Shown: positions 1 through 43,871 of the stretch, piece by piece
Position numbering within the stretch: the first letter of the stretch is position 1
Layout of the letters: every line of letters begins with the position of its first letter
Virus record (IMG/VR): IMGVR_UViG_2537561979_000006
DNA: 43,871 nt
Direction: 5' to 3' (one strand)
Source: a virus
Taxonomy: Duplodnaviria > Heunggongvirae > Uroviricota > Caudoviricetes
Made by a program: the position numbers and the translations under genes
The notes under the pieces: generated by a model
What the model was told of the DNA's origin: nothing
The model's input: the letters and a program-made list of their open reading frames with translations, nothing else
The model's database searches: none

Positions 1-19
1 CTATTTGATAAATATTAAA

Positions 20-1315
20 TTAATTTTTCATTGCTTCGTTATGGGGCATGGTTGGGGCAAACTCGCTTAACTGTGTATTTAACAAAGCTACCTGTGCATT
101 ATTGTTTTCAGACATCCATTTTCCGTATACCTGAAATACCATTTGCGCATCTGCATGGCCCATCTGGTTTGCTATAAATGCCGGGTTAGCACCAGCTGTC
201 AGCGACCAGCAGGCATAAGTATGTCTCGACTGATATGATTTTCGATGGCGGAGTCCGGCACGTTTTATCGCTGCGTCCCACATCTGCCTTATTGAGTCAA
301 CGGTAAAATGGTCACCATAATTTTTTACTCTCGCTGACACTTCAGGTTGAAAAACAAAGGTGCATTTTTGTTTTTCTGTTCTGCCATACTCTCTGAGGTG
401 AACATCAATGATATGCTCTTTGCTCAGTCTCGTTAATGTCATCTGACTCCGGAGAGCGTCGATTGCTGGCTTAATAAGATGAATGACCCGATTGGTTCCC
501 GCCTGTGTTTTTGGTACCGTGAAACGGTCTTTTGCTAAATTTCTCCTGATCATCATTGTTCCATTTTTCAGATCTATGTCCTCCCATCCAAGTGCACACA
601 GCTCACCAGGGCGAACGCCAGTATAAACAGAAACACACCATAAATTTTTTGCTTGCTGATTTCTGCACGCATCGATAAGACGGATAAATTCTTCCCGCGA
701 AAGAGGATCCGGAATGGTTCTTGATTCCTTTAATGGCGAGATCCCCTTAAACGGATTATCTGCCAGGTAACCGTTATCAACACCAAACTGGAACACGGCG
801 TTAAGATTTGTCATGTAATTAATTACAGTTACAGCCGATCTCCCTGGTTGTGTAACAATATAGTTACTTTTGGGGATCTGGTATCCAGTCAGTAACTCTT
901 TACGAACCTCCAGTAATTTTTCTTTATTAATCGATGAGGCAAGATTTTTTTCACCGATTATGCTCAGGATATTTTTGATGACGGCACGGTATGTGTTGAG
1001 TGATGTTTTGGCGACTTCAGTTTCTTTCAGTGCCAGAAATTTTTCAGCCAGTTCTTTTATGGTTAAATCTTGTCGGGCCTCACCAAATTTTTCCAGATTG
1101 CGTGAGGAGGGAAACTGTTTTGCATAGTCGAAAACACCAGTTTTTATTGCGTAACAAACAGAGGAGCGTAGTTCACCTGCAACGCGCCTGTTTTTTGCTG
1201 TGTCAGGAACCCCCAGATTTTCCCTGACTCTTACGTCTTTATAAACAAACCAGATACGTAATTTCCCTCCATGGTTTTCCACGCCTGTCGGATATTTCAT
1301 TTCAACTTCTCTCAT
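20..1315 (-). CDS. int: Tyrosine-recombinase integrase of the lambdoid prophage
   Basis: 431-aa ORF; C-terminal R..H..R..Y catalytic-box context (HRKSYQSRHTYACW...GHADAQMVFQVYGKW) typical of phage integrases; sits next to an excisionase-like gene at the prophage end. Confidence 0.85.
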   Translation of the reverse strand: MREVEMKYPTGVENHGGKLRIWFVYKDVRVRENLGVPDTAKNRRVAGELRSSVCYAIKTGVFDYAKQFPSSRNLEKFGEARQDLTIKELAEKFLALKETEVAKTSLNTYRAVIKNILSIIGEKNLASSINKEKLLEVRKELLTGYQIPKSNYIVTQPGRSAVTVINYMTNLNAVFQFGVDNGYLADNPFKGISPLKESRTIPDPLSREEFIRLIDACRNQQAKNLWCVSVYTGVRPGELCALGWEDIDLKNGTMMIRRNLAKDRFTVPKTQAGTNRVIHLIKPAIDALRSQMTLTRLSKEHIIDVHLREYGRTEKQKCTFVFQPEVSARVKNYGDHFTVDSIRQMWDAAIKRAGLRHRKSYQSRHTYACWSLTAGANPAFIANQMGHADAQMVFQVYGKWMSENNNAQVALLNTQLSEFAPTMPHNEAMKN

Positions 1316-1334
1316 TAGTTAGTGTGGCTTTTAG

Positions 1335-1586
1335 TCAAGTAAGATGACGTCTTGGTCTCGCTGATGCCTGGCGCTCAATCCAGCGATCAATTTCTTCCAG
1401 GTTGTAAAAGCATGGACTGTTATCCCATGGCATACCGTCATGAGCGACATGCTTATATTCCCTTCCTTCCATAAACGATTTTTCCCGGGCCTTTTTTAAC
1501 GTACCTTTTTTTATTCCTTTCAGCGCAATTAACTGCTCTTCGGATACCCATTTGCCGGGAGAGACAATCATGATTACTTCGCTCAT
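1335..1586 (-). CDS. xis: Excisionase-like DNA-binding protein
   Basis: 83-aa ORF directly upstream of int; GREY-containing segment (MEGREYKHVAHDG) resembles the lambda Xis KDGREYLFHE region. Assignment from memory of the Xis motif. Confidence 0.6.
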   Translation of the reverse strand: MSEVIMIVSPGKWVSEEQLIALKGIKKGTLKKAREKSFMEGREYKHVAHDGMPWDNSPCFYNLEEIDRWIERQASARPRRHLT

Positions 1587-1658
1587 CGATTTCTTTATCT
1601 CTTACATCAGACGAGCGCCGGTTGCAGAATACCAGTCACAACCGGCGACAGTTGAACA

Positions 1659-3788
1659 TTAAGAATCAGCCTGACTCGGGATCAGTTTTTGCCAGATAAC
1701 TGAAACGTATTTTGCCTGGTAACGGGCGTCATCAAGTGCATTATGGCGCTCACCTTCGAATGGAATAGCCGTTCTGGCATCGAAGTCTATGGCTTTCCCC
1801 AGCTCAACGATTGTGCGTACATCGCGATCGTTGTAGTAACGCCACGGGCAGGGGATCCCCTGCCGTTCGTATGAACGGCGCAAAATCGTGTTGTCGAAGT
1901 TGGCTCCATTTCCCCAAACCTGAACAAAAAATTCACCGGAGTTTTCGTCGATAAATTCTCGCAATTGTAACAGTGCATCATCTAACGGGATTTCATCGGT
2001 CATAATGGCAGATTGCGCTTCGCGTGATTGCTTAAGCCACCATTTAATGGTGTCCCGATCAATGACTCCGCCAGCAGTTTCCAGATCGATAGTCTTACTA
2101 AATTCCGGTCCCATATCTCCGGTTTGCGGATCGAAAAATATTGCACCTATTGAGATGATCGGGGCATCAGGATTTTTTCCCATGGTTTCAAGGTCGATCA
2201 TTAGATGGTCACACGTCCTGCTGGTGGATGTGATTTCGTGATGACCGTTCACCTTAATTGGGTGATCTGCCGTCTCGCCAGTTTCATTATCGCTATTGTG
2301 ATGCTGATTGCCGCCAGTGTTCTCCTTGTGTGGATGTTCAGCGCCTTCCATTTCCTCCGGATCATCTTCCTGAACTTCAACCTGATACTCTTCATCGAAT
2401 GTTTCTTGGTATGTTGCGTCGCCCATCACCGCGCCACAATCAGGGCAGTTGCCGCCGCCGGTCTGACCGCAGGCGGTGCAGACTTTTTCCACTTCCTGTT
2501 GCGCTACTGGTTCAGGCTGTTTCGTTTCTGGCTCGTTTTGTAACGCATTTGGACTGTTTTGTTCCGCTTTTTGGTAGTTCCGTTCCGATTCATGCTGGTT
2601 CTGGTTCACAGAATCGCGGGTCTGGAGCCCCTTAACCCATTTCGGATCATTCGGGTCACTAATCCCTTCAACAAATTCACCACGTGATGCAGCAAGCAAC
2701 TTATCGGCGTCAGGCTGGCTGATATTGGCTGCCTGCATAATTTTGTTTACTTCGCCAGCGGTAACTTTTATCGGCTCTGGTTGTTCTGAATCTTCAGCGG
2801 TATCTACATTTTGCGGTAAGCCCGTGTATGTGCCATTTTTTCGGGCAAAATATTCTTCTTTTGTGATTTCAGTGGCGCCAGCAGCCAGTGCCTTATCCAG
2901 ACCAGAGAGTTTGTTTGCGCGACCGTATTTTTCTCCGTCCTTATCTGCGAAGAGGAAATAGAACGGCCCCTCACGCTCTACAGATGGTTCAGCTTCCGGC
3001 GCGGTTTCATTTTTTGGGATATCAGATACCTCAGTTTCCACTGCATCAGTTTGTGTTTCTGATGACTGGAGAACATCAACAGTGCCCAGGTCTGTTTCTT
3101 CATTCTCAAACACGCCCTTTGTCGTCAGGTATTCGCAGATATATTTGTTCAGTGCTACGGGATCTTTGTGAATGTCGATCGGACGCTCACGGACAAGGCC
3201 AAAAATAGTTTGGCGGTCGTAGCGAAGGGCATCAGGCTGTTTGCGCATTGATGCCGAGATACGCTTCCAGTCTTCGCGGTCGTTGTCGATAACTTCTTTT
3301 TTTGCCCAGCGATGGATGCTGCCGTCAATGTTTCCGGCATCCACATCACTAGGCCAGAGAGCGTAGGCCAGTTCGTCATCCAGTGTTTTCCATGTCTGCT
3401 TGTATTCGCGATGAATGGCAGCAATGACCGGGCTGATTTTTCCTGTTGAATTTTCAGTGTACTGTTGATTGGCTCTGGCGCGGGCGAGATCAACAACAGA
3501 CGTGTATTTTCCGGTTTCCTTGCGTTCACCTTCGCGACGTTTTTTCCAGATGCGCATCTCTGCCTGAATTTCGGGCCATTTAGCACCAGGAATACATTTA
3601 TGCTTAACCCACCCAATGGCGTGCAACTTAAGCTCCGGATACATGGCGTTAACTTCTGGCATTTTCATCAACGCTTCAACGATATGTCCGTCGAATGTTG
3701 CCATGTCTTCCTGCAACAATTCCTGTGCGCTAATAACCATAGCGGAACTGTTTGCTGAGAACACCGTGCGGTGTGTTGATGCAAACAA
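1659..3788 (-). CDS. Phage exonuclease with C-terminal DEDDh (DnaQ-like) 3'-5' exonuclease domain and a central Cys4 zinc ribbon
   Basis: 709-aa ORF; C-terminal MIDLETMG...FDNTIL...HNALDDARY motifs match Exo I/II/III of DnaQ-type exonucleases; CTACGQTGGGNCPDCG zinc ribbon; acidic low-complexity linker. Confidence 0.7.
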   Translation of the reverse strand: MFASTHRTVFSANSSAMVISAQELLQEDMATFDGHIVEALMKMPEVNAMYPELKLHAIGWVKHKCIPGAKWPEIQAEMRIWKKRREGERKETGKYTSVVDLARARANQQYTENSTGKISPVIAAIHREYKQTWKTLDDELAYALWPSDVDAGNIDGSIHRWAKKEVIDNDREDWKRISASMRKQPDALRYDRQTIFGLVRERPIDIHKDPVALNKYICEYLTTKGVFENEETDLGTVDVLQSSETQTDAVETEVSDIPKNETAPEAEPSVEREGPFYFLFADKDGEKYGRANKLSGLDKALAAGATEITKEEYFARKNGTYTGLPQNVDTAEDSEQPEPIKVTAGEVNKIMQAANISQPDADKLLAASRGEFVEGISDPNDPKWVKGLQTRDSVNQNQHESERNYQKAEQNSPNALQNEPETKQPEPVAQQEVEKVCTACGQTGGGNCPDCGAVMGDATYQETFDEEYQVEVQEDDPEEMEGAEHPHKENTGGNQHHNSDNETGETADHPIKVNGHHEITSTSRTCDHLMIDLETMGKNPDAPIISIGAIFFDPQTGDMGPEFSKTIDLETAGGVIDRDTIKWWLKQSREAQSAIMTDEIPLDDALLQLREFIDENSGEFFVQVWGNGANFDNTILRRSYERQGIPCPWRYYNDRDVRTIVELGKAIDFDARTAIPFEGERHNALDDARYQAKYVSVIWQKLIPSQADS

Positions 3789-3876
3789 GATTAGCCATGA
3801 CTAACATATCGGTCAAGTGATTTTGTATGCTATAGCTAACATAATTGATGTGGTAAAAGATAACTCATTGATGATG

Positions 3877-4283
3877 TTATCTTTTATTTGTCCGCTGACG
3901 GGCTTTTAGTAATTCTTCAAAGAGTTTATTGAAGTTTTTTACTCGAGCTCGCATTTCGGCGAGCTGGGTATCCTGTTCTGATTCTGGCAGTGCATTAAAC
4001 AGCTCAAGGAGCTCTAGTTCTTTGGGGGATAAGGTAACTGGCTTCTCAACAGGTGGTGTTGGTTGCTTGTCTTCATCGCCAAATAGAATCCATGTTGGTG
4101 AGCATTGCAATACTTTGCTGAGGGCAAAAAGGTTCTTCCCTGTAGGTTCACTATCACCCCGTTCCCATTGTGATACAGACACATGGGAGATTTTCAGGGC
4201 TTTAGCAAGAGACCTTTGGGTGTGTTTGAGGTTTTTCCGACGATACCTGATGCGTTCGCCGATAGTTAAATTTTTGTTTCCAT
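3877..4283 (-). CDS. dicA: DicA-like XRE-family repressor, apparently frameshifted near the N-terminus
   Basis: ORF from GTG at 4182 encodes the HTH core and C-terminus (SLAKALKISHVSVSQWERG...). The expected N-terminus METKNLTIGERIRYRRKNLKHTQ is encoded upstream from the ATG at 4283-4281, but in a different frame; a T5 run at 4271-4275 (A5 on the coding strand) would need one more base to restore it. Confidence 0.75.
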
Positions 4284-4285
4284 AG

Positions 4286-4350
4286 TTAGCTAATGCTAAA
4301 TCGTATTGACTATGTTTTTGTTAACATCTATCTTGTTAGTTATGACTAAC
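4286..4350. promoter_or_regulatory. dicA/dicC divergent promoter-operator region with two palindromes
   Basis: Inverted repeats TTAGC-taat-GCTAA (4286-4299) and GTTAGT-tatg-ACTAAC (4335-4350) lie between the divergent repressor and cro-like genes. Confidence 0.55.
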
Positions 4351-4366
4351 AATAAAGGTGTTTTAA

Positions 4367-4597
4367 ATGCTTAAAACTGACGCTCTTTTGTATTTCGGTT
4401 CAAAAACAAAACTTGCACAAGCAGCAGGTATTCGTTTGGCTTCGCTTTATAGCTGGAAAGGGGATTTAGTTCCCGAAGGTCGCGCGATGCGTCTACAGGA
4501 GGCATCTGGCGGGGAGCTTCAGTATGATCCCAAAGTTTATGATGAATATCGTAAGACGAAGCGGGCGGGGCGGTTGAACAATGAAAATCACTCCTGA
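4367..4597 (+). CDS. dicC: Cro-like HTH regulator DicC
   Basis: 76-aa ORF divergent from dicA; HTH segment SKTKLAQAAGIRLASLYSWKG; matches the DicC sequence and length as I recall them. Confidence 0.8.
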   Translation: MLKTDALLYFGSKTKLAQAAGIRLASLYSWKGDLVPEGRAMRLQEASGGELQYDPKVYDEYRKTKRAGRLNNENHS

Positions 4598-4916
4598 ACA
4601 GGCTCGTGAGGCTCTGGATGCCTGGATATGTCGACCAGGAATGACACAGGAGCAGTGGCGATGTATACAACTCCGGCTACGGGTTATTCCCCTCTGAACA
4701 GGCGCGTAAGGACTGGCAAAACGCCCGCAAAAAACTCTCGAGGGCAAAGGTGAAGAAACCTGCTGTGGTTGATCCGGACCTTATCTGGTCATCACCTGAC
4801 GGAGAAATACGTCGCTACGACAGTCGCCTAAACATAATCTGTCGCGAGTGCCGGAAGAGCGAAGTTATGCAGCGCATACTGGCTTTCTATCAGGGTAATT
4901 TTCAGGACGTGGCGCA

Positions 4917-5273
4917 GTGAGTGCACCGGCAACCATTCTTGATATGTGCTGTGGCAGCCGCATGTTCTGGTTCGATAAGTCTGACGAACGGGCGATATTC
5001 AGCGATATCAGAAAAGAAGGATACACATTACGCAATGGGAGACGCTTGATTATCAGCCCTGACATTATCGCAGATTTTCGTGCATTATCATTTGCAGACG
5101 CATCTTTTTCGATGGTTGTATTAGACCCTCCGCATCTTGAGAGTGTTGGTGATAACGCCTGGATGGGAAAGAAATATGGACGGCTGAATAAAGATGCCTG
5201 GCGTGATGATTCGCGACAGAGATTTAAAGAAGCCTTTCGGGTGTTGAGGCCGCACGGCGTTCTGATTTTTTAA
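4917..5273 (+). pseudogene. N-terminal fragment of a DNA (N6-adenine-type) methyltransferase
   Basis: 118-aa ORF with a DPPH motif (VVLDPPHLES, motif IV-like) and a Gly/Cys-rich SAM-motif-like segment (LDMCCGSRMFWFD), ending prematurely; followed by ~1 kb of fragmented reading frames. Confidence 0.4.
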
Positions 5274-6425
5274 TGGAATGAAACGCAAATACCGGTAAGC
5301 CAGATTCTGGCACTGACAGACAGAAAACCTGTTATCTGTCAACGAACAGGGAAAAAACGATAAAACCCACTGGATTATTTTTATGAAAGAGGCATCCAGT
5401 GAGTAGATTCGTAAGGCTACAGATACGTATATCTGAATAATTAAATTCAGTTCTGTAAATAAAATTTAATCCTTAACCGGATGGATTTCTGCACCCTCAG
5501 AACATCAGGAGGCCGCCCGAAAGGGCGGTAGTGAAATGCGAAAGTTCAAAATTATTATTGAAACGGGAATAGCTGGTGGAGATTTTGAGGATGTATTCGA
5601 AGTGGACGATGACGCAACACCTGAGGAAATTCATGACGGAGCATAAGAAATTTTCTTTAACTACTGCAATTACTCATACCACGAAATAAAAGACGATGAG
5701 GAAGAACAAAGTGGCTGATTTTTGTTCAGCTAAATATAACATCAGTTTTGAAGAGCGGGATGAACTATTAATGGACTATGGTGAGTTACGCGGTGGAAGT
5801 GCTGCTGATGTCGAATCCTAGCGTGATGACTATGAAGCGGGAAAAACTCCGGTCGAAGCATATTGTGATGAGTGGGGCGATGAATGAGCGAGATTAATTA
5901 TCAGGAAGGGCATGAAACGGCGGGGCAAGCAAAACCAGTGGCATGGCGATATCGCTACGTGAAAAAAGGCGTTACGGACTTTCAGGGGAAGTAGTGGTCT
6001 GGTGACTGGAAATATGTACCGAAAAAAGAGGATTGTAACGACAGGCCGAACTATCAAATTCAGGCCTTATTCACTGCCTCACCAGTCCCAGTTACATCAG
6101 AAGAACTGGTTAAAGCTGTGCACTTTTATGAACAACTAAAACGCGAAAATCCACCAACATCCGGCAACTAGATTAATGGATTAACTATGTCGGTTAAACG
6201 ACCAGCCAACTGAAAAAGCGGAAACCTGATTACAGGTTGCCAGATAAGGCAATGAGCTACCTGGCGCGGAACGGACTGATAAGTATGGGGAATGTTTTAC
6301 GATGAACCTTTAGACTAAAGAGTTTGTAACGCTATGTAAGTGATTTTTTCTGGTTTAGATATTTATATGTCCGGCCAAATTGAGGTGTGTTTAAATGTAA
6401 TTGCACATTGATTGTAGGAGGAATA

Positions 6426-6605
6426 ATGAAAAACGCATTGCAGTTTTTGTTTGTTGCGTTCTGGTTGTTCGCATCATGTATGCCCATCATCTTCACAGCA
6501 AGGTATATGGAAAAAGTTGATGTTTTGATATTAATATTTGGATATATAAATGCCCTTTTTTTAGGGGTGTTCATGGCGGTCATGTGCATTGAATACTGGC
6601 GGTAA
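6426..6605 (+). CDS. Small hydrophobic two-TM protein (59 aa)
   Basis: Strong RBS (TAGGAGGAATA) before the ATG at 6426; two hydrophobic stretches; AT-rich; function unknown. Confidence 0.45.
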   Translation: MKNALQFLFVAFWLFASCMPIIFTARYMEKVDVLILIFGYINALFLGVFMAVMCIEYWR

Positions 6606-6859
6606 ATACAGCGAACTCCATTGGTTTAGTTGGATATTTACTGTGCTGGACAAAAACGGTTTGCGGGGAAATCTTAGTTAAGTAGAATGACTGCGGGTGC
6701 TTGAGGCTATCTGCCTCGGGCATGGACACCAACGGCAGATAGAGAAAAGCCCCAGTTAACATTACGCGTCCTGCAAGACGCTTAACATTAATCTGAGGCC
6801 AATTTCATGCTAGACACATGTAGGTTAGCCTCTTACGTGCCGAAAGGCACGGAGAAGCA

Positions 6860-8300
6860 GGCTATTGTTAACACCAAGCTGTAATGTCCCCTTTGAACCA
6901 TTCTAAAATGTCCCCAGACAATTCTCTGGGGGATTTTTCATGATCAAAGAGACTGTTACGATGAGTCATAAGGAACTCCACCGACTTCAGATTATTCAGG
7001 AACAAGCTGCGGCACGCATTGGCATTTCTATTCGGCAGGTTAAACGTCTGGTGCAACGGTATAGAAATGAAGGGCCTTCTGGTCTGGTTTCCCACCGACG
7101 TGGAAAGCGTCCTAATAATTCCTTTTCTACTGAATTCAGAGCAACAGTAATTTCACTCCTCAAAGGCCGTTACGCTGATTTTGGACCTACGTTTGCGTGC
7201 GAAAAATTGCGCGAGATACACGGTTTATCTTTATCCGTTGAAACTCTCAGAAAGTGGATGATAGAAGAGGGGTTATGGCGTGAACGCCGTCGTAAAATTG
7301 CCCGTATATATCAACGCCGCATGCGACGACCATCTTACGGTGAACTGATCCAGATTGATGGCTCACCTCATGACTGGTTTGAAAATCGAGGCCCCAGATG
7401 TACACTGATCGTTTTCATTGATGATGCCACCAGTGCGTTGATGGCGTTGCGTTTTGTGCCTGCTGAAACAACCCGGGCTTACATGGAAACCCTCCGGGGT
7501 TACCTTAATGATCATGGCGTACCGCTCGCTCTCTACTCTGATAGACACAGTATATTCAGGGTAAATAACCCAGAGCGGGAAGGTGAGCTGACCCAGTTCA
7601 CTCGTGCGATAAAGACACTGGGCATCGAGCCAATCCATGCCAACAGCCCGCAGGCAAAAGGGCGGGTAGAGCGCGCCAATCAGACACTACAGGACAGGCT
7701 GGTCAAAGAAATGCGGCTTCAGAATATCAGTGATATTGAAACAGCAAATGCATGGTTGCCGACCTTTATTGAAGCCTATAACAACCGGTTCGCTACGTCG
7801 CCTCGTACTACTGATAATGCTCATCTTGATGTGCACCATTCTGAAGAGGAACTGGGTTATATCTTCAGCCTACAGGCGAAGCGCGTTCTGTCTAAAAATC
7901 TCACTTTCCAGTACAAAAGCAGTGCGTTTCAGGTACGCAGTGAGGGCCGGGGATATCGACTTAGGCATTCGGTTGTTACTGTATGCGAGAACTTTGACGG
8001 TGAAATTAACGTTCTGTATGACGGGAAAGCGCTGGGCTGGGAAAAGTATGTTGATGGCCCGGAGCCTATACCACTGGATGATGAAAAGAGTGTCCATGAA
8101 CGAGTGGATAATGCCCGTATTGATTTACGCTCAAAATACTATGTTAAACCTAAAGCTGACCATCCCTGGCTTACGCGCCGAACGCAAAGTCATCAGCAAG
8201 TTAAGCCCCCGAAGTTACCTAAAAAGAAGCCTGATCCCGATAAAAAAGATTGAAACCAAGATCGATTCGGTTGAGTGCATATCCATTCATAGGGTAGATT
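6860..8300 (+). mobile_element. Insertion sequence carrying the DDE transposase; boundaries approximate
   Basis: Single transposase gene interrupting the Qin-like region between the dicC side and flxA; terminal inverted repeats could not be resolved by eye. Confidence 0.4.
6940..8253 (+). CDS. DDE transposase (rve/integrase-core type; ISNCY/IS1202-group-like or IS481-like)
   Basis: 437-aa ORF with N-terminal HTH (IGISIRQVKRLVQRYRNEGPSGL), DDE-like residues in IQIDGSPHDW / LYSDRHSIF / ERANQTLQDRL, and a basic C-terminal tail. Family assignment is tentative. Confidence 0.75.
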   Translation: MIKETVTMSHKELHRLQIIQEQAAARIGISIRQVKRLVQRYRNEGPSGLVSHRRGKRPNNSFSTEFRATVISLLKGRYADFGPTFACEKLREIHGLSLSVETLRKWMIEEGLWRERRRKIARIYQRRMRRPSYGELIQIDGSPHDWFENRGPRCTLIVFIDDATSALMALRFVPAETTRAYMETLRGYLNDHGVPLALYSDRHSIFRVNNPEREGELTQFTRAIKTLGIEPIHANSPQAKGRVERANQTLQDRLVKEMRLQNISDIETANAWLPTFIEAYNNRFATSPRTTDNAHLDVHHSEEELGYIFSLQAKRVLSKNLTFQYKSSAFQVRSEGRGYRLRHSVVTVCENFDGEINVLYDGKALGWEKYVDGPEPIPLDDEKSVHERVDNARIDLRSKYYVKPKADHPWLTRRTQSHQQVKPPKLPKKKPDPDKKD

Positions 8301-8689
8301 CTTAAGTCGCGTTTCTGGTGTTCATTTTCGGGTGGTTTGTTACTTGTTTTACCGGGGATATGCCAGAAACGCGCTGAGTCAGTCTGGGCGGTGCGCGTAA
8401 TGAGGCGTTATGGTAAATAGCCTATGCTAATGTCCGCTAAGAGCAAGAAGCGGAAGTTGGCAGTTTTGTGGACTGTCCCCACAAAAGTGACTACAGAAAT
8501 AGTTGCAATTCATAATTGATCATGGGTTGTCAGTTAAACTCGTGGCGATTTAAATAGACTAATTGGGAGTGCGTCCATTACTTATATCTTGTAATGTTAA
8601 CTATCAGAAATGATACAAAGATAATATGTCTTTAAAGAAAAGGCTGATGGCGAAAAGTGGCCCGATGAGGGCCACAATACGGCTGTCAC

Positions 8690-9022
8690 TTAGACGTAAA
8701 TATCAATGGTGCCAGCGGTATTTGTATCGTCTTTTTTCTCTTCTTTTTTATCAGGCTGAACTGTCGCGTCTTCATTCTTTTTCTCTGCCTGCTGCCTTAA
8801 CAACTGCTCCAGTTGAGCCCAGAGGCTTTCAATTTGCTTCTGTACCAATGCAGCCATTTCTTTTTTCTGCTGTGTCGTCATCCCCTCTTCCGATGAGATT
8901 TTCCCAAGCTTTTCAGTCAGCACCTGAATTTGTCTTGTGATTTTGGCTATTTCTGATGTTCCTTCCGGGGCGGAGTTGTTTGAAATAACGGTTGAGGTAT
9001 TTCCCTGAATTGTGACAGACAT
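8690..9022 (-). CDS. flxA: FlxA-like protein
   Basis: 110-aa coiled-coil, lysine/glutamate-rich protein in the position flxA occupies next to ydfV/relB in Qin; preceded by a sigma-28-type promoter. Confidence 0.65.
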   Translation of the reverse strand: MSVTIQGNTSTVISNNSAPEGTSEIAKITRQIQVLTEKLGKISSEEGMTTQQKKEMAALVQKQIESLWAQLEQLLRQQAEKKNEDATVQPDKKEEKKDDTNTAGTIDIYV

Positions 9023-9045
9023 AGATTTCTCCTTTTAAAAAAGCA

Positions 9046-9072
9046 CTATCGGCATGCACAAAAAAATCTTTA
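9046..9072 (-). promoter_or_regulatory. Sigma-28 (FliA)-type promoter for flxA
   Basis: On the minus strand reads TAAAGATT-N11-GCCGATAG, against the consensus TAAAGTTT-N11-GCCGATAA, about 25-50 bp upstream of the flxA start. Confidence 0.6.
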
Positions 9073-9224
9073 ATCGTATTTCTTGTGTCATTAATTGTTT
9101 GATGTTCAGATTGTTTTCCTCGCGGGCTGGCGCGCCTCAGAAAGTAAAGCTTGTTGACAGGGGTAAACGTTCGGCAATAATTTTCTGCCGCATGCGGGTG
9201 TTGCATAAAACGTGTTACGTTCCT

Positions 9225-9530
9225 TTATCGACAGGTCAGGTCACCGCTCACCCGCCGACGAGAAAGCAACACTGACATGCTAAAGCAAAAAATAGATGAA
9301 TAAGTTGAGTTGTGCATATGTAGCCTGACCGTCACAAAGTATATGGTGTCTGTACCAGTAAGATGATGGCCGGACTCTTTAAAAACGAGCTGACCTGCAC
9401 AATACAGGATGGACTTAGCAATGGCTGCTCCTGGCACAAAGCGGACAGTGATCACCGTTCTTACGACTACTTTCTGACTTCCTTCGTGACTTGCCCTAAG
9501 CATGTTGTAGTGCGATACTTGTAATGACAT
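9225..9530 (-). CDS. YdfV-like hypothetical protein
   Basis: 101-aa ORF between flxA and relB, where ydfV sits in Qin; no recognisable domain. Confidence 0.4.
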   Translation of the reverse strand: MSLQVSHYNMLRASHEGSQKVVVRTVITVRFVPGAAIAKSILYCAGQLVFKESGHHLTGTDTIYFVTVRLHMHNSTYSSIFCFSMSVLLSRRRVSGDLTCR

Positions 9531-9545
9531 TTGTAATTACAAGAG
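9518..9545 (+). promoter_or_regulatory. relBE operator/promoter (relO-like TTGTAAT repeats)
   Basis: CTTGTAATgacaTTTGTAATTACAAG repeat/palindrome immediately upstream of the relB start. Confidence 0.55.
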
Positions 9546-9554
9546 GTGTAAGAC

Positions 9555-9794
9555 ATGGGTAGCATTAACCTGCGTATTGACGATGAACTTAAAGCGCGTT
9601 CTTACGCCGCGCTTGAAAAAATGGGTGTAACTCCTTCTGAAGCGCTTCGTCTCATGCTCGAGTATATCGCTGACAATGAACGCTTGCCGTTCAAACAGAC
9701 ACTCCTGAGTGATGAAGATGCTGAACTTGTGGAGATAGTGAAAGAACGGCTTCGTAATCCTAAGCCAGTACGTGTGACGCTGGATGAACTCTGA
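9555..9794 (+). CDS. relB: RelB antitoxin
   Basis: 79-aa ORF MGSINLRIDDELKARSYA...; ribbon-helix-helix antitoxin whose stop overlaps the relE start. Confidence 0.9.
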   Translation: MGSINLRIDDELKARSYAALEKMGVTPSEALRLMLEYIADNERLPFKQTLLSDEDAELVEIVKERLRNPKPVRVTLDEL

Positions 9795-10081
9795 TGGCGT
9801 ATTTTCTGGATTTTGACGAGCGGGCACTAAAGGAATGGCGAAAGCTGGGCTCGACGGTACGTGAACAGTTGAAAAAGAAGCTGGTTGAAGTACTTGAGTC
9901 ACCCCGGATTGAAGCAAACAAGCTCCGTGGTATGCCTGATTGTTACAAGATTAAGCTCCGGTCTTCAGGCTATCGCCTTGTATACCAGGTTATAGACGAG
10001 AAAGTTGTCGTTTTCGTGATTTCTGTTGGGAAAAGAGAACGCTCGGAAGTATATAGCGAGGCGGTCAAACGCATTCTCTGA
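9794..10081 (+). CDS. relE: RelE mRNA interferase toxin
   Basis: 95-aa ORF MAYFLDFDERALKEWRKL...YRLVYQVIDEKVVVFVISVGKRERSEVY. Confidence 0.9.
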   Translation: MAYFLDFDERALKEWRKLGSTVREQLKKKLVEVLESPRIEANKLRGMPDCYKIKLRSSGYRLVYQVIDEKVVVFVISVGKRERSEVYSEAVKRIL

Positions 10082-10152
10082 ACCAAAGCATGACATCTCT
10101 GTTTCGCACCGAAGGTGACACTTCTGCTTTGCGTTGACAGGAGAAGCAGGCT

Positions 10153-10308
10153 ATGAAGCAGCAAAAGGCGATGTTAATCGCCCTGATCGTCATCTGTTTA
10201 ACCGTCATAGTGACGGCACTGGTAACGAGGAAAGACCTCTGCGAGGTACGAATCCGAACCGGCCAGACGGAGGTCGCTGTCTTCACAGCTTACGAACCTG
10301 AGGAGTAA
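10153..10308 (+). CDS. hokD: HokD/RelF type I toxin (Hok family)
   Basis: 51 codons reading MKQQKAMLIALIVICLTVIVTALVTRKDLCEVRIRTGQTEVAVFTAYEPEE. This ORF is below the size cut-off of the six-frame track and was found by direct reading. Confidence 0.85.
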   Translation: MKQQKAMLIALIVICLTVIVTALVTRKDLCEVRIRTGQTEVAVFTAYEPEE

Positions 10309-10376
10309 GAGACCCGGCGGGGGAGAAATCCCTCGCCACCTCTGATGTGGCAGGCATCCTCAACGCACCCGCACTT

Positions 10377-10405
10377 AACCCGCTTCGGCGGGTTTTTGTT
10401 TTTAT
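10377..10405 (+). terminator. Rho-independent terminator downstream of hokD
   Basis: CCCGC-ttcg-GCGGG hairpin followed by TTTTTGTTTTT. Confidence 0.6.
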
Positions 10406-10476
10406 TTTCAACGCGTTTGAAGTTCTGGACGGTGCCGGAATAGAATCAAAAATACTTAAGTAGCGCGCAGGGATAA

Positions 10477-10752
10477 GAGGGATGGTCCCTTAAGGGTAAA
10501 GGGATTGTTCTGGATGAAAAAAGAACCCGGTTTCATGGCGTACCGGTATATAAGATTTGTGGGCGTTGTAATGGAAACCGGTTTAGTCGTTTACCGACCA
10601 CGCTGGCACGACGTCATGTCCAGAAGCTGGTACCAGACCTGACCGATTATCAGTGGTATAAGGGGTATGCGGACGTCATTGGTAAACTGGTAACAAAGTG
10701 CTGGCAGGAAGAAGCATACGCGGAAGCGCAATTGAGGAAGGTGACGAGATAA
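10477..10752 (+). pseudogene. 3' remnant of a Q-type late antiterminator gene
   Basis: In-frame stretch with no start codon encoding ...ICGRCNGNRFSRLPTTLARRHVQKLVPDLTDYQWYKGY... (zinc-binding CxxC plus a Q-like C-terminus); followed ~100 bp later by a tR'-like terminator. Confidence 0.45.
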
Positions 10753-10856
10753 ATGATTTTTGCTGAAGATGGCGACATGATGTTTGCATTTTTCAAAAAA
10801 TATGGATAAAATTTTTTCAACGATGGGCTTTGTATACCCGACGTTAAGAAAAAGTA

Positions 10857-10884
10857 GAAAACCCGCTGATGAGCGGGTTTTGTG
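10857..10884 (+). terminator. tR'-like rho-independent terminator
   Basis: AAACCCGCT-gatg-AGCGGGTTTTGTG. Confidence 0.55.
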
Positions 10885-11173
10885 CTTTAAATGGGGCAAT
10901 GGTAATGTTGAATCTCATCCCGGGACTCATGTCTGTTAACTTATTATTTAGCTGGTGACTTGGTTATTTGCCTGATGTTTAAAATGTTTTCTTCCAGTAC
11001 AATGTCCCTAAACACAATGAGTCTGCTTATTATATTATTAGCAGAGCTATTACGGCCAAAGTACAGCATAAGCTTTTAAAGCCAATCAACCAGTCATCAA
11101 GACAGACGGGGTTATTCATAAAAACTCTCCATGTGTGATCCGATGGGGCCTGAAATTAAAGCTTTAATATAGC

Positions 11174-11386
11174 TCATGAAAGGTAAACATTGGCAGCTGA
11201 AGGGCCACGCAGACCATTTATCCGGCAAAATTCCACGCGTAATCCGGTGGTAATTTCTTCTGCATCGCGGAGATTGAGCGCTGAAACATGAAGCTGGACA
11301 TCGATACGACCATCGGATGGGGTGATAAGACCCTTGCCGCTTTTGCCGTCAAAGGTTTTGACAATTCCTGTCATTTTACGGGACAA
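11174..11386 (-). CDS. cspF: Cold-shock-domain protein, CspF/CspH-like
   Basis: 70-aa CSD protein ([23 protein letters not shown]...) with degenerate RNP motifs, divergent from cspB. Confidence 0.8.
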
Positions 11387-11686
11387 AAAAATTCCTTAAT
11401 ACTGATAACTTGGCGCACTATACACACGTTCCTGAAGAAAGCTATAGTTTTTTGATGGGGTTGAAGATGGCTGGATGTCTAAAATAAACATTGCTTCATA
11501 TGTTCAACTATGCGTTAATGATTGCGTCGGTTTGAAGAACAGACGATATACGAAGTAGTTTACTAAAGCAGTTCTCATTTCAGGTGTTATTCACTTATTC
11601 CTTCTTTGAGTCTCTCCAATTAAGTACGAAGTCGTTTCTGTTATGCAAACCATTTATGCCGAAAGGCTCAAGTTAAGGAATGTAGA

Positions 11687-11902
11687 ATGTCAAATAAAAT
11701 GACTGGTTTAGTAAAATGGTTTAACGCTGATAAAGGTTTCGGCTTTATTTCTCCTGTTGATGGTAGTAAAGATGTGTTTGTGCATTTTTCTGCGATTCAG
11801 AATGATAATTATCGAACCTTATTTGAAGGTCAAAAGGTTACCTTCTCTATAGAGAGTGGTGCTAAAGGTCCTGCAGCAGCAAATGTCATCATTACTGATT
11901 AA
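11687..11902 (+). CDS. cspB: Cold-shock protein CspB-like
   Basis: 71-aa [26 protein letters not shown]...VFVHFSAIQ; long AT-rich 5' leader. Confidence 0.85.
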
Positions 11903-12183
11903 AATTCATCGCTCGTCTGTATACGATAACGAAGAAGGCTGATGCCTGAGTAGAGATACGGACAGAGTAGTGAATATTGGATCTCTTTAATAAAAAGTAA
12001 GGAGGTCCAATACATGAAACAATGGCTAGCATATTTGGCAAAATCTTAATCAGGAAAAGTATGCTAACCATTGTGGTGAAGTGCAGGTTTGCTGCATGAA
12101 TAGTTTTACAGCAGAAGCTAACTGCTGGCATGGCAAAACAAAGTGCGTAAGTGGATGACTCCCACAAAAAGCACCACAATCTC

Positions 12184-12208
12184 AAACCCGCTCAGGCGGG
12201 TTTTTTAT
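12184..12208 (+). terminator. Rho-independent terminator (possibly bidirectional)
   Basis: AAACCCGC-tcag-GCGGG followed by TTTTTT. Confidence 0.55.
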
Positions 12209-12265
12209 TATCTGCTTTAAATATATTATTAAAATATAAAAAATACTTGTTACTAATAAAATCAA

Positions 12266-12436
12266 TCAGGCTACAGCTTTAAGATTTGTCTGGAATACTT
12301 TGTTGCAATGAGGGCAGATCAAAAGGGCACCTTTTTGTACTCTTGAAAAACTGTGTTCTGACTCTTGGGTGCAGTTTGGGCAGGAACATTTAACGAGATA
12401 ATTACGGCGTGATTTTGAGTTTTTACGTTCTGACAT
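12266..12436 (-). CDS. Small zinc-ribbon protein
   Basis: About 56 aa from the internal ATG that has an AGGAAA RBS; two CxxC pairs (CSCPNC...CPHC). Confidence 0.45.
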   Translation of the reverse strand: MSERKNSKSRRNYLVKCSCPNCTQESEHSFSRVQKGALLICPHCNKVFQTNLKAVA

Positions 12437-12655
12437 AGGCTTTTCCTGTATAAATGGCCGTATACAGTACACTAAATATGAAAACATTTCTCGTATTATT
12501 ATTTTATATATGACTTTCTTTCAAAATAATTACCCACATTTTTAATGTGTATGTTTTTTTAGCGCCGTTGAGAACAACGTGTGCTGTCAAAACTACCCCG
12601 TAGACTCCGATCTTTTCAAACATATTGCACCATCCGTGTACATCGGGGTGAGGAT

Positions 12656-12871
12656 ATGAAATCAATGGATAAGTTAACAACAGGTGTTGCCTATGGCACA
12701 TCGGCGGGTAATGCTGGTTTCTGGGCATTGCAGTTACTCGATAAAGTAACTCCGTCACAGTGGGCTGCAATCGGTGTGCTGGGTAGCCTGGTTTTTGGCC
12801 TGCTGACGTATCTGACAAATCTTTATTTCAAGATTAAAGAAGACAGGCGTAAGGCTGCGAGAGGAGAGTAA
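12656..12871 (+). CDS. S21-like pinholin with dual-start motif
   Basis: 71 aa [26 protein letters not shown]...; Met1-Lys-Ser-Met4 dual start; two TM segments; followed by a SAR endolysin. Confidence 0.8.
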
Positions 12872-12875
12872 TCCA

Positions 12876-13183
12876 ATGACTCAAGACTATGAACTGGTTG
12901 TGAAAGGAGTCCGTAATTTTGAGAATAAAGTTACGGTAACTGTAGCCTTACAGGACAAAGAACGCTTTGACGGTGAAATTTTTGACCTGGATGTCGCCAT
13001 GGACCGTGTTGAAGGAGCTGCGCTGGAGTTTTATGAGGCAGCAGCCAGAAGGAGCGCCCGGCAAGTCTTCCTGGAAGTAGCAGAAAAATTGTCAGAAAAA
13101 GTTGAGTCTTATCTGCAGCATCAGTACTCCTTTAAGATTGAAAATCCTGCCAATAAGCACGAGCGTCCTCATCATAAATATCT

Positions 13184-13187
<4 letters not shown>
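12876..13187 (+). CDS. YdfR-like hypothetical protein
   Basis: 103-aa ORF between holin and endolysin, the position ydfR occupies in Qin. Confidence 0.5.
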
Positions 13188-14211
<1,024 letters not shown>

Positions 14212-14573
14212 GGTAATATTAAATCGGAACATTTACATCGCGGAATGTAAAATTTAAATAAAAAGGACTCTTCCATGAGCCAAAATTCCTGAAATCTTAA
14301 GGGTAAGATAAAAGGTCTTAATCAGAATGACACGTTTTATTAATAAATAAAGCTATTCTTTCATTGCTGTGTTTTTCTTTACAAAAGTAATCCTTGCTAT
14401 GGGTGGTTAATCATGCGTTAATGGTGTTCTGGTTTGTTACAAATTTATCTGAAGCAGTCATTGTTATAATTTTATTATTTGTACCTCTTGAGATTTCCTT
14501 GTTGGTTTTTCTCTCTGATATTTTTTTTCGGACCATTCTGCCCAAGGGCTAATTTCTTCAAAAGGTAATAATT

Positions 14574-14786
14574 ATGTCTAACAAAATGACTGGTTTAGTG
14601 AAATGGTTTAACCCTGAAAAAGGTTTTGGTTTCATCACGCCGAAAGATGGCAGCAAAGATGTGTTTGTCCATTTCTCAGCAATTCAGAGCAACGATTTCA
14701 AAACATTAACTGAGAATCAGGAAGTTGAATTTGGTATTGAGAACGGACCTAAAGGTCCTGCCGCTGTTCATGTAGTGGCGCTTTGA
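14574..14786 (+). CDS. cspI: Cold-shock protein CspI-like
   Basis: 70-aa [26 protein letters not shown]...; long AT-rich leader. Confidence 0.85.
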
Positions 14787-14990
14787 GGTAGACAATATTA
14801 CAAACCATATTCACTTTAGATGCCCGTGTTGTCATGGTTCCCAGTATAGAACATCATCTTTTGATGTTTCTGACATGAATCCTTTCGGGGCAAAATGTAT
14901 CTTTTGTAAATCAATGATGATTACATTTGATAATATTTCACAATACTTAAATGCCAGCCGTCTGTCGTTGGATTTAAAAAAGTGAAAATG

Positions 14991-15015
14991 AAGGCTCCTT
15001 CGGGAGCCTTTTTAA
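14991..15015 (+). terminator. Rho-independent terminator at the Qin-like/P2-like junction
   Basis: GGCTCC-ttcg-GGAGCC followed by TTTTT. Confidence 0.6.
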
Positions 15016-15092
15016 TGTCTGGCGTAACTGGAAAGCCGCGCCAGACAAGACTTCACGTTTTACTACTAGCAGTCAAAAGCCATAAAAAGCGG

Positions 15093-16136
15093 CTAGGGTG
15101 TGGACACATTGTGGACACTCTGACCACCATTGGCACCCTTCAACGGGTTAAGCGAAATCGCGTCCTGCAGGTACTGAGGAGCGAAGTGCGCATAGACCAT
15201 TGTCTGCGCAATTTTCGTATGACCTAAGATCCTCTGCAGTGTGATGATGTTGCCCCCGTTAATCATAAAGTGCGTCGCGAAAGAGTGTCGTAGCGCATGT
15301 GTTGCTTGTCCGGCCGGTAAATCGGGCTTAACCTCTTTGAGGGTTCGCCTGAAGTCAGCATAACTGGCCTCAGGAAACAGAAAACCTCGTGTTTTGCCGA
15401 CTACGTAAGCCGCAACGTCATCAGAGATCGGGACCGTGCGCGGTGTGTTGGTTTTCGTCTTAACGAAAGACACCCGGTTATGAATCACATTCTCCGCCTT
15501 CAATCGCGCAGCTTCTCCCCATCTTGCTCCGGTACTCAAACACAAAACCGCAATTTTACGATTATCACCTGAGAGCGCAGCAAGTAAGGCGTCAATTTCC
15601 TCAAGAGTGAGATAGCCCGTTTCGGCTGTCTGCTCTTTCAGTTTTTTGAATCCCCTGAATGGATGCTCACCGTTATACAGTTCTGACTCAATCAGGGTTG
15701 TGAACATCCCACCTAGCGTGATCAGGTCGCGGTTGATGGTAGTTGGCTTAATACCTTCACCCCGACGTTGAGCACAATATTGCGTTATCAGGCTCTTGGT
15801 GATCTGGAAAGCGCAAGGGTTTCCGGTCATCGTTTCGAAACGCTCAATTTTCCTGAGATACGATTGACCGTGCTCCTCATGTTTACCTTTCAGCTTCCAC
15901 CATAACTCTTTCAGTTCCGACAATTGGCGTTTGTCCGTTGGTTTTGAAAGCCATTCCTTTGAGTGATGGTTATATTGAGTATGCTTTTCAAAAGCCATCG
16001 CCTCGCTTTTCTTGTCGAACTTCCGACGGATGCGTTTTCCGTTACGCCCAGCCGGTCTAATGTCCACTTCATATCGACCATCATCGAGCTTTTTAACAGA
16101 CATAAAGCCTCCCGATGATGTTACTGCGTACTTCAA
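15093..16136 (-). CDS. int: P2-type tyrosine integrase
   Basis: Close match to P2 Int (KKLDDGRYEVDIRP...GARWGEAARLKAEN...HALRHSFATHFM...LGHT...VYAHF); the true start is probably the internal Met at 16103. Confidence 0.9.
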   Translation of the reverse strand: MKYAVTSSGGFMSVKKLDDGRYEVDIRPAGRNGKRIRRKFDKKSEAMAFEKHTQYNHHSKEWLSKPTDKRQLSELKELWWKLKGKHEEHGQSYLRKIERFETMTGNPCAFQITKSLITQYCAQRRGEGIKPTTINRDLITLGGMFTTLIESELYNGEHPFRGFKKLKEQTAETGYLTLEEIDALLAALSGDNRKIAVLCLSTGARWGEAARLKAENVIHNRVSFVKTKTNTPRTVPISDDVAAYVVGKTRGFLFPEASYADFRRTLKEVKPDLPAGQATHALRHSFATHFMINGGNIITLQRILGHTKIAQTMVYAHFAPQYLQDAISLNPLKGANGGQSVHNVSTP

Positions 16137-16199
16137 TTTCCTGATTTAGATAGCAAAAACTCACTGTGCATTTATTGCACAAAAAAGCGCCGTAAATGG

Positions 16200-16499
16200 T
16201 TAGCCAGTTTTCTGGTCTGAGTGGGGTGACGTTGTTGTCTGCTGCCCAAAGTGCGCGAGAGCCGGTGCAATCTGCCCAGCTTCAGGTGCTATTTGGTCAG
16301 TCATAAACCATAAGGTGTACTTGGTGAAACGAGGATGTTGAAGGATTCTCATTATGGGCTCGACACCCGGTTTTTTATCCCCAGCTTCGTATCCACAAAA
16401 TGAACCATATGCTATTCCAGTTAACTCACTGATTTCCTTTCTATTTAATCGTTCTGACTCCCTGATGAGTTTGATTTTTTCATTGATCGGGGTTGACAT
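16200..16499 (-). CDS. C: P2 C-type immunity repressor
   Basis: 99 aa; ...FTKYTLWFMTDQIAPEAGQIAPALAHFGQQTTTSPHSDQKTG matches the P2 repressor C-terminus as I recall it. Confidence 0.85.
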   Translation of the reverse strand: MSTPINEKIKLIRESERLNRKEISELTGIAYGSFCGYEAGDKKPGVEPIMRILQHPRFTKYTLWFMTDQIAPEAGQIAPALAHFGQQTTTSPHSDQKTG

Positions 16500-16619
16500 A
16501 AATCCTCCATACGATGATTATTCCCTTATAAGGAAATAAATTCCTTTTTAGGGGTTTTGGCTATAGGCAATTAAAGCCCTTTATGAGCAATTAAATGCAC
16601 TAAAGGAGAATCGTAACAG

Positions 16620-16898
16620 ATGAACAACCAGCTTGTAAGTAGCACGGATGCGGTCCCGTATCAGGAGTTTGCCCGTCTTATTGGTAAAACACCCGCAGCC
16701 GTTAAAGGCATGATTGAGAAGGGCAAGCTGCCTGTAGTCGAGATGACTGATCCGCAGTCAACGAGTGGGCGCGCAGGGGAATATTGGGTCTACCTGCCAG
16801 CATGGAACAAAGGAATGAAGATGGCTTATGACAGCCGTCCTAAAGAGATTCGCGATGGTTGGCTGATGTGGCTCGGCTTAGGGCAACCTTCACGGTAA
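16620..16898 (+). CDS. cox: P2 Cox-like excisionase/transcription regulator
   Basis: 92-aa ORF divergent from C, in the P2 immunity arrangement. Confidence 0.75.
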   Translation: MNNQLVSSTDAVPYQEFARLIGKTPAAVKGMIEKGKLPVVEMTDPQSTSGRAGEYWVYLPAWNKGMKMAYDSRPKEIRDGWLMWLGLGQPSR

Positions 16899-16939
16899 TT
16901 AGATTCACCTATTTCATTCAAATTCAATCGAGAAATTGC

Positions 16940-17179
16940 ATGTCAAAACCAATAAAACATGGCTGCATTCGTCATATCACTAATGGTATGCGGGTGCTGA
17001 TCGACTTAAAAAGCGTGGCCGCTATCCGTGAGCGCACTGAAACAGCCGATAAAGTTGAGGTGCATCTTACGTCGGGAGAAGTTTTTGAACTTGATGTTGC
17101 CTATGAGGAGATTGCAGGTCTGTATCTAGAATTTTTAGCAAAAGAACGTGGGGTTATGGCAAACCCCACCAGTATTTGA
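16940..17179 (+). CDS. P2 orf78-like early protein
   Basis: 79-aa ORF after cox (MSKPIKHGCIRHITNGMRVL...). Confidence 0.5.
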   Translation: MSKPIKHGCIRHITNGMRVLIDLKSVAAIRERTETADKVEVHLTSGEVFELDVAYEEIAGLYLEFLAKERGVMANPTSI

Positions 17180-17181
17180 GC

Positions 17182-17370
17182 TTAGTTGATATCTAAAAAG
17201 CTTTTATGCGTGACAGGCATTTTAGATTGAACTGCCTCTCTCAACTGGATTGACAGTTTGTTGATTTCCTCAGCCTTCTCACGATTAGAGATCGCATCAG
17301 AGGAAGAATTAACCAATGCAATGGCTGATTTTAGAGTGGCAATTAATTCATCATTTTGTTGATTAGTCAT
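17182..17370 (-). CDS. Small AT-rich coiled-coil ORF antisense to the early operon
   Basis: About 62 aa from the ATG at 17370 with a GAGG RBS; AT-rich relative to flanking P2 genes. Confidence 0.35.
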   Translation of the reverse strand: MTNQQNDELIATLKSAIALVNSSSDAISNREKAEEINKLSIQLREAVQSKMPVTHKSFLDIN

Positions 17371-17628
17371 GAAATACCTCATGTGATTGGCTTGTTTTTG
17401 GCGATTCGATCCTATCACAAGGCCATGTGTCGGGCATGGTTAAAACCCGACTCCCTAAGGAGTATTTATGAAAGAGCCTCGCTGTATTGCACAGTTGCTT
17501 CGAAGAGAAAGCCCTAATCCGATCAACTTCACCATCACTCACGGTCGCGGCCGCAAGGGCATAATCATCCGAACCCGTAAGCCGGGCGTTATCGAGAAGG
17601 TTCGCCGTCTGGTCAAAAAGAGAGGACT

Positions 17629-18135
17629 GTGGTTATGACGGTAATGACACTGGACGTGATCCAGAAACAACCAACAGCTCTTCGCGGTCTGGTCTGCAAG
17701 TATCTGGCTCAGCCTCGCTGGCAGGACACTTGTGATTTTTACAATCAGATGATGGAGCGGGAGCGTCTTACGGTTTGTTTCCACGCTCAATTAAAACAGC
17801 GTCACTCTGTGATGCGCTTAGAGGAAATGGCTGAAGCCGATCGTGAGCGTCTTGTTTGTGCGCTTGATGAATTGAGAAATGCATTCACCCGGTATCGTCA
17901 ACTTGGCGCGTCAAAAGCAACTTTCATCAGCCGCCTGACCGTCAGCCAAAGGCGTTCATTGTTTCTTCATGCTGGACTGACAGAGCAGGAATTTATGATG
18001 CCGCACTGGCGTTTGAATGAAGAGGACTGTTACTGGCGTGACAAACTTTTCCGCGCTCTGCGAGAGCTGTTCAGCCTTTTTGAGTACGCACCAACTATTT
18101 TAACCTCGGTAAAACCTGAGCAGTATTTACATTAA
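17629..18135 (+). CDS. B: P2 replication protein B-like
   Basis: ...RWQDTCDFYNQMMERERLTVCFHAQLKQRH...WRDKLFRALRELFSLFEYAPTILTSVKPEQYLH. Confidence 0.85.
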   Translation: MVMTVMTLDVIQKQPTALRGLVCKYLAQPRWQDTCDFYNQMMERERLTVCFHAQLKQRHSVMRLEEMAEADRERLVCALDELRNAFTRYRQLGASKATFISRLTVSQRRSLFLHAGLTEQEFMMPHWRLNEEDCYWRDKLFRALRELFSLFEYAPTILTSVKPEQYLH

Positions 18136-18183
18136 TTAATCTGGATTCGACTAATTACGCGCCTTACAGCGTGGGGACTCCTT

Positions 18184-18420
18184 TTGTCCGGAGATAGGCA
18201 AATGCAAAAACAAAATACAGCGCAGCGGGGGATGTACTCGGCACATCTGGCGCAGGCAGTAAGCGAGGCACAGCGCGACTTGGCGACCCGTTTCTCTTCT
18301 CAGTTTGATGGGCTTATCGCGTACATCAGTAAGTCAGAACTTAATCGCACCGAGATTATCGAGTTTTTAGGCCAGGAGTCGGAAAAGTTACACAACTCAA
18401 TTTTCGGTAGAGCTGGTTAA
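18184..18420 (+). CDS. P2 orf80-like protein
   Basis: Small ORF in the conserved position after B; the start may be the ATG at 18202. Confidence 0.5.
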   Translation: MSGDRQMQKQNTAQRGMYSAHLAQAVSEAQRDLATRFSSQFDGLIAYISKSELNRTEIIEFLGQESEKLHNSIFGRAG

Positions 18421-18442
18421 CCACTGTTAACAGGAAGCAAAA

Positions 18443-18706
18443 ATGAGCATACACATCGAGATTAATAACCAATACGTCATCACCAGTGACCGCTATCAAT
18501 TCATTTTGCAGGAAAAAAAGACCGCAACATCCGGGAAGAATGAAGGTAAGGAATGGTTGGACGTTGTGGGTTACTACCCAACTATCCCTAAGCTTATCTC
18601 AGGCTTGGTTTTGCATGATCTTTTAACCAGCGATCTTACCGGCTTCGCAGCTTTGGAAGCTCGGATTGAACGCATGGGTAAGCAATGTCTGGACGCTTTT
18701 AAATAA
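18443..18706 (+). CDS. P2 orf81-like protein
   Basis: 87-aa ORF immediately preceding gene A. Confidence 0.5.
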   Translation: MSIHIEINNQYVITSDRYQFILQEKKTATSGKNEGKEWLDVVGYYPTIPKLISGLVLHDLLTSDLTGFAALEARIERMGKQCLDAFK

Positions 18707-18707
18707 T

Positions 18708-20702
18708 ATGTCCAACGAACCTCGGGGGCGTGTTGCCCCCTCGCCACCACCACCATTTTTGAAGGGCACCAGTGATTCATTCGTTGGTGCTTATCCCTGG
18801 AATAATGTCTACAAAGAGGCTATAGGCCGCGACAGACCCCTTACACGTGGCGAATACCGTCAGGTGCAAGGTGTTTTAGGTAAAGTTAATCGCCTGCCAT
18901 ATGTCTTAAAAACATTGTTTAACTCGCGGTATGACTTCATCCGTCGTACAAAAAGTCCACTTCATGGTTTCTATTTCCTCAAGAACACCGTTGAGCAAAG
19001 GGTGGGGCCGCGTCTTGAGCGGGTTAATCAGTTAAATGGAATGAACGAGACTGCATCGCTTCTCTTTCTGAGCGAGCGCGAAAGCTATTCACGATTAGCG
19101 GGTATGAGTGACAAAGCGCTCAAAAAATTTGCTGCTCGTATTGCTTCGCAGCTCTATGTTGCTTATGAGGAACTTAGCGACGCATGGGCAGATGCTCATG
19201 GCGGTAAAGAAACCCTTTTCACCGATGAAGCGCAGGCGCACTTATATGGTCACGTTGCCGGTGCAGCTCGTGCATTCAACATCACCCCAATGTTCTGGAA
19301 GAAATACCGCAAAGGGCAAATCATGATCCGCCAGGCATTTTCCGCTATCGCTCGTCTGATTAACGATGAATGGTGGATTAACCAGTTTAAGGCGCAGCGT
19401 ATGCGCTGGCACGAGGCTTTGCTGATTGCCGCCGGTGAGGTGAATAAAGACCGCTCCCCATACGCCAGCAAAACGGCGATCCGTGATGTACATTCTCGCC
19501 GTAAAGCTAATTTCGAATACTTGAAGTCGTGTGACTTGGAAAACAAAGTCACTGGTGAGCGCATCGATCTCATCAGCAAAGTCATGGGAAGTATTTCAAA
19601 CCCCGAAATCCGTCGTATGGAACTGATGAATACTATCGCAGGGATTGAACGCTATGCGGCCGGTCAGGGTGACGTCGGGATGTTTATCACTATCACCACG
19701 CCGTCGAAGTATCACCCGACACGTCAGGTTGGAAAGGGCGACAAAAAGACGGTGCAGCTTAACCACGGATGGAATGAAACCGCCTTTACGCCCAAGGATG
19801 GACAGCGGTATTTGTGCCGTATCTGGAGCCTGATGCGTACAGCATTTAAAGATAACGGTCTGCAGGTCTACGGGATGCGTGTTGTTGAGCCGCATCATGA
19901 CGGGACTCCGCACTGGCATATGATGCTTTTTTGTAAACCAGAGCAACGCAAACAGGTCACCGAAATCATGCGCCGTTATGCCTTAAAAGAAGATGGCGAT
20001 GAAAAAGGCGCTGCAGCACAGCGCTTTGAAGCTAAGCACCTCAATCAAGGTGGCGCAGCCGGTTACATTGCAAAATACATCGCGAAGAATATCGATGGTT
20101 ACGCGCTCGATGGTCAGGTCGATCACGACACCGGCAAACCTCTAACCGATACCGCAGCAGCTGTAACCGCATGGGCGTCAACATGGCGTATCCCGCAATT
20201 CAAATCAATTGGCCTGCCGACGATGGGCGCGTACCGCGAACTGCGCAAACTGCCTCGCGGGGTAAGTATTGCTGATGAATTTGATGAGCGTGTCGAGGCG
20301 GCCAGAGCTGCAGCTGATGAAGGTGAATTTGACCGGTATATCGCAGCGCAGGGTGGGGCGAATGTTCCACGCGATAGCCAGACCGTCCGTGTGGCTCGTA
20401 ACGTGACTGATGAGGTCAACGCCTACGAAGAGGATATAGAGAGAGTTGTGGGCATCTACGCCCCGCACTTGGGCTCTGAGTTGGTACGTGTTACCCGGAC
20501 AGCCGAATGGCGCATTGTTCCAAAACTTTTGGCCGTTGAGCCTTTGACTTTAAAAAGCGGCATTGCCGCGCCTCGGAGTCCTGTCAATAACTGTGGGTTG
20601 GTTAAATCTTTCTCTGGCTCTAGTCAACTTTCCATATGTGCGGTTGAGAACGCTCAAGTGAAAGTGAGGCAGTTAATTCATCCCTTAAGAAGCTATGTAT
20701 AG
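18708..20702 (+). CDS. A: P2 gpA-like rolling-circle replication initiator (HUH endonuclease)
   Basis: HUH motif (PHWHMMLF) and Tyr motif (YIAKYIAKNIDGY); about 664 aa against ~761 for P2 A; the C-terminal ~35 residues look unrelated and AT-rich. Confidence 0.85.
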   Translation: MSNEPRGRVAPSPPPPFLKGTSDSFVGAYPWNNVYKEAIGRDRPLTRGEYRQVQGVLGKVNRLPYVLKTLFNSRYDFIRRTKSPLHGFYFLKNTVEQRVGPRLERVNQLNGMNETASLLFLSERESYSRLAGMSDKALKKFAARIASQLYVAYEELSDAWADAHGGKETLFTDEAQAHLYGHVAGAARAFNITPMFWKKYRKGQIMIRQAFSAIARLINDEWWINQFKAQRMRWHEALLIAAGEVNKDRSPYASKTAIRDVHSRRKANFEYLKSCDLENKVTGERIDLISKVMGSISNPEIRRMELMNTIAGIERYAAGQGDVGMFITITTPSKYHPTRQVGKGDKKTVQLNHGWNETAFTPKDGQRYLCRIWSLMRTAFKDNGLQVYGMRVVEPHHDGTPHWHMMLFCKPEQRKQVTEIMRRYALKEDGDEKGAAAQRFEAKHLNQGGAAGYIAKYIAKNIDGYALDGQVDHDTGKPLTDTAAAVTAWASTWRIPQFKSIGLPTMGAYRELRKLPRGVSIADEFDERVEAARAAADEGEFDRYIAAQGGANVPRDSQTVRVARNVTDEVNAYEEDIERVVGIYAPHLGSELVRVTRTAEWRIVPKLLAVEPLTLKSGIAAPRSPVNNCGLVKSFSGSSQLSICAVENAQVKVRQLIHPLRSYV

Positions 20703-20833
20703 GATATTGATTGGTTAAAGCTATCAAAGATAATGAAGCGGGATTTCAAAATCATAAATATTGTGTATTTAACTAGATGATTACCATTTAAAAGATTATC
20801 ATTTCAGCAGTAATAGTCTTAACGGAGCTGAGT

Positions 20834-21763
20834 ATGAGTGTTGCAAGACATCATCATTTTTTATCTCAATGTTATTTGAAAGGCTTTACAAGCAACGGGG
20901 GGAAAAAATCAAAATTAACTGTAATAGATTTAAAGGAGCGCAAAACTTTTGAAAGTAATACACGTAATGTCGGGGGTGTGAGAGATTTTAACCGATTAGA
21001 ATTGGATGGAGTTGATCCAAACTATCTCGAAAGTTCTCTTGCAGAGTTCGAAGGCAGTGTCGCCACTCATCTAAGGAAACTTGAGGAGGGCAAAGATTTT
21101 TCAGGCGAAACAAAAGATATCATTTTAGAGTTTATTTCCTTACTTGCGATACGCACGCCTGCTCAGCGAGAGCATTTATCATCGCCATTGAAACAAATAG
21201 CAAAGTTCATAATGAAATCTTCTGTTAGTTCGGCTGAGCGTTGGGAAGATTGCAAATTAGCTTATGAGAAAGAAAAGGGAGAGTCTTTGCCATATGATCT
21301 CGCTTACGAGAAAATTAAAGATTATGTTGATGGTGATAATTTCGAAATCAATGTAATCAGAGAGTTCATGATAGGCATGGAAATGCAATGTGTACCTGTA
21401 ATTGCTGAGCTGTTGCACCAACGCGACTGGTCACTTATGACCATATCTGATGGGCAAGGAACATTTATAACTTCAGATAACCCAGTTTGCTTAATGTGGA
21501 CTAATCCTGAATTATCACAAGGTCCTTATTCCCCGGGGTTTGGTCTAAAAGACACTTTAGTTTTGTTTCCAGTATCAAAAAATCTTCTTTTGGCAGGCGA
21601 GTTTGATGGTCATGAGGGGGTATTTAGTTGTAATGACGAGCAGGTTGCCATCTTTAACACTTCAGTCATCCGGCATACCGCAGAAAGAATTTTTTCAGCC
21701 AATGGAAATTTCCATTTTTTAGACGCAGCTAAAAGAATGAAGCAAGGTAAAAGCCTAGTTTGA
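20834..21763 (+). CDS. DUF4238-like protein; candidate anti-phage defence cargo
   Basis: 309 aa, AT-rich; N-terminal HHHFLSQCYLKGF and central FITSDNPV motifs resemble the DUF4238 signatures as I remember them; sits in the P2 A-to-cos (tin/old) cargo slot. Confidence 0.7.
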   Translation: MSVARHHHFLSQCYLKGFTSNGGKKSKLTVIDLKERKTFESNTRNVGGVRDFNRLELDGVDPNYLESSLAEFEGSVATHLRKLEEGKDFSGETKDIILEFISLLAIRTPAQREHLSSPLKQIAKFIMKSSVSSAERWEDCKLAYEKEKGESLPYDLAYEKIKDYVDGDNFEINVIREFMIGMEMQCVPVIAELLHQRDWSLMTISDGQGTFITSDNPVCLMWTNPELSQGPYSPGFGLKDTLVLFPVSKNLLLAGEFDGHEGVFSCNDEQVAIFNTSVIRHTAERIFSANGNFHFLDAAKRMKQGKSLV

Positions 21764-21978
21764 TAGTGGTTTTTTATGGGTTTCCGGGAAGAATTCTACT
21801 CTTAACCAGTGTTCGTAAAATGATTACCTGTTATAAGAGTTTTTCATTTTTAGGTGCGCCTAATAATGCATTTAATTGCATGTGGTTTTATAGGGGACGA
21901 TTCGCCTGCTCTATCCAGCGCTGGTGTGATTTCAATGCTAACGTGCATGTGCATCAAAATAGCCCCATTAAGCGGGCA

Positions 21979-21997
21979 GGCGAGGCGGGGATAGCAC
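21979..21997. other. P2-type cos site (19-nt cohesive-end sequence)
   Basis: GGCGAGGCGGGGATAGCAC, one mismatch from the P2 cohesive end GGCGAGGCGGGGAAAGCAC as I recall it; located just beyond the 3' end of Q as in P2. Confidence 0.6.
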
Positions 21998-22162
21998 TGC
22001 GCGCCGGGTGTGGTGACAGGATTTATTTTACGCGTCTGTGCGCGTCGTGGGGGCGCGCTGTGATGTGAAGTCGGTCAAGGTGATGTCGGGCGTTTGCGTC
22101 GCGTGCGCGGCGTCTGGCTTGCTCTGAGAATGTGCCGCCCGTAGGCGGCATTTTTGGCAGGT

Positions 22163-23188
22163 TTAGTCGGTCTCTATGTTGTAATCCTTAAAGCGGATCA
22201 CCTCCATCCCGAGCCAGTCGTTTATCTCTTTAAACCGCTCCTGCAGCGGCGTCAGCTCGTTACGCACAAACACCCGCGCCACCTTCTCGATATCGCCCAT
22301 CGAGCCGATATTTTCAGGCTTGCCGCCCATGAGCTGGAACGGCACGCGGTGCGCATCAAGCAGGTCGGCGGCGCTCACCTTCTTGATGTTAAAAAAATCA
22401 TCCTTCGTGGCGACTTCACTCAACGGCACGATCTTAATGCCGTCCGGTTTCCCGTTCGGGGCGTAGAAAAACAGGTTTTTAAAATTCCCGAGTCCTTTCG
22501 AGTCGCGCATCGCGGAGCGCAGCGCCTCGACGTCGGTGCTGCTTTGCGCCGCGTCGGTCACGTACATGATGTAACCCGCGTGCGCGCCGTTCTGGTAATA
22601 CTTGCGACGAAACAGCGTGGCGGATTCATTCAGCCAGGCGGAATTGAGCGCGCTCAGGTATTCCGGCATCCCGTAGAGCTCCTGATTGATATCAGGCTCA
22701 AGCAGATGAAACACCGAATCGGGGGCGAACTGGTGCGGGTGCGTATAGTCCGACACGTACCAGTAAACGCCAGCTTCGACACCACGGCGGGTGTATTTGG
22801 CCGGGGAGGTTTCCAGTTTAAAAAGCTGGCCGGTCACGCTCATGCGCTTCTCGAGATAGCCGTTGGCGAAGACCAGATAATCGAGCACAAGGCGGCTGAA
22901 GTCCTGACGAGACAGCAACGGGTGCGGGATAAAGGTGCTGGTCAGAATGTTGCGCTTAACGTAAATCGGGGAGCTGTGGTGCACGGCGGCGCGCAGGCTT
23001 TTTGCCAGTCCCGAGAAATTGACCGGCGGCTCGTACCATTTGCCGTTATTGATGCACTCGACATAGTCGAGGATGTCGCGGCGATCCAAAACGGGTGACG
23101 GCTCACCAAAGGTGAACGCCTCCATTTTCTGCGACGCGCTGGCGGCCATGTTGGCCTGTTTTGGCTGTTTCTTTTGGCGTTTTTTCAT
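22163..23188 (-). CDS. Q: P2 gpQ-like portal protein
   Basis: 341 aa, length and order as in P2 (Q then P, divergent from O). Confidence 0.85.
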   Translation of the reverse strand: MKKRQKKQPKQANMAASASQKMEAFTFGEPSPVLDRRDILDYVECINNGKWYEPPVNFSGLAKSLRAAVHHSSPIYVKRNILTSTFIPHPLLSRQDFSRLVLDYLVFANGYLEKRMSVTGQLFKLETSPAKYTRRGVEAGVYWYVSDYTHPHQFAPDSVFHLLEPDINQELYGMPEYLSALNSAWLNESATLFRRKYYQNGAHAGYIMYVTDAAQSSTDVEALRSAMRDSKGLGNFKNLFFYAPNGKPDGIKIVPLSEVATKDDFFNIKKVSAADLLDAHRVPFQLMGGKPENIGSMGDIEKVARVFVRNELTPLQERFKEINDWLGMEVIRFKDYNIETD

Positions 23189-23189
23189 C

Positions 23190-24959
23190 TTAGTTAATAT
23201 CCAGAATTGAACTTGATTGCATACCGCTTCCAGCGGAAAGCGGCTCGTTTAACAGGGCGTGCATGGTCGCCCACGCGATATCCGCGTGGCTGGCTTCCTC
23301 GCTGCGGCTGGCTTCATAGGTCGCGCTGCGGCCGCTGTTGGTCATGGTTTTGCGGATGGCCATAAATGACTGAGTGATGTCGGTCGCACCGGCGTCATAT
23401 TCCAGACATCCGCGCCTGATGGTGTCTTTCGCTTTCAGCACCATTGCGGTTTTCATTTCCGGCGTGTAGCGGATAGCGCGCGCCGCCGGGAAGAATGAGC
23501 GCACGAGCTGGTAAACACCCTGGCCGATGCCGGTCGCATCGATGCCGATATAGTCGACGGTGTATTTCTCGGTAAGCGCCCGGATGGCCTCGGCCTGTGC
23601 GGCAAAGTCCATGCCTTTCCACTGGTGACGCTCAAGGATGCGGAACTTGCCACCGGCAACCAGCGGCGGAGCCAGTACCGCACAGCCTGCGCTGTCACCG
23701 GTGTGTGACGGGTCGTAGCCAATCCAGACTGGGCGCCAGTTAAACGGACGGTCGGCGAACGGCTCGAAGTCCTCCCATTCTTCCATCGCATCGACCATGC
23801 AGCGCTGCAACTCCTCGAACGGGAATACCGACGCCTTGTCGTCGACGAACTCGCACATAAACAGGTTACGGAAGTCATCCGCGCTGTTTTCCTGCTTAAG
23901 CTGATCGAGGTTAAACAGGGTGCAGCCACCGGCGAGCGCATCCTCAATGGTGACAATCTGCCGCCACTGGCCGTCACCGCACAGCACGCCACCGGTAAGC
24001 GCCTGATGACTGATATCGATGTCGACACGTTCGTCGCGGTTGCTGCGGCCCCGGTTAAACAGCTCGCCTGACCAGAACGGGTAAGCGCCATGCGCCAGCG
24101 TCGATGGGGTCGAGAAATAGGTGGTGCGCAGGTGTGACTGCGAGGCCATGCCCGAGGCGACTTTGCGCAGCTTCTGAAAATTGGGGATCCAGAAAATTTC
24201 ATCGACATACAGGTCGCCGTTGTGGCTCTGCGCGGTGTTGGAATTGGTCCCGAGAAAAATCAGCTCAGCGCCATTGTTGCCGATGACGATCGGGTCGCCT
24301 GACAGGTCGACGTCAACCAGACGGGCAAAGGCGATGATGTACTTACGGAACACGTAAGCCTGCGTCTTACTGGCAGATAAAAATATCTGGTTTTGCCCGG
24401 TCTTAAGCGCGCGCAGGAGTGACTCGCGCGCAAAGTAGAACGTCGCGCCAATCTGGCGGGATTTCAGGATGTGGCGGATGCGGTGCTCTAACCCTGCTTT
24501 ATGCCAGCGGAGCTGATACCCAAACGACTGGTCGAAGAAAATCTCTTCCAGCTTTTCAATCGCTTCATCACTGAAGAAATTGCGTTTCGGCTTTTTGCGA
24601 TCCCCTTTGTTACGGCTGGCGATATTGGGGTTTAAATCCACCTCGTTTCCGGTCTGGCCGTAGCGGTTAATGCGCGCAAGCCGCTCCATCTGGCGCGACA
24701 AAAAGTCCGCGACTTTGAAGTCATACGCGGTCAGGTCTGGCTTAGCGTAGAGCTGGATAAGCCGCGCCTCTAATGTCGATTCCACGCGGTTAATCGGCGC
24801 GGTTTCTCCCCATCCATCCCGCTGTTTCCAGCTCTGCACGGTCGGGCGCTTGAGCTGCAGCATGTCGCAGATTTGCGGCACGGCGAACCCCTGCCAGTAC
24901 AACAGCCGCGCGCGCCGTCGCGGGTCATTTAACAGAGAAAGGTCAGTTGAAATGGTCAT
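23190..24959 (-). CDS. P: P2 gpP-like terminase large (ATPase) subunit
   Basis: About 589 aa from MTISTDLSLL...; P2 gene order. Confidence 0.85.
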   Translation of the reverse strand: MTISTDLSLLNDPRRRARLLYWQGFAVPQICDMLQLKRPTVQSWKQRDGWGETAPINRVESTLEARLIQLYAKPDLTAYDFKVADFLSRQMERLARINRYGQTGNEVDLNPNIASRNKGDRKKPKRNFFSDEAIEKLEEIFFDQSFGYQLRWHKAGLEHRIRHILKSRQIGATFYFARESLLRALKTGQNQIFLSASKTQAYVFRKYIIAFARLVDVDLSGDPIVIGNNGAELIFLGTNSNTAQSHNGDLYVDEIFWIPNFQKLRKVASGMASQSHLRTTYFSTPSTLAHGAYPFWSGELFNRGRSNRDERVDIDISHQALTGGVLCGDGQWRQIVTIEDALAGGCTLFNLDQLKQENSADDFRNLFMCEFVDDKASVFPFEELQRCMVDAMEEWEDFEPFADRPFNWRPVWIGYDPSHTGDSAGCAVLAPPLVAGGKFRILERHQWKGMDFAAQAEAIRALTEKYTVDYIGIDATGIGQGVYQLVRSFFPAARAIRYTPEMKTAMVLKAKDTIRRGCLEYDAGATDITQSFMAIRKTMTNSGRSATYEASRSEEASHADIAWATMHALLNEPLSAGSGMQSSSILDIN

Positions 24960-25125
24960 GCTTGCCTCGTTTTTGGTGTGACGTGGCAAGGCTAAGGAAA
25001 TAGGGGATTATTCGCGCTAAGTGCCTGTTGTGTCAGATCTAATCAGATCGTAAGCGGTGGCTGATGCGGGTCAGAGTCGGGAAACTAACCCCGACCCGAA
25101 AACCCAACATCAGGACACCTGAAAA

Positions 25126-25980
25126 ATGGCAAAGAAAGTTTCTAAATGGTTTCGCATCGGCGTCGAGGGTGACACCTGCGATGGCCGCGTCATCAGCGGC
25201 GATGATATTCAGGATATGGCCGACACGTTCGACCCGCGCGTCTACGGCTGCCGCATTAACCTCGAACATATCCGGGGGCTGATGCCTGACAGCCAGTTTA
25301 AACGTTATGGCGATGTGACCGAGCTTAAGGCGGAGATTATCAGCGATGGCTCTGCGCTCGATGGCAAAAAAGCGCTGTTTGGAAAAATCGCCCCGCTCGA
25401 CGAGCTGGTCAGCATGGTGAAGGCCGGACAGAAGGTTTACACCTCCATGGAGATCCGCCCGAACTTTGCCAACAGCGGCAAATGTTACCTCGTTGGCCTT
25501 GCCGTCACCGATGACCCGGCAAGTCTCGGCACCGAATACCTCGAATTCTGCAGCCGCGCTGCGCAGAACCCGCTCGCCGGTAAAAAAGACCAGCCGGACG
25601 ATGTTTTCTCTGTGGCCTCACTGGCTGTGCTGGAATTTGAAGACGTCCCCGACACCATGCTCAACAGTCTGACCGATAAGGTTAAGGCCATTTTCAGCCG
25701 CAAGCAGGCCAGCGATGACGCGCGTCTCGCCGATGTGCATGAGGCCGTGACCACCGTCACGGAACTGGTGCAGACCAACCTCACAGCCACCGACCAGCGC
25801 GTCACCGAGCTGGAGACCGAACTGGCGCAGCTTAAGCAGGACGTGACCAGCAAGGCCGAAGAAAGCGCGCAGGCGTTTAACGACCTCAAAAGCTCCCTCA
25901 ATAACACCGAAAGCCAGCGCCAGCCGCGCCGTGAGCTTTCAAAAGGCGGTACGGGCGACGAGCTGCTGACCAATTGCTGA
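25126..25980 (+). CDS. O: P2 gpO-like capsid scaffold protein
   Basis: 284 aa, same length as P2 O; acidic coiled-coil C-terminus. Confidence 0.85.
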   Translation: MAKKVSKWFRIGVEGDTCDGRVISGDDIQDMADTFDPRVYGCRINLEHIRGLMPDSQFKRYGDVTELKAEIISDGSALDGKKALFGKIAPLDELVSMVKAGQKVYTSMEIRPNFANSGKCYLVGLAVTDDPASLGTEYLEFCSRAAQNPLAGKKDQPDDVFSVASLAVLEFEDVPDTMLNSLTDKVKAIFSRKQASDDARLADVHEAVTTVTELVQTNLTATDQRVTELETELAQLKQDVTSKAEESAQAFNDLKSSLNNTESQRQPRRELSKGGTGDELLTNC

Positions 25981-26035
25981 TAACGCGCCGGGTGTGCTGC
26001 CCGGCCTGACCCCTTTTACCCGAACAGGAAAAACC

Positions 26036-27103
26036 ATGCGTAAAGATACCCGCTTCAAATTTAATGCCTACCTGTCCCGCGTCGCGGAGCTGAACGGTAT
26101 TTCCACCGATGACGTAGCGAAGAAATTCACCGTCGAGCCGTCGGTCACGCAAACCCTGATGACTACCCTGCAGATGTCATCCGCGTTTCTGACCAAAATC
26201 AACATCGTGCCGGTCGACGAGCTGAAAGGCGAAAAAGTCGGGGTGGGCGTTAACGGTACGATTGCGAGTACCGCCGACACCGCCGGTGATGATGAGCGTA
26301 AGACCGCTGACTTTACCGCGCTGGAGGCCAATAAATACGAGTGCGACCAGATTAACTTTGACTTCCATATCCGCTACAAACAGCTCGACCTGTGGGCGCG
26401 ATTCCAGGACTTCCAGACCCGTATCCGTGACGCCATCATCAAACGTCAGTCCCTCGATTTCATCATGGCCGGTTTCAACGGCATCGAGCGCGCGGCGACG
26501 TCCGACCGCAAAAAGAATCCGATGCTGCAGGACGTGGCGACAGGCTGGCTGCAGAAGTACCGCAGTGAAGCGCCAGCGCGCGTTATGTCAAAAATCACCG
26601 ACGAAGAAGGTGCGGTGATTTCTGAAGTGATCCGCGTGGGTAAAAACGGCGACTATGCGAACCTCGATGCGCTGGTCATGGATGCCACCGGCAACCTGAT
26701 TGACGAGATTTACCAGGATGACCCGGAGCTGGTTGTCATCACCGGGCGTAAGCTGATGGCGGATAAATATTTCCCGATCGTCAACAAAGAGCAGGCAAAC
26801 ACCGAGTCGCTGGCCGCTGACATCATCATCAGCCAGAAGCGAATCGGCAACCTGCCAGCCGTGCGCGTGCCTTACTTCCCGGCAGATGCGCTGATGGTGA
26901 CGCGTCTCGACAACCTGTCTGTCTACTTCATGGATGACGCGCACCGTCGCAGCATCATCGAAAACCCGAAGAAAGACCGCATCGAAAACTACGAGTCAAT
27001 GAATGTTGACTATGTGGTCGAGGCTTACGCCGCCGGTTGCCTGATTGAAAACATCAAGCTCGGTGACTTCACCGCACCTGCAGCAACGGAAAGCGGAGAG
27101 TAA
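26036..27103 (+). CDS. N: P2 gpN-like major capsid protein
   Basis: About 355 aa from MRKDTRFKFNAYL...; order O-N-M. Confidence 0.85.
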   Translation: MRKDTRFKFNAYLSRVAELNGISTDDVAKKFTVEPSVTQTLMTTLQMSSAFLTKINIVPVDELKGEKVGVGVNGTIASTADTAGDDERKTADFTALEANKYECDQINFDFHIRYKQLDLWARFQDFQTRIRDAIIKRQSLDFIMAGFNGIERAATSDRKKNPMLQDVATGWLQKYRSEAPARVMSKITDEEGAVISEVIRVGKNGDYANLDALVMDATGNLIDEIYQDDPELVVITGRKLMADKYFPIVNKEQANTESLAADIIISQKRIGNLPAVRVPYFPADALMVTRLDNLSVYFMDDAHRRSIIENPKKDRIENYESMNVDYVVEAYAAGCLIENIKLGDFTAPAATESGE

Positions 27104-27106
27104 GCC

Positions 27107-27862
27107 ATGACGAGTCCCGCAGCGCGTCACATGATGCGGGTCTCGGCCTCTGAAACAGCGCAGCGGGCTGCCGTCCCGCTGCGCAATGCAACTGCCTATG
27201 AGCAGATGCTCGTTAAGCTGGCCGCAGACAACCGCACGCTGAAACAAATCAGCTCCAAAGAGCGCAAAGCCGCGAAAAAGCGCGAGCTGCTGCCGTTCTA
27301 CCTGCCGTGGGTCGCTGGCGTCCTAGCAAACGGCAAAGGCGTACAGGATGACATTGTCATGACGGTGATGCTCTGGCGTCTTGATGCTGACGATATCGCT
27401 GGGGCGCTGGAAATCGCCCGTTACGCCATGACCTACGGCCTCACCATGCCGGTCGGTCGCCGTCCGACGCCGTGCCTGCTGGCCGAAGAAGTGGCACTGG
27501 CCGCGCAGCGCCTGCTCACGGCAAAACAGCCGGTCAATCTGGCGAACCTGCTCGACACTATCGCGCTGACTGAACGCGCGGATATGCCCGATATCGTGCG
27601 TGCGAAGCTGCACAAAATCACCGGCTACGTGCTGCGTGATGCGGAGCAACTGCCCGAGGCGCTGGCGCACCTGCAGCGTGCGATCCAGTTAGAAAGCACT
27701 ATCGGTGTGAAAAAGGATATCGAGCAGTTAGAGCGTCAGCTCAGGCCAAAACCCGAACCGGCACCGAAAACCAAAACGACTAAACCGCGCACGCGCAAGC
27801 CTGCCGCCAAACCGGCGGCACGACGCGGGCGTCCACCAAAGGCGGCAAAAGTCGCAGGTTAA
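27107..27862 (+). CDS. M: P2 gpM-like terminase small/endonuclease subunit
   Basis: 251 aa with a basic, lysine/proline-rich C-terminal tail. Confidence 0.8.
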   Translation: MTSPAARHMMRVSASETAQRAAVPLRNATAYEQMLVKLAADNRTLKQISSKERKAAKKRELLPFYLPWVAGVLANGKGVQDDIVMTVMLWRLDADDIAGALEIARYAMTYGLTMPVGRRPTPCLLAEEVALAAQRLLTAKQPVNLANLLDTIALTERADMPDIVRAKLHKITGYVLRDAEQLPEALAHLQRAIQLESTIGVKKDIEQLERQLRPKPEPAPKTKTTKPRTRKPAAKPAARRGRPPKAAKVAG

Positions 27863-27961
27863 ACGAGCGCTCCCCGAGCCGGGCGGCACGCCGGTTAATG
27901 CGGGTATCAATTGCCCTGACTGCGACCGGCGTCCACCGCCCACCCATTACCCGAGGTTGTC

Positions 27962-28467
27962 ATGACGACACTGATTATTGAGCCAAAAAAAGAGCCGCAG
28001 GACGTGCCGGGCGTGGTGATACCGCCACCTGGCGTGAGCGAGCCGGTAATCAAAAACACCCCGTTTTTCCTGACGTTGATCCGAAGCGCGTGCGGGAAGA
28101 AATGCGACTGGAGCAGACCGTTTCCCCCGTGCGCCTGCGCCGGGCGATTAAGACCGCGATCGCGGAGACTAACGCGGAGCTGAGCGACTGGCGCGAAAGT
28201 CAGCTCGATGCCGGTTACGCCACGCTGGCGGAAGTCCCGACCGACAAGCTCGACGGCGAAAGCGTGCGCGTTTTCCACTACTTCAACGCCGTGTGCTCGA
28301 TGACGACGGCCACGCTTTATGAACGTTTTCGCGGCGTGGATGCGACCACCAAAGGGGACAAAAAAGCCGACAGCATCGACAGTACTATCGATGAAATGTG
28401 GCGGGATATGCGCTGGTCTGTGGCGCGCATCCAGGACAAAGCGCGCTGCATTGTGGGGCAAATCTGA
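27962..28467 (+). CDS. L: P2 gpL-like head completion protein, apparently frameshifted
   Basis: The span 27962-28467 is 506 nt, not a multiple of 3. The N-terminal part is in one frame (27962-28183) and the rest in another (to 28467); the switch maps to a T5 run at 28064-28068, and one extra T would give a continuous ~169-aa protein. Confidence 0.7.
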
Positions 28468-28670
28468 TGAAAGCGTATGCGCTGCAGGGCGACACCCTCG
28501 ACGCGATTTGCGCCCGGTACTACGGGCGCACTGAGGGCGTGGTCGAAACCGTCTTAGAGGCTAATCCCGGCCTGTCTGAGCTCGGTGTGATCCTGCCACA
28601 CGGCACGGTAGTAGAATTGCCCGAGACCGAGAGCGCGGCCAGTACCGAAACGGTGAATCTATGGGACTGA
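28467..28670 (+). CDS. X: P2 gpX-like tail protein
   Basis: 67 aa from MKAYALQGDTLDAICARYYG..., same length as P2 X; its start overlaps the L stop (TGATG). Confidence 0.8.
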   Translation: MKAYALQGDTLDAICARYYGRTEGVVETVLEANPGLSELGVILPHGTVVELPETESAASTETVNLWD

Positions 28671-28672
28671 GT

Positions 28673-28882
28673 ATGGAAAAAATCACCACGTTTATCGCCT
28701 ACTGGCTGGCCGTGGGGCTGGCGTATGTCGGGGCAATGTCGCCCGAAAAGATGGCGCTATACGTGGGTGGCGGATGCGCCATTTTTACCGCGCTGACGAA
28801 CTACTGGTTTAAGCGCAAGACGTACCTCTACCTGACATCGCTCGGACTCGATAAAGGGGCTATTCGTGAAATCAATCGTTAA
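28673..28882 (+). CDS. Putative holin in the P2 lysis cassette
   Basis: About 69 aa with two TM segments, directly upstream of the endolysin. Confidence 0.65.
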   Translation: MEKITTFIAYWLAVGLAYVGAMSPEKMALYVGGGCAIFTALTNYWFKRKTYLYLTSLGLDKGAIREINR

Positions 28883-29375
28883 AAAATGCAGTGTGGCCGC
28901 CGTGCTGGCGCTGGCAGCGCTTATGCCTGACTTTCGTCTGCTTAACACCTCGCCCGGGGGGCTGGCGCTGATTGCCGACCTCGAAGGTTGTCGCCTGACG
29001 CCTTACCAGTGCAGCGCGGGAGTGTGGACGTCGGGCATCGGCCACACTGCAGGCGTCGTACCAAAGGGGGAAATCACCGAGCGGCAGGCGGCGGCGAATC
29101 TCGTCGCGGATGTGCTGAACGTCGAGAAACGTCTGGCCGTGTGCGCGCCGGTGAAAATGCCGCCGCATGTTTACGACGCGCTGGTCAGCTTCTCATTCAA
29201 CGTGGGAACCGGTGCGGCCTGCCGGTCGACGCTGGTCTCGTTTATCAAACGCCAGCAATGGCCGCAGGCGTGCGACCAGCTCACCCGCTGGGTTTATGTG
29301 AATGGCGAAGTTAACAAAGGGCTGGAGAATCGCCGCGCGCGCGAGCGTACCTACTGCCTCAGGGGGATTCAATGA
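28866..29375 (+). CDS. K: P2 gpK-like endolysin (lysozyme), possibly SAR-type
   Basis: 169 aa; hydrophobic N-terminus then EGCRLTPYQCSAGVWTSGIGHT catalytic region. Confidence 0.8.
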   Translation: MKSIVKKCSVAAVLALAALMPDFRLLNTSPGGLALIADLEGCRLTPYQCSAGVWTSGIGHTAGVVPKGEITERQAAANLVADVLNVEKRLAVCAPVKMPPHVYDALVSFSFNVGTGAACRSTLVSFIKRQQWPQACDQLTRWVYVNGEVNKGLENRRARERTYCLRGIQ

Positions 29376-29797
29376 AAGTGATGTTGTTTTTACTGGCTGC
29401 GCTGATGGCGGTTGTGCTCTGGCAGCGTCATGAAAACGGCAACCTGACGCGCTCGTTTGAACGGGCGAACAGGGTCGCCACGGAACAAAAAACCGCGATC
29501 GGAATGCTGAAAAATCAGCTTTCCGTTTCGCAGGGCATTGCCAGGCGAAATGAAACCGCGCAGGTCAGTTTACGCGGCGAACTGCTGGCCGCAGGTGCGA
29601 TGGCCGTGCGGCGTGAACAAACCATTACGAGGCTGATAAATGAGAATGAAACCTTACGCCGCTGGTATAGCGCTGAACTGCCTGATGTTGTGCGCAGGCT
29701 GCACATCCGCGCCGGTTGCGCCTCCGCCGGTCATTGTTTACAGCACCTGCCCGAAGGTCAGCTATTGCCCGATGCCTGGAAGCGAGCCAGTAATTAA
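29372..29797 (+). CDS. lysB: LysB-like i-spanin
   Basis: 141 aa with N-terminal TM, in P2 order after K. Confidence 0.75.
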   Translation: MKVMLFLLAALMAVVLWQRHENGNLTRSFERANRVATEQKTAIGMLKNQLSVSQGIARRNETAQVSLRGELLAAGAMAVRREQTITRLINENETLRRWYSAELPDVVRRLHIRAGCASAGHCLQHLPEGQLLPDAWKRASN

Positions 29798-29930
29798 TGG
29801 CGACCTGAGTGCTGATATTCGCAGGCTCGAGCACGCGCTCGCGGCCTGCGCGCTGCAGGTTGAAACCGTCAAAGACTGTCAGGATAAACTCGATGAAGAA
29901 AGCACGCAGCCTGCGCGAAGCGCTGATTAA
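29640..29930 (+). CDS. lysC: LysC-like o-spanin lipoprotein
   Basis: 96 aa overlapping the lysB 3' end in another frame; signal peptide with Cys (LMLCAGC); proline-rich. Confidence 0.65.
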   Translation: MRMKPYAAGIALNCLMLCAGCTSAPVAPPPVIVYSTCPKVSYCPMPGSEPVINGDLSADIRRLEHALAACALQVETVKDCQDKLDEESTQPARSAD

Positions 29931-30360
29931 AGCCGTTCCGCAGCTTGAAACGAACCCCGAAATGATGCGCATCTTTGCCGATGAGGGGAATATCGATGCA
30001 CGTCTCGCGGCCTCGCTGTCGCACGAGAAAATTTATACGCTGAATGTGATCGTGTGTGACTTTGTGGGCGACCCTGATCTGATTTTCGTGCCGGTGGCCG
30101 CATGGCTCAGGGAAAACCAGCCGGATATCTGCACGCTCGATGACGGCCGCATAAAGGGCTACCGTTTCCAGATGGATTTGAACGACGGGGACAGCATCGA
30201 TATCAGTATCAGCCTGCAGCTCACTGAGCGAACCCTCATCAAAGAGGAAAACGGCGCGCTGCACGTAAGCTATGCCCCTGAGCCGCCGCTGCCGGAGCCC
30301 GCCACCCGGCCAAAAGAGCTCTATATCAACGGCGAACTGGTGAGCAAATGGGATGAGTGA
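29893..30360 (+). CDS. R: P2 gpR-like tail completion protein
   Basis: 155 aa from MKKARSLREAL..., same length as P2 R. Confidence 0.8.
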   Translation: MKKARSLREALIKAVPQLETNPEMMRIFADEGNIDARLAASLSHEKIYTLNVIVCDFVGDPDLIFVPVAAWLRENQPDICTLDDGRIKGYRFQMDLNDGDSIDISISLQLTERTLIKEENGALHVSYAPEPPLPEPATRPKELYINGELVSKWDE

Positions 30361-30814
30361 ATTTAAGCCCTTTGACGACAGGCTCGATGGTCTGATTGCT
30401 GCCCTGTCACCGGCAGCGCGCCGGAAGCTGGCCGGTGAGATAGCAAAAGAGCTGCGCAAGGCGCAACAACAACGCATCAAACAGCAAAAAGCCCCGGATG
30501 GCTCGCCGTATCAGGCGCGAAAGCGTCAGCCTCTCAGGGCTAAGAGCGGACGGATTAAACGGGCGATGTTCCAGAAGCTCCGCACCAGCCCCTACATGAG
30601 AGCCACTGGCAGTGAAAATAGTGCTGTTGTGGAGTTTACCGGTAAAGTGCAGCGCATCGCGCGTGTCCACCAGTATGGTCTTGAGGATCGGCCAAACTCC
30701 TACGCCAGTAACGTGCAATATGCAAAACGCCAGCTACTCGGTTTGAGTCGGTACGATAAAGATTTTATTGAAGATATTATCTATGGTTATTTAGATTGCA
30801 ATATGTATTTGTAA
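30353..30814 (+). CDS. S: P2 gpS-like tail completion protein
   Basis: 153 aa; the last ~20 codons are AT-rich, suggesting the moron boundary lies within the 3' end. Confidence 0.8.
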   Translation: MSEFKPFDDRLDGLIAALSPAARRKLAGEIAKELRKAQQQRIKQQKAPDGSPYQARKRQPLRAKSGRIKRAMFQKLRTSPYMRATGSENSAVVEFTGKVQRIARVHQYGLEDRPNSYASNVQYAKRQLLGLSRYDKDFIEDIIYGYLDCNMYL

Positions 30815-31098
30815 ATAAGATTTAAGTGTGTTATGTGTTGTATTTATTGCCAGTAAGTCATAAATGTTCTATCTTCACTATCTAATTGTCTTGGGTGTTT
30901 TTATATTATTTGATTGTGATGGGGTAATGTCCTCATTACACCTTTTTCGATAACATGTTCGGGAGTCTAGGCGTTTGCCGTATTAGAACGATTTTTTTAA
31001 ATTAGCATATCAGATTTATTGTGATAGATATGTTTTTGTTGTATTTTTAACACCCTCAGATTTTTCTTTCCCTTTTTTAAATTTTAACATGTTGTGCT

Positions 31099-32913
31099 TT
31101 GATGAATGGAGTTAGAATGAAGATAATAAATGCTTTATTTTCGACAGTAACGGTTGACCTAAAAAGAAAAACTTTTTATTTGGATTTGTTATTTCTGTTT
31201 GTTTGTGTATGGACGCTAATAGCCTCAGGTTCGGAGGCTCAATATTATCTCTTTAAGTTTATTAATAGTGATAGTTCAACACTCTACGGTAGTGTATTTG
31301 AAGATGCGATTGCGCGTATACCAACCTTTAATGAGTATGTTAAAGGTGCTTATTCATTTTCCGGCAGTTATGGTTTTTTAGCTGCTCTGATTATAGTTGT
31401 TGTGGCTTTATTTTATCAGACTACTGTTCAAATATTTATAGTTAGTATTATTAGTTCGGCGTTTGGGCTAACAGTAACGGATTTCTTGATGTTTGCTTTT
31501 AATGGAACTCTAACGACACAAGCAATGATAGAGTGTGTTATGGCAAACGCTTTGGGGTCACCTATAATTGCAAGCTTTATTGTTTTGCTTTTTTATATAA
31601 AAAAGTTTTTATTTAATGTGTCAAGCATTAATCTGGCTCTCAGGTATATATCAAATTATGTTGTTTACTCAATAATTTGTTTTTTGATTTTGTTTGTTAC
31701 TTACTATATCGTGTGTTTCTTTTATAGACCTACAGCAGTAAATTTTTCAGTCTCTACGTCTGAAGAGTTTTCTGGTGATTACTTCCTAAGTGATAAGAAT
31801 GATGTCTTAAAAGAAGCTAAGGGTTCTTTGTTAAAAGATCGATTTTCGCTATTAAACTCACCAGTAAAGTTAAATGGAACAATAAATGTTTTTGGTGAGA
31901 TCGATTCTATACTCTCAAAATTTAATGCGAGCGATGTCTATACTGTAAGAGTCTTGCCTTTATTAAACTGTATTGATGGGGGGGCAATTAATGCAGCGCT
32001 TGCTGACTATTTAAGTTATGAAGGCGTAAGGGGGTTTTCTATTAAATCTTCAGAATCAATGACTTTGATTACCTTTGGTGATAAGGCGGGATATGTTAAA
32101 AGTAATGATGAGCTCGTTAATATGTTTACTGTCAAAAAAAATAATAAATCGGGGTTTGATATTACTAAAGTTAATGATGGAGTGTTTAGTTATTATCCTT
32201 CTGAATCGAGTGGGAGCATGTATGTCGCTACTGGAGTGACTGATTTTAAAGGTGACCAGAGTAAGAAGGAAGTGAAGTACACGTTGGATGTAAATGGTGT
32301 GAAAAAAATATTCCATGTGGATGTGAGTAGGCTGCGCGCGAAAAATGCAGAAAGAAAATTACAGTGTCAAATTGCTTCATTCACAAGTTCATCCAACGAT
32401 GTATACATTGATGCAGGAGAGGCTGTATATGTTGGCGTACTTATCAAACCTATTCTTAATCAAAAGAATGAATATTTTTCACTTTTTAGCGAACGTGATA
32501 ATAAATTCGACGTCAAAGGGAAATTGCTATATGTACAGGCAAAAAATGTTTCGCGAGAAAACGTAGTAGGGCATTATGTTACAAAGGGATATTTGAACGG
32601 CTTTATTCTTCATTCCTTTGATAAGTTATCAATAGATGGGAAGAATGTTGAATCAAATAAAATGGATAATCTAATGGTGATGGGGGAGGGGATTTATGGG
32701 CATGTATCTGCGGACAATAATTTAGTTATTAGTGGTAAAGCCGATCTCTTCTATAAAAATAGATTGCGGCAAAACAAAACCTTATGGGAAACTTCGAGTG
32801 ATAATACATTAATCTTGGGTGGTATTGGAGCTTTAATGGTTTCCTTGTTGTTGTGGTGTGTAAATAGAATATATTCCTCTTTGAAGAAAAATGAAGTTAT
32901 TAATAGTTTTTAA
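31099..32913 (+). CDS. Polytopic membrane protein of unknown family encoded by an AT-rich moron
   Basis: 598-604 aa (probable start at the ATG at 31117, which has a GGAG RBS); about five N-terminal TM helices, a ~350-aa hydrophilic domain and a C-terminal TM anchor; strongly AT-rich; terminator-like hairpin 13 nt downstream. Confidence 0.75.
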   Translation: MMNGVRMKIINALFSTVTVDLKRKTFYLDLLFLFVCVWTLIASGSEAQYYLFKFINSDSSTLYGSVFEDAIARIPTFNEYVKGAYSFSGSYGFLAALIIVVVALFYQTTVQIFIVSIISSAFGLTVTDFLMFAFNGTLTTQAMIECVMANALGSPIIASFIVLLFYIKKFLFNVSSINLALRYISNYVVYSIICFLILFVTYYIVCFFYRPTAVNFSVSTSEEFSGDYFLSDKNDVLKEAKGSLLKDRFSLLNSPVKLNGTINVFGEIDSILSKFNASDVYTVRVLPLLNCIDGGAINAALADYLSYEGVRGFSIKSSESMTLITFGDKAGYVKSNDELVNMFTVKKNNKSGFDITKVNDGVFSYYPSESSGSMYVATGVTDFKGDQSKKEVKYTLDVNGVKKIFHVDVSRLRAKNAERKLQCQIASFTSSSNDVYIDAGEAVYVGVLIKPILNQKNEYFSLFSERDNKFDVKGKLLYVQAKNVSRENVVGHYVTKGYLNGFILHSFDKLSIDGKNVESNKMDNLMVMGEGIYGHVSADNNLVISGKADLFYKNRLRQNKTLWETSSDNTLILGGIGALMVSLLLWCVNRIYSSLKKNEVINSF

Positions 32914-32925
32914 TTGATTCAGGAA

Positions 32926-32946
32926 GGCGGGTTCGTCCGCCTTTCT
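32926..32946 (+). terminator. Terminator-like hairpin after the moron gene
   Basis: GGCGG-gttcgt-CCGCC followed by TTTCT; the T-tract is weak. Confidence 0.45.
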
Positions 32947-33033
32947 AATAATCTCAATTCCTTGCCTGTTGTTCCATTCCTGACAAAACTTCGCTCGATT
33001 GCCGATGAATTTACCAAGCGGCATCCTTTCCCC

Positions 33034-33675
33034 ATGAATAATCTAAATTCTCTGCAGGAAATCGCACGCGCGATCCGCAACCTTATCCGCACCGGCATCG
33101 TGACCGACGTCGACCACGACGAGGGGCTGTGTCGTGTCCAGACCGGCGGCATGCAAACCACCTGGCTGAACTGGCTGGCCTGTCGCGCCGGTCGCTCGCG
33201 CGTATGGTGGGCTCCGTCCGTCGGCGAGCAGGTGCTTGTACTTGCTGTCGGCGGCGAGCTCGATACGGCCTTTGTGCTGCCCGGCATTTTCTCTGACGAC
33301 AATCCCGCGCCGTCAGCCTCCCCTGATGCGTTTCACATGTCCTTTCCTGACGGGGCGGTTATCGAGTATGAGCCCGAAAACGGCGCGCTCACCGTGTCAG
33401 GTATCAAAACCGCTGACGTCACCGCGTCGGATTCCATTACGGCCACCGTACCGGTGGTGCTGGTGAAAGCGTCGAGTCGTATCACGCTCGATACGCCGGA
33501 GGTGGTTTGCACCAACAAGCTTACGACCGGCACGCTCGAAGTGCTGAAAGGCGGGAAGATGAGCGGGAGCATCGAGCACACCGGCGGGATACTGAAATCA
33601 AACGGCGTGCAGGTGGATAACCACGCGCACGGCAACGTACAGAGCGGCGGAAGCTGGACAAAGGGGACGCAATGA
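33034..33675 (+). CDS. V: P2 gpV-like baseplate spike protein
   Basis: About 213 aa from MNNLNSLQEIARAIRNLIRTG...; conserved spike core. Confidence 0.85.
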   Translation: MNNLNSLQEIARAIRNLIRTGIVTDVDHDEGLCRVQTGGMQTTWLNWLACRAGRSRVWWAPSVGEQVLVLAVGGELDTAFVLPGIFSDDNPAPSASPDAFHMSFPDGAVIEYEPENGALTVSGIKTADVTASDSITATVPVVLVKASSRITLDTPEVVCTNKLTTGTLEVLKGGKMSGSIEHTGGILKSNGVQVDNHAHGNVQSGGSWTKGTQ

Positions 33676-34022
33676 CGGTGCGTTATCTGGGAATGAACAG
33701 CCGGACCGGCCTCAGTATCTCTGAGGTTGAGCACATCCGGCAAAGCGTGCGCGACATTCTGGTCACGCCGGTTGGGTCGCGTGTCATGCGCCGTGAATAC
33801 GGCTCGCTCCTGTCGCAGATGATTGACCAGCCGCAGACCCCGGCGCTGCGCCTGCAGATTATGGCCGCGTGCTATTCCGCGATCCAGAAGTGGGAGCCAC
33901 GCGTAGACCTCTCGACCATTACCTTTGAACGGTCGGAGACCGACGGCGGGCTGTATGTCGACATCACCGGCACCCGCTCGACCGGCGGCCAGCCATTTTC
34001 CATCACCATTCCACTGAGTTAA
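33672..34022 (+). CDS. W: P2 gpW-like baseplate wedge protein
   Basis: 116 aa against 115 for P2 W; order V-W-J-I. Confidence 0.85.
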   Translation: MTVRYLGMNSRTGLSISEVEHIRQSVRDILVTPVGSRVMRREYGSLLSQMIDQPQTPALRLQIMAACYSAIQKWEPRVDLSTITFERSETDGGLYVDITGTRSTGGQPFSITIPLS

Positions 34023-34028
34023 ATCACT

Positions 34029-34937
34029 ATGGCAACCGTTGACCTGAATCAGTTACCCGTTCCCGATGTGGTGGAAGAACTGGACTTTGAAACCATTCTT
34101 GCCGAACGCATTGCGACGCTAATTTCACTCTATCCTGAAGACCAGCAGGAGGCCATTGCCCGGACGCTCACACTTGAATCAGAGCCGATTGTTAAGCTGT
34201 TACAGGAAAACGCCTATCGTGAAGTTATCTGGCGTCAGCGTGTGAACGAAGCCGCGCAGGCGGTAACGCTGGCCTATTCAACCGGTCGCGACCTTGACGT
34301 TGTGGCCGGGAACAATAATACCGGACGCCTGACCATTACCCCTGCTGATGACACCACCATACCGCCAACGCCTGCCGTTATGGAATCAGATGCTGACCTG
34401 CGACTGCGCACACAACAAGCTTTTGAAGGATTAAGTGTGGCGGGTCCGGTTGGCGCTTATGAGTATCACGGTCGAAGCGCTGACGGACGGGTCGCCGACG
34501 TCTCTGTCGAAAGCCCGTCGCCCGCCTGCGTGACGATTTCCGTGTTATCCCGTGAGGGTGACGGCACCGCGAGCCCTGAGTTACTGGCAATCGTTGAAAA
34601 AGCACTGAACGCCGAAGATGTGCGCCCGTTGGCTGACCGGGTGACCGTCCAGTCAGCCGAAATTGTGCCGTACCAGATTGACGCGACGATATACGTTTAC
34701 CCCGGTCCCGAATCTGAACCCATCAGGCAGGCCTCAGAGCAGAAGCTGCAGAGTTATATCAGCGCGCAGCACCGCCTCGGGCGTGATATCCGGCTGTCAG
34801 CCATTTACGCGGTGCTGCATGTTGAGGGGGTACAGCGTGTCGAGCTGGCATCACCACAGGCCGATATTGTGCTGAGCAAGTCGCAGGCGTCGAACTGTAC
34901 CGAGTACCAGATAACTATCGGGGGCTCGGATGAGTGA
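34029..34937 (+). CDS. J: P2 gpJ-like baseplate protein
   Basis: 302 aa, same length as P2 J. Confidence 0.85.
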   Translation: MATVDLNQLPVPDVVEELDFETILAERIATLISLYPEDQQEAIARTLTLESEPIVKLLQENAYREVIWRQRVNEAAQAVTLAYSTGRDLDVVAGNNNTGRLTITPADDTTIPPTPAVMESDADLRLRTQQAFEGLSVAGPVGAYEYHGRSADGRVADVSVESPSPACVTISVLSREGDGTASPELLAIVEKALNAEDVRPLADRVTVQSAEIVPYQIDATIYVYPGPESEPIRQASEQKLQSYISAQHRLGRDIRLSAIYAVLHVEGVQRVELASPQADIVLSKSQASNCTEYQITIGGSDE

Positions 34938-35538
34938 CCGGCTGTTACCCGTTGGCTCGTCGCCGCTGGAGGTTGCCGCCGCTGCCGCGCTCTCTGAGAT
35001 TCAGCGCGTGCCGGTAACGCTCCGCACTCTGTGGAACTGGCGCACCTGCCCGGTAAACCTGCTGCCGTATCTGGCGTGGGCGCTGTCGGTCGACCGGTGG
35101 GATGAGAAGTGGCCGGAGGCGACAAAGCGCAGCGTCTGCGCATCTTCGTTTTTCGTCCATCAGCACAAAGGCACCATCAGCGCATTGCGTCGGGTGGTTG
35201 AGCCGCTCGGCTTTCTGATTGAGGTGCGCGAGTGGTGGCAGCTCAACGAGGCGCCAGGCACTTTCCGCCTCGTTGTCGGCGTGCTCGACAGCGGCATCAC
35301 TGATGAAATGTATCAGGAGCTCGAGCGCCTGATTGATGACGCCAAACCGGCAAGCCGCCACCTCACCGGGCTGGCTATCAGCCTGAGTGCCACCGGCGAG
35401 CTGTATGTCGGCGCGGGATGCTACGACGGCGACGCGCTCACCGTTTACCCCTACACCCCCGAGGAAATTGTCGTCGGCGGTGAATATTACCCGGCCTCGG
35501 CCATCCATTTGATTGATAACCTGAGAGTGAACGCATGA
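34930..35538 (+). CDS. I: P2 gpI-like baseplate protein
   Basis: 202 aa, in order after J. Confidence 0.8.
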   Translation: MSDRLLPVGSSPLEVAAAAALSEIQRVPVTLRTLWNWRTCPVNLLPYLAWALSVDRWDEKWPEATKRSVCASSFFVHQHKGTISALRRVVEPLGFLIEVREWWQLNEAPGTFRLVVGVLDSGITDEMYQELERLIDDAKPASRHLTGLAISLSATGELYVGAGCYDGDALTVYPYTPEEIVVGGEYYPASAIHLIDNLRVNA

Positions 35539-36521
35539 CCGCAAAATATTTAGCCATTCTGACCAATCAGGGCGCGGCGCGGCTGGCGAACGCGGCGGCA
35601 CTCGGTACCAGACTAAACCTGACGCAGATGGCCGTCGGTGATGCGAATGGTACGCTGCCTACACCTGACCCGGCGCAGACGAAGCTCATTAACCAGAAGC
35701 GCATCGCGCCGCTGAACCTGCTGAACGTTGATCCGGCCAATACCAGCCAGATTATCGCGGAACAAATTATTCCCGAGAATGAGGGCGGTTTCTGGATCCG
35801 AGAGATTGGTCTCTACGATGATGAGGGGATTCTGATTGCCGTGGCAAACTGCCCGGAGACCTACAAACCGCAACTGCAGGAGGGAAGCGGCCGCACGCAG
35901 ACCATTCGCATGATTCTGATTGTGTCGAGCACGTCGGCCGTTACCCTGAAAATCGACCCGTCGGTGGTGCTGGCAACGCGGCAGTATGTCGAGGATAAGG
36001 TTATCGAGGTGAAAGCCTATGCCGATAATCTGCTGGCCGCACACCTCGCCGCTGCAGACCCGCACACGCAATACCTCAAAACGGCGGATATTGATAAATA
36101 CATTCCGGTCGGTTTTCCGCTGCCGTGGCCGCAGGCAACACCGCCGGAGGGCTGGCTTAAATGCAACGGCGCGGTTTTTGACAAGGTGAAATATCCAAAG
36201 CTGGCTGTCGCTTATCCATCCGGTAAATTGCCTGACTTGCGCGGTGAGTTTTTGCGAGGGTGGGATGACGGGCGCGGGATAGACAATGGACGAGCGCTAT
36301 TATCCGCTCAGGTCGGCTCTGGAGTTGGGATGTTCCTCGGTGGTCATTCAGATGGGACCGCATATATCCCATTGAGTGATTTCGACAGCGTTGTCGACAA
36401 CAGCCCGTCATGGTCACATGTAAATACCGCAGGGCTGATTTCTTCAATTGGTGGTCAACGGTCATCATTCGGCGCTCGCCCACGCAACATTGCATTTAAC
36501 TACATCGTGAGGGCGGCATAA
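35535..36521 (+). CDS. H: Tail fibre protein (gpH position), short chimeric form
   Basis: 328 aa against ~669 for P2 H; the C-terminus ends ...[14 protein letters not shown], the conserved ending shared with lambdoid side tail fibres. Confidence 0.75.
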   Translation: MTAKYLAILTNQGAARLANAAALGTRLNLTQMAVGDANGTLPTPDPAQTKLINQKRIAPLNLLNVDPANTSQIIAEQIIPENEGGFWIREIGLYDDEGILIAVANCPETYKPQLQEGSGRTQTIRMILIVSSTSAVTLKIDPSVVLATRQYVEDKVIEVKAYADNLLAAHLAAADPHTQYLKTADIDKYIPVGFPLPWPQATPPEGWLKCNGAVFDKVKYPKLAVAYPSGKLPDLRGEFLRGWDDGRGIDNGRALLSAQVGSGVGMFLGGHSDGTAYIPLSDFDSVVDNSPSWSHVNTAGLISSIGGQRSSFGARPRNIAFNYIVRAA

Positions 36522-37117
36522 TGGCAAAAGCGACACTTAACAAACAGGGCATTACCACAAAAGCCGGTGATATGACGGTTTATAACTATGACGGTGAAAC
36601 CCGCGAATATCTGACGTCCTCTGTCGAGTTTCTGGCGCTGGGCGTGGGGATTCCTGCTAATTCCTGCACCGATGCACCGGTCGAAAAAAAGGAGGGTTTC
36701 GCGGTGTGCCGAGCGGCCAGTCTTGACGGGTGGGAGTATGTCGCAGACCATCGCGGTGAGACGGTTTATGACACGGAAACCGGTCAGCCGGTCAACATTA
36801 CCGCACCCGGTGACTATGCCCCCGGTGTAACTACGTTTGCACCGTCTACCCCCTGTGACCGCTGGAACGGTAGCGAATGGGTCACGGATAAGGACGCGCA
36901 GAAAAACGGTCAGGTTAAGGAGGCAGAACAGAAAAAATCCGCGCTGCTGAATAAGGCACAAAGCACTATCAGCCTGTGGCAGACTGAGCTGCAGCTCGGC
37001 ATCATCAGCGACGATGACAAGGCCAGCCTGATTGCGTGGATGAAATACATTCAGTCGCTGAACGTGATCGACACCTCTGCTGCGCCGTATATTGAGTGGC
37101 CGGAAAGACCTGAATAA
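36521..37117 (+). CDS. G: Tail fibre assembly chaperone (gpG/Tfa family)
   Basis: 198 aa; conserved Tfa C-terminus (DDDKASLIAWMKYIQSLNVIDTSAAPYIEWPERPE). Confidence 0.8.
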   Translation: MAKATLNKQGITTKAGDMTVYNYDGETREYLTSSVEFLALGVGIPANSCTDAPVEKKEGFAVCRAASLDGWEYVADHRGETVYDTETGQPVNITAPGDYAPGVTTFAPSTPCDRWNGSEWVTDKDAQKNGQVKEAEQKKSALLNKAQSTISLWQTELQLGIISDDDKASLIAWMKYIQSLNVIDTSAAPYIEWPERPE

Positions 37118-37122
37118 ACGAA

Positions 37123-37146
37123 GCCCTCCACCCGGAGGGCTTTTTT
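37123..37146 (+). terminator. Rho-independent terminator after G
   Basis: GCCCTCC-accc-GGAGGGC followed by TTTTTT. Confidence 0.7.
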
Positions 37147-37240
37147 GTATGTTGTGTTATCCCTCCACCAACGGCATTGCATCGCGCCTGCGCGACACAC
37201 AACAGAAAATAGTCGCACCCCTAACCACGGAGTTAAACAG

Positions 37241-38434
37241 ATGGGCGACTATCATCACGGCGTCGAGGTCATCGAGATTAATGATGGCACGCGCACCATT
37301 TCCACCGTCTCGACGGCCATCATCGGCATGGTCTGCACGGCCAGCGATGCTGACGCAAAGACATTCCCCCTGAACGAGCCGGTGCTGATTACCAGCGTGC
37401 AAACGGCGATCGGTAAGGCCGGTAAAAAAGGCACGCTGGCAAAATCCCTGCAGGCCATTGCCGACCAGTGCAAGCCGGTCATTGTGGTGGTGCGCGTTCC
37501 CGAAGGTGTCGACGACCCGTCAGACCCGGAAGCGGCGCAGAAAGAAACCATTTCCAACATCATCGGCACGACCGACGAAAACGGCAAATACACCGGGCTG
37601 AAAGCGCTGTTAACAGCGAAAACCGTCACCGGTGTTAAGCCGCGCATTCTCGGCGTGCCGGGCGTGGATACGCAGGAAGTGGCGACCGCTCTTGCGTCGA
37701 CCTGCCAGAGCCTGCGCGCGTTCGGCTATGTGAGCGCGTGGGGCTGCAAGACCATTTCCGACGCCATTAAATACCGTGAGAACTTCAGCCAGCGCGAGCT
37801 CATGGTCATTCACCCTGATTTTCTGGCATGGGACACCACGGCGAACGAAACCGATATTGCATGGGCGACCGCCCGCGCGCTCGGCCTGCGCGCCAGAATC
37901 GACCAGGATACCGGCTGGCACAAAACGCTGTCCAACGTCGGCGTGAATGGCGTCACCGGCGTCAGCGCCTCGGTCTCATGGGATTTGCAGGAGCAGGCCA
38001 CCGACGCCAACCTGCTGAATCAGGCCGGGGTGACAACGCTCATCCGCAACGATGGCTTTAAATTCTGGGGTAACCGAACCTGCTCGGACGATCCATTATT
38101 CGTGTTTGAAAACTACACCCGCACGGCGCAGGTGCTGGCCGACACGATGGCGGAAGCGCACGCGTGGGCGATGGATAAGCCCGTTTCTGCAACGCTCATC
38201 CGCGACATCGTCGCCGGTATCAATGCCAAATTCCGCGAGCTGAAAAACAACGGCTATATCGTTGACGGCTCCTGCTGGTACGACCCGGAGTCAAACAGCG
38301 TGGAAACCCTCAAAGCCGGGAAACTGTATATCGATTACGACTACACCCCCGTCCCGCCGCTGGAAAACCTGACCCTGCGCCAGCGCATCACCGATACCTA
38401 TCTGGCAGACCTGTCAGACTCGGTCAACAGCTAA
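37241..38434 (+). CDS. FI: P2 gpFI-like tail sheath protein
   Basis: About 397 aa from MGDYHHGVEVIEINDGTRTIS...; 396 in P2. Confidence 0.9.
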   Translation: MGDYHHGVEVIEINDGTRTISTVSTAIIGMVCTASDADAKTFPLNEPVLITSVQTAIGKAGKKGTLAKSLQAIADQCKPVIVVVRVPEGVDDPSDPEAAQKETISNIIGTTDENGKYTGLKALLTAKTVTGVKPRILGVPGVDTQEVATALASTCQSLRAFGYVSAWGCKTISDAIKYRENFSQRELMVIHPDFLAWDTTANETDIAWATARALGLRARIDQDTGWHKTLSNVGVNGVTGVSASVSWDLQEQATDANLLNQAGVTTLIRNDGFKFWGNRTCSDDPLFVFENYTRTAQVLADTMAEAHAWAMDKPVSATLIRDIVAGINAKFRELKNNGYIVDGSCWYDPESNSVETLKAGKLYIDYDYTPVPPLENLTLRQRITDTYLADLSDSVNS

Positions 38435-38446
38435 GGAGCTCAGAGC

Positions 38447-38965
38447 ATGGCGTTACCACGCAAACTGAAATACCTGAACATGTTTAACGACGGTCTCAGC
38501 TACATGGGCGTCGTTGAATCCGTCACCCTGCCAAAGCTGACCCGCAAGCTTGAGAAATATCGCGGCGGCGGGATGCCGGGCTCGGTGTCTATTGACCTCG
38601 GCCTCGACGACGACGCGCTGTCGCTTGAGTGGACGCTGGGCGGCCTGCCTGACGTCGCGCTGTGGGCGCAGTATGCGTCACCGGGTGCCGACAGCGTGCC
38701 GCTGCGCTTCACCGGCTCATTCCAGCGCGATGATACCGGCGCAATTTCCGCCGTTGAGGTGGTCATGCGTGGCCGTCACAAGGAGTACGACGGCGGCGAG
38801 AACAAACAGGGCGAAAGCGGCACGACCAAAATCGCGACCGAGTGCTCGTATTACCAGCTCACGATTGACGGCAAAGAGGTCATCGAGATTGACGTCGTCA
38901 ACATGGTGATGAAAGTCGACGGCGTTGACCGTCTCGCTGAGCACCGCCGGGCGATTGGCCTGTAA
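38447..38965 (+). CDS. FII: P2 gpFII-like tail tube protein
   Basis: 172 aa, same length as P2 FII. Confidence 0.9.
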   Translation: MALPRKLKYLNMFNDGLSYMGVVESVTLPKLTRKLEKYRGGGMPGSVSIDLGLDDDALSLEWTLGGLPDVALWAQYASPGADSVPLRFTGSFQRDDTGAISAVEVVMRGRHKEYDGGENKQGESGTTKIATECSYYQLTIDGKEVIEIDVVNMVMKVDGVDRLAEHRRAIGL

Positions 38966-39025
38966 CCCGTTAACCGGTCAGCCAGGCTGGCCGGTCACTT
39001 ACTCACATTCAAAGAGAGCAACATC

Positions 39026-39334
39026 ATGGAAAACATCAACGAAACCGCCACCATCGAAACCGAAAACCCAAACATTGTGATCCTCGATAATCCAATCATG
39101 CGCGGTGAGCAAAAAATCGAACAGGTGACCGTGTCCAAACCCAACGCCGGTACTCTGCGCGGTGTGAGTCTGGCCTCGCTGGCAAACTCTGACGTCGATG
39201 CGCTGATTAAGGTGCTGCCGCGCATGACGTACCCGGCGCTGACCGAGCCCGAGGTCATGCGTCTGGAAGCATCAGACCTGATTTTGTTCGCCGGTAAGGT
39301 GGTCGGTTTTTTGTCGCCATCTTCGGCTCGCTGA
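39026..39334 (+). CDS. E: P2 gpE-like tail assembly chaperone
   Basis: 102 aa; carries a slippery T6G tract near its 3' end. Confidence 0.8.
   Translation: MENINETATIETENPNIVILDNPIMRGEQKIEQVTVSKPNAGTLRGVSLASLANSDVDALIKVLPRMTYPALTEPEVMRLEASDLILFAGKVVGFLSPSSAR
39307..39313 (+). promoter_or_regulatory. Slippery site for the programmed -1 frameshift giving E+E'
   Basis: T TTT TTG heptamer in X XXY YYZ register; the -1 frame stays open from here to a stop at 39486-39488, overlapping the T start, as in the P2 E/E' arrangement. Confidence 0.65.
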
Positions 39335-39478
39335 CGTTCCCGGACAACCTTTCGGTCGATGACCTGATGGCGGATATCGCGGTGATATTTCACTGGCCGC
39401 CATCAGAGCTGAATTCCCTGAGCGTGACCGAGCTCATCACATGGCGCGAAAAGGCGCTGCAGCGAAGCGGACACCACC

Positions 39479-41926
39479 ATGAGCAATAACGTCAGGATTG
39501 AGGTACTGCTGAACGCAGTAGACCGGGCAAGCCGACCGCTCAAAGCTATCCAGACTGCCAGCAAGACCCTTGCTGGCGATATCCGCACTTCTCAGAACAG
39601 CCTGCGCGATCTGAATGCGCAGGCTGGCCGAATTGACGGATTCAGGAAAGCGAGCGCACAGCTTGCCGTGACAGGCCAGTCGCTTAACAAGGCGAAACAG
39701 GAAGCCGCCGCGCTGGCCGTCCAGTTTAAAAACACGCAGAACCCTACAACCGCGCAGGCGCGCGCGATGGAGGCGGCAAAGAAATCCGCCGCTGACCTGC
39801 AGCTCAAATACAACAGCCTCAGGCAGTCGGTACAGCGCCAGCGCACCGAGCTCGCGCAGGCCGGGATTAACACCCGTACTCTCTCGGCGGATGAGCGCCG
39901 CCTGAAAACCAGCATCAGTGAGACGACCGCGCAACTTAACCGGCAGCGCGAGGCACTGGCGCGGGTCAGTCAACAGCAGGCGCGACTCAGTCGCGTTAAA
40001 GAGCGTTATCAGGCCGGTAAATCCCTTGCCGGAGGCGCTGCAGCGGCAGGCGCGGCGGGCGTCGGTATCGCCACTGCGGGAACAATGGCCGGAGTGAAAT
40101 TACTCTCGCCCGGTTATGAGTTTGCACAGAAAAACTCTGAGCTGCAGGCCGTGCTCGGCGTTGATAAACAGTCACCCGAAATGGAGGCGCTGCGCAAACA
40201 GGCGCGCCAGCTCGGGGATAATACCGCTGCGTCTGCAGATGATGCGGCGAGCGCGCAGATTATCATTGCGAAAAGCGGCGGGGATGCCGCAGCGATTCAG
40301 GCGGCGACGCCGGTCACGCTGAATATGGCGCTGTCTAACCGTCGCTCGATGGAAGAAAACGCCGCGCTGCTGACGGGTATGAAATCCGCGTTTCAGATGT
40401 CAAACGACCAGATCGCACACATCGGCGACGTGCTGTCGATGACCATGAACAAAACGGCTGCTGACTTTGACGGGCTGAGCGACGCGCTGACGTATGCTGC
40501 GCCGGTGGCAAAAAATGCCGGGGTCAGTATCGAGCAGACCGCCGCAATGGTCGGCGCGCTCCATGACGCCAAAATCACCGGCTCGATGGCGGGGACGGGC
40601 AGCCGTGCCGTCCTGAGTCGCCTGCAGGCTCCGACCGGTAAGGCATACGAGGCTATCAAAGAGCTCGGCGTTAAAACGTCTGACAGCAAGGGCAACACGC
40701 GCCCGATATTCGCCATTCTGAAAGAAATGCAGCGCAGTTTTGAGAAAAATAATCTCGGAACAAGCCAGAAAGGCGAGTACATGAAAACCATCTTTGGTGA
40801 GGAAGCCAGCTCGGCGGCGGCGGTACTGATGACCGCTGCCTCAAGCGGCAAGCTCGACCAGCTCACGGCGGCGTTTAAAGCCTCGGACGGGAAAACCGCT
40901 GAGCTCGTTAAAATTATGCAGGACAACCTCGGCGGTGACTTCAAAGAATTCCAGTCAGCCTATGAGGCCGTCGGTACTGACCTGTTTGACCAGCAGGAGG
41001 GCTCACTGCGAAAGCTCACCCAGACCGCCACGAAATATGTGTTAAAGCTCGACGGCTGGATCCAGAAAAATCAGGGGCTGGCGCAAACCATCGGCATCAT
41101 CGCAGGCGGTGCACTGGCAATTATTGGCATCCTCGGGGCAATTGGTCTCGTTGCCTGGCCGGTTATTACCGGCATTAATATGTTAATAGCCGGTGCATCG
41201 CTGCTAGGAACGATTTTCTCGGTGGTGGGTGGTGCCATTATGGCCGTGCTCGGGGCGCTTACCTGGCCGATAGTGGCTATTGGCGTTGCCATCGTCGCCG
41301 GTGCGCTGCTTATCCGCAAATACTGGGAGCCCATAAGCGCGTTTTTCTCAGGCGTAATGGAGGGGCTAAAGCAGGCTTTTGCCCCTGTAGTGGAACTATT
41401 CGAACCGTTAAAGCCGGTTTTTGACTGGCTGGGTGACAAACTGAAAGCGGCATGGCAGTGGTTTAAAGACCTGATAGCCCCGGTTAAGTCGACGCAGGAG
41501 ACGCTCGACAGCTGCAAAAATGCGGGTGTGATGTTCGGTAAGATGCTGGCCGAAGCGCTGATGTTACCGCTCAAAAGCTTTAATACATTGCGCACCGGCG
41601 TTAACTGGCTGTTGGAAAAGCTCGGGGTTATCAATAAAGAATCGAGCGACCTTGACCAGAAGGCCGCTAAAGCCAGTGCCGCCACCGGCTCGCAAAATGG
41701 GGCTTATATTCCGGCAACCTCAGCATATGGCGGTTATCAGGCATATCAGCCGGTAACAGCACCCACTGGTAAGACTTACGTCGACCAGAGCAAGCCTGAA
41801 TATAACATCAACCTGAATGGTGGCATCGCGCCGGGCAGCGACCTTGACCGGCAACTCCGCGAGGCTGTCGATAGATTCGACCGTGAAAACCGTGCGCGTC
41901 AGCGCTCAAGTATGCGCCATGACTGA
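39479..41926 (+). CDS. T: P2 gpT-like tail tape measure protein
   Basis: 815 aa, same length as P2 T; coiled-coil N-terminus and Gly/Ala-rich hydrophobic C-terminal region. Confidence 0.9.
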
Positions 41927-42058
41927 GGGGGATATTGGTGCTCATACGCACTCCGTTGCGATTGGTTCACATGGACACACCATCACCGTTAACGCTGCTG
42001 GTAACGCGGAAAACACCGTCAAAACATCGCATTTAACTATATTGTGAGGCTTGCATAA
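41919..42058 (+). pseudogene. 3' remnant of a side-tail-fibre gene, frameshifted
   Basis: Encodes ...[29 protein letters not shown]; the conserved ending [11 protein letters not shown]-stop is present but in another frame; an A4 run at 42021-42024 would need one more A. There is no upstream stf body: the frame runs back into the T gene. Confidence 0.6.
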
Positions 42059-42633
42059 TGGCATTCAGAATGAGTGAACAACCACGGACCATAAAAATTT
42101 ATAATCTGCTGGCCGGAACTAATGAATTTATTGGTGAAGGTGATGCATATATTCCGCCTCATACAGGTCTGCCAGCAAACAGTACCGATATTGCACCGCC
42201 AGATATTCCGGCTGGCTTCGTGGCTGTTTTCAACAGTGATGAGTCATCGTGGCATCTCGTTGAAGATCATCGGGGTAAAACGGTTTATGACGTGGCTTCC
42301 GGCGACGCGTTATTTATTTCTGAACTCGGTCCGTTACCGGAAAATGTTACCTGGTTATCGCCGGAAGGGGAGTTTCAGAAGTGGAACGGCACAGCCTGGG
42401 TGAAGGATACGGAAGCAGAAAAACTGTTCCGGATCCGGGAGGCGGAAGAAACAAAAAACAACCTGATGCAGGTAGCCAGTGAGCATATTGCGCCGCTTCA
42501 GGATGCTGCAGATCTGGAAATTGCAACGGAGGAAGAAATCTCGTTGCTGGAAGCATGGAAAAAGTATCGGGTATTGCTGAACCGTGTTGATACGTCAACT
42601 GCACAGGATATTGAATGGCCAGCACTGCCGTAG
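42058..42633 (+). CDS. tfa: Tail fibre assembly protein (Tfa)
   Basis: 191 aa; conserved Tfa C-terminus ([33 protein letters not shown]); its start overlaps the stf stop (TAATG). Confidence 0.8.
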
Positions 42634-42730
42634 GGTAAAACATATAAATTCTATAATTAGATGTATCTTTCCATTTACGGCAAGGAAGGGGGCTTGGAAG
42701 ACGTAAAGCATCTCACACCGAGATTATTTT

Positions 42731-43321
42731 TTATATGTCAGGTGTCTGAAGTTTTGCTTTGGCTCTTAAAATGGTTTGCCGCGAGGTTTTGAATTCCCGG
42801 GCAATGGCACTTATACTTACACCTGACTTAATTCGTTCGAATACCGCCTGTTTCTGTTCTTCATTTAACACAGGTGGTCGACCAAAACGTTTCCCTGCGC
42901 CGCGGGCTCTTACTATCCCGGAATGAGTGCGTTCAAGTAAAAGGTCTCGTTCAAATTCAGCGACTGCTGAAATTACTTGCATCATCATTTTTCCTGTTGG
43001 ACTGGTCAGGTCAATGCCCCCCAATGCTAAGCAATGCACTCTGATACCTGTTTCGGTCAGTTGTTCCACTGTTTTCCTGATATCCATTGCATTACAACCA
43101 AGGCGATCCAGTTTTGTCACAATCAATTGATCACCACATTTCAGGCGAGCAAGCAACCGGTTAAAACCAGGACGCTCACTGGTTGCTGCTGAGCCGCTAA
43201 TGTGTTCTTCGATTATTTGCTGAGGTTTGATTTTAAAACCTGCACTTTCGATTTCCCGGCGTTGATTTTCGGTGGTCTGATCCAGCGTTGATATCCGACA
43301 GTAAGCAAAAATTTGAGACAT
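42731..43321 (-). CDS. pin: Serine recombinase / DNA invertase (Pin/Gin/Hin family)
   Basis: 196 aa; N-terminal catalytic-serine region (YCRISTLDQ) and C-terminal HTH; adjacent to the stf/tfa segment. Confidence 0.85.
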
Positions 43322-43637
43322 AGTGAGACTCTATACGAAATTGGTGTTCATATCATAATGCATCTCAGAAAATAATTATGATTATTTTTGTGCATATTTG
43401 TATGTACACGTTCGAAAATAAACGAATGCGTATGCAACCCCGTAATTTTGGTGAGACCCAAAATCGATTTTGTGAAAAATGGCTTTAACTCGGTTTGTTT
43501 TTCGAGTTCCGGGCGGACTCAAGGAAGAAGAATAGTGTTGCGTGTTATTTTAACCAGATTTCAAGTTGTTTGGTCGTGGAAAAGTGGAGCAAAATGTTGT
43601 TAAAGTGGAAAAATGATAAAAAAGTAAGTTTATTATA

Positions 43638-43871
43638 TTACATTTTACCATTTAAATTTTGGTTGTCTTTAAGAACTGATATCGCTGTTTGTAATAATTC
43701 TTTGTTATCCAGCCATGATTTTTTCTTTATGTTTCCTTCAATGTAATCAAGCAATGTTCTGGTATTGATAGGTCTTCCCTGTTTTGCTACTTCCACTACA
43801 GCATCCCCTAGGATAATTCTTACTTCAGGAAGCTGCGCAGGGAACCACTTTAGGGTGTCTTTTGATTTCAT
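43638..43871 (-). CDS. YdfK/YnaE-like small protein
   Basis: Complete 77-aa ORF whose start codon is the last three bases of the window; this gene neighbours pin in Qin-type prophages. Confidence 0.55.
   Translation of the reverse strand: MKSKDTLKWFPAQLPEVRIILGDAVVEVAKQGRPINTRTLLDYIEGNIKKKSWLDNKELLQTAISVLKDNQNLNGKM

Follow-up and report, generated by a model that had tools for sequence, protein, structure and literature searches.

The repressor gene dicA of a Qin-type prophage is split after its fourth codon in the draft genome of Escherichia coli TA007, and this break is probably a homopolymer undercall, in which a run of six T (T6) was read as five (T5), rather than a mutation of the organism. 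The sequence under study (the window) is a stretch of 43,871 nucleotides, IMG/VR record IMGVR_UViG_2537561979_000006, to which two loci of the TA007 draft (L008 and L059; GCA_000190975.1, scaffold GL872107.1) are 100% identical. DicA is a C2-like repressor of the Qin cryptic prophage that represses the dicBF operon (PMC6832061), and it belongs to the 'essential' phage repressors whose presence in E. coli is variable (PMC11481867); its conditional essentiality has been documented (PMC6832061, PMC11481867). An original prediction, made from the letters of the window, had set out both an artefactual and a biological account of the break and had chosen neither.

A frame break at the start of dicA

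The minus strand of the window has the sequence ...GCTAACT ATG GAA ACA AAA ATT TAA CTA TCG GCG..., and the ATG that had been proposed to open the repressor (METK...) leads after five codons, METKI*, to a stop (Table 1). The HTH frame lies at an offset of -1; it is open from 4320 to a stop at 3879-3877 and reads ...NKNLTIGERIRYRRKNLKHTQRSLAKALKISHVSVSQWERG...RTNKR*. As written, the dicA open reading frame (ORF) is split after codon 4, at a T run one base shorter than in all references (T5 against T6). The original prediction had placed the start and the HTH region in different frames across this run and had proposed that one added base restores DicA, and both statements hold: a single T inserted into the run gives an uninterrupted 135-aa protein that is K-12 DicA but for Ala84Thr. 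The frame break is thus confirmed in the sequence as given; its existence in the organism is another matter.

The restored protein scores 234 bits against NCBIfam NF007257, 'transcriptional repressor DicA' (curated cut-off, 101 bits), over profile positions 2-135, and its HTH_3 domain is complete, with residues 12-66 covering positions 1-55 of the 55 in the profile. An unbroken frame of some 135 codons that encodes a full Cro/CI-type HTH is absent from the window, whereas it is present in 24 or more clonal relatives.

Translation from the internal GTG at 4182 had been put forward as a way in which a repressor might survive. The ORF itself exists and is the longest canonical one left in the HTH frame, which has no ATG, GTG or TTG upstream of 4182-4180; its 101-aa product scores 180.8 bits on NF007257, and so passes as DicA, but only over profile positions 34-135. 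It matches HTH_3 only at positions 25-55, and positions 1-24, comprising helices 1-2 and the beginning of the recognition helix, are missing; by inspection, no Shine-Dalgarno-like sequence precedes the GTG, and among homologues there is no lineage in which the GTG-start form is the rule. Judged by its domain content, the GTG-initiated product would not be a DNA-binding repressor, and a naturally shorter DicA is the least credible of the readings considered here, with a probability close to nil.

Table 1. Features of the window that bear on the dicA break, with differences private to the TA007 assembly
Feature	Position	Strand	Basis or remark
dicA start remnant, five codons (METKI*); ATG 4283-4281, stop 4268-4266	4266-4283	-	window sequence
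dicA run in codons 4-5, A5 on the coding strand and T5 on the plus strand; private loss 1 (T6 to T5)	4271-4275	-	comparison with relatives, which have T6
Remaining dicA in the -1 frame, N5 to R135 plus stop; whole HTH and C-terminal domain	3877-4272	-	
GTG-start ORF, 101 aa	3877-4182	-	
DicA Ala84Thr, lineage marker; plus-strand T where K-12 has C	4035	-	not private to the assembly
dicC, Cro-like, 76 aa, divergent from dicA	4367-4597	+	PF14549 P22_Cro
1989-bp deletion: ydfA-ydfB-ydfC-dicF-dicB-ydfD and 5' end of the exonuclease gene	junction 3740/3741		common to many strains
1.59-kb deletion: most of the ydaT-like toxin gene, O-like gene, 5' end of DUF977	junction 4653-4655		3-bp overlap; lineage-wide
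Private loss 2, gpL (P2-type, head completion), T6 to T5	28064-28068	+	
Private loss 3, T7 to T6, intergenic	31073-31078	+	comparison with L038
Private change, GGGGC to GGGCG	37663-37664	+	GGGGC in six relatives
Private loss 4, A5 to A4, frameshifting the tail-fibre C-terminal remnant	42021-42024	+	

Lineage and prophage architecture

Positions 1-15013 and 41933-43871 of the window belong to a Qin-type prophage, on its rspB side, and are about 100% identical to E. coli O15_8X and B-JRPT-4119; positions 15013-41933 are a P2-like prophage lying inside Qin and cut off past its tape-measure gene. The P2-like insertion is at ynfR, with int at 15099-16103 on the minus strand and the tape-measure gene ending at 41926. 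Missing are U, D and ogr together with about 6 kb of Qin; the P2-Qin junction, which joins a tail-fibre C-terminal remnant, tfaQ and pinQ, also occurs in GCA_002109875.1, GCA_039656985.1, GCA_002002775.1 and Logan assembly ERR4189506, and an intact version of the inserted phage was found at three loci (L006, L007 and L038).

Several other features of the two prophages were recorded. An alignment of gpA to strain A15 covers 629 of 758 residues; a further frameshift was considered as the cause and rejected, given that close relatives encode the same shorter gene in a stretch identical to the window. The P2 hotspot between gpA and the portal gene carries cargo (20834-22068): a 309-aa protein, which matches the PADLOC defence model DUF4238-Pers (718 bits) and PF14022 over its full length, and after it a 102-aa ORF with no family match. 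Between the P2 genes S and V, a 598-aa ORF (31117-32913) is 62% identical to a hypothetical protein in the same position in E. coli A15 and has no match in Pfam or PADLOC. Rfam matches above the gathering score lie within 6695-6866, 11526-11918, 14428-14813 and 42401-42599, and comprise a sok-like antitoxin RNA, two cspA-type thermoregulator leaders (cspB and cspI) and an IS009 sRNA inside tfaQ.

Around dicA, the lineage has lost DNA on both sides (Table 1). The downstream dicBF operon that DicA controls is absent, ydfA through ydfD having been deleted in the lineage, and the Rfam scan of the window returned no match for DicF. Elsewhere in E. coli, Qin remnants (L021, L025 and L027-L029) have lost dicA, dicC and dicB together, and the ydaT-like gene beside dicC shows several independent truncations (L017, L018 and L019); the Qin immunity region is one that decays repeatedly. 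A joint reading of Ala84Thr, the frameshift and the ydaT-O deletion as the outcome of selection on the immunity region or dicA was rejected, since Thr84 and the deletion are lineage-wide and the run-length change alone is private.

These losses frame the principal alternative, that dicA is a genuine pseudogene in TA007, with a frameshift private to the strain and tolerated because the targets of DicA had already gone. The known toxic outputs of DicA loss (dicB, dicF and ydfD) and the ydaT-like gene are missing from the window, so that a real frameshift would be tolerated or neutral. The naturally occurring remnants without dicA, dicC and dicB accord with this account, as do the documented repression of dicBF by DicA and the conditional essentiality of the repressor.

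Private differences from clonal relatives

Clonal relatives were retrieved by an exact look-up of the restored DicA-Thr84 sequence, which gave 17 contigs; an ISNCY-like transposase had proved too ubiquitous to serve as an anchor for relatives with the P2 junction. The relatives stem from NCBI drafts, ENA metagenome assemblies and Logan assemblies, with at least 24 contigs read and eight shown (L030-L037), and the restored sequence stands exactly, under the name DicA, on 17 to 24 or more public contigs. At least 24 clonal contigs share DicA Ala84Thr, the ydaT-O deletion and the dicBF deletion, and all of them have T6 and a 135-aa dicA. The eight contigs shown all carry T6 (8/8), and their spacing from dicC to the methyltransferase gene is that of the window, reflecting the same ydaT-O deletion.

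Alignment to these and other relatives leaves very little that is peculiar to the window. Over positions 1-14283 (14.3 kb) its sole difference from L031 is the missing T, and save for that base it is identical to L032 (11.6 kb), L035 (11.4 kb) and L036 (6.8 kb). From 15126 to 35978, L038 differs at two places only, both of them single-T losses in the window (28064 and 31073), and over 36479-43871 two further relatives (L010 and L012) differ only at 42021 and 37663-4. The census over 42.5 kb yields five private differences, all of the homopolymer or run-length type, and ordinary private substitutions relative to the clonal relatives number zero. Runs of at least four contain 7.7% of the bases, and the chance that five of five private differences fall there is p ~ 3e-6, assuming uniform placement. 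About 3% of the A/T hexamers were hit in the TA007 assembly, a rate at which a hit on the T6 of dicA is unremarkable.

The consequences of the other private changes point the same way. Loss of a T splits gpL at residue 36 into ORFs at 27962-28069 and 28066-28464; with one T restored, the 168-aa gpL occurs exactly on 17 contigs, and the broken 125-aa fragment (28090-28467) is on record only as EGB68996.1, a 'phage head completion protein' of E. coli TA007. At 37663-37664 a G leaves its run and reappears past the next base, changing sheath residue 142 from Leu to Val, and this V142 variant is recorded solely in GCA_000190975.1. An internal control for draft quality comes from ADKA01 (L009/L031; GCA_002109875.1, ADKA01000036.1), a second old draft of this clone, which has T6 at dicA and run-length indels of its own, at window-equivalent positions 39307 (T6 to T5), 42453 (A6 to A5) and 42867/42873.

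It is this combination, five private differences of the run-length type and no substitutions, that carries the artefact reading, being the signature of flow-based (454-type) sequencing. The original prediction had suggested that the break might flag homopolymer errors in the assembly, and the four further private differences of that type favour this side of it. Against it, genuine single-nucleotide deletions favour homopolymers too, all five changes lie in prophage DNA that was already defunct, where real mutations would be neutral, and the three longest runs of the window, each of 8 nt, are unaffected. A genuine frameshift in TA007 must nevertheless be reconciled with an intact gene in all of the 24 or more relatives and with four single-base run losses and a GGGGC to GGGCG change set against zero substitutions in 42.5 kb. 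We know of no mutational spectrum that gives this combination; under mismatch-repair deficiency, transitions outnumber indels. A strain-private pseudogene is for these reasons unlikely, though of the rival accounts it has the most in its favour.

The five-T allele in other data

Outside TA007 the T5 allele is rare. It was found in none of the 726 complete E. coli genomes that hold the dicA stretch, in none of the GTDB representatives and in no metagenome contig, against 18 with T6 in a control scan; among IMG/VR contigs, 53 of 55 have T6 and two have T5. T5 and Thr84 are found together only in the window (TA007) and in the Logan assembly SRR024333; the combination is private to one assembly or read set, with the clonal relatives in agreement on T6.

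The Logan record deserves particular attention. The exact 101-aa product appears outside the source assembly on one record, contig SRR024333_859, which is 100% identical to window positions 1206-5356, including T5, Thr84 and the deletion junction. Its reproduction of T5 in a read-derived reassembly counts for a genuine frameshift and against an artefact, and it implies that the reads themselves carry T5, placing any error in the reads and not in the assembler. If SRR024333 were Illumina data, the dicA frameshift would be real. Private variants sought in order to tie SRR024333 to TA007, the 73-aa gpL and 76-aa stf fragments, returned no record, and a literature search for SRR024333 matched no paper, while of four matches for TA007 none appeared to concern its sequencing. 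As grounds for refuting it, the original prediction had named reads unambiguously in favour of five T together with a functional shorter DicA, or homologues that begin at the GTG; the reassembly does show T5, and no lineage of homologues begins at the GTG.

Truncated forms turn up sporadically in every background examined, at no more than about 2%: contigs with the 101-aa product and with full-length DicA number 21 and at least 1000, 4 and at least 1000, and 1 and 17 to 24 or more, according to background. The 21 contigs of the K-12 (Ala84) background (35 collection blocks) mostly show A6 to A5 at the dicA run, with one A7, and the others have different lesions or are artefacts of contig ends, N-gaps or adapters. 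The A5 contigs are noisy, with three run losses in 2.9 kb (L043), four in 3.8 kb (L056) and, relative to MG1655, two in 9.0 kb (L051) and two in 5.6 kb (L054), and with no substitutions in any of the four. Recurrence at the A6 of dicA is in part a selection effect, because a frameshift can be recovered by the look-up only if it lies upstream of the GTG, a region whose longest run is A6.

Three MG1655-derived Logan contigs stand apart from this pattern. L055 has lost a G outside any run, L058 combines A3 to A2 with a deletion that spans dicF to int, and in L053 A7 is accompanied by a 7.6-kb deletion between dicC and rrrQ, dicB being retained; the N-terminal frameshifts of dicA in these three are probably genuine. 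The pairing in L058 of a dicA frameshift with loss of DNA from dicF to int lends some support to a genuine frameshift in TA007 as well.

The two IMG/VR contigs with T5 are UViG_2534682080_000007 (L079, 6012-6044) and UViG_2526164632_000027 (L080, 4549-4581). Both are diverged Qin-like contigs, mutually nearest relatives at 97.3%, with no close T6 relative by which their error load could be gauged. The dicB gene (87-89% identical to K-12 DicB) and all neighbours are intact, including an 823-aa exonuclease in one frame, which tells against an artefact there, and T5 may be genuine in some strains. It is not an inherited allele of this sublineage, an idea rejected on the counts: the full-length Asp variant of DicA, as in L080, is on at least 1000 contigs, against 4 with the truncated form.

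The recurrence of T5 across backgrounds, the existence of one T7 allele and the intact surroundings of T5 in L079 and L080 are the observations that would suit a more elaborate account. In it, T5 would be genuine and the A6 tract in codons 4-5 a slippage hotspot by which the Qin repressor is crudely and reversibly switched on and off, with T5 and T7 alleles arising sporadically across E. coli backgrounds, those strains that carry dicB (L079 and L080) included; residual DicA might then come from a -1 slip in the ribosomal P site on A AAA A. We hold this to be very improbable. Less probable still in our estimation is the more specific proposal that the tract is a slippage-prone switch whose reversible T5 and T7 states modulate DicA, and hence dicBF, or that T5 mRNA still yields DicA when tRNA-Lys slips by -1 in the P site. 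A shift into the -1 frame past AAA does restore the exact wild-type sequence, METK-N-LTIG. Against this, the recurrence is for the most part an effect of selection by the look-up, with noisy platforms contributing, T5 is missing from the complete genomes, and the truncated forms are scarce in each background and not inherited within a sublineage. A conserved two-frame arrangement is likewise lacking, with a single frame (T6) in all 726 complete genomes and in 53 of 55 IMG/VR contigs, and six bases make a short run for phase variation. The canonical heptamer X XXY YYZ is also absent: the mRNA reads A AAA AUU, which by inspection leaves the A-site codon AUU unable to pair anew in the -1 frame. 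Taken together, anything more exotic than an artefact or a real but neutral frameshift keeps only a very small share of the probability.

Origin and consequences of the probable error

A homopolymer undercall in the TA007 reads is therefore the explanation that we favour. From the pattern of errors we infer that these reads were flow-based (454-type), and we take the Broad E. coli drafts of that period to be 454/Newbler assemblies. On such a platform the length of a run would be read from one flow signal, giving undercalled runs, and out-of-phase extension would carry a base past its neighbour, as in the change from GGGGC to GGGCG. Errors of 454 sequencing have been found to be position-specific, exceeding 50% at some positions (PMC3116506), and asynchronous extension has been described as producing a paired insertion and deletion that mimic mismatches (PMC3711422). 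Where position-bound errors dominate the reads, a second assembler working on the same data would be expected to repeat T5, and the organism would carry a normal DicA repressor.

If this is correct, the TA007 draft GCA_000190975.1 carries about one run-length error per 9 kb, and other TA007 genes that appear 'frameshifted' or 'truncated', such as gpL, call for resequencing before they are taken for pseudogenes. The scattered 101-aa 'DicA' entries of protein databases would mostly be errors of the same kind. Should the frameshift instead prove real, it would be a minor case of a known principle, in which the repressor of a cryptic prophage is essential only while toxic targets (dicB/dicF, ydfD and the ydaT-like gene) remain and decays after they have been deleted.

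Comparison with known systems

RacR/YdaS-YdaT and other cryptic-prophage repressors are essential only while they silence toxic neighbours, and the same logic applies to DicA; dispensability once the targets are lost is seen in the Qin remnants without dicA, dicC and dicB, a likeness that is relevant only if the frameshift is real. K-12 DicA (WP_000448564.1), the C2/CI-type repressor of the Qin cryptic prophage, is identical to the restored protein of the window except at residue 84, and the two loci share both the divergent partner dicC and the intergenic region; they differ in that the dicBF operon and the ydaT-like gene, which flank dicA/dicC in K-12-type Qin, are both missing from the window.

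A further likeness is to the errors of flow sequencing (454 and Ion Torrent), namely homopolymer undercalls and asynchronous-extension (CAFIE) errors. The points of difference are that the three 8-nt runs of the window are intact and that the platform of the TA007 reads is one that we assign from their errors. The features in common are these: each private difference is a run of 5-7 shortened by one or a base displaced beside a run, private substitutions are lacking, and the sister draft ADKA01 shows the same kind of error at other positions.

Follow-up and report, generated by a model that had tools for sequence, protein, structure and literature searches.

An IS1202-family transporter element carrying relBE appears to have split a hok/sok locus in a Qin-type prophage

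Introduction

The relB-relE-hokD cluster of Escherichia coli K-12, also named relBEF, is already known, as is the rearrangement of hokD by integration of relBE. Toxicity of RelE and its neutralisation by RelB have been shown experimentally for the K-12 sequence (PMC2812701, PMC3507626), and so has co-transcription of relBEF (Gotfredsen and Gerdes 1998, as cited in PMC5120126). The hokD gene is described as inactivated by rearrangement (PMC12214031, PMC7232551). According to passages in papers citing Pedersen and Gerdes (1999) and Ramisetty and Santhosh (2016), hokD lacks the canonical hok/sok components owing to this rearrangement, and integration of relBE cut an ancestral ORF of about 70 codons to 51 codons (PMC7232551, PMC6379469, PMC12214031). 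One such passage speaks of the 'integration of relBE acquired from plasmids' and leaves the vehicle unnamed (PMC6379469), and another treats the mobile unit as a promoter together with the toxin-antitoxin ORFs (PMC5120126). The citing passages that deal with relBE-hokD are silent on a transposase, on inverted repeats or a target duplication, on a surviving sok half and on repeated targeting of hok. A literature search for a vehicle of relBE or for its targeting of hok found nothing, the two original accounts of relBE-hokD being known to us through the citing papers.

The second group of systems to be considered is the IS1202 family of insertion sequences (ISNCY group). Its ends carry TGT/ACA and, further inward, another binding site for the transposase; the family signature is a Q at position +7 from the catalytic E of this enzyme, and the target duplications measure 5–6, 15–17 or 27–28 bp depending on the subgroup (PMC10132070). 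Transporter forms bearing cargo are known, the published cargo consisting of 'hypothetical proteins' only. The ISAba32/ISAjo2 subgroup inserts site- and orientation-specifically at dif, 5 bp from the XerC sites. The ISfinder entry ISEsa1 comprises 1,609 bp and has neither a detectable target duplication nor a target preference (PMC10132070).

The relBE module

The window analysed here is a stretch of 43,871 nucleotides of a Caudoviricetes virus. Its positions 9300-10494 are 100% identical to relB-relE-hokD of K-12 MG1655, and the surrounding segments are 99.9–100% identical to the K-12 Qin prophage. The Qin-type identity proposed in a preliminary description of the locus is thereby borne out. 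That description had listed relB, relE, a 51-codon hok gene and a terminator; all four are present at the positions it gave, and profile matches confirm the protein families. The relB gene (9555-9794, plus strand) encodes a 79-aa antitoxin and autorepressor (Pfam RelB, 1e-32; NCBIfam NF008412, 133 bits at a cutoff of 96), and relE (9794-10081, plus strand) a ribosome-dependent mRNA interferase toxin of 95 aa (ParE_toxin, 2e-13; TIGR02385 RelE_StbE, 54.7 bits at a cutoff of 27.9). The order is bicistronic with the antitoxin first, the relB stop codon (9792-9794) sharing one nucleotide with the relE ATG at 9794. Both proteins are 100% identical to their K-12 counterparts.

[quoted passage not shown] This 24-bp block exactly matches the experimentally mapped relO (PMC2812701), and the TTGTAAT operator repeats noted in the preliminary description indeed occur within it, at 9519, at 9531 and inverted at 9536-9542. 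The heptamer is not enriched over the window as a whole (10 found, 5.9 expected). A candidate promoter PrelBE, identified by eye, spans 9491-9519 (plus strand; −35 TTGCCC at 9491-9496, TG at 9511-9512, −10 GATACT at 9514-9519). It agrees with the consensus in 8 of 12 positions besides the TG motif and may well drive relBE, consistent with the published extension of relO from −10 to +17 relative to the transcription start (PMC2812701). A promoter scan requiring 9 of 12 positions called neither PrelBE nor an antisense promoter in 9200-10700 or 6550-7000, which says little because this rule is too strict even for PrelBE. With a ribbon-helix-helix antitoxin of the RelB/DinJ type, a toxin of the RelE/ParE fold and the relO operator, relBE is supported as a type II module that is complete, identical to K-12 and equipped with its own operator.

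A severed hok leader and an insertion element upstream of hokD

The segment 6675-6865 (plus strand) is 97.4% identical to positions 2826-3016 of locus L005, which form the leader of an intact sok-mok-hokD locus. The Rfam sok model (RF01794) matches 6695-6866 with 104.1 bits (gathering score 59), and this is the sole sok match in the whole window. Within the segment we found a leader with a tac-like 5′ end of the sequence GGGTGCTTGAGG (6695-6706, plus strand), the Sok-complementary region with a putative Sok RNA segment on the minus strand (6757-6815), the start of a mok′ ORF (6807-6884, plus strand; ATG at 6807) that runs into an insertion sequence, and a hok ribosome-binding site. Judged by sequence, this is the missing sok/mok half of the hokD locus, which is newly added here.

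The two halves are separated by 3,274 bp (6866-10139, plus strand) containing a transposase gene, flxA, ydfV and relBE. The 15-mer GGAGAAGCAGGCTAT flanks this unit as an exact direct repeat, with the left copy at 6851-6865 and the right copy at 10140-10154 (both plus strand); the right copy includes GGAG, the ribosome-binding site of hokD, and reaches two bases into the ATG. L005 and L006, two uninterrupted loci that represent empty sites, contain the 15-mer as a single copy. The terminal inverted repeats IRL (6866-6895, plus strand, starting TGTTAAC) and IRR (10110-10139, plus strand, ending with GCGTTGACA, ...GTTGACA) have TGT...ACA ends and match in 22 of 30 positions (binomial P(≥22/30) about 4e-8 for one fixed pairing of ends, uncorrected for the choice of ends). 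Direct repeats of a motif containing ATGTCCCC follow at and after IRL (6873-6891 and 6897-6915, plus strand), and a terminator-like hairpin with a T run (6911-6932, plus strand) just 5′ of the transposase ATG may stop read-through coming from the hok promoter.

The transposase ORF (6940-8253, plus strand) is open over 437 aa and matches NCBIfam NF033594 transpos_ISNCY_2 with 456 bits (cutoff 250) as well as Pfam HTH_32/29/28 and rve_3. Its motif ...GRVERANQTLQ... places a Q seven residues past the catalytic E. With a length near 440 aa, an N-terminal helix-turn-helix, a DDE domain and this Q, the protein resembles transposases of the IS1202 family, and the unusually long duplication is shared with the ISTde1 subgroup (15–17 bp). 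Alignment to intact copies of 446 aa, such as that of the 3,301-bp element on pSA20064858.1 (locus L007), revealed an in-frame loss of nine residues (QESINRHIT) from the first helix-turn-helix; given this loss, the element copy in the window is probably immobile. The cargo includes flxA (8690-9022, minus strand; Pfam FlxA, 2e-14), which is missing from other cargo variants, and the ydfV ORF (9225-9530, minus strand), which has no family match. Of ydfV only the first 20 or so codons are kept in other variants of the element, and these overlap the relBE promoter region. The DDE transposase, the TGT...ACA ends, a duplication of subgroup length and the occurrence at multiple sites with known empty sites identify 6866-10139, on sequence criteria, as an ISEsa1-like IS1202-family transporter insertion sequence carrying relBE. 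In contrast to the published cargo of this family, a well-studied toxin-antitoxin operon is fixed at its right end, next to a variable middle part.

Recurrent insertion at hok loci

Sixteen plasmid records from Salmonella, Enterobacter and E. coli hold at least 80% of the element at 99.2–99.8% identity; retrieved plasmid copies belong to IncI (Salmonella) and IncFIB/IncFII (Enterobacter). Among species-representative genomes 67 related loci were recovered, and bounded copies of the element with their own duplications occur at many other sites. The duplication measures 13–16 bp in 14 of 17 bounded enterobacterial copies, the exceptions being L027 (10 bp) and L071 and L078 (exact only over 4 and 1 bp). 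Related plain insertion sequences of Hahella have duplications of 15–17 bp in all 10 copies, at unrelated sites. Thus, the length of the duplication characterises this transposase clade, while targeting of hok is, as far as the sites themselves tell, specific to the relBE-bearing lineage.

At least eight divergent hok loci contain a near-identical element between ribosome-binding site and ATG, each with its own duplication of 13–16 bp, and the Rfam sok leader abuts IRL in L007, L010, L016, L019 and L030. The modules of the element are 88–100% identical between copies, whereas the surrounding hok flanks reach only 50–83%. In the comparison of L013 with L019, both end segments of the element (the first 1,500 and the last 700 bp) are 100% identical and the flanks 53% and 51%. 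The insertion point is constant within ±1 nt, 15–17 nt after GGCA and in one orientation, and the hok leaders that share it are only 50–65% identical to each other. GGCA[A/T] directly 5′ of the duplication is also found at three non-hok sites (L015, L023, L043). Because about 5 of 19 enterobacterial sites bear no recognisable hok locus (L015, L023, L042, L071, L078), the specificity for hok is not absolute.

We infer targeting of hok from this distribution of insertion sites. On balance we favour the reading that the classic relBE of E. coli belongs, as cargo fixed at the right end, to a hitherto unrecognised group of IS1202-family transporters. These would home site- and orientation-specifically into hok/sok loci of plasmids and prophages, at the junction between ribosome-binding site and ATG, a protein-based addiction module displacing an RNA-based one. 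The apparent target is the hok region and not dif, which points to a further target specificity within the IS1202 family, beside the dif targeting of the ISAba32 subgroup.

Alternatively, the transposon is real and its association with hok reflects survivorship or recombination between hok loci, with no true target recognition. An insertion that shuts off a toxin would be tolerated or even favoured, hok loci are repeated and could recombine, and the copies at non-hok sites as well as the varied sites of the related plain insertion sequences would fit this explanation. Selection for hok inactivation would, however, accept many positions, and what is found is one point in one orientation across leaders of such low identity, with GGCA[A/T] present even at the three non-hok sites. 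Furthermore, both copies of the duplication fit the local flank at each locus, which argues against chimeric recombinants. We consider survivorship or recombination between hok loci unlikely as the source of the pattern.

Another question is where the mobile unit ends. It may be the 1.6-kb ISEsa1, with relBE and the other cargo moved by one-ended transposition using a surrogate right end, like in ISEcp1. Indeed, the conserved left module of the element measures about 1,606–1,620 bp, near the 1,609 bp of ISEsa1, and the cargo between the two modules is highly variable. Nevertheless, no sequence resembling IRR was found after the transposase gene, at about 1.4–1.8 kb, where the best match of 11/22 equals background while the outer end reaches 16/22 (22/30 over the full repeat). 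A conserved right module of about 710 bp with relB-relE closes 13 of 14 bounded enterobacterial elements as determined by tblastn (L043 being without it), whereas surrogate ends would vary from event to event. Movement by surrogate ends is accordingly given a rather small chance. If the 3.3-kb unit is the real element, the 'no target duplication' of ISEsa1, compared here by its published description, might reflect a true right end beyond relBE, and a correction of the entry would be possible.

hokD without its own control region

The hokD (relF) ORF (10153-10308, plus strand) encodes a Hok-family membrane toxin of 51 aa (Pfam HOK_GEF, 1e-23, 82.9 bits). The protein is identical to the product of intact sok-hokD loci, WP_000813254.1 being annotated in L005 too. 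Shared with intact hok/sok loci (L005 and L006, hokD-type loci of other lambdoid prophages; chromosomal hokC-mokC-sokC; hok/sok of plasmid R1) are the Hok ORF, the ribosome-binding site, an fbi-like 3′ untranslated region and the terminator, and positions 10139-10496 are 99.4% identical to L005. Homology to intact loci starts only at 10139/10140, 13 nt before the hokD ATG, and thousands of genomes align solely from 10139 onward. In intact loci hok directly follows a 157-nt leader that contains sok and the start of mok, and mok and hok form a single in-frame ORF of 70 codons; here the leader lies 3.27 kb upstream. The mok coupling frame is absent, since mok′ ends in IRL at 6884 and the mok/hok frame is closed by a TGA at 10135-10137, five codons 5′ of the hokD ATG and inside IRR. 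A search of 8500-11500 with the Rfam sok model gave no match at E ≤ 1, hence none beside hokD, while the positive controls scored 118 bits (hokC) and 104–117 bits (intact hokD-type loci).

Downstream of the coding sequence an fbi-like element CCTCAACGCACCC (10358-10370, plus strand) is complementary to the tac-like 5′ end of the leader, and the two boxes are on opposite sides of the 3.27-kb insertion; both designations are putative and follow the known architecture of hok mRNAs. An intrinsic terminator (10377-10404, plus strand) consists of a hairpin (10377-10394) with a 7-bp stem including five G-C pairs, followed by a T run, and apart from this hairpin no terminator-like site was found in 9200-10700. 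The strong terminator of the preliminary description is therefore present, but it represents the native 3′ end of hok and not a feature of relBE, because its sequence is identical in loci without relBE. In the predicted RNA fold of 10060-10400 (z = −2.8), the start region of hokD is base-paired with the 3′ portion of its coding sequence; this suggests a resemblance to the closed conformation of the hok family and is not decisive.

Two weak Rfam matches at 10293-10398, isrK (25 bits, gathering score 50) and rsmX (20 bits), are sub-threshold and were rejected; the terminator hairpin accounts for both, and they lie within the hok 3′ untranslated region. An ORF at 10134-10301 (TTG start, 55 aa) was rejected as a mok candidate. 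It is out of frame and without a family match, and it is irrelevant because mok is in frame with hok in this hok subfamily.

The preliminary description had taken relBE and hokD for tandem type II and type I modules, preserved while the surrounding phage genes decay. Both toxin ORFs are intact, HokD equals the protein of intact loci, and decay is visible around the locus, where a deletion lies at 10491-10496 and the Q gene is truncated. The type II part of this assignment holds. The search for the mok frame and sok at hokD, which the description itself had proposed, was negative in the presence of working controls, so the type I part is refuted: hokD is not supported as a type I toxin-antitoxin module by its sequence context. 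As the mok frame is shut and the sok leader lies 3.3 kb away beyond an insertion with inverted repeats and target duplication, and as published papers call hokD inactivated by rearrangement (PMC12214031, PMC7232551), two independent modules selected in tandem are very improbable. Instead of independent survivors, we see relBE as transposable-element cargo that split a hok/sok locus. Very improbable, too, is an arrival of relBE by illegitimate or homologous recombination as a moron or plasmid fragment with coincidental repeats, for although the earlier passages name no vehicle (PMC6379469) and speak of promoter and ORFs as mobile unit (PMC5120126), an exact 15-mer borders both ends of a 22/30 inverted repeat beside an IS1202-family transposase, the same layout recurs with different duplicated sequences at more than 12 other sites, and uninterrupted empty sites with a single 15-mer exist.

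Proposed history of the locus

We regard it as highly probable that a 3.3-kb relBE-carrying element of the IS1202 family split a hok/sok locus and thereby made hokD the third cistron of relBE. An ancestral lambdoid prophage of the Qin type would have contained an ordinary hok/sok locus with promoter, tac, mok, sok, hokD, fbi and terminator. The transporter element, in the order IRL, transposase, flxA, ydfV, PrelBE/relO, relB, relE and IRR, would then have landed between the hok ribosome-binding site and the start codon, duplicating the 15 bp. After the insertion hokD retains its ribosome-binding site, ATG, fbi and terminator and is 3.27 kb away from its own promoter, mok start and sok. With the leader severed, the mok frame closed and no terminator in the 71-nt spacer between relE and hokD, hokD appears to be transcribed passively, as the third cistron behind relBE. 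The relBE module itself would work as it does in K-12, where RelB2 and RelB2E bind the four relO hexads and repress the promoter, and loss of RelB frees RelE to cleave mRNA on the ribosome.

For target choice, the element may recognise a conserved end of the hok leader, ...GCC..GGCAA directly 5′ of the duplication, in fixed orientation. Insertion would disarm the resident RNA-controlled addiction module of a plasmid or prophage and install a protein-based one, and the element could gain a safe landing site on mobile replicons. Such a replacement of addiction modules as an adaptive account is speculation.

As first described, the locus was textbook biology, of value for confirming a Qin-type prophage. 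The severed leader, the ends of the element with the target duplication and the recurrent insertion at hok loci appear to be new, and they may have been described before. With its ends, target duplication and empty sites, the element would be a tangible vehicle by which a chromosomal toxin-antitoxin system, among the best studied of its kind, moves horizontally; movement of such modules has hitherto been discussed without a mechanism. One addiction system would insert into another and dismantle it at a precise nucleotide, and, if true, this would account for the origin of the relBEF operon.

Comparison with K-12

Promoter and relO, relB, relE, the 71-nt spacer, hokD and the terminator are the same in K-12 Qin, as is the upstream arrangement of flxA and ydfV. 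In contrast to K-12, the window keeps the left end of the element, a near-complete transposase gene and the severed sok/mok leader (6675-8068). Of these parts K-12 retains only ydfW, which corresponds to the last 49 codons of the transposase. K-12 would thus have undergone an additional deletion of the left end and the sok leader, which would explain why the transposon origin of relBEF is hidden there. Conversely, the window lacks a 2.18-kb segment present downstream in K-12 with rem, a hypothetical ORF, ydfU and the 5′ part of the Q antiterminator gene. Since hokD is without its own control region, any deletion or study of relBE in K-12 would unavoidably affect hokD expression as well. The relE-hokD junction is present in 1166 of 5426 complete E. 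coli genomes.

The relBE operon and its operator

The relB gene (9555-9794, + strand; Pfam RelB 1e-32; NCBIfam RelB equivalog 133 bits) and the relE gene (9794-10081, + strand; Pfam ParE_toxin 2e-13; NCBIfam RelE_StbE 54.7 bits) overlap by 1 nt at the relB stop and relE start, and a spacer of 71 nt separates relE from a 51-codon Hok-family ORF, hokD (10153-10308, + strand; Pfam HOK_GEF 1e-23). The TTGTAAT repeats upstream of relB sit within the block TTGTAATGACAT+TTGTAATTACAA (9519-9542), which matches the experimentally dissected operator relO in every letter (PMC2812701). This operator comprises four [A/T]TGT[A/C]A hexads from about -10 to +17 relative to the transcription start (PMC2812701). 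The heptamer itself is not significantly enriched in the window (10 observed, 5.9 expected), and the assignment of relO is founded on identity with the mapped operator, not on heptamer enrichment. A scan of 9200-10700 gave a single terminator-like site, 10377-10394, with a T run directly after it. Alignment to K-12 MG1655 revealed 100% identity to relB-relE-hokD over 9300-10494, and 1166 of 5426 complete E. coli genomes share the relE-hokD junction. All parts listed in the preliminary description, relB-relE with a TTGTAAT operator, the hok-family ORF and the terminator, were thus confirmed by family matches and K-12 identity, and at that level the feature is already known. At the K-12 locus, which has the identical sequence, PrelBE is repressed by RelB2 and RelB2E through relO; the ratio of RelE to RelB decides whether RelE serves as co-repressor or de-repressor, and relBEF forms a single transcript. 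Co-transcription of relBE and hokD is also stated in PMC5120126 (citing Gotfredsen & Gerdes 1998).

The ORF ydfV (9225-9530, - strand) has no family match, and only its first ~20 codons, which overlap the relBE promoter region, are kept across the cargo variants of the element described below. Perhaps ydfV is no true conserved gene.

hokD lacks its sok and mok

The Rfam model RF01794 (sok) describes the 157-nt hok leader with the Sok target and the Sok gene. It detects K-12 hokC with 118 bits and hokD-type loci of other prophages with 117 and 104 bits, and it gave no match at E ≤ 1 in window 8500-11500. In this hok subfamily mok extends hok in frame at the N-terminus, and mokC and hokC end at a common stop codon. 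L005, an uninterrupted sok-mok-hokD-type locus of another lambdoid prophage, contains a 70-codon mok-hok ORF (MLDTCRLASYVPEGKEKQA-MKQQ...). At the window hokD this frame is closed by a TGA at 10135-10137, five codons 5' of the ATG. Megablast matched thousands of E. coli genomes to the hokD region only from window 10139 on (98-99% identity), with a sharp breakpoint at AGGAGAAGCAGGCTATG. As read from these data, hokD consists of a toxin ORF with its own ribosome-binding site, 3' UTR and terminator, and lacks a promoter, mok and sok of its own. The proposed tandem of type II and type I modules therefore holds for relBE, a complete type II module, and fails for hokD, which is an orphaned type I toxin. 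This agrees with published accounts: hokD is said to lack canonical components owing to genomic rearrangement (PMC12214031; PMC7232551; both citing Pedersen & Gerdes 1999), and an ancestral ORF of ~70 codons to have been shortened by relBE integration (PMC6379469, citing Ramisetty & Santhosh 2016).

Codon 47 of hokD is the TAC in TTACGAA (10289-10294). A sub-threshold Rfam isrK match (10317-10398; 25 bits, gathering score 50) covers the hokD 3' UTR and terminator. This UTR precedes a Q-antiterminator gene, as the Salmonella prophage sRNA isrK does, and the match probably stems from the terminator hairpin.

An IS1202-family element separates hokD from its leader

The missing leader lies upstream. 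Window 6675-6865 is 97.4% identical by BLAST to the leader of the intact locus L005 (2826-3016), and 6695-6866 matches sok with 104 bits, the sole such match in the whole window. The leader ends with ...GGCACGGAGAAGCAGGCTAT|TGTTAACACC and the hokD half begins with ...GCGTTGACA|GGAGAAGCAGGCTATGAAG. An exact 15-bp direct repeat (6851-6865 and 10140-10154) brackets a segment of 3,274 bp, whose ends are inverted repeats matching at 22 of 30 positions, with TGT at the start and ACA at the finish. The 15-mer is single-copy in L005 and in L006, a second uninterrupted locus, and by their sequence both serve as empty sites. The base directly 5' of the left duplication copy (6850) is C in the window and in the Shigella locus L022 (GGCAC|GGAG) and A in empty hokD sites (GGCAA|GGAG); by comparison with intact loci, it would lie within the -35 region of the antisense Sok promoter.

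The segment opens with a transposase ORF of 437 aa (6940-8253, + strand; NCBIfam ISNCY transposase model, 456 bits, cutoff 250) with an N-terminal helix-turn-helix, an integrase core and a Q seven residues past the catalytic E, which is the IS1202-family signature (PMC10132070). Members of this family have TGT/ACA ends and inner transposase-binding repeats, include cargo-bearing transporter forms, and fall into subgroups with duplications of 5-6, 15-17 or 27-28 bp (PMC10132070). The homologue, where intact, is annotated by PGAP as 'IS1202-like element ISEsa1 family transposase'. The remainder of the segment holds flxA (- strand), ydfV (- strand) and relBE with its promoter and operator, and the right inverted repeat (IRR) finishes 58 nt past the relE stop. 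Compared to 446-aa plasmid copies, the window transposase lacks nine residues (QESINRHIT) in frame from its first helix-turn-helix, so that the window copy is probably immobile. K-12 differs in having lost window 4656-8068, and with it both the sok leader and the element's left end, and its 'ydfW' corresponds to the last 49 codons of the window-type transposase. In strain FORC_082 PGAP divides the equivalent gene into 'partial transposase' and 'ydfW'.

Recurrent insertion into hok loci

As read from its flanks, the element has targeted hok loci again and again and cut them at the same place. The duplication is GGAGAAGCAGGCTAT in the window and L022, followed by HokD; TGGAGGGGCTATGAT in L007, followed by a Hok protein starting MMPQRTFL...; GGAGAAGAAGGCCA(TG) in L008, L009, L010 and L012 (MKLPRNTL...); GGAGAAGAAGGCCAT in the L013 group (MKMPNQP...); GGAGAAGAAGCCATG in L016 and L028; GATATGCTGACAAA in L019 (MLTKYALV...); and GATGTTAGCCATG in L030. 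The left inverted repeat (IRL) directly adjoins the Rfam sok leader in L007, L010, L016, L019 and L030, and hok-type left flanks also occur in L021, L027 and L044. A single inherited event does not account for this pattern: element modules share 88-100% identity between loci with just 50-83% identity in their hok flanks, and the insertions are therefore independent. Between L013 and L019, for instance, the two end segments of the element that were compared, its first 1,500 and its last 700 bp, show 100% identity, and the flanks show 53% and 51%. A single orientation is kept throughout, apart from L026 with its inverted hok side. By eye, GGCA[A/T/C] directly precedes the duplication in about 15 of 19 enterobacterial sites, including three non-hok sites. 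Among 77 right-end occurrences in IMG/VR, 71 are at the hokD site, one is at a pnd-like site, two carry a deletion into hokD and three have flanks too short to read.

Several junctions are unusual and suggest repeated activity at a hotspot. L011 (2212-2228) carries IRR, a 15-bp spacer and IRL head to tail; in L027 (7554-7565) a second, different IS1202-like left end follows 10 bp past IRR; in L026 (5927) IRL adjoins a hok gene in inverted orientation; and in L108 (two IMG/VR contigs of that type) IRR is fused to the hokD interior, an adjacent deletion.

Mobility and variants of the element

Sixteen plasmid records (Salmonella, Enterobacter, E. coli) hold at least 80% of the whole unit, with 99.2-99.8% identity; the copies examined reside on one IncI plasmid and on plasmids of the IncFIB/IncFII types. 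With the intact transposase as query, species-representative genomes yielded 67 loci, and 17 further copies were bounded by use of the end sequences. In Enterobacteriaceae the element measures 2.4-7.3 kb, with a conserved left module of ~1.61 kb, a conserved right module of ~0.71 kb carrying relBE and IRR, and a variable middle (cation-efflux transporter and cytochrome b561; LysR regulator and TauE; DMT exporters), also with secondary IS110/IS30 insertions. Exact flanking duplications of 13-16 bp occur in 14 of 17 bounded enterobacterial copies, and shorter ones in L027 (10 bp), L071 (4 bp) and L078 (1 bp). Hahella relatives are plain insertion sequences of 1,449 bp with a 62% identical transposase and have duplications of 15-17 bp in 10/10 copies, at unrelated sites. 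On sequence grounds, duplication length therefore belongs to the clade, and relBE cargo and hok preference to the enterobacterial lineage.

Consequences of the insertion

The best explanation of the tandem relBE-hokD arrangement is, from these comparisons, a scar left by a transporter insertion sequence that carries relBE and targets hok loci. The insertion cuts hokD off from sok, the mok start and the promoter of the locus; IRR supplies the in-frame stop, and the hokD ribosome-binding site is retained as part of the duplication. No terminator was found between relE and hokD in the scan of 9200-10700. The terminator and an fbi-like box (10358-10370), complementary to 6695-6706, are native to the hok locus. 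A predicted RNA fold of 10060-10400 is no more than suggestive of the closed conformation of the hok family. The transposase would recognise hok leaders by their conserved 3' end, and a hairpin at 6911-6932 may shield its gene against read-through from the hok promoter. Insertion into hok/sok might offer the element a safe position on plasmids and prophages, where protein-controlled addiction would take the place of an RNA-controlled module.

The relBE genes, hokD, their co-transcription and the rearrangement of hokD by relBE integration are already published. Our literature search, of partial coverage so that an earlier description is possible, found no account of an IS1202-family vehicle, of its ends and duplication, of the sok half that survives, of relBE as a fixed module at the right end or of recurrent, precise hok targeting. 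Two IS1202-family surveys (including PMC10132070) give cargo only as 'hypothetical' and no target for subgroups with long or no duplications. ISEsa1 is recorded as 1,609 bp without duplication (PMC10132070). Since this length equals that of the conserved left module and no right end was found at the ~1,609-bp position of the element, the ISfinder boundary may be the point where conservation stops.

Other differences in the surrounding region

Directly past the hokD terminator (10491-10496) the window departs from K-12 by a missing 2.18-kb segment comprising rem, a hypothetical ORF, ydfU/DUF968 and the 5' two-thirds of the Q antiterminator gene ydfT/quuQ, which leaves a Q gene without its N-terminus; the junction shows microhomology of ~5-6 bp (TAAGGG). 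At 4653-4655 the window lacks ~1.59 kb of the dicC/ydaT-like region present in FORC_082 (L002, 3766-5355), which is otherwise 99.9% identical. Rfam matches above the gathering score comprise two cspA-type thermoregulator 5' UTRs (Qin-region cspB and cspI) and an IS009 RNA, at 11526-11918, 14428-14813 and 42401-42599, the IS009 match lying close to the window's right end.

Follow-up and report, generated by a model that had tools for sequence, protein, structure and literature searches.

Gene content of the Qin flanks

The window, i.e. the whole stretch of 43,871 nucleotides that was analysed, contains a P2-like prophage running from int through T (15008-41934, 26.9 kb) between two parts of the lambdoid cryptic prophage Qin of E. 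coli. Positions 1-15007 and 41935-43871 are 99.9-100% identical to Qin, and the GC content is 52.8% in the P2-like block vs 43-44% in Qin. The first-pass annotation had placed Qin-type genes on both sides of the block, and the alignments agree with this. K-12 Qin matches positions 13000-15013 and 41933-43871 at 99.9-100% identity (99.94-99.95% for the late region, cspB to ynfQ and stf' to ydfK), and the Qin prophage of O15_8X is 100% identical to positions 1-13000, from the lambdoid int next to rspB onwards. Over the left part (1-14992), the identity to O15_8X is 100% except for a 1,588-bp gap. By the same comparison, window position 1 lies just after rspB, and in the window-identical locus L014 ydfK is followed by ydfJ, ydfI, ydfH and ydfG. 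The two Qin parts thus lie between rspB and ydfJ, which is the chromosomal position of Qin.

Genes of the left part were labelled by identity to O15_8X and K-12 and with Pfam via another window-identical locus (L003). They comprise int (20-1300, minus strand), xis (1335-1586, minus strand), an exonuclease pseudogene, dicA (3877-4284, minus strand), dicC (4368-4598, plus strand), an ISNCY transposase gene (about 6940-8253), flxA, ydfV, relBE (9555-10081), hokD (10153-10308), a Q remnant (10492-10752), cspF, cspB and ynfU. The flank next to the block consists of essD (12656-12871), ydfR, rrrQ (13184-13717), rzpQ (13714-14211), cspI (14574-14786) and ynfQ/ymcF (14797-14985). Of the Qin early region only dicA and dicC were seen, by way of the O15_8X annotation, and an Rfam search returned no match for DicF. 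The right part (41935-43871, 99.9% identical to K-12) holds what is left of the stf remnant, its final 125 bp (41935-42060), tfaQ (42058-42633, plus strand), pinQ (42731-43321, minus strand) and ydfK (43638-43871, minus strand).

Organization of the P2-like block

Genes of the block were called from Pfam annotations of window-identical loci and by tblastn, and cos was located separately. Both confirm the earlier claim of a contiguous 27-kb P2-like prophage in prophage gene order. The early region (15008-20702, Pfam families on the identical locus L003) begins with the int-side att arm (15008-15092), which is identical in Enterobacter lysogens. The tyrosine integrase gene int (15093-16103, minus strand; Pfam Phage_integrase and Int_N) adjoins a divergent switch of the C repressor (16200-16499, minus strand; PHROG 147 regulator) and cox (16620-16898, plus strand; Pfam Phage_Cox). 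Small ORFs follow, and then the replication gene B (17635-18135; Pfam Phage_RepB), DUF2732 (18202-18420), DUF5405 (18443-18706) and the second replication gene, A (18708-20702, 664 aa; Pfam Phage_GPA). A comparison of gpA proteins revealed that the last ~130 aa at the C-terminus are replaced by 34 unrelated residues.

A cos site lies beside Q (21979-21997, plus strand), with one mismatch to the P2 cohesive-end sequence; a scan with this query gave one match, against 0.01 expected by chance. In the head and lysis module, which also includes R and S (22163-30814), Q (22163-23188, minus strand) and P (23190-24959, minus strand) are divergent from O (25126-25980), N (26036-27103), M (27107-27862) and L (27962-28467). 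L carries a 1-nt frameshift at the T-run 28064-28068, seen in the window only. The lysis genes come next, with X (28467-28670), holin (28661-28882), lysozyme (28866-29375), lysB (29372-29797) and lysC (29685-29930), followed by R (29893-30360) and S (30353-30814). The tail module (33034-41926, plus strand) was annotated with Pfam on locus L014 (100% identity over window positions 29479-43871). It contains V (33034-33675), W (33672-34022), J (34029-34937), I (34930-35538), H (35535-36521), G (36521-37117), FI (37241-38434), FII (38447-38965), E (39026-39334), E' (about 39367-39489) and T (39479-41926).

The tail operon is present from R to T, and U and D are absent from the window by tblastn. 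Therefore, the element is a truncated member of the P2-like (Peduoviridae) prophages. An Ogr homologue is likewise missing from the window and present in complete relatives. The best phage match is Enterobacter phage ENT4 (87% over 62% of the block), while the best complete E. coli genome reaches only 81% identity, and the DNA identity of int to the integrases of E. coli P2-like prophages is only about 75%.

Cargo genes

Two cargo genes lie within the block. The first, at the A/Q hotspot (20834-21763, plus strand), encodes the single-gene anti-phage system DUF4238. PADLOC reports DUF4238-Pers over the full length with an E-value of 2.5e-217, and Pfam DUF4238 agrees; the system has been reported to protect against T7 (PMC9122126). 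The adjacent ORF at 21760-22068 was considered as a partner and rejected, as it overlaps the cos region and has weak PHROG fragments only; it is probably not a gene.

The second cargo gene, at the S/V junction (31117-32913, plus strand), is AT-rich (34% GC). Its product, 598 aa long, has a helical membrane bundle at the N-terminus, a beta-rich domain and a transmembrane helix at the C-terminus. This protein matches no known family. Its own family comprises 286 representative clusters and always occurs as a single gene in mobile-element hotspots. It may represent a new anti-phage or exclusion factor. A third defence gene, encoding a DRT2 reverse transcriptase, is found in complete relatives and was lost from the window.

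Left junction and attachment site

The block had been delimited at 14787-42060, and both limits needed correction. Positions 14787-15007 are still Qin (ynfQ and its terminator), the first phage-specific base is C15008, where K-12 has T, and the right joint is at 41933/41934. A search for an attachment core between 14787 and 15092, suggested along with these limits, detected the 15-bp attL core GGCTCCTTCGGGAGC at 14993-15007. A scan identified a terminator-like hairpin there, the ynfQ terminator stem-loop, which is the predicted integrase crossover site.

A base-by-base comparison showed the same 15-bp core in attB (K-12, O15_8X), in attL of the window and in attR of three complete relatives (L013, L016, L017); attR of the window itself is deleted. 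attL consists of the left side of attB and a phage arm, and attR of a phage arm and the right side of attB, so that the two junctions are reciprocal products (B+P' and P+B'). In K-12 and O15_8X, the two flanks are joined by ordinary Qin DNA and attB is unoccupied. The attachment site thus lies inside a resident prophage and is empty in related strains, and the P2-like element is the newcomer. Its entry, left open before as either integration or recombination, is accordingly specified as site-specific integration. Judged from these alignments, the left junction can be regarded as a true integrase product. The central four nucleotides of the core differ, with TTCG in attL and attR and TGAG or other loops in an attP-like contig and in Enterobacter sites, and the exchange is therefore placed in the core as a whole.

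The empty sites also bear on the possibility that cspI and stf/tfa/pin are natural cargo of one P2-like lineage, without any nesting. In P2-like phages, cargo is indeed known from the stretch between att and int and from that between att and ogr (PMC13586616), and tfaQ and P2 gpG are both members of the Caudo_TAP family. However, thousands of E. coli genomes hold these genes as contiguous Qin without P2 genes, the same phage in Enterobacter directly abuts chromosomal genes, and the phage arms stop at the att core. This reading, proposed earlier as a way to overturn the nesting, has practically no probability left and is already refuted by the empty-site genomes.

Complete relatives and loss of the right end

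The deletion of the right arm that had been proposed is borne out by lysogens whose prophage is 99.97% identical; one complete lysogen is the strain of GCA_025585635.1. A complete prophage occupies the same Qin site in L013, L016 and L017 (99.95-99.98% identity to the window). An equally close element, L018, has U, D and ogr on a contig that stops short of attR. The complete relatives continue from T through U, D, ogr, DRT2 and attR into Qin ynfR to nohA and stf'. Compared with them, the window lacks exactly 6,780 bp, of which neither protein nor DNA was found in the window; besides phage DNA, about 2.8 kb of Qin were lost. The deletion joint GGGGGATA (41927-41934), aligned to the T-U junction of L013 and to the stf remnants of L013 and K-12, corresponds to the ribosome-binding region between T and U. 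The TA at 41933-41934 is common to both parents and forms a 2-bp microhomology. Beyond it, the endpoints share no homology, and 2-kb windows around them show no similarity. A Pin-mediated or homology-driven deletion was considered and rejected, given that the endpoints share only TA and no sequence resembling an invertase crossover site is evident at the joint.

Since their right Qin flank differs from the window by 1.65%, the complete lysogens are best viewed as cousins of the window element and not as its ancestors. A direct parent was not found. The prophage is absent from all 5,426 complete E. coli genomes of RefSeq, and the supporting lysogens are all draft or Logan assemblies.

An assembly artefact, in which Qin was misjoined to a P2-like prophage located at another place in the genome or belonging to a contaminating Enterobacter, would fit the low identity of the block to the best complete E. 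coli genome, its closeness to an Enterobacter phage and its GC content above that of Qin. In addition, two homopolymers (28064, 42021) differ by a single base, which points to error-prone sequencing. Against this, att recombination precisely accounts for the left joint, which recurs in at least four other assemblies (L003, L007, L010, L113), the T/stf joint is identical in at least three (L014, L015, L019), these come from different projects with different flank SNPs, and a matching attR lies next to ynfR in complete lysogens. A misassembly, also named beforehand as a possible objection, is therefore very improbable.

Loss of the right end could also have been stepwise, or could have involved recombination with a different variant of Qin, for example deletion from an O15_8X-like Qin with 6.1 kb between attB and the stf joint. 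Such a route is conceivable as the right arm of Qin varies among strains (its length is about 3.2 kb in K-12, 2.8 kb in L013 and 6.1 kb in O15_8X), none of the complete lysogens is the direct parent, and other decay variants exist, such as L138, in which M is joined to FII. Nevertheless, one clean joint with a 2-bp microhomology explains the data and is identical in all truncated lysogens seen. This more complex history is unlikely, although less so than an artefact.

The same integrase in Enterobacter

An integrase with 100% amino-acid identity adjoins equivalent hairpins in Enterobacter sp. RIT637, Huaxiibacter and E. bugandensis, behind a LysE-family or a chemoreceptor (MCP) gene. In these lysogens, the phage arm is identical up to GGCTCC, and chromosomal genes lie directly at both sides of the phage, with no Qin-type genes. 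One integrase is thus found at several different attB sites, of which the terminator of the LysE-family gene is the usual one in Enterobacter. The Qin site shares only the hairpin with it and is not a copy of a chromosomal attB. In E. coli, the gene most similar to the LysE-family gene is leuE, whose terminator is unrelated, and all E. coli lysogens seen are at Qin.

An attP-like joint of both arms is present in an IMG/VR contig (L108), whose sequence departs from the int arm after about 25 nt. In metagenome contigs, the ogr-side arm exactly as in E. coli was not matched in any attP or attR, and a looser pattern retrieved attR-type joints in other hosts. ENT4 was rejected as an attP source; it has no such hairpin beside the int arm and therefore a different integrase module.

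Proposed history and implications

Taken together, the sequence comparisons very probably reflect the integration of an Enterobacter-type P2-like phage into Qin and the later deletion of its right end. A temperate P2-like phage with an integrase and att arms typical for Enterobacter would have infected an E. coli carrying Qin. Its tyrosine integrase would have recombined attP, a palindromic hairpin of the form AAAAAGGCTCC-N4-GGAGCCTTTTT, with the hairpin of the terminator that directly follows ynfQ within the cspI-ynfQ unit of Qin. The product would be a complete prophage of about 30.9 kb between two copies of the 15-bp repeat. From the joint we infer that a single illegitimate deletion then welded the spacer between T and U to the 3' end of the stf remnant in Qin, removing U, D, ogr, DRT2 and attR on the phage side and ynfR, ynfN, gnsB, ydfO, ynfO, nohA and most of stf' on the Qin side.

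The outcome would be a grounded prophage. Without attR it should not excise, without Ogr its late genes should not be activated, and without gpU and gpD no tail should be built. The genes int, C, cox, B and A, the head and lysis genes and most tail genes stay, and the truncated element has kept its immunity genes and both cargo genes. It would still bring defence to its host with DUF4238, and possibly with the 598-aa orphan, DRT2 having been lost.

As leuE has a different terminator and the E. coli lysogens seen are all at Qin, it is tempting to speculate that the ynfQ terminator serves as a landing pad which lets an Enterobacter-type P2-like phage lysogenise E. coli, and that the host retains the cargo once the guest is truncated, including the 598-aa membrane protein. 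This suggestion is tentative. If true, a cryptic prophage would widen the lysogenic host range of an unrelated phage. The locus also shows that an integrase recognising a short palindromic terminator hairpin can target genes that are unrelated to each other and lie in different genera. As a natural case it is fully resolved, in that the empty site, the complete lysogen and the truncated lysogen are all available. It displays prophage pile-up and decay at one place, where a cryptic prophage gives the attachment site and a deletion fuses both elements. Prophage-in-prophage integration is already known in E. coli, so this locus is a clear but ordinary further example and leaves current concepts unchanged. 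A literature search found no paper on a P2-like phage in Qin.

Comparison with known systems

For E. coli, the integration of prophages into other prophages was described by Nakamura et al. 2021 (PLoS Pathog, PMC8112680). In both cases, a temperate phage uses an attB within a resident prophage, and empty and occupied forms coexist in the species. There, lambdoid phages, including Stx phages, enter lambdoid prophages, the attB copies are apparently derived from the chromosome, and the guests are still inducible (PMC8112680). Here, in contrast, a P2-like phage enters the cryptic Qin prophage, the target is a terminator hairpin that merely resembles the usual target in another genus, and the guest is truncated.

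With P2 and P2-like prophages (Peduoviridae), the element shares the gene order, the int-C-cox switch, the position of cos next to Q and the hotspots for cargo, one at A/Q and one among the tail genes. It differs from them in its palindromic terminator hairpin core and in the missing U, D, ogr and attR. The use of several attB sites by one integrase is a further common trait, as P2 itself integrates at locI and at weaker secondary sites. The P2 remnant ogr-D' at the cyaR site of K-12, listed in PMC3032704, is likewise a P2-type prophage immobilised by deletion of one end, with part of its genes kept. However, K-12 kept only the ogr-D' end, whereas here the opposite end, from int to T, remains and the deletion extends into a second prophage.

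Qin identity of the flanks

In a BLAST search of 5,426 complete E. coli genomes, window positions 13000-15013 and 41933-43871 were 99.9-100 % identical to Qin in K-12 and many other strains. The left flank carries essD, ydfR, rrrQ, rzpQ, cspI and ynfQ, while the right one has tfaQ, pinQ and ydfK, preceded by the end portion of the stf remnant. Positions 1-13000, which show 100 % identity to Qin of E. coli O15_8X, begin directly past rspB and contain a lambdoid int and xis, then dicA/dicC, relBE, hokD, cspF and cspB. Locus L014, which shows 100 % identity to window 29479-43871, carries ydfJ, ydfI, ydfH and ydfG next to ydfK. The window is thus essentially the entire Qin prophage with a foreign block within.

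This copy of Qin lacks 1,588 bp of the O15_8X version at about 4653-4655, spanning most of a YdaT-family gene and the O replication gene. The Q antiterminator is only a remnant (10492-10752), and quuQ, ydfU and rem, all carried by other strains (loci L007 and L010), are missing. Rfam matches were obtained for a sok antitoxin RNA upstream of an ISNCY transposase (6695-6866), for the cspA-type thermoregulator leaders of cspB and cspI (11526-11918 and 14428-14813) and for an IS009 RNA within tfaQ (42401-42599); DicF had no Rfam match in the window.

Content of the P2-like block

The block (15008-41934; 26,927 bp) has a GC content of 52.8 % compared to 43-44 % for the Qin parts. According to Pfam annotation of window-identical loci (L003, L014 and L134), its gene order is that of P2: int, C, cox, B and A, then Q and P on the opposite strand, followed by O, N, M, L, X, holin, lysozyme, lysB/C, R and S, and the tail genes V, W, J, I, H, G, FI, FII, E, E' and T. 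A cos site was identified at 21979-21997, with one mismatch to the P2 cohesive-end sequence. U, D and ogr have no homologues in the window.

The gpA protein (18708-20702, + strand; 664 aa) is conserved over its first 630 residues, with 82-86 % identity to its relatives, but ends in 34 unrelated residues in place of their last ~130 aa, at the edge of a cargo hotspot. This altered C-terminus is common to all E. coli lysogens carrying the phage. In the lysis cassette, the lysozyme gene is directly followed by lysB/lysC (29372-29797), and a counterpart of lysA from the related E. coli A15 prophage is absent. A T5 run at 28064-28068, where five related lysogens have T6, causes a frameshift in the head-completion gene L, and the stf remnant has A4 at 42021 compared to A5 in relatives. 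These homopolymer differences may reflect sequencing errors instead of genuine decay.

Left junction

The empty site attB in K-12 reads GAAAATGAA-GGCTCCTTCGGGAGC-TTTTTTGCTTGG, attL in the window GAAAATGAA-GGCTCCTTCGGGAGC-CTTTTTAATGTCTGG, and attR, at the far end of complete prophages in lysogens, TTTTAAAAA-GGCTCCTTCGGGAGC-TTTTTTGCTTGG. From this three-way alignment, it follows that a 15-bp core is shared by all three sites and that the flanks are reciprocal. The left junction is an integrase product. The core forms the stem-loop of a terminator-like hairpin 3' of ynfQ.

In 12 loci with identical Int, the phage arm is constant up to AAAAAGGCTCC, and the loop and flank past it are host-specific: in E. 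coli the flank is Qin, most Enterobacter-type hosts have a LysE-family gene there, and other hosts carry a chemoreceptor gene. This is in agreement with 19 IMG/VR contigs (13 LysE-type, 3 MCP-type, 1 Qin, 1 cut at the end and 1 attP-like, in which both phage arms meet around GGCTCCTGAGGGAGCC). In E. coli, the LysE-family gene has its nearest homologue in leuE, whose terminator differs (AGCCCGCG-ACAA-CGCGGGCT), and every E. coli occurrence of the prophage among those found is in Qin.

Across L003-L012, L020-L022 and L104-L127, the hairpin stems GGCTCC/GGAGCC are constant, whereas the 4-nt loop varies with the host (TCGG, TCAG, CGCA, GAAG and others). Both attL and attR have TTCG, as in Qin, at the four central core positions; TGAG or other host-specific loops occur in the attP-like contig and at most Enterobacter sites. 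Either the phage attP already had TTCG, or central mismatches are tolerated and resolved to the host version; sequence by itself does not pin down the exchange points. Since attL and attR in E. coli both bear the host loop, an excised phage would then carry the loop of its latest host in attP.

Right junction

An identical T protein is encoded by 95 blocks of the assembly collection. Over 12.5 kb, the prophages of the E. coli lysogens L013, L016, L017 and L018 match the window at 99.95-99.98 % identity; downstream of T they carry U, D and ogr. The L018 contig stops there, while the other three continue with a 429-aa reverse transcriptase (Drt2 by PADLOC, E 6e-208) and attR. This DRT2 defence gene, located outside the window at L013 14871-16160 between ogr and attR, was lost from the window through the deletion. 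Past attR, L013 and L016 carry ynfR, ynfN, gnsB, ydfO and ynfO, and L013 extends on to nohA, stf', tfaQ, pinQ and ydfK.

The window matches L013 through ...CATGACTGAGGGGGATA, comprising the T stop codon and the ribosome-binding region of U, and goes on with the stf remnant sequence TTGGTGCTCATACGC; both parent sequences contain the TA at the joint. The missing stretch amounts to 6,780 bp (~3.9 kb of phage and ~2.8 kb of Qin), no part of which was found elsewhere in the window. Because the endpoints share no similarity beyond TA, homologous or invertase-mediated deletion was ruled out, and the right junction arose by illegitimate recombination. The identical joint is carried by L014, L015 and L019.

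The truncated element would be unable to excise because attR is absent, its late operons could not be switched on because Ogr is absent, and its tail could not be completed because gpU and gpD are absent.

Relatives of the prophage

The best complete E. coli genome matches the block with 81 % identity over 74 %, and none is close. The top phage match is Enterobacter phage ENT4 (87 % over 62 %). The exact Int protein is present in Enterobacter sp. RIT637, and Int proteins with 97-98 % identity occur in Huaxiibacter chinensis and Enterobacter bugandensis. Among E. coli hosts, the phage part has only 2-6 differing positions in 12.5 kb, and the Qin flanks diverge by up to 1.65 %. More than one integration or transfer is likely. 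Due to this flank divergence, the complete lysogens found are relatives of the window's ancestor, not that ancestor. The same prophage occurs in further decay forms; L138 (GCA_018023135.1), for instance, has lost L through FI, so that M is directly joined to FII, E, E' and T.

Cargo genes

The A/Q hotspot contains a DUF4238 single-gene anti-phage system (20834-21763, + strand; PADLOC DUF4238-Pers, full-length, E 2.5e-217), a system from P2 hotspots reported to protect against T7 (PMC9122126). The adjacent ORF at 21760-22068, which overlaps cos, is unlikely to be a gene.

At the S/V junction, an AT-rich gene (31117-32913, + strand; 34 % GC) encodes a 598-aa protein without a match in Pfam, PHROGs, PADLOC or NCBIfam. 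In its AlphaFold model (pLDDT 71), a helical membrane bundle (residues ~21-202) is followed by a beta-rich domain (207-546) and, at the C-terminus, a TM helix; no meaningful PDB match was obtained. A profile search yielded a family of 286 representative clusters sharing the ~600-aa architecture; ten distant members had no Pfam or PADLOC match either. In every context examined, the homologues are lone genes in mobile elements: at the P2 S/V site, in the P2 Q/A defence hotspot, next to a MobA relaxase (Yersinia ruckeri) and at the end of another prophage (Xenorhabdus). This membrane protein is a candidate for a new defence or exclusion factor.

Comparison with known systems

No description of a P2-like phage in Qin was found in the literature. 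Prophage-into-prophage integration is known from STEC and EPEC E. coli (PMC8112680). Cargo hotspots of P2-like phages, among them sites inside tail genes and adjoining att, are likewise documented (PMC13586616; PMC9122126). For these reasons, the P2-like prophage in Qin is a new, well-resolved case of an already described phenomenon.

Follow-up and report, generated by a model that had tools for sequence, protein, structure and literature searches.

The locus described here raises the question of why head completion gene L of a P2-like prophage is divided between two reading frames, and whether the division lies in the bacterial genome or in its deposited sequence. The DNA analyzed, called the window in the following, is a stretch of 43,871 nucleotides whose source is scaffold GL872107.1 of the Escherichia coli TA007 assembly GCA_000190975.1, with which it is 100% identical where the two were compared. 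In the deposited sequence, a missing T in a T-run breaks gene L. Our preferred explanation, to which we assign a probability of about 0.8, is that the missing T is a homopolymer-length miscall in this old draft assembly; the true TA007 genome would then probably carry a run of six Ts (T6) and an intact gpL of 168 aa.

The P2-like prophage and its position in Qin

The TA strains are Australian animal isolates of a Broad Institute sequencing project (PMC4422515). Positions 1-15013 of the window are the cryptic prophage Qin (dicA, dicC, relBE, hokD, cspF, cspB, rrrQ, rzpQ, cspI, and ymcF), and the P2-like prophage follows with its integrase gene (15093-16136, minus strand). After the integrase come the repressor, cox, the replication genes, a DUF4238 gene, Q, P, O, N, M, L, and X, and after X the lysis genes, R, S, a 598-aa orphan, V, W, J, I, H, G, FI, FII, E/E', and T, which is the last gene of the P2-like block and ends at 41926. 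According to the gene tables of the source scaffold and of relatives, L has the P2-type synteny, with O, N, and M preceding it and X as its immediate downstream neighbour.

The original prediction had taken L for the P2-type head completion gene, and this identification stands on its location between small terminase gene M and tail gene X as well as on a full match to PF05926 after repair of the reading frame. Both properties are shared with P2 gpL and the phage 186 head-tail adaptor (PF05926), from which the present gene differs in that, in this record, the absence of a base in codons 35-36 divides its ORF. The other head genes had been judged intact, which is borne out by their products: Q, P, O, N, and M encode 341, 589, 284, 355, and 251 aa, respectively, the sizes found in intact relatives. 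The gpL protein joins the DNA-filled head before tail attachment (PMC7552001).

The element is truncated at its far end. Similarity to complete relatives (L073, L074, L076, and L078) ends at 41934, which is 8 nt past the stop codon of T; the complete relatives go on with U, D, and ogr, all of which are absent from the window. What follows 41934 is a tail-fibre remnant and then a Caudo_TAP gene (42058-42633), a Pin-type invertase gene (42731-43321, minus strand), and a YnaE-family gene, which together are the far side of Qin (tfaQ/pinQ). Since three further assemblies (L075, L077, and L079) carry the same junction at 41934, the deletion of U, D, and ogr is real. Judging from P2 biology, an element that has lost tail genes U and D as well as the late activator Ogr would be unable to make virions.

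The left junction (14991-15013) lies just after ymcF, at a terminator-like hairpin (AAGGCTCCTTCGGGAGCCTTTTT), and other assemblies have a complete prophage at the same left junction. Near-identical prophages were found in many draft E. coli assemblies at this Qin site and once elsewhere (L083). None of 5,426 complete E. coli genomes matched the L region (27900-28520 of the window) above 82% identity, and the isolated phage closest to the prophage is Enterobacter phage ENT4. The distribution suggests a P2-like phage of Enterobacter type that circulates among some E. coli.

Reading frames of gene L

The span of L (27962-28467) is 506 nt. Around 28055-28075 the window reads directly as AAC ACC CCG TTT TTC CTG ACG, in which the run of five Ts (T5) occupies 28064-28068 (plus strand). 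A ribosome-binding site, GAGG (27953-27956, plus strand), is located 5 nt 5' of the ATG of L (27962-27964) and is the same in relatives. Translation from this ATG gives the 5' part of the protein (MTTLIIEPKK...VIKNTPFF; 27962-28069, plus strand), and the number of codons before the frame switch, previously put at 35, is 36. If ribosomes keep the ATG frame, they read an out-of-frame tail (LTLIRSACGK...; 28070-28183, plus strand) and stop at TGA 28181-28183, so that the product is 73 aa, the last 37 of which are out of frame. The -1 frame is open from upstream of the T-run through TGA 28465-28467 and reads PVFPDVDPKRVREEM; its translation includes PVFPDVDPKRVREEMRLEQ. By translation and by the match to PF05926, this frame supplies the 3' part of L, i.e., residues 37-168 (PDVDPKRV...CIVGQI) together with the TGA (28069-28467, plus strand).

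When one T was added to the T5 run in silico, a 507-nt ORF resulted. The expectation that one extra T restores a full-length protein was thus correct, and its size, given as about 169 aa, is 168 aa. The repaired protein matches PF05926 (Phage_GPL) over profile positions 1-139 of 139 (E 2.7e-50, 170 bits), whereas the 125-aa ORF downstream of the break matches positions 15-139 only, the first 14 positions being absent. No Pfam match was obtained for the 73-aa product of the ATG frame, and this product was not found in a collection of 15 billion proteins. A search of PDB sequences with repaired L gave no match. The single uninterrupted ORF of about 165-169 aa that is expected of Phage_GPL is split here at 28064-28068. 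The window has 80 T5 runs and a single one is unremarkable; the frameshift was inferred from homology in two frames, not from the T-run itself.

GenBank annotates solely the ORF of L that starts with GTG at 28090 (EGB68996.1, 125 aa), and this product is present in exactly one contig of the public collections, GL872107.1. Tail gene X (28467-28670, plus strand; PF05489, Phage_tail_X) begins with an ATG that overlaps the stop codon of L (TGATG), and through this overlap its translation is probably coupled to that of L. A 184-aa antisense ORF (27907-28461) was also considered and was rejected as a GC-rich shadow ORF, which is uncalled in the source scaffold and in the relatives that have gene tables.

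Gene L in related genomes

Among all loci compared, 71 of 72 related copies have T6 at the L site, and the sole copy with T5 is TA007's own record (L005). By alignments and tallies, the T5 run is one T shorter than in all relatives. A pattern scan of genome and viral contig collections, in which run lengths of 4 to 8 were allowed, found 66 loci, all of them in frame; beyond the 71 copies with T6, 9 of the pattern-matched loci have an in-frame TTTTAC at this site. Loci L003, L073, and L080 (GCA_041099655.1) match the window at every other base of L. At a greater distance, Enterobacter phage ENT4 (92.9% identical) also has T6, and a prophage of E. coli A15 (81.8%) has one base more at the site than the window, its L being annotated as an intact head completion protein of 168 aa. 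The placement of the frameshift at 28064-28068 with the loss of one T, as originally proposed, is supported both by the two reading frames and by the alignments with T6 relatives.

The protein comparisons give the same picture. Residues 1-168 of repaired L align with the proteins of ENT4 (93.5%) and phage 186 (70.2%); 213 protein homologues of L are almost all 165-169 aa in length and cover the whole query; and repaired L was matched as one piece in 425 of 425 phage records. Since the homologues are single ORFs and the related copies are in frame, L is not naturally split, and T5 is private to one strain. One of the cases named beforehand as a refutation, namely, that homologues would show L to be two ORFs by nature, did not materialize, and such a natural split was accordingly rejected.

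Possible translation across the break

A different possibility is that the break is harmless at the protein level, with L being expressed across it by a -1 slip or working as two polypeptides. A slip of tRNA-Phe from UUC (28067-28069) to UUU (28066-28068) would restore exactly the wild-type TPFFPDVD, and 5-16 nt downstream the RNA can fold into a hairpin (-31.7 kcal/mol). A virion needs few copies of a head completion protein. Nevertheless, we consider this possibility highly improbable. The two-frame arrangement of L occurs in 0 of 71 relatives, and the Pfam domain loses its conserved start through the break. The site, G_TTT_TTC (zero frame CCG TTT TTC), is not of the X_XXY_YYZ type, and only one tRNA would re-pair on it. 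The hairpin has a z of -1.68, with 12 of 200 shuffled sequences folding as well, and the T6 relatives, in which no frameshift is required, have the identical hairpin. For transcriptional slippage, a run of five Ts is too short.

A direct comparison is provided by the prophage itself, which contains the programmed -1 frameshift of the P2-type E/E+E' genes. A T-run and a -1 shift are common to E/E' and L, but the E/E' site has an in-phase heptamer (T_TTT_TTG, 39307-39313), which is conserved in relatives and has conserved domains in both frames, whereas the site in L is non-canonical and found in one assembly only. At E/E', furthermore, 6 of 7 relatives covering the site have the T6 of the window. 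This heptamer is located where tail chaperone gene E ends; the GpE-domain ORF lies in the -1 frame, and the site is intact here. Programmed or tolerated -1 frameshifting in L was rejected on the grounds that its site is unconserved, its heptamer non-canonical, and its downstream fold not significantly better than those of shuffled sequences.

There remains the narrower case in which T5 is real and some full-length gpL nevertheless arises, because tRNA-Phe would slip by -1 on UUU-UUC without any programmed signal. A low yield would be enough, as a head needs only about a dozen copies of the protein, and L would then be a structural phage gene with a leaky homopolymer lesion. We give this case very little credence.

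Differences private to the TA007 assembly

We then asked what else is private to the window. Against the closest relative, GCA_041099655.1, the 20.9 kb of positions 10834-31761 show two differences, both of which are single-T contractions in the window (28064 and 31073), and positions 24031-41934 show the same two contractions, one substitution private to the relative, and GGGCG in place of GGGGC at 37660-37664. Over the combined 31 kb (10834-41934), zero substitutions are private to the window. In the whole 43.9 kb, five window-private events were found (4271, 28064, 31073, 37660-37664, and 42021), each shortening a homopolymer run. Candidate private substitutions number at most one, at 4035 (Ala to Thr, near the dicA lesion), for which two references were checked.

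At 4271-4275 (minus strand), the A-run in codons 3-5 of dicA has five bases, not six (A5 versus A6), which appears as T5 versus T6 on the strand of the window. The dicA gene, encoding the Qin repressor (3877-4283, minus strand), is 407 nt long and frameshifted, with an ORF of 101 aa; in E. coli O15_8X it is annotated as intact with 135 aa. The second event besides that in L is T6 instead of T7 at 31073-31078 (plus strand), which is intergenic and 5' of the 598-aa gene; 12 relatives have T7, and T6 was found in TA007 and the assembly behind L075 only. The third (37660-37664, plus strand) lies in sheath gene FI (37241-38434) and changes Leu to Val. Here GGGGC is present in 11 of 11 relatives, the G-run of the window has lost one base while a G stands after the following base instead, and the variant sheath protein was found in the NCBI record of TA007 only. 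At the fourth (42021-42024, plus strand), in the tail-fibre remnant that follows T, the window has A4 and the three relatives sharing the region have A5; an exact look-up of the 76-aa ORF spanning 42021 found nothing on record. The private differences other than the one in L are therefore of the same type as that in L, with few or no substitutions beside them.

The L075 assembly has several homopolymer discrepancies of its own, including T5 in the E/E' slippery run.

A second assembly of TA007 reads

When the truncated products were looked up by exact match, two contigs in the Logan assembly of public run SRR024333 turned up. Over 4.15 kb and 7.03 kb they agree with the window at all positions but one (1 in 11.2 kb), and they repeat both T5 in L and A5 in dicA. 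The run-length change in L is thus confined to one strain, because GCA_000190975.1 and the Logan assembly of SRR024333 are both TA007. The sole disagreement between the two assemblies is A6 in Logan versus A7 in the window at 27985, inside L; since this is again a homopolymer length, run lengths in the TA007 data are unreliable.

T5 is probably the majority call in the SRR024333 reads, not a mere slip of the assembler. The recurrence of T5 in L and of A5 in dicA counts against a miscall, as a real deletion would also give this result. However, the same reads are probably behind both assemblies, and the reproduction of T5 is therefore of little help in telling a systematic error of the platform from a true deletion.

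Origin of the missing base

TA007 was presumably sequenced by pyrosequencing (454) in a 2010-11 project of the Broad Institute; no statement of its sequencing platform was found in the literature on the assembly, the strain name, or sister strains. In pyrosequencing, run length is obtained from signal intensity and tends to be undercalled, and incomplete extension in flow-based sequencing is expected to turn GGGGC into GGGCG. Real mutation in E. coli is dominated by substitutions, which exceed indels several-fold even without mismatch repair. Five run contractions versus zero or one substitution are therefore very unlikely as biology and point to homopolymer miscalling, an artefact of the kind that had been named beforehand as a refuting case; the private run-length discrepancies would then arise from the sequencing chemistry. 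Against a miscall, homopolymers are also natural hotspots for real indels.

An excess of homopolymer frameshifts, especially in A/T runs, has been documented for 454 assemblies of isolates (PMC3277595), and two broken genes of roughly 60 fit this published excess. The case of L resembles the frameshifts of the pyrosequencing era in being a single-base undercall in a run of at least five, found in one assembly together with a displaced base and essentially no substitutions. It differs from the documented artefacts in that the platform of TA007 is a presumed one and that T5 is repeated by a second assembly of one public run.

The main competitor of a miscall is a real one-base slippage deletion private to the strain, by which L would be a pseudogene in a prophage already unable to make virions. 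Besides the recurrence of T5 in the assembly of run SRR024333, the state of the element speaks for this reading: the prophage is cut 8 nt past the stop codon of T and U, D, and ogr are replaced by tfaQ/pinQ of Qin, which would leave L without selection, and the element is nested in another cryptic prophage. Because selection is relaxed without U, D, and ogr, a lesion in L, if real, would be tolerated or neutral. A known parallel is the pseudogenes in cryptic prophages of E. coli (Qin and Rac, for example), the P2-like element, which is nested in Qin, likewise being without U, D, and ogr; in contrast to such decay, the rest of its P2-like genes hardly differ from their counterparts in complete relatives and have no signs of nonsense or missense decay. 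Moreover, L075, L077, and L079 have the same truncation and yet T6, and thus the lesion is not shared across the lineage with the defective prophage. Five private contractions versus at most one substitution are far from the mutation spectrum of E. coli, all five events are contractions, and the displacement of GGGGC to GGGCG is hard to explain as mutation. We therefore regard a real deletion as unlikely, although clearly less so than expression of L across the break. None of the three explanations for the break is novel.

If the deletion were real, translation would stop at 28181-28183 after 73 aa without a functional gpL, and the coupled translation of X would probably fall; even so, T5 would be just a private null allele in a prophage lacking U, D, and ogr. 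With homopolymer miscalling as the preferred explanation, the locus is primarily a matter of quality control. The 125-aa "phage head completion protein" of TA007 in GenBank (EGB68996.1) and the broken dicA are probably products of base-calling and not of biology. Pseudogene counts are inflated by records of this kind, which can also be misread as signs of a decaying prophage or of recoding.

Other features of the window

Compared with E. coli O15_8X, about 1.6 kb of Qin is absent at 4653-4655 of the window, comprising a ydaT-family toxin gene and the gene for replication protein O. The deletion site is located between dicC and the DUF977 and methyltransferase genes.

The P2-like prophage contains two genes of low GC content. 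Replication gene A and portal gene Q flank a cargo gene of about 40% GC (20834-21763, plus strand), which has an end-to-end match (E 2.5e-217) to DUF4238-Pers, a candidate defence model of PADLOC; for a 102-aa ORF (21760-22068) that overlaps it, no family match was obtained. The 598-aa orphan (31117-32913, plus strand; 32-35% GC) between tail genes S and V had no match in Pfam or PADLOC and is kept in all close relatives. In GCA_958333945.1 (L004, L078, and L082), this orphan is split by A5 versus A6 at window position 31599.

Follow-up and report, generated by a model that had tools for sequence, protein, structure and literature searches.

A single-gene cargo between the tail genes S and V

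We analysed a 43,871-nucleotide stretch of viral DNA (the window) that carries a P2-like prophage. The following features lie in and around the interval between its tail genes S and V.

29809-30360: gpR (Pfam)
30353-30814, + strand: gpS tail-completion gene (Pfam Phage_tail_S, E 2e-36)
30815-31116, + strand: AT-rich non-coding leader of the cargo gene
30915-30950, + strand: terminator-like hairpin (10 bp; 30915-30940) followed by a CCTTTTTCGA T-run, just 3' of S
31108-31111, + strand: GGAG ribosome-binding site, read from the sequence, with a 5-nt spacer to the ATG at 31117
31117-32913, + strand: cargo gene, 598 aa, predicted to encode an orphan inner-membrane protein with six TM helices and a beta domain in the periplasm
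32921-32946, + strand: GC-rich hairpin 3' of the cargo gene, with a weak T-tract (TTTCT)
32967-33033, + strand: backbone 5' of V, conserved by alignment and comprising a TGTTGT...ACAAAAC element and the V leader
33034-33675, + strand: gpV baseplate spike gene (Pfam Phage_base_V and Phage_spike)

An earlier note on this DNA had described about 2.2 kb of AT-rich sequence between the end of S (30814) and the start of V (33034). Both the Pfam assignments and the GC profile agree, the GC content being 0.28-0.36 across 30750-33000 as against 0.55-0.63 in the prophage backbone. The variable module spans about 30745-32966 and is wider on the left than the S/V gap: the last ~20 codons of S (from about 30745) are AT-rich and unlike those of the related phages aligned (L019, L017 and ENT4), which places the left junction of the module inside the end of S. 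On the right, the segment at 32967-33033 is common even to ENT4, whose cargo differs, and therefore marks the module's boundary. No IS-like terminal repeats were found at the insert, no Rfam family within it, and no tRNA within the window.

The insert is a moron-type single-gene cargo in the recognised S/V (orf30) slot. The proposal that this gap is an established cargo site of P2 is borne out by published work, in which it is one of three moron regions in P2-like phages (PMC6823313), and by our phage census: among relatives, 186, Midge, RCIP0057 and fiAA91-ss have nothing in the slot, and ENT4, P24A7b and vB_YenM_31.17 have unrelated single genes there. [quoted passage not shown] The orientation, shared with the late operons, and the position between tail genes would suit such a role; however, the foreign composition, the homologues located off phages and the lack of any in deposited phage genomes (both described below) leave this explanation effectively refuted.

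The open reading frame at 31099/31117-32913 is present as previously described, and its proposed start, the ATG at 31117 with its GGAG, was retained, as the GGAG could be placed and all homologues align from that methionine. A 598-codon frame at ~33% GC is very unlikely to arise by chance (roughly 1e-20, given ~7% stops per codon), and the reality of the gene is further established by full-length homologues and a dN/dS of 0.19. The leader is ~85-90% conserved with the 87% allele of L019; beyond this, in distant homologues, conservation is confined to the ~30 nt before the ATG, with no conserved upstream element past that point. A promoter scan of the insert returned 10 sites against 8.8 expected by chance, none of which stands out. 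Transcription that runs on past S from the late O operon is probably terminated at the hairpin at 30915-30940. Downstream, a hairpin with a T-tract had been placed at 32926-32946, 13 nt past the stop. The hairpin itself is stable (-18.3 kcal/mol, z -3.2), is kept in L019 and has an analogue followed by a T-run in the Citrobacter allele, but its stem starts at 32921, 8 nt past the stop, and its T-tract, although present, is weak and the structure does not pass a consensus terminator scan.

A predicted six-helix membrane protein with a conserved membrane-proximal core

Topology prediction gave an N-in/C-in protein with six TM helices, confirming the arrangement first read from the translation (about five N-terminal TM helices, a hydrophilic domain of ~350 aa and a C-terminal TM helix), with a large domain of ~340-360 aa; the positive-inside signal is clean in 143 members of the family. 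The protein is divided as follows.

31159-31725, + strand: five-helix N-terminal membrane bundle, aa 15-203
31726-32757, + strand: predicted all-beta periplasmic domain between TM5 and TM6, aa 204-547
32758-32805, + strand: juxtamembrane segment, aa 548-563, with the near-invariant motif R551-x-N553-x-T555-x-W557-E558
32806-32889, + strand: TM6, aa 564-591, then a short basic tail on the cytoplasmic side

Within the bundle, periplasmic loop 1 (aa 51-85) is predicted to form two short helices, and the near-invariant residues are Q42, Y57, D122 (in TM3; codon 31480-31482), N144 and G147. The TM helices are also rich in polar residues. The beta domain contains a conserved cysteine pair, C285 (31969-31971) and C417 (32365-32367), of which C417 is near-invariant, with exactly two cysteines in this domain in 136 of the 143 members; the domain is predicted to be periplasmic and is probably disulfide-bonded. 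It shows no conserved catalytic-type residues, its invariant positions being Gly, Cys, Phe and Pro.

Conservation is unevenly distributed. It peaks in the RxNxTxWE segment before TM6 and decreases through the still highly conserved proximal part of the beta domain (491-547) and the TM bundle to the distal part of the beta domain (204-490), which diverges fastest. Across the 143 members, D122 is present in all, E558 and T555 in 141 each, Q42 in 140, R551 in 138 and N144 in 131, and the window protein carries every conserved residue of its superfamily. The dN/dS of 0.19 overall falls to 0.04 in the proximal module and is 0.20-0.25 in the distal domain; no region exceeds 1, and diversifying selection on the distal domain is thus not supported. 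Judging from this pattern, the functional core would lie in the membrane-proximal part rather than in the hydrophilic domain.

A superfamily across three proteobacterial classes without a named relative

Through an exhaustive profile search we recovered 286 representative clusters of ~600-aa proteins of like architecture from Gamma-, Beta- and Alphaproteobacteria, none of them named. The window protein belongs with them by a full-length profile match, six-TM N-in topology, D122, the cysteine pair and RxNxTxWE. The view that it has no recognisable family held up, as Pfam, NCBIfam, PADLOC and PHROGs all lacked a significant match for it (PADLOC-DB v2, 0 matches at E<=10; PHROGs, best E 0.051), and no homology to a known transporter or phage protein family emerged from the profile searches. 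Individual scans of 80 diverse members likewise revealed no recurring known family: PADLOC gave isolated weak matches only (best E 0.0084), and one of the 80 matched an unknown PHROG (E 0.0044). Structure comparison, which had been suggested earlier, started from a confident model and found no fold relative in the libraries searched, with nothing similar in BFVD (TM-score <=0.11); PDB sequence profiles queried with 14- and 143-sequence alignments returned noise only (best E 0.085).

Three divergent queries found no homologue in 50,697 deposited phage genome records, megablast found none in complete E. coli genomes, and among deposited genomes a single distant homologue was located, on a Rhizobium plasmid. 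The close clade comprises one of 100,044 species-representative genomes (Xenorhabdus beddingii) and three IMG/VR contigs, a rarity that is as expected for strain-level accessory cargo.

The main rival to the defence reading developed below is a lysogenic-conversion enzyme that would work from the periplasmic side of the inner membrane on an envelope component, be it LPS, O-antigen, ECA, peptidoglycan or a phospholipid. D122, Q42, N144 and R551/E558 would form an active site for a lipid-linked substrate and the beta domain would hold the acceptor; the lysogen would gain a changed surface that resists serum or phagocytes or has lost a phage receptor. The conserved polar residues do cluster at the membrane-periplasm interface, as in membrane-embedded transferases, and an invariant membrane Asp toward the periplasmic leaflet would suit an enzyme of this type equally well. 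A precedent exists in neaT, a rare, AT-rich gene in a P2-like moron slot whose product, a polytopic membrane acyltransferase, changes surface properties and virulence (PMC3573123). Acyltransferases of the neaT type and GT-C enzymes are polytopic with periplasm-facing conserved residues, as is the protein described here, and neaT further shares its AT-richness, rarity and type of slot.

Several results nevertheless speak against such an enzyme, which we consider unlikely. The acyltransferase-3, sulfatase-type and other transferase families were all unmatched, with no PF01757 (the neaT/Oac type) in Pfam scans; the beta domain lacks conserved catalytic residues; and polysaccharide, Gtr-type and lipid-carrier genes are absent nearby in about a dozen contexts. 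GT-C membrane glycosyltransferases have a core of at least 7 TM helices, and their first periplasmic loop carries an acidic motif that is invariant. A GT-C lead from weak PMT2, PimE and ALG9 matches was rejected, as the signals did not recur across members and vanished with the confident model, six TM helices fall below the GT-C core, and the position of the motif does not fit: just 74 of 143 members have an Asp at the loop-1 residue D52, and it is in TM3 that the invariant Asp sits.

Genomic contexts of the family

The family gene occurs in two P2 slots, S/V (the window, L001-4, L016, L017, L019 and L020) and portal-gpA (L009 and L018), the latter interval being a validated P2 defence hotspot (PMC9122126); more hotspots have been reported among the late genes (bioRxiv 10.64898/2026.02.27.708500). 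It is always solitary and about 600 aa long, with a long non-coding upstream region and a hairpin past the stop. In L017, core genes are 86-94% identical to those of the window phage, and the allele in the same slot is only 49% identical. Outside phages, homologues reside on a Tn7-like element, a plasmid and islands. Their neighbours include HEPN_AbiU2; a SIR2 gene with a HerA/DUF87 ATPase gene; DUF4238 with VapBC and ParDE; RES-Xre and PIN toxin-antitoxin pairs; and ParDE with an inovirus. The window prophage has DUF4238 in its main hotspot as well.

The earlier note had named superinfection exclusion, abortive infection and lysogenic conversion as candidate roles, all of which are consistent with our data. 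The genomic context adds strength to this suggestion, homologues being found in the gpA-portal hotspot, on a Tn7-like element and as neighbours of AbiU, SIR2/HerA, DUF4238 and toxin-antitoxin genes; this evidence consists of individually listed contexts, about a dozen of them distinct. Guilt by association is weak here because hotspots and islands also hold virulence and surface-modification genes (neaT, PMC3573123), and the hotspots likewise hold cytolethal distending toxin and partition genes (PMC9122126).

Some contexts could point instead to a shield or sensor for other envelope attack or stress, namely immunity against bacteriocins, tailocins or periplasm-acting type VI effectors, entry exclusion directed at conjugation, or an envelope-stress sensor or transporter spread on mobile elements. 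The Pantoea copy adjoins a Tlde1 (T6SS effector-type) gene, and those of Yersinia and Cronobacter are found among genes for conjugation or mobilisation (MobA, TraD and shufflon genes; TraX). Plentiful polar residues in the TM helices and weak, isolated Toast-rack matches (E 0.096 and E 0.024) would also fit. By contrast, such neighbours never recur, no transporter family was matched, and neither a Pfam match nor beta-fold similarity to Toast-rack (DUF4097/DUF2154) was found. Known immunity and exclusion proteins are moreover small and tied to a cognate system, whereas the family gene is always solitary. Taken with its evidence on both sides, we judge this explanation improbable.

A candidate envelope-level defence protein

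From the observed gene, topology signals, conservation, purifying selection and contexts we infer a candidate role in defence. The reading that we favour, though tentatively, is an anti-phage protein that works on its own in the cell envelope, pairing a variable sensor in the periplasm with a conserved core in the membrane. The gene would act as a self-contained mobile module whose inner-membrane product shields the lysogen from phages and possibly from other invading DNA. The fast-diverging distal beta region may serve as the specificity or sensor surface for a tail tip, ejection proteins or envelope damage, and the proximal beta subdomain, together with the RxNxTxWE juxtamembrane segment, would couple sensing to the helix bundle. 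There, the invariant buried D122 may come together with Q42 and N144 as a polar site within the membrane's outer half, a cluster proposed from helix positions and not from distances. Two outputs can be envisaged. Abortive infection, through a gated leak of ions or protons and the resulting collapse of the membrane potential, is possible, if doubtful; a physical block to genome passage across the inner membrane, resulting in exclusion, seems an unlikely outcome.

More speculatively, the protein might be the founding member of a class of single-polypeptide inner-membrane sensor-effectors with a disulfide-bonded periplasmic beta fold not seen before, a proposal that we regard as conceivable rather than probable. 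In such a class the fold would recognise the tail tip or ejection proteins of an incoming phage, and the RxNxTxWE segment would act as a latch that opens a route for protons or ions with the invariant TM Asp at its centre, so that infection would be aborted or entry blocked before phage DNA enters the cytoplasm, and P2-like phages, Tn7-like transposons and islands would have spread it across three proteobacterial classes.

Comparison with known systems

With the moron and hotspot cargo of P2-like phages (orf30 in S/V; tin-old and DUF4238 in gpA-portal; Z/fun), the gene has insertion site, AT-richness and autonomy in common, as well as a hairpin of its own and absence from sister phages (PMC6823313, PMC9122126). 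Its sequence is unrelated to orf30, tin, old, fun and every other cargo tested to date, and its membrane-embedded product of 598 aa is far larger than that of orf30 (261 bp).

P22 SieA, T4 Imm/Sp and HK97 gp15 are superinfection-exclusion inner-membrane proteins that act alone. They resemble the present protein in being encoded by phages or prophages, in their solitary position at the envelope and in the kind of role that context suggests for it. However, they are about 80-200 aa long, lack a large periplasmic domain and show no relation to this family in sequence or fold, and the family, unlike them, also sits on non-phage elements in three proteobacterial classes.

Kiwa KwaA is an envelope-level membrane defence, and ZorB is related to stator subunits of the MotB/ExbD type, which carry a conserved TM Asp. 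ZorAB of Zorya relies on ion flow through its motor (PMC11890865), and SNIPE likewise defends at the envelope (bioRxiv 10.1101/2025.11.03.685801). These systems are membrane-embedded and act at or sense genome entry, and the role proposed here would, by analogy, be similar. D122, found within a TM helix in 143 of 143 members, recalls the stator Asp, a resemblance and not evidence of membership. PADLOC gave no match to ZorA, ZorB, KwaA or a TM effector, and a two-gene stator pair of the ZorAB or MotAB-like type is absent, the gene being single in all contexts. In contrast to these envelope defences, it encodes one protein without a cytoplasmic nuclease or tail, a peptidoglycan-binding (OmpA-like) domain or partner genes.

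Prophage hotspots are a proven source of immune systems, most validated ones being cytoplasmic and acting on nucleic acids or nucleotides. To our knowledge, self-contained envelope-level systems are few, and the known ones are very small exclusion proteins or multi-gene machines. If the cargo gene does encode a defence protein, it would offer a tractable single-protein model for sensing or blocking phage entry from the periplasmic side; if it is a surface modifier instead, it would represent a new family of lysogenic-conversion enzymes. In both cases, one recurrent "hypothetical" cargo of P2-like phages now has a testable model, and its invariant residues (D122, the C285-C417 pair, R551, T555, W557 and E558) are open to direct mutation.

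Cargo gene in the S/V slot

The window carries a P2-like prophage, with its integrase at 15093-16136, gpA at 18666-20702 and the portal and terminase genes at 22163-24989, followed by head, lysis and tail genes. Pfam assigns the genes around the cargo as follows:

29809-30360, gpR
30353-30814, gpS
33034-33675, gpV

GC drops to 0.28-0.36 between S and V, against 0.55-0.63 around them, and this interval holds a single long ORF (31099/31117-32913). A GGAG at 31108-31111 lies 5 nt upstream of the ATG at 31117, and homologues all align starting at the Met of this ATG, giving a 598-aa product. The GC profile, ORF, Pfam assignments and homologue alignment thus bear out the AT-rich insert, with one ORF and a ribosome-binding site before the ATG at 31117, that had been proposed from the sequence in the earlier note. 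The span of 30815-33033 proposed there was shifted: a variable module is present, but alignment with related phages placed its left edge inside the final ~20 codons of S and its right edge at ~32966, directly followed by a TGTTGT...ACAAAAC element and a V leader common even to ENT4, which carries different cargo. Similarly, the hairpin and T-tract described after the stop codon correspond to a stable structure at 32921-32946 (-18.3 kcal/mol, z -3.2), but its stem begins at 32921, its T-tract is weak and a consensus scan did not call it a terminator. The insert is not bordered by IS-like repeats and contains no Rfam family, and promoter-like sites occur in it no more often than in shuffled sequence. 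The terminator scan did pick out a 10-bp terminator-like hairpin and T-run inside the insert at 30915-30940 (also given as 30915-30950), 100 nt past the S stop; it may end the late O operon, thereby shielding the cargo gene from late transcription.

The S/V (orf30) interval is one of three moron regions in P2-like phages (PMC6823313). It is empty (66-70 nt) in phages 186, RCIP0057, Midge and fiAA91-ss, and three others carry unrelated single genes there:

2063-3127 of the ENT4 locus (L012), opposite strand, AT-rich, 354-aa PIN_12 protein
1810-2874 of the vB_YenM_31.17 locus (L029), opposite strand, AT-rich, 354-aa protein
2132-2917 of the P24A7b locus (L028), opposite strand, AT-rich, 262-aa protein

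None of these three genes is in PADLOC or named. Since the slot is empty or holds unrelated cargo among the sampled phages, it is a true site of insertion whose cargo varies, as had been claimed. In L017, a P2-like locus with the gene in the same slot, core genes are 86-94% identical to those of the window, yet the cargo allele is just 49% identical, a contrast indicating allele replacement.

A membrane protein of no known family

A word-indexed search returned 14 clusters of ~598-aa proteins, each from Enterobacterales and annotated as hypothetical. An exhaustive profile search returned 286 representative clusters, 207 of them at E<=1e-10, nearly all 570-630 aa and matching end to end, with named members in Pandoraea, Paraburkholderia, Glaciimonas, Acidocella, Methylosinus and Rhizobium.

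Near-invariant residues, counted among 143 members
D122, 143/143
C417, 143/143
E558, 141/143
T555, 141/143
Q42, 140/143
G147, 140/143
C285, 140/143
Y57, 139/143
W557, 139/143
R551, 138/143
N144, 131/143, with Asp in a further 11

Hydropathy and AlphaFold secondary structure place six TM helices at ~15-50, 83-100, 103-129, 134-166, 173-203 and 564-591, with an all-beta segment (204-547) between TM5 and TM6. Across the 143 members, K+R density is 0.13-0.24 in predicted cytoplasmic segments and 0.04-0.06 in predicted periplasmic loops, and the beta domain has exactly two cysteines in 136 members, C285 and C417 being the conserved pair. By the positive-inside rule and the oxidising nature of the periplasm, these features suggest an N-in/C-in topology with a periplasmic, disulfide-bonded domain. 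The model built from the 143-sequence alignment reached pLDDT 91.8 and pTM 0.84, and that from 14 sequences was mediocre (pLDDT 70.8); the sequence modelled, P0001, matches the window protein except for P445L. Profile self-comparison revealed no internal repeat.

The window protein had no match in Pfam, NCBIfam, PADLOC or PHROGs, and no family recurred when 80 diverse members were scanned individually. PDB sequence profiles gave noise only, and Foldseek against viral predicted structures gave TM-scores <=0.11. The protein fits no known family, in line with the earlier note, whose five N-terminal helices, large hydrophilic domain and C-terminal anchor also agree with the predicted topology.

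Q42 in TM1, D122 in TM3 and N144 in TM4 each sit 7-12 residues in from the periplasmic end of their helix, and the RxNxTxWE motif stands immediately before TM6; from these helix positions, the conserved polar residues would cluster near the periplasmic face of the membrane. The main rival to the function favoured below, a conversion enzyme that would modify the cell surface from an active site at the periplasmic leaflet, has a precedent in neaT (PMC3573123) and was hinted at by weak GT-C matches, but those matches do not recur and vanish once the better model is used, no transferase family is matched and glycan genes are never adjacent, making such an enzyme unlikely.

The juxtamembrane motif and proximal beta subdomain (aa 491-547) are the most conserved parts, the TM bundle comes next and the distal beta region (aa 204-490) is the least conserved; identities between the window and L017 alleles are 74%, 57% and 38%, respectively. 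Against the closest allele, dN/dS was 0.19 for the gene as a whole and 0.04 for the proximal module; with no region exceeding 0.25, positive selection has no support. Judged from sequence, the cargo protein is functional and constrained.

Genomic contexts

The family gene is solitary in every context seen.

Contexts of family members
P2-like S/V slot: window, Citrobacter L001-4, L016, L017, L019, L020
P2-like portal-gpA interval: a distant P2 lineage (L009, L018)
Yersinia ruckeri: island with SIR2, HerA/DUF87 ATPase, MobA and shufflon
Cronobacter: between VapBC and ParDE, near DUF4238
Pantoea: between Tlde1 and HipA
Xenorhabdus: end of another prophage
Glaciimonas: adjoining HEPN_AbiU2 and D5 primases
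Tn7-like element: homologue inside
Rhizobium plasmid: between RES-Xre and PIN toxin-antitoxin pairs
Pandoraea: beside ParDE and an inovirus

PMC9122126 validates the portal-gpA interval as the defence hotspot of P2 and DUF4238 as a single-gene defence against T7, and further defence hotspots are reported in the late genes (bioRxiv 10.64898/2026.02.27.708500). The gene is thus repeatedly found where anti-phage genes gather. [quoted passage not shown]

Several neighbours were also recorded. In the window prophage, a DUF4238 gene (309 aa, Pfam E 1e-39) with an overlapping 102-aa ORF occupies the gpA-portal hotspot (20834-22068), and a DUF4238 gene lies ~3.5 kb from a Cronobacter homologue (L011 13341-14342). 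ParDE directly flanks homologues in Cronobacter (L010 10279-10822) and Pandoraea (L022 6730-7283). A KTSC-domain gene and a large ATPase gene form a pair within a few kb of family members in two very distant hosts, Yersinia ruckeri (L005 1501-3329, HerA/DUF87) and Rhizobium johnstonii (L015 15874-16546). In two distant members a small ORF straight after the homologue (L014 9012-9248, 78 aa, overlapping the homologue's stop codon; L015 9744-10040, 98 aa), with no significant Pfam match, is a possible partner gene of that branch; the window's gene has no equivalent.

Family members were present in three IMG/VR contigs, the close clade in 1 of 100,044 species-representative genomes, and none in deposited phage genomes; by these database counts, the family is rare.

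Possible function

Collectively, the data describe a mobile, autonomous and selectively maintained gene. Its product is an inner-membrane protein that has a periplasmic domain and whose membrane-proximal core is conserved, whereas the distal surface varies. Together with the gene's repeated landing among anti-phage genes, these properties lead us to favour, tentatively, an envelope-level anti-phage function. The distal beta region would do the sensing or set the specificity; the effector would be the TM bundle, which contains the invariant Asp, and its output could be either a gated ion leak leading to abortive infection or a physical block of genome entry leading to exclusion. We slightly prefer the ion leak, because residues that do not change across three classes of Proteobacteria suggest an activity of the protein's own rather than the binding of a variable host partner.

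The genome architecture is that of typical P2 moron or hotspot cargo. The nearest functional analogues are small superinfection-exclusion proteins, Zorya (PMC11890865), SNIPE (bioRxiv 10.1101/2025.11.03.685801) and Kiwa, but in sequence, fold, partner genes and domain content the cargo protein resembles none of them. The cargo may be described as hotspot-borne candidate immunity resting on a protein family and fold that seem to be undescribed. Unannotated hotspot cargos are numerous; this one is a well-defined, testable candidate of unusual architecture.

Elsewhere in the window

To the left of the prophage, GC is lower (0.39-0.49) over 20-8253, which looks like a separate island abutting it:

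20-1315, minus strand, second tyrosine integrase
1659-3788, minus strand, 709-aa protein with a C-terminal Rv2179c-like 3'-5' exonuclease domain (PDB 8kel exodeoxyribonuclease, E 1e-6)
6940-8253, transposase-like gene

Past the tape-measure gene, where P2 would have U and D, two genes depart from the P2 order:

42058-42633, tail-fibre assembly (Caudo_TAP) gene
42731-43321, minus strand, resolvase/invertase gene

This stretch (42058-43321) may be either a fibre segment that inverts or the point where another element joins.

Follow-up and report, generated by a model that had tools for sequence, protein, structure and literature searches.

A terminator followed by a predicted late promoter, and no cargo gene, between the tail-fibre assembly and sheath genes of a P2-like element inside prophage Qin

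The window, that is the whole stretch of 43,871 nucleotides that was analysed, carries a P2-like element at 15013-41934, inside the E. coli prophage Qin. Its late genes follow the order S, V, W, J, I, H, G, FI, FII, E, T, the synteny of the Peduoviridae (P2-like phages) according to PHROG and Pfam matches, and gene calls on a contig of 99.93% identity (L173) also support this order. The layout includes all three moron slots known from such phages (A/Q, S/V and G/FI). The last of them separates the final gene of the V operon from the first gene of the F operon (Table 1). The former is a G-like gene ending in TAA (37115-37117), which codes for a tail-fibre assembly protein (PHROG 105, E = 1.5e-85; Pfam Caudo_TAP, E = 8.9e-37) and shares ~80% nucleotide identity with the tail-fibre assembly gene of Erwinia phage EtG. 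The latter, FI, codes for the tail sheath (PHROG 23, E = 6e-150) from an ATG at 37241, with the N-terminus MGDYHHGV where the P2 counterpart has MSDYHHGV, and the protein is 98% identical to that of a prophage of Enterobacter vonholyi. From stop to start codon the spacer measures 123 bp (37118-37240), and 94 bp of it (37147-37240) lie between the T-run of a terminator and the FI start codon.

Table 1. Features of the G-FI interval, its flanking genes and the cargo of the other two slots (window coordinates)
Feature	Coordinates	Strand	Remarks
DUF4238 protein and 102-aa ORF, A/cos (TO) cargo	20834-22068	+	DUF4238 protein of 309 aa
S/V (orf30) cargo	31117-32913	+	598-aa predicted membrane protein; GC ~0.32 (0.29-0.36)
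Tail-fibre gene H	35535-36521	+	328 aa; Phage_tail_fib N-terminal domain and Collar domain
G-like tail-fibre assembly (chaperone) gene	36521-37117	+	198 aa; last gene of V operon
Rho-independent terminator of V operon	37120-37146	+	stem 37120-37143; T-run 37141-37146
Junction GTA, actual position of the cargo slot	37147-37149		between T-run and activator site
Predicted Ogr/B/delta-type activator site	37150-37172	+	TGTTGTG-N11-CCAAC, contains TGT-N12-CCA
Heptamer TGTTGTG	37150-37156		within activator site
Small ORF, 23 codons, GTG start	37157-37228	-	no Shine-Dalgarno
Small ORF, 11 codons, TTG start	37177-37212	+	no Shine-Dalgarno
Inverted heptamer CACAACA	37198-37204		abuts the -10 hexamer
Putative -10 hexamer GAAAAT	37205-37210	+	aligns with the hexamer that precedes the mapped start in P2
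Predicted transcription start	37217-37219	+	approximate
Shine-Dalgarno GGAG of FI	37229-37232	+	8 nt before start codon
Tail-sheath gene FI	37241-38434	+	397 aa; first gene of F operon

Upstream of the interval, gene H is about half the length of its P2 homolog (669 aa), a short form that also occurs in Erwinia phage EtG. Positions 36035-37081, covering the C-terminal part of H and most of G, constitute a mosaic tail-fibre cassette: the closest prophage, in Enterobacter vonholyi, is 93% to 97% identical on both sides of this segment and has no match within it, where the window resembles EtG (~80%). The right recombination boundary falls ~35 bp before the G stop codon, and the terminator-promoter spacer thus acts as a conserved flank.

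The element is incomplete at its right end. Positions 1-15013 of the window are 100% identical to E. coli Qin and end in ynfR, just past cspI and ymcF, and from 41933 onwards the sequence is 99.95% identical to the K-12 stfQ fragment, tfaQ, pinQ and ydfK. Homology to intact relatives stops at 41934, only 8 bp past the T stop codon, so that U, D, the ogr-type activator gene and attR are missing; the Qin genes from ynfN to the front part of stfQ are missing as well. In the 35-kb contig mentioned above (Logan ERR9716431), U and D follow T, and this intact copy of the element has an identical spacer. As a consequence of the truncation after T, no Ogr-type protein (C-x2-C-x22-C-x4-C) is encoded anywhere in the window. 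The truncated form, represented by a single sequence, may be a genuine deletion derivative or else a chimera of the assembly; a search of complete E. coli genomes did not find the exact element, the best match there having ~81% identity over ~75% of the element. The Rfam matches in the Qin flanks (6695-6866, 11526-11918, 14428-14813 and 42401-42599) are known Qin features, namely the sok antitoxin RNA, two cspA-type thermoregulator leaders (upstream of cspB and cspI) and IS009 inside tfaQ.

The terminator begins three nucleotides past the G stop codon. It was detected by a terminator scan and has a core GCCCTCC/GGAGGGC closed by the loop ACCC, with a 10-pair stem including six G-C pairs, a 4-nt loop and six T. 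Its fold reaches -19.5 kcal/mol (z = -5.5), and none of 200 shuffled sequences folds as well. Transcription of the V-W-J-I-H-G operon would stop at this hairpin and T-run, and a late promoter of the FI-FII-E-T operon, called PF in P2 and pJ in phage 186, would start three bases further on.

Several features point to such a promoter. P2 has four Ogr-dependent late promoters with the consensus TGT-N12-ACA (PMC3931495), and a late promoter is recognised here by a partial dyad of this type centred ~55 bp upstream of the start. The candidate site in the window has half-sites TGT (37153-37155) and CCA (37168-37170) separated by 12 nt; its right arm is CCA and not ACA, and PF of P2 deviates likewise. 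The spacing equals that of the pF site of P2 (17555-17583) and of the B-protein site of phage 186 (14091-14110), the three sites reading GTTGTG-TTATCCCTCCA-CCAAC in the window, GTTGTG-CTGTCGATTAG-CCAAC in P2 and GTTGTG-CCAGACATCAT-CCAGC in phage 186, each with an 11-nt spacer. The centre of the dyad precedes the alignment-predicted start by ~56 bp (~57 bp in P2). Further downstream, the block CAAC-GAAAATA is common to the window and P2, in which the mapped start lies 7-9 nt past the hexamer, and the block AACCACGGAGTTAAAC around the FI Shine-Dalgarno is identical to P2; altogether 66 of the 94 bases of the interval are identical between the two. The sheath gene, which heads the FI-FII-E-T operon, follows the site directly. 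A scan of 36400-37500 for sigma-70 consensus sequences revealed neither a full promoter nor a -35 element, as fits an activator-dependent promoter, and this result is therefore not evidence against one. The same left half-site is also found at the two other positions where late promoters are expected, at 25026 between the divergent genes P and O, and at 32967, 68 bp before the start of V (69 bp in P2), the spacing of this PV-like site being one base below that of P2. The 7-mer TGTTGTK shows no enrichment across the window (18 found, 13.5 expected), so the argument for the promoter rests on position and alignment and not on counts.

Comparison with related loci supports a fixed arrangement. A scan with the FI protein of the window, over one genome per species, gave 79 loci, mostly from Enterobacter, Serratia, Rahnella, Buttiauxella and Yersinia, and 80 P2-clade loci from IMG/VR were added to this species-level set. 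In the aligned 110 bp upstream of FI from the 79 loci, GTTGT is the best conserved non-coding block (at least 90%). Its distance to the FI ATG is 88-95 bp in 128 of 157 related loci and 90 bp in the window. This distance is held with or without cargo, which indicates that the promoter is a fixed module attached to FI and that cargo is placed upstream of it. A GC-rich hairpin of -8 kcal/mol or better immediately precedes the GTTGT site in 30 of the 31 short-spacer loci (28 of 29 relatives, and the window), with phage 186 as the exception (-6.8 kcal/mol). The stem sequences vary between genera, so that the layout rather than the sequence is conserved. Enterobacterial P2-like sheath genes (72% to 100% identity) were also found on contigs with unexpected labels, namely a Sporobacter termitidis MAG, Pseudomonas lundensis, Pseudomonas defluvii, Kocuria, Bacillus and Asticcacaulis (L009, L049, L063, L080, L081 and L082), and these are probably contamination or binning errors.

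On this evidence we consider it very likely (a probability of about 0.9) that 37147-37240 is a late promoter of the P2 PF / phage 186 pJ type, and that the gap between G and FI is a minimal two-operon junction with no moron. The predicted promoter fills the interval completely, and the actual insertion point would thus be the 3-bp junction. RNA polymerase would be recruited to a promoter with the -10 hexamer GAAAAT and no -35 by an Ogr/B/delta-type zinc-finger protein bound to the partial dyad. The resulting transcript would have a 5' leader of ~22 nt that contains the GGAG of FI. With the element cut short behind T and no ogr-like gene in the window, this promoter is probably silent on its own and would need an activator provided in trans.

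A preliminary description of this DNA had proposed that the Z/fun cargo slot between G and FI is empty, with ~95 bp from the G terminator to the FI start and the accessory genes concentrated at the A/cos and S/V slots. All of this agrees with our results. A slot counts as occupied if one or more non-structural genes stand between the terminator of the V operon and the activator site of PF; P2 and EtG have cargo genes at this place, whereas here the T-run and the activator site are just 3 bp apart. Both other slots do contain cargo. In the A/cos slot, the gene of the DUF4238 protein (20834-21763; Pfam E = 1.4e-39; PADLOC DUF4238-Pers E = 2.5e-217) overlaps by four bases with the 102-aa ORF (21760-22068), which has no family match. 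This cargo has a GC content of 0.385-0.42; its left neighbour is A (18666-20702, Phage_GPA) and its right neighbour is the portal gene Q, on the minus strand (22163-23188). Protection against T7 is conferred by a DUF4238 protein of the P2 hotspot (PMC9122126). The large protein in the S/V slot has no match in PHROG, Pfam, PADLOC or NCBIfam, and only 14 clusters of this protein were found. Its gene is flanked by S (30353-30814) and V (start near 33034), and is followed by its own terminator and then by the PV-like site. The S/V slot is also in use in P2-like prophages of Citrobacter freundii.

The three moron regions of P2-like phages, TO, orf30 and Z/fun, have been described previously (PMC3091744; PMC6823313), and fun is known as a second defence-enriched locus (PMC9519451). 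Rousset et al. 2022 treat the old/tin hotspot only and do not discuss the fun slot. We compared the G-FI lengths across P2-like prophages, as the preliminary description had suggested, by measuring the spacer from the last plus-strand chaperone gene to FI with profile anchoring. An alternative measure based on the nearest plus-strand ORF of at least 150 aa was dropped because it misses short chaperones, which inflated ~15 loci to ~540 bp. Short spacers proved usual in the lineage of the element: among 48 species-level FI relatives, 29 have 120-146 bp, 15 have 227-391 bp with no ORF of at least 90 aa, and four exceed 600 bp (44 of 48 below 400 bp). Several relatives have no recognisable chaperone gene, and there a fibre gene is followed directly by FI after 110-280 bp. 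The spacer of phage 186 is 128 bp, and 24 complete E. coli genomes align contiguously across G, the spacer and FI. The 75 IMG/VR loci with an FI at least 85% identical to that of P2 give a different picture, with more than 1 kb in 61 and at most 150 bp in seven, in a sample that is redundant and in which some of the "occupied" spacers look like invertible tail-fibre segments and not cargo. An empty slot is therefore the norm in the lineage of the element and in phage 186, and P2 belongs to a mostly occupied clade.

The P2 fun(Z) gene itself has no homologue in any of the 80 P2-clade loci. Many of their "occupied" spacers harbor one or two minus-strand ORFs of ~145-200 aa together with a plus-strand ORF of ~197-199 aa that ends ~60 bp before FI (for example L088, L100, L102, L113, L114, L118, L123, L126 and L127, among others). 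This layout suggests an invertible tail-fibre segment with its invertase rather than defence cargo.

The long spacers of the P2 clade bear on how the compact slot arose. It could represent a secondary, clean loss of cargo rather than an ancestral state, which would be compatible with the promoter reading. More than 1 kb in 61 of 75 P2-clade loci would fit such a loss, as would the 1038-bp spacer with two minus-strand genes in EtG, the closest phage for the H/G cassette, and gene turnover at this slot has been described (PMC3091744; PMC6823313; PMC9519451). However, no remnant of cargo is present in the 3 bp between T-run and activator site, and the compact layout in 29 of 48 relatives of many genera, as well as in phage 186, is more simply explained as a retained basal state, so that we regard a secondary loss as rather unlikely. 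Another possibility concerns the promoter itself. The activator site begins with TGTTGTG, and its exact inverse, CACAACA, abuts the -10 hexamer 41 bp further on. The exact CACAACA is found in 41 of 157 related loci, with the shorter ACAAC or GCAAC in 33 more, and P2 has GCAAC at this position. CACAACA might be a functional second half-site where an activator or a competitor tunes or gates the F operon and through which the promoter answers a foreign activator, but we give this little credence. If it were true, the promoter of a copy devoid of ogr could answer the activator of another P2-like prophage or of a P4-type satellite.

The interval could also conceal a gene. The preliminary description named a small conserved ORF as the finding that would contradict an empty slot, and we found none. 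Only two ORFs lie wholly within the spacer, and although they might be taken as hints of a small protein, or of a small RNA, missed by the ORF list, both lack a ribosome-binding site. Any longer ORF that reaches into the spacer either overlaps G or FI out of frame or is the frame of FI itself, extended back to a TTG in the T-run. A search of the whole window against Rfam at the gathering threshold gave nothing in the spacer, and a search of the spacer at E values up to 1 gave only sub-threshold terminator-like matches (E = 0.3-0.5). Moreover, the conservation across relatives is located in the promoter blocks, and elsewhere the indels are not multiples of three. A hidden small protein or RNA is thus highly improbable. 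The open FI frame would equally allow the sheath gene to start at the in-frame TTG at 37145, the interval then coding for an N-terminal extension of the sheath, and this we find harder still to believe. This TTG falls within the terminator T-run, whereas the ATG at 37241 is preceded by GGAG at a distance of 8 nt and yields a protein start like that annotated in P2. Furthermore, the PHROG sheath profile match begins at residue 1 of the short form of FI, and alignment of the region upstream of FI with P2, 186 and EtG requires gaps that break the frame.

The late-promoter reading leaves the locus with a clean annotation, in which the Z/fun slot is closed and narrowed down to a 3-bp junction. Slot occupancy can be measured reliably from two anchors, the terminator and the GTTGT site ~90 bp before the sheath gene, and these may serve as a baseline for mining phage defence hotspots. 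Measured by clade, the slot is mostly empty near this element and phage 186 and mostly occupied near P2.

The locus can be compared with three known phages. In P2, the equivalent place does carry the Z/fun gene, as had been stated beforehand: fun(Z) codes for 529 aa on the minus strand (15675-17261 in the P2 record), G ends at 15274 and FI starts at 17652, and the 2377 bp between them hold fun(Z) and long non-coding flanks. The P2 record marks 17555-17583 as "activator binding site; activation of pF promoter" and has transcription of the F operon begin at 17626-17628, 24 nt ahead of FI. From the activator site to the FI ATG the promoter module aligns between the two, over 97 bp in P2 and 94 bp here. 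EtG, a member of Eganvirus, shares ~80% nucleotide identity with the window over the C-terminal part of H, G and FI, and its PF-like promoter also adjoins FI. However, the G terminator and the activator site of EtG are separated by two minus-strand genes, one for a DUF1493 protein and one for a hypothetical protein.

Phage 186 is the closest match in layout, with a terminator, an activator site, a promoter and the sheath gene J in the same succession, and no gene between, in a spacer of 128 bp against 123 bp here. In the 186 record, the terminator t45, at the place equivalent to that of the window, the B-protein site and the promoter pJ with its start point all lie inside this spacer. The left half-site GTTGTG is shared, with the same spacing to CCAGC in 186 and to CCAAC in the window. 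The two differ in sequence, with ~65 of 94 bases identical and a -10 of GACAAT in 186 against GAAAAT, the P2 form, here; the immunity region of the element is also P2-like, with a 99-aa repressor. The junction of terminator and late promoter between G and FI is thus the arrangement already known from phage 186, and represents ordinary biology of this group of phages.

Follow-up and report, generated by a model that had tools for sequence, protein, structure and literature searches.

A P2-type prophage seated in Qin and deprived of its right end (U, D, ogr, attR), very probably through one deletion just after T

The stretch of DNA analysed here (the window, 43,871 nucleotides in all) carries a P2-type prophage bordered on both sides by DNA of the cryptic lambdoid prophage Qin of Escherichia coli, and the features on which the reading of the locus turns are the following.

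14991-15013, plus strand: core of the prophage's attL, with 15013 as the last position identical to Qin; its 23 bp are shared with the attR of the intact relative L004.
15093-16103, minus strand: integrase, 336 aa, the exact protein occurring in many assemblies (Pfam Int_N and Phage_integrase).
16200-16499, minus strand: P2-type C immunity repressor, 99 aa, opposite cox (phrog_147 transcriptional regulator, E = 5e-40).
16620-16898, plus strand: Cox, 92 aa (Pfam PF10743 Phage_Cox, E = 1e-41).
20834-21763, plus strand: DUF4238 cargo gene, an anti-phage candidate, retained (PADLOC DUF4238-Pers, 718 bits; Pfam DUF4238).
22163-41926, both strands: late region, retained; assigned by gene calling and Pfam matches in the identical loci L004, L005 and L024.
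28063-28068, plus strand: a T run one base shorter than in relatives (T5 instead of T6), which puts the head-completion gene L out of frame.
39479-41926, plus strand: tape-measure gene T, complete, 815 aa (Pfam PhageMin_Tail).
41933-41934, plus strand: deletion junction, a TA dinucleotide common to both parental ends (window compared with L004:12417-12497 and L004:19197-19277).
41933-42058, plus strand: 3' remnant of Qin stfQ, 41 codons and a stop (the last 127 nt), by identity to K-12 Qin.
42058-42633, plus strand: tfaQ, the Qin tail-fibre assembly gene (Caudo_TAP; K-12 match).
42731-43321, minus strand: pinQ, the Qin serine invertase, which looks intact (Resolvase and HTH_7; K-12 match).
43638-43871, minus strand: ydfK of Qin, with a cold-shock-protein annotation (K-12 match).

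Positions 1-15013 match E. coli Qin at 99.9-100% identity as far as ymcF/ynfR, and the attL core with which this identity ends is a terminator-like hairpin, AAGGCTCCTTCGGGAGCCTTTTT, lying in or after the small gene ynfR, downstream of ymcF/ynfQ; two further host sites have a matching hairpin next to prophages with the same integrase. The tyrosine integrase, C and Cox together make up a P2-type immunity and integration module. The DUF4238 gene has replication gene A on one side and portal gene Q on the other, and thereby occupies the cos-adjacent anti-phage hotspot described for P2-like phages (Rousset et al. 2022, PMC9122126). The late region beyond it opens with the minus-strand genes Q and P and continues with O, N, M, L and X, the lysis cassette, R and S; a cargo gene for a 598-aa protein comes next, and V, W, J, I, H, G, FI, FII, E/E' and T complete it. 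As far as T, no gene of the P2 order is missing and the Pfam families are those expected, U and D being absent. The 598-aa cargo gene is a low-GC, membrane-protein gene whose product had no match in Pfam, PADLOC or PHROGs.

This arrangement is that of P2 and 186, which have the same order of int, C, cox, replication gene A, cos-adjacent cargo and Q P / O N M L X, with the same continuation through the lysis genes and R S V W J I H G FI FII E E' T; T has the same length (815 aa) as in the P2 comparison of an earlier note on this DNA, and the immunity is of the P2 type (C, Cox). The element differs from both phages in its attB, which lies inside Qin, and in its lack of U, D, ogr and attR. Its nucleotide identity to 186 and to P2-like prophages of E. 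coli is only ~79-81%, the closest known phage being Enterobacter phage ENT4 at 87%, and its GC content is 53% overall and 55-61% across most late genes.

The earlier note, made from the letters of the window, had described a prophage cut off right after an intact T, devoid of U, D and ogr and continued by an stf remnant, tfa and pin, the stf frame extending into T with no stf body in between; the comparisons reported here bear this description out and show the last three to belong to Qin. Homology of the 186/P2 type ends at 41934 and Qin identity begins at 41933 (ends of the BLAST high-scoring pairs), whereby alignment across the T/stfQ junction places the breakpoint at 41933-41934, with TA shared: the sequence switches from prophage to Qin stfQ 8 bases past the T stop codon, the left side being the spacer between T and U, which includes the ribosome-binding site of U (GAGGGGG). 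The T protein is residue for residue that of relatives retaining U, D and ogr. From the junction onwards, positions 41933-43871 are 99.95% identical to Qin of K-12 MG1655 and of O15_8X (over 1,940 bp), with matching annotation, and hold stfQ, tfaQ, pinQ and ydfK in K-12 order and sequence. The frame of the stf remnant runs back into T as an ORF at 41817-42047. The last 11 codons of the remnant are out of frame, an A5 run having lost 1 nt (42021-42024); A5 is kept in L006 and L010, which have the same junction. When U, D, Ogr and DRT2 of an intact relative served as tblastn queries, none of them was detected in the window (best E = 0.11), nor in L005 (a contig that continues ~8 kb past the right end of the window), L006 or L010. 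The possibility raised by the earlier note that U, D and ogr might lie rearranged just past the window accordingly found no support in the further sequence of L005.

What the window lacks is found at the same site in draft E. coli genomes. L004, L007, L008 and L009 carry an identical T followed by U, D, an Ogr_Delta gene, a reverse transcriptase gene and then Qin genes, the intact order being T-U-D-ogr-(RT-12 ncRNA + DRT2 reverse transcriptase)-attR-ynfR/ynfN-gnsB-ydfO-ynfO-nohA-stfQ'-tfaQ-pinQ. The defence system of these relatives consists of two features.

L004:14720-14854: RT-12 ncRNA (Rfam RT-12, 87 bits against a gathering score of 44).
L004:14871-16160: DRT2 reverse transcriptase, full length (PADLOC Drt2, 689 bits).

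It thereby reproduces the architecture of the Klebsiella pneumoniae DRT2 system, in which an ncRNA lies upstream of an RT-only protein of ~425 aa (Wilkinson et al. 2024, PMC12039810): in the relatives the structured ncRNA stands directly upstream of such a protein, and the window has neither. In contrast to the cos-adjacent hotspot, the DRT2 system of the relatives lies between ogr and attR, and it is deleted in the window. Only these intact relatives possess attR, at ~L004:16373-16395, inside the segment that is missing here; the right junction of L004 shares the 23-bp core with the left junction of the window, which has attL alone.

By alignment, the window equals L004:1-12456 joined to L004:19235-21174, and L004:12457-19234 is missing, that is, 6,778 bp, a length that could differ slightly in the true ancestor since L004 is a proxy for it (its Qin right arm is 98.35% identical to that of the window). 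The deleted segment comprises U, D, ogr, the DRT2 system (ncRNA and reverse transcriptase), attR and ~2.9 kb of Qin with ynfR/ynfN, gnsB, ydfO, ynfO, nohA and the 5' part of the stfQ pseudogene. As the observation is structural, BLAST identity rather than an estimate of chance was taken as the relevant test. A three-way comparison of the window with the two stretches of L004 revealed a microhomology of only 2 bp (TA) at the deletion ends; no likeness to an invertase crossover site is seen at either of them, and the two findings together point to a simple illegitimate deletion. We therefore regard it as very probable that a P2-type prophage residing in the ynfR hairpin of Qin lost its right end through one illegitimate deletion of ~6.8 kb. 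A temperate phage of the P2 type would have integrated by site-specific recombination in the ynfR terminator hairpin, inside Qin, and a later, single illegitimate event would have fused the sequence 8 nt past the T stop to the final 127 nt of stfQ. Given that intact copies exist, the element descends from a full P2-like member and is itself incomplete.

The consequences of this loss for the element can be stated with varying firmness. It has kept attL, int, C, cox, a replication gene, the DUF4238 candidate and most late genes, and it has lost U, D, ogr and attR, in agreement with the earlier verdict that it is defective. The accompanying claim that its late operons look intact stands for most genes and fails for gene L, whose frameshift at 28063-28068 may be a homopolymer sequencing error. 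TGTTGTG motifs resembling the annotated B-protein sites of 186 occur in the three late intergenic regions, ahead of the P/O, V and FI operons, and fit activator-dependent late operons; a scan for the exact P2 activator motif, TGT-N12-ACA, returned 9 matches against 9.45 expected, none of them in the late promoter regions. The window encodes no zinc-finger activator of the Ogr/B/Delta family, which the intact relatives do possess (PF04606), and the late genes would probably not be switched on without ogr. Nor should tails be assembled without U and D, whose absence likewise excludes tailocin production, and in a lysogen the element would be expected to express only its immunity and cargo genes. 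As the deletion took attR, excision by Int and Cox should be impossible and the element would be locked in the chromosome. For the same reason its mobilisation by a helper, entertained in the earlier note, is unlikely, and a helper could at most complement gene expression. P2 itself is known to be non-inducible and, in view of the P2-type C/Cox immunity, mitomycin C would be a poor test of the element and induction is not expected to work if the phage behaves like P2. The element is a grounded, defective, non-excisable prophage remnant.

Two readings would grant the element more activity than this. The first is that U, D and ogr have been relocated, or that a second P2-like prophage supplies their equivalents, rendering the element functional in trans. 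P2/186-like prophages reside in many E. coli genomes (2,290 of 5,426 complete E. coli genomes match part of the prophage at ~80% identity), and the activators Ogr, B and delta cross-activate one another's late promoters. We nevertheless consider this unlikely: nothing like U, D or Ogr occurs in the window or in the next 8 kb, the parental arrangement puts the three genes exactly in the missing segment and, with attR gone, even a complemented element could not excise as a packageable circle. The second reading, to which we assign only a slender chance, is that the truncated prophage is kept as a domesticated, Ogr-responsive island rather than as mere debris. It appeals to the retained C immunity, the DUF4238 candidate, the 598-aa gene and the Ogr-dependent late operons with their lysis cassette, which a superinfecting heteroimmune P2-like phage or P4-like satellite bringing Ogr or delta might turn on in trans; the deletion would then perhaps have been favoured for removing a potentially toxic DRT2 along with the excision site. 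Were this so, the island could interfere with the invader through defective tails, titration of parts or mistimed lysis, or could donate capsid and tail parts to it.

As regards the mechanism of the loss, the proximity of an invertase calls for consideration of whether PinQ itself made the deletion, by site-specific recombination at crossover-like sites with a 2-bp core. The pinQ gene lies 0.8 kb away and is apparently intact, invertase crossover sites are frequent in tail-fibre genes (gene K of phage 186 has an annotated one), and the overlap at the junction is exactly 2 bp, the stagger length of serine recombinases. Against this, a scan of both parental breakpoints, the window, L003 and L004 for the 186 site and for the core motif yielded nothing: the best match to the 186 crossover site mismatches at 14 of 26 positions at either breakpoint, which is the random level, and none of the window, L003 and L004 contains the motif AAACCNNGGTTT. 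Pin-family invertases, moreover, strongly favour inversion between inverted sites over deletion, and we judge a PinQ-mediated event very unlikely in comparison with a simple illegitimate deletion. A fibre switch of the Pin/Gin/Cin kind, with two inverted 26-bp crossover sites flanking alternative fibre C-termini and tfa genes beside the invertase gene, was not encountered in the window either, which holds only one tfa and one stf remnant.

The junction recurs in 4 of the 24 contigs examined, and three of these loci are covered in full. L005 is 100% identical to the window with pinQ-ydfK intact, L006 has the T-stfQ junction and differs in sequence from inside pinQ onwards, and L010 has the junction with an IS1 after pinQ. 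Scaffold GL872107.1 of assembly GCA_000190975.1 matches the window without a difference across the 14.4 kb that were compared. Its sharing by four contigs with three different downstream structures bears on whether the junction is a chimeric or collapsed contig that fuses the prophage to Qin, a doubt also voiced in the earlier note. Three homopolymer contractions in the window (28063, 31072 and 42021), absent in relatives, do suggest error-prone sequencing, and no complete RefSeq E. coli genome has the junction. Yet L005, L006 and L010 come from different assemblies that differ downstream, and the joined sequences share only 2 bp and offer no repeat for an assembler to collapse, so that an artefact is highly improbable and this explanation is largely refuted. 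The notion that the stf remnant, tfa and pin form an invertible tail-fibre cassette of the P2-like phage itself, for which one might invoke the Gin/Cin-type invertible fibre segments of Mu, P1 and some P2-like phages and an 11-residue terminal motif of the P2-like H protein resembling the stf end, is almost certainly wrong and already refuted by the intact relatives, where attR and 2.9 kb of Qin genes lie between the phage and this segment, which moreover has a GC content of 43% against 53% for the prophage and continues its Qin identity into ydfK, ydfJ and ydfI in K-12 order, the phage having an H and a G of its own at 35535-37117.

The loss of the right end through an illegitimate deletion is ordinary prophage decay and calls for no new mechanism. 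The cryptic K-12 prophages Qin, Rac and e14 have likewise lost essential morphogenesis and regulatory genes and one att site by deletion and become fixed in the chromosome, and Qin itself displays a truncated stfQ and a lone nohA. In contrast to these, the decay of the present element is very recent: its remaining 27 kb differ from the intact copies at a handful of positions, the late region shows 3-5 differences in 12-20 kb from intact relatives, and intact, singly deleted and doubly or multiply deleted forms (L026) coexist among sequenced isolates. Neither the junction nor the phage at more than ~81% identity is present among the 5,426 complete RefSeq genomes of E. coli, and a 40-mer spanning the junction had no match in species-representative genomes or JGI metagenomes, thereby suggesting that the allele is confined to a few E. 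coli isolates. The finding matters mainly for annotation, in that stf, tfa and pin after T are host Qin DNA and not genes of a P2-like phage, and in that the element is a grounded remnant. Beyond this, the coexisting intact and deleted copies of one nearly identical prophage document the early stage of such decay in a clean and datable form, the loss of a DRT2 system included.

The P2-type prophage occupies positions 15014-41934 of the window and lies between two segments of the cryptic lambdoid prophage Qin, of which the left (1-15013) is 99.9-100% identical to E. coli chromosomes, e.g. that of O15_8X and, where K-12 shares the sequence, that of K-12, and the right (41933-43871; stfQ 3' end, tfaQ, pinQ, ydfK) is 99.95% identical to the Qin right arm. 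GC content is 53% over the prophage (55-61% over most late genes) and 43-44% in the Qin flanks.

Features of the window
1-15013: Qin left stretch, from the Qin integrase to dicA, relBE, hokD, cspB/F, essD, rrrQ, rzpQ, cspI, ymcF/ynfQ
20-1315, minus: 431-aa integrase, Qin left arm
1659-3788, minus: 709-aa ORF, O15_8X counterpart annotated as 3'-5' exonuclease
6940-8253: ISNCY-family transposase gene, Qin left arm
15093-16103, minus: int, first gene of the prophage
After int: C repressor (99 aa) and Cox
After C/Cox: replication gene A
20834-21763, plus: DUF4238 cargo gene (PADLOC DUF4238-Pers, 718 bits), in the P2 hotspot next to cos, flanked by replication gene A and portal gene Q
Late genes, in order: Q, P, O, N, M, L, X, lysis genes, R, S, 598-aa cargo gene, V, W, J, I, H, G, FI, FII, E/E', T
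31117-32913, plus: 598-aa ORF, 34% GC, between tail genes S and V
39479-41926: T, 815 aa, complete
41933-42058: stfQ remnant, final 41 codons and stop
42058-42633: tfaQ
42731-43321, minus: pinQ
Beyond pinQ: ydfK

The Qin left arm at 1-8300 is unlike K-12/MG1655 and matches strains such as O15_8X. The prophage itself shares just 79-81% identity with phage 186 and with E. coli P2-like prophages, reaches 87% with Enterobacter phage ENT4, and is absent from all 5,426 complete E. coli genomes searched; an Enterobacter vonholyi genome carries the intact T-U junction sequence.

The earlier note had described a complete T followed by an stf remnant, tfa and pin, with the stf frame running back into T, and this is confirmed by the ORFs and by the alignment ends: homology of the P2/186 type stops at 41934, Qin identity begins at 41933, and the remnant frame extends back across the T 3' end as an ORF (41817-42047) whose fibre body is missing. 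The T protein is identical to that of relatives intact downstream. U, D and Ogr, likewise reported missing, were not found by tblastn in the window (best E = 0.11) or in L005, L006 and L010, three loci where T abuts tfaQ in the same way; nor do they lie just beyond the window, as judged from the L005 scaffold, which is 100% identical to it and reaches about 8 kb past its right end.

A search of public assemblies for the identical T protein recovered this prophage, always at this site, in two forms, and the intact one (L004, L007, L008 and L009) continues 3' of T as follows.

Gene order 3' of T in the intact relatives
U (154 aa), D (389 aa), Ogr_Delta protein (73 aa), RT gene (429 aa)
3' of the RT gene: ynfR/ynfN, gnsB, ydfO, ynfO, nohA, stfQ fragment, tfaQ, pinQ, ydfK
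L004:14720-16160: DRT2 system, between ogr and attR, absent from the window

Since the window aligns to L004:1-12456 and L004:19235-21174, it lacks L004:12457-19234 (6,778 bp), and the breakpoints (slash) read as follows.

Parental ends and product
Left parent: ...TGAGGGGGATA/AAGCATG (U start)
Right parent: ...ACTGTCGGTA/TTGGTGCTC
Product (window junction): ...GGGGGATATTGGTG

Both breakpoints are unlike an invertase crossover site, the best match to the annotated phage 186 site having 14/26 mismatches and the core motif AAACCNNGGTTT occurring nowhere in the sequences scanned, and the three-way comparison leaves TA as the sole sequence common to both parental ends. Such near-zero shared sequence, together with breakpoints unlike crossover sites, indicates that the event is an illegitimate, virtually homology-free deletion, and both Pin-mediated and homologous routes are rejected. 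An assembly artefact is rejected as well, given that a 2-bp overlap leaves an assembler nothing to collapse across and that the junction, which 4 of the 24 longest contigs examined carry (intact T-U stands in the remaining 20), is followed by different sequence in three fully read loci: intact pinQ-ydfK in L005, divergence from inside pinQ in L006 and IS1 after pinQ in L010. The junction 40-mer was not found in species-representative genomes or JGI metagenomes. All copies differ at 8 positions at most over 12.4 kb, and integration and deletion must therefore both be recent.

Lost with the segment were U and D (PHROG tail proteins), ogr, attR, a DRT2 defence system and about 2.9 kb of Qin DNA (ynfR/ynfN, gnsB, ydfO, ynfO, nohA and the stfQ pseudogene's 5' portion). 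The 429-aa RT gives a full-length PADLOC Drt2 match (689 bits), and directly upstream lies an Rfam RT-12 ncRNA (87 bits; gathering score 44), the same layout as in K. pneumoniae DRT2, where the ncRNA precedes a 425-aa RT (PMC12039810). Its place between ogr and attR differs from the cos-adjacent hotspot of P2-like phages (Rousset et al., PMC9122126), where the DUF4238 gene is still present in the truncated element. The 598-aa ORF, conserved in all copies, has no match in Pfam, PADLOC or PHROG; long hydrophobic stretches, judged by eye, suggest a membrane protein, and the ORF could represent an uncharacterised moron or a defence gene.

Against the uninterrupted Qin site of L003 (attB, AAAATGAAGGCTCCTTCGGGAGCTTTTTTGC), the left junction of the window and its right-hand counterpart in L004 overlap by 23 bp, so that the core of attL falls at window 14991-15013, while attR falls at about L004:16373-16395, within the segment deleted later. 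This core is a terminator-like hairpin. Prophages whose integrase protein is 100% identical sit at three separate places in the chromosome, Qin included, the others being one next to a LysE-family gene and one next to a chemoreceptor/sucrose locus, and a matching hairpin, AAAAAGGCTCC-N4-GGAGCC, is common to all three sites (window 14991-15013; about 11090-11115 in the further loci L013, L017 and L021). On this sequence comparison, the Qin ynfR terminator is a look-alike attB and entry into Qin an ordinary site-specific integration.

Three indels, all homopolymer contractions, are specific to the window (28063-28068, 31072, 42021-42024) and may be sequencing errors: relative to L024 and L025, relatives compared at gene L, a T6-to-T5 contraction at 28063-28068 frameshifts this head-completion gene, and an A5-to-A4 contraction at 42021-42024 frameshifts the final 11 codons of the stfQ remnant, the A5 being kept in 2 other carriers of the junction. 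A further copy, L026 (GCA_018023135.1), keeps U-D-ogr and has two different deletions, one joining Qin ydfU-region DNA to the phage early region just before the DUF4238 gene and the other fusing DNA beyond M with the end of FI; independent decay is thus under way in several lineages.

As to function, TGTTGTG(T) motifs resembling the annotated B-protein (activator) sites of phage 186 precede the P/O, V and FI late operons (motifs at 25030-25050, 32966-32990, 37148-37172), which very probably need an Ogr-family activator whose gene the element now lacks. From P2/186 biology, tails or tailocins would be impossible without U and D, and excision by Int/Cox would be impossible without attR; a helper could at best activate and complement the late genes, leaving the genome unmobilised. 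The core interpretation of a prophage defective for want of U, D and ogr is hence upheld, and two suggestions made alongside it are unlikely to hold: mobilisation by a helper, with attR deleted, and induction by mitomycin C, which is not expected under P2-type C/Cox immunity. As no plus-strand terminator was found between T and tfaQ, transcription of the F operon, if switched on in trans, would continue into tfaQ. C and the DUF4238 gene are presumably still expressed from the element, as perhaps is the 598-aa cargo gene. The feature is a well-explained recent case of ordinary prophage decay.
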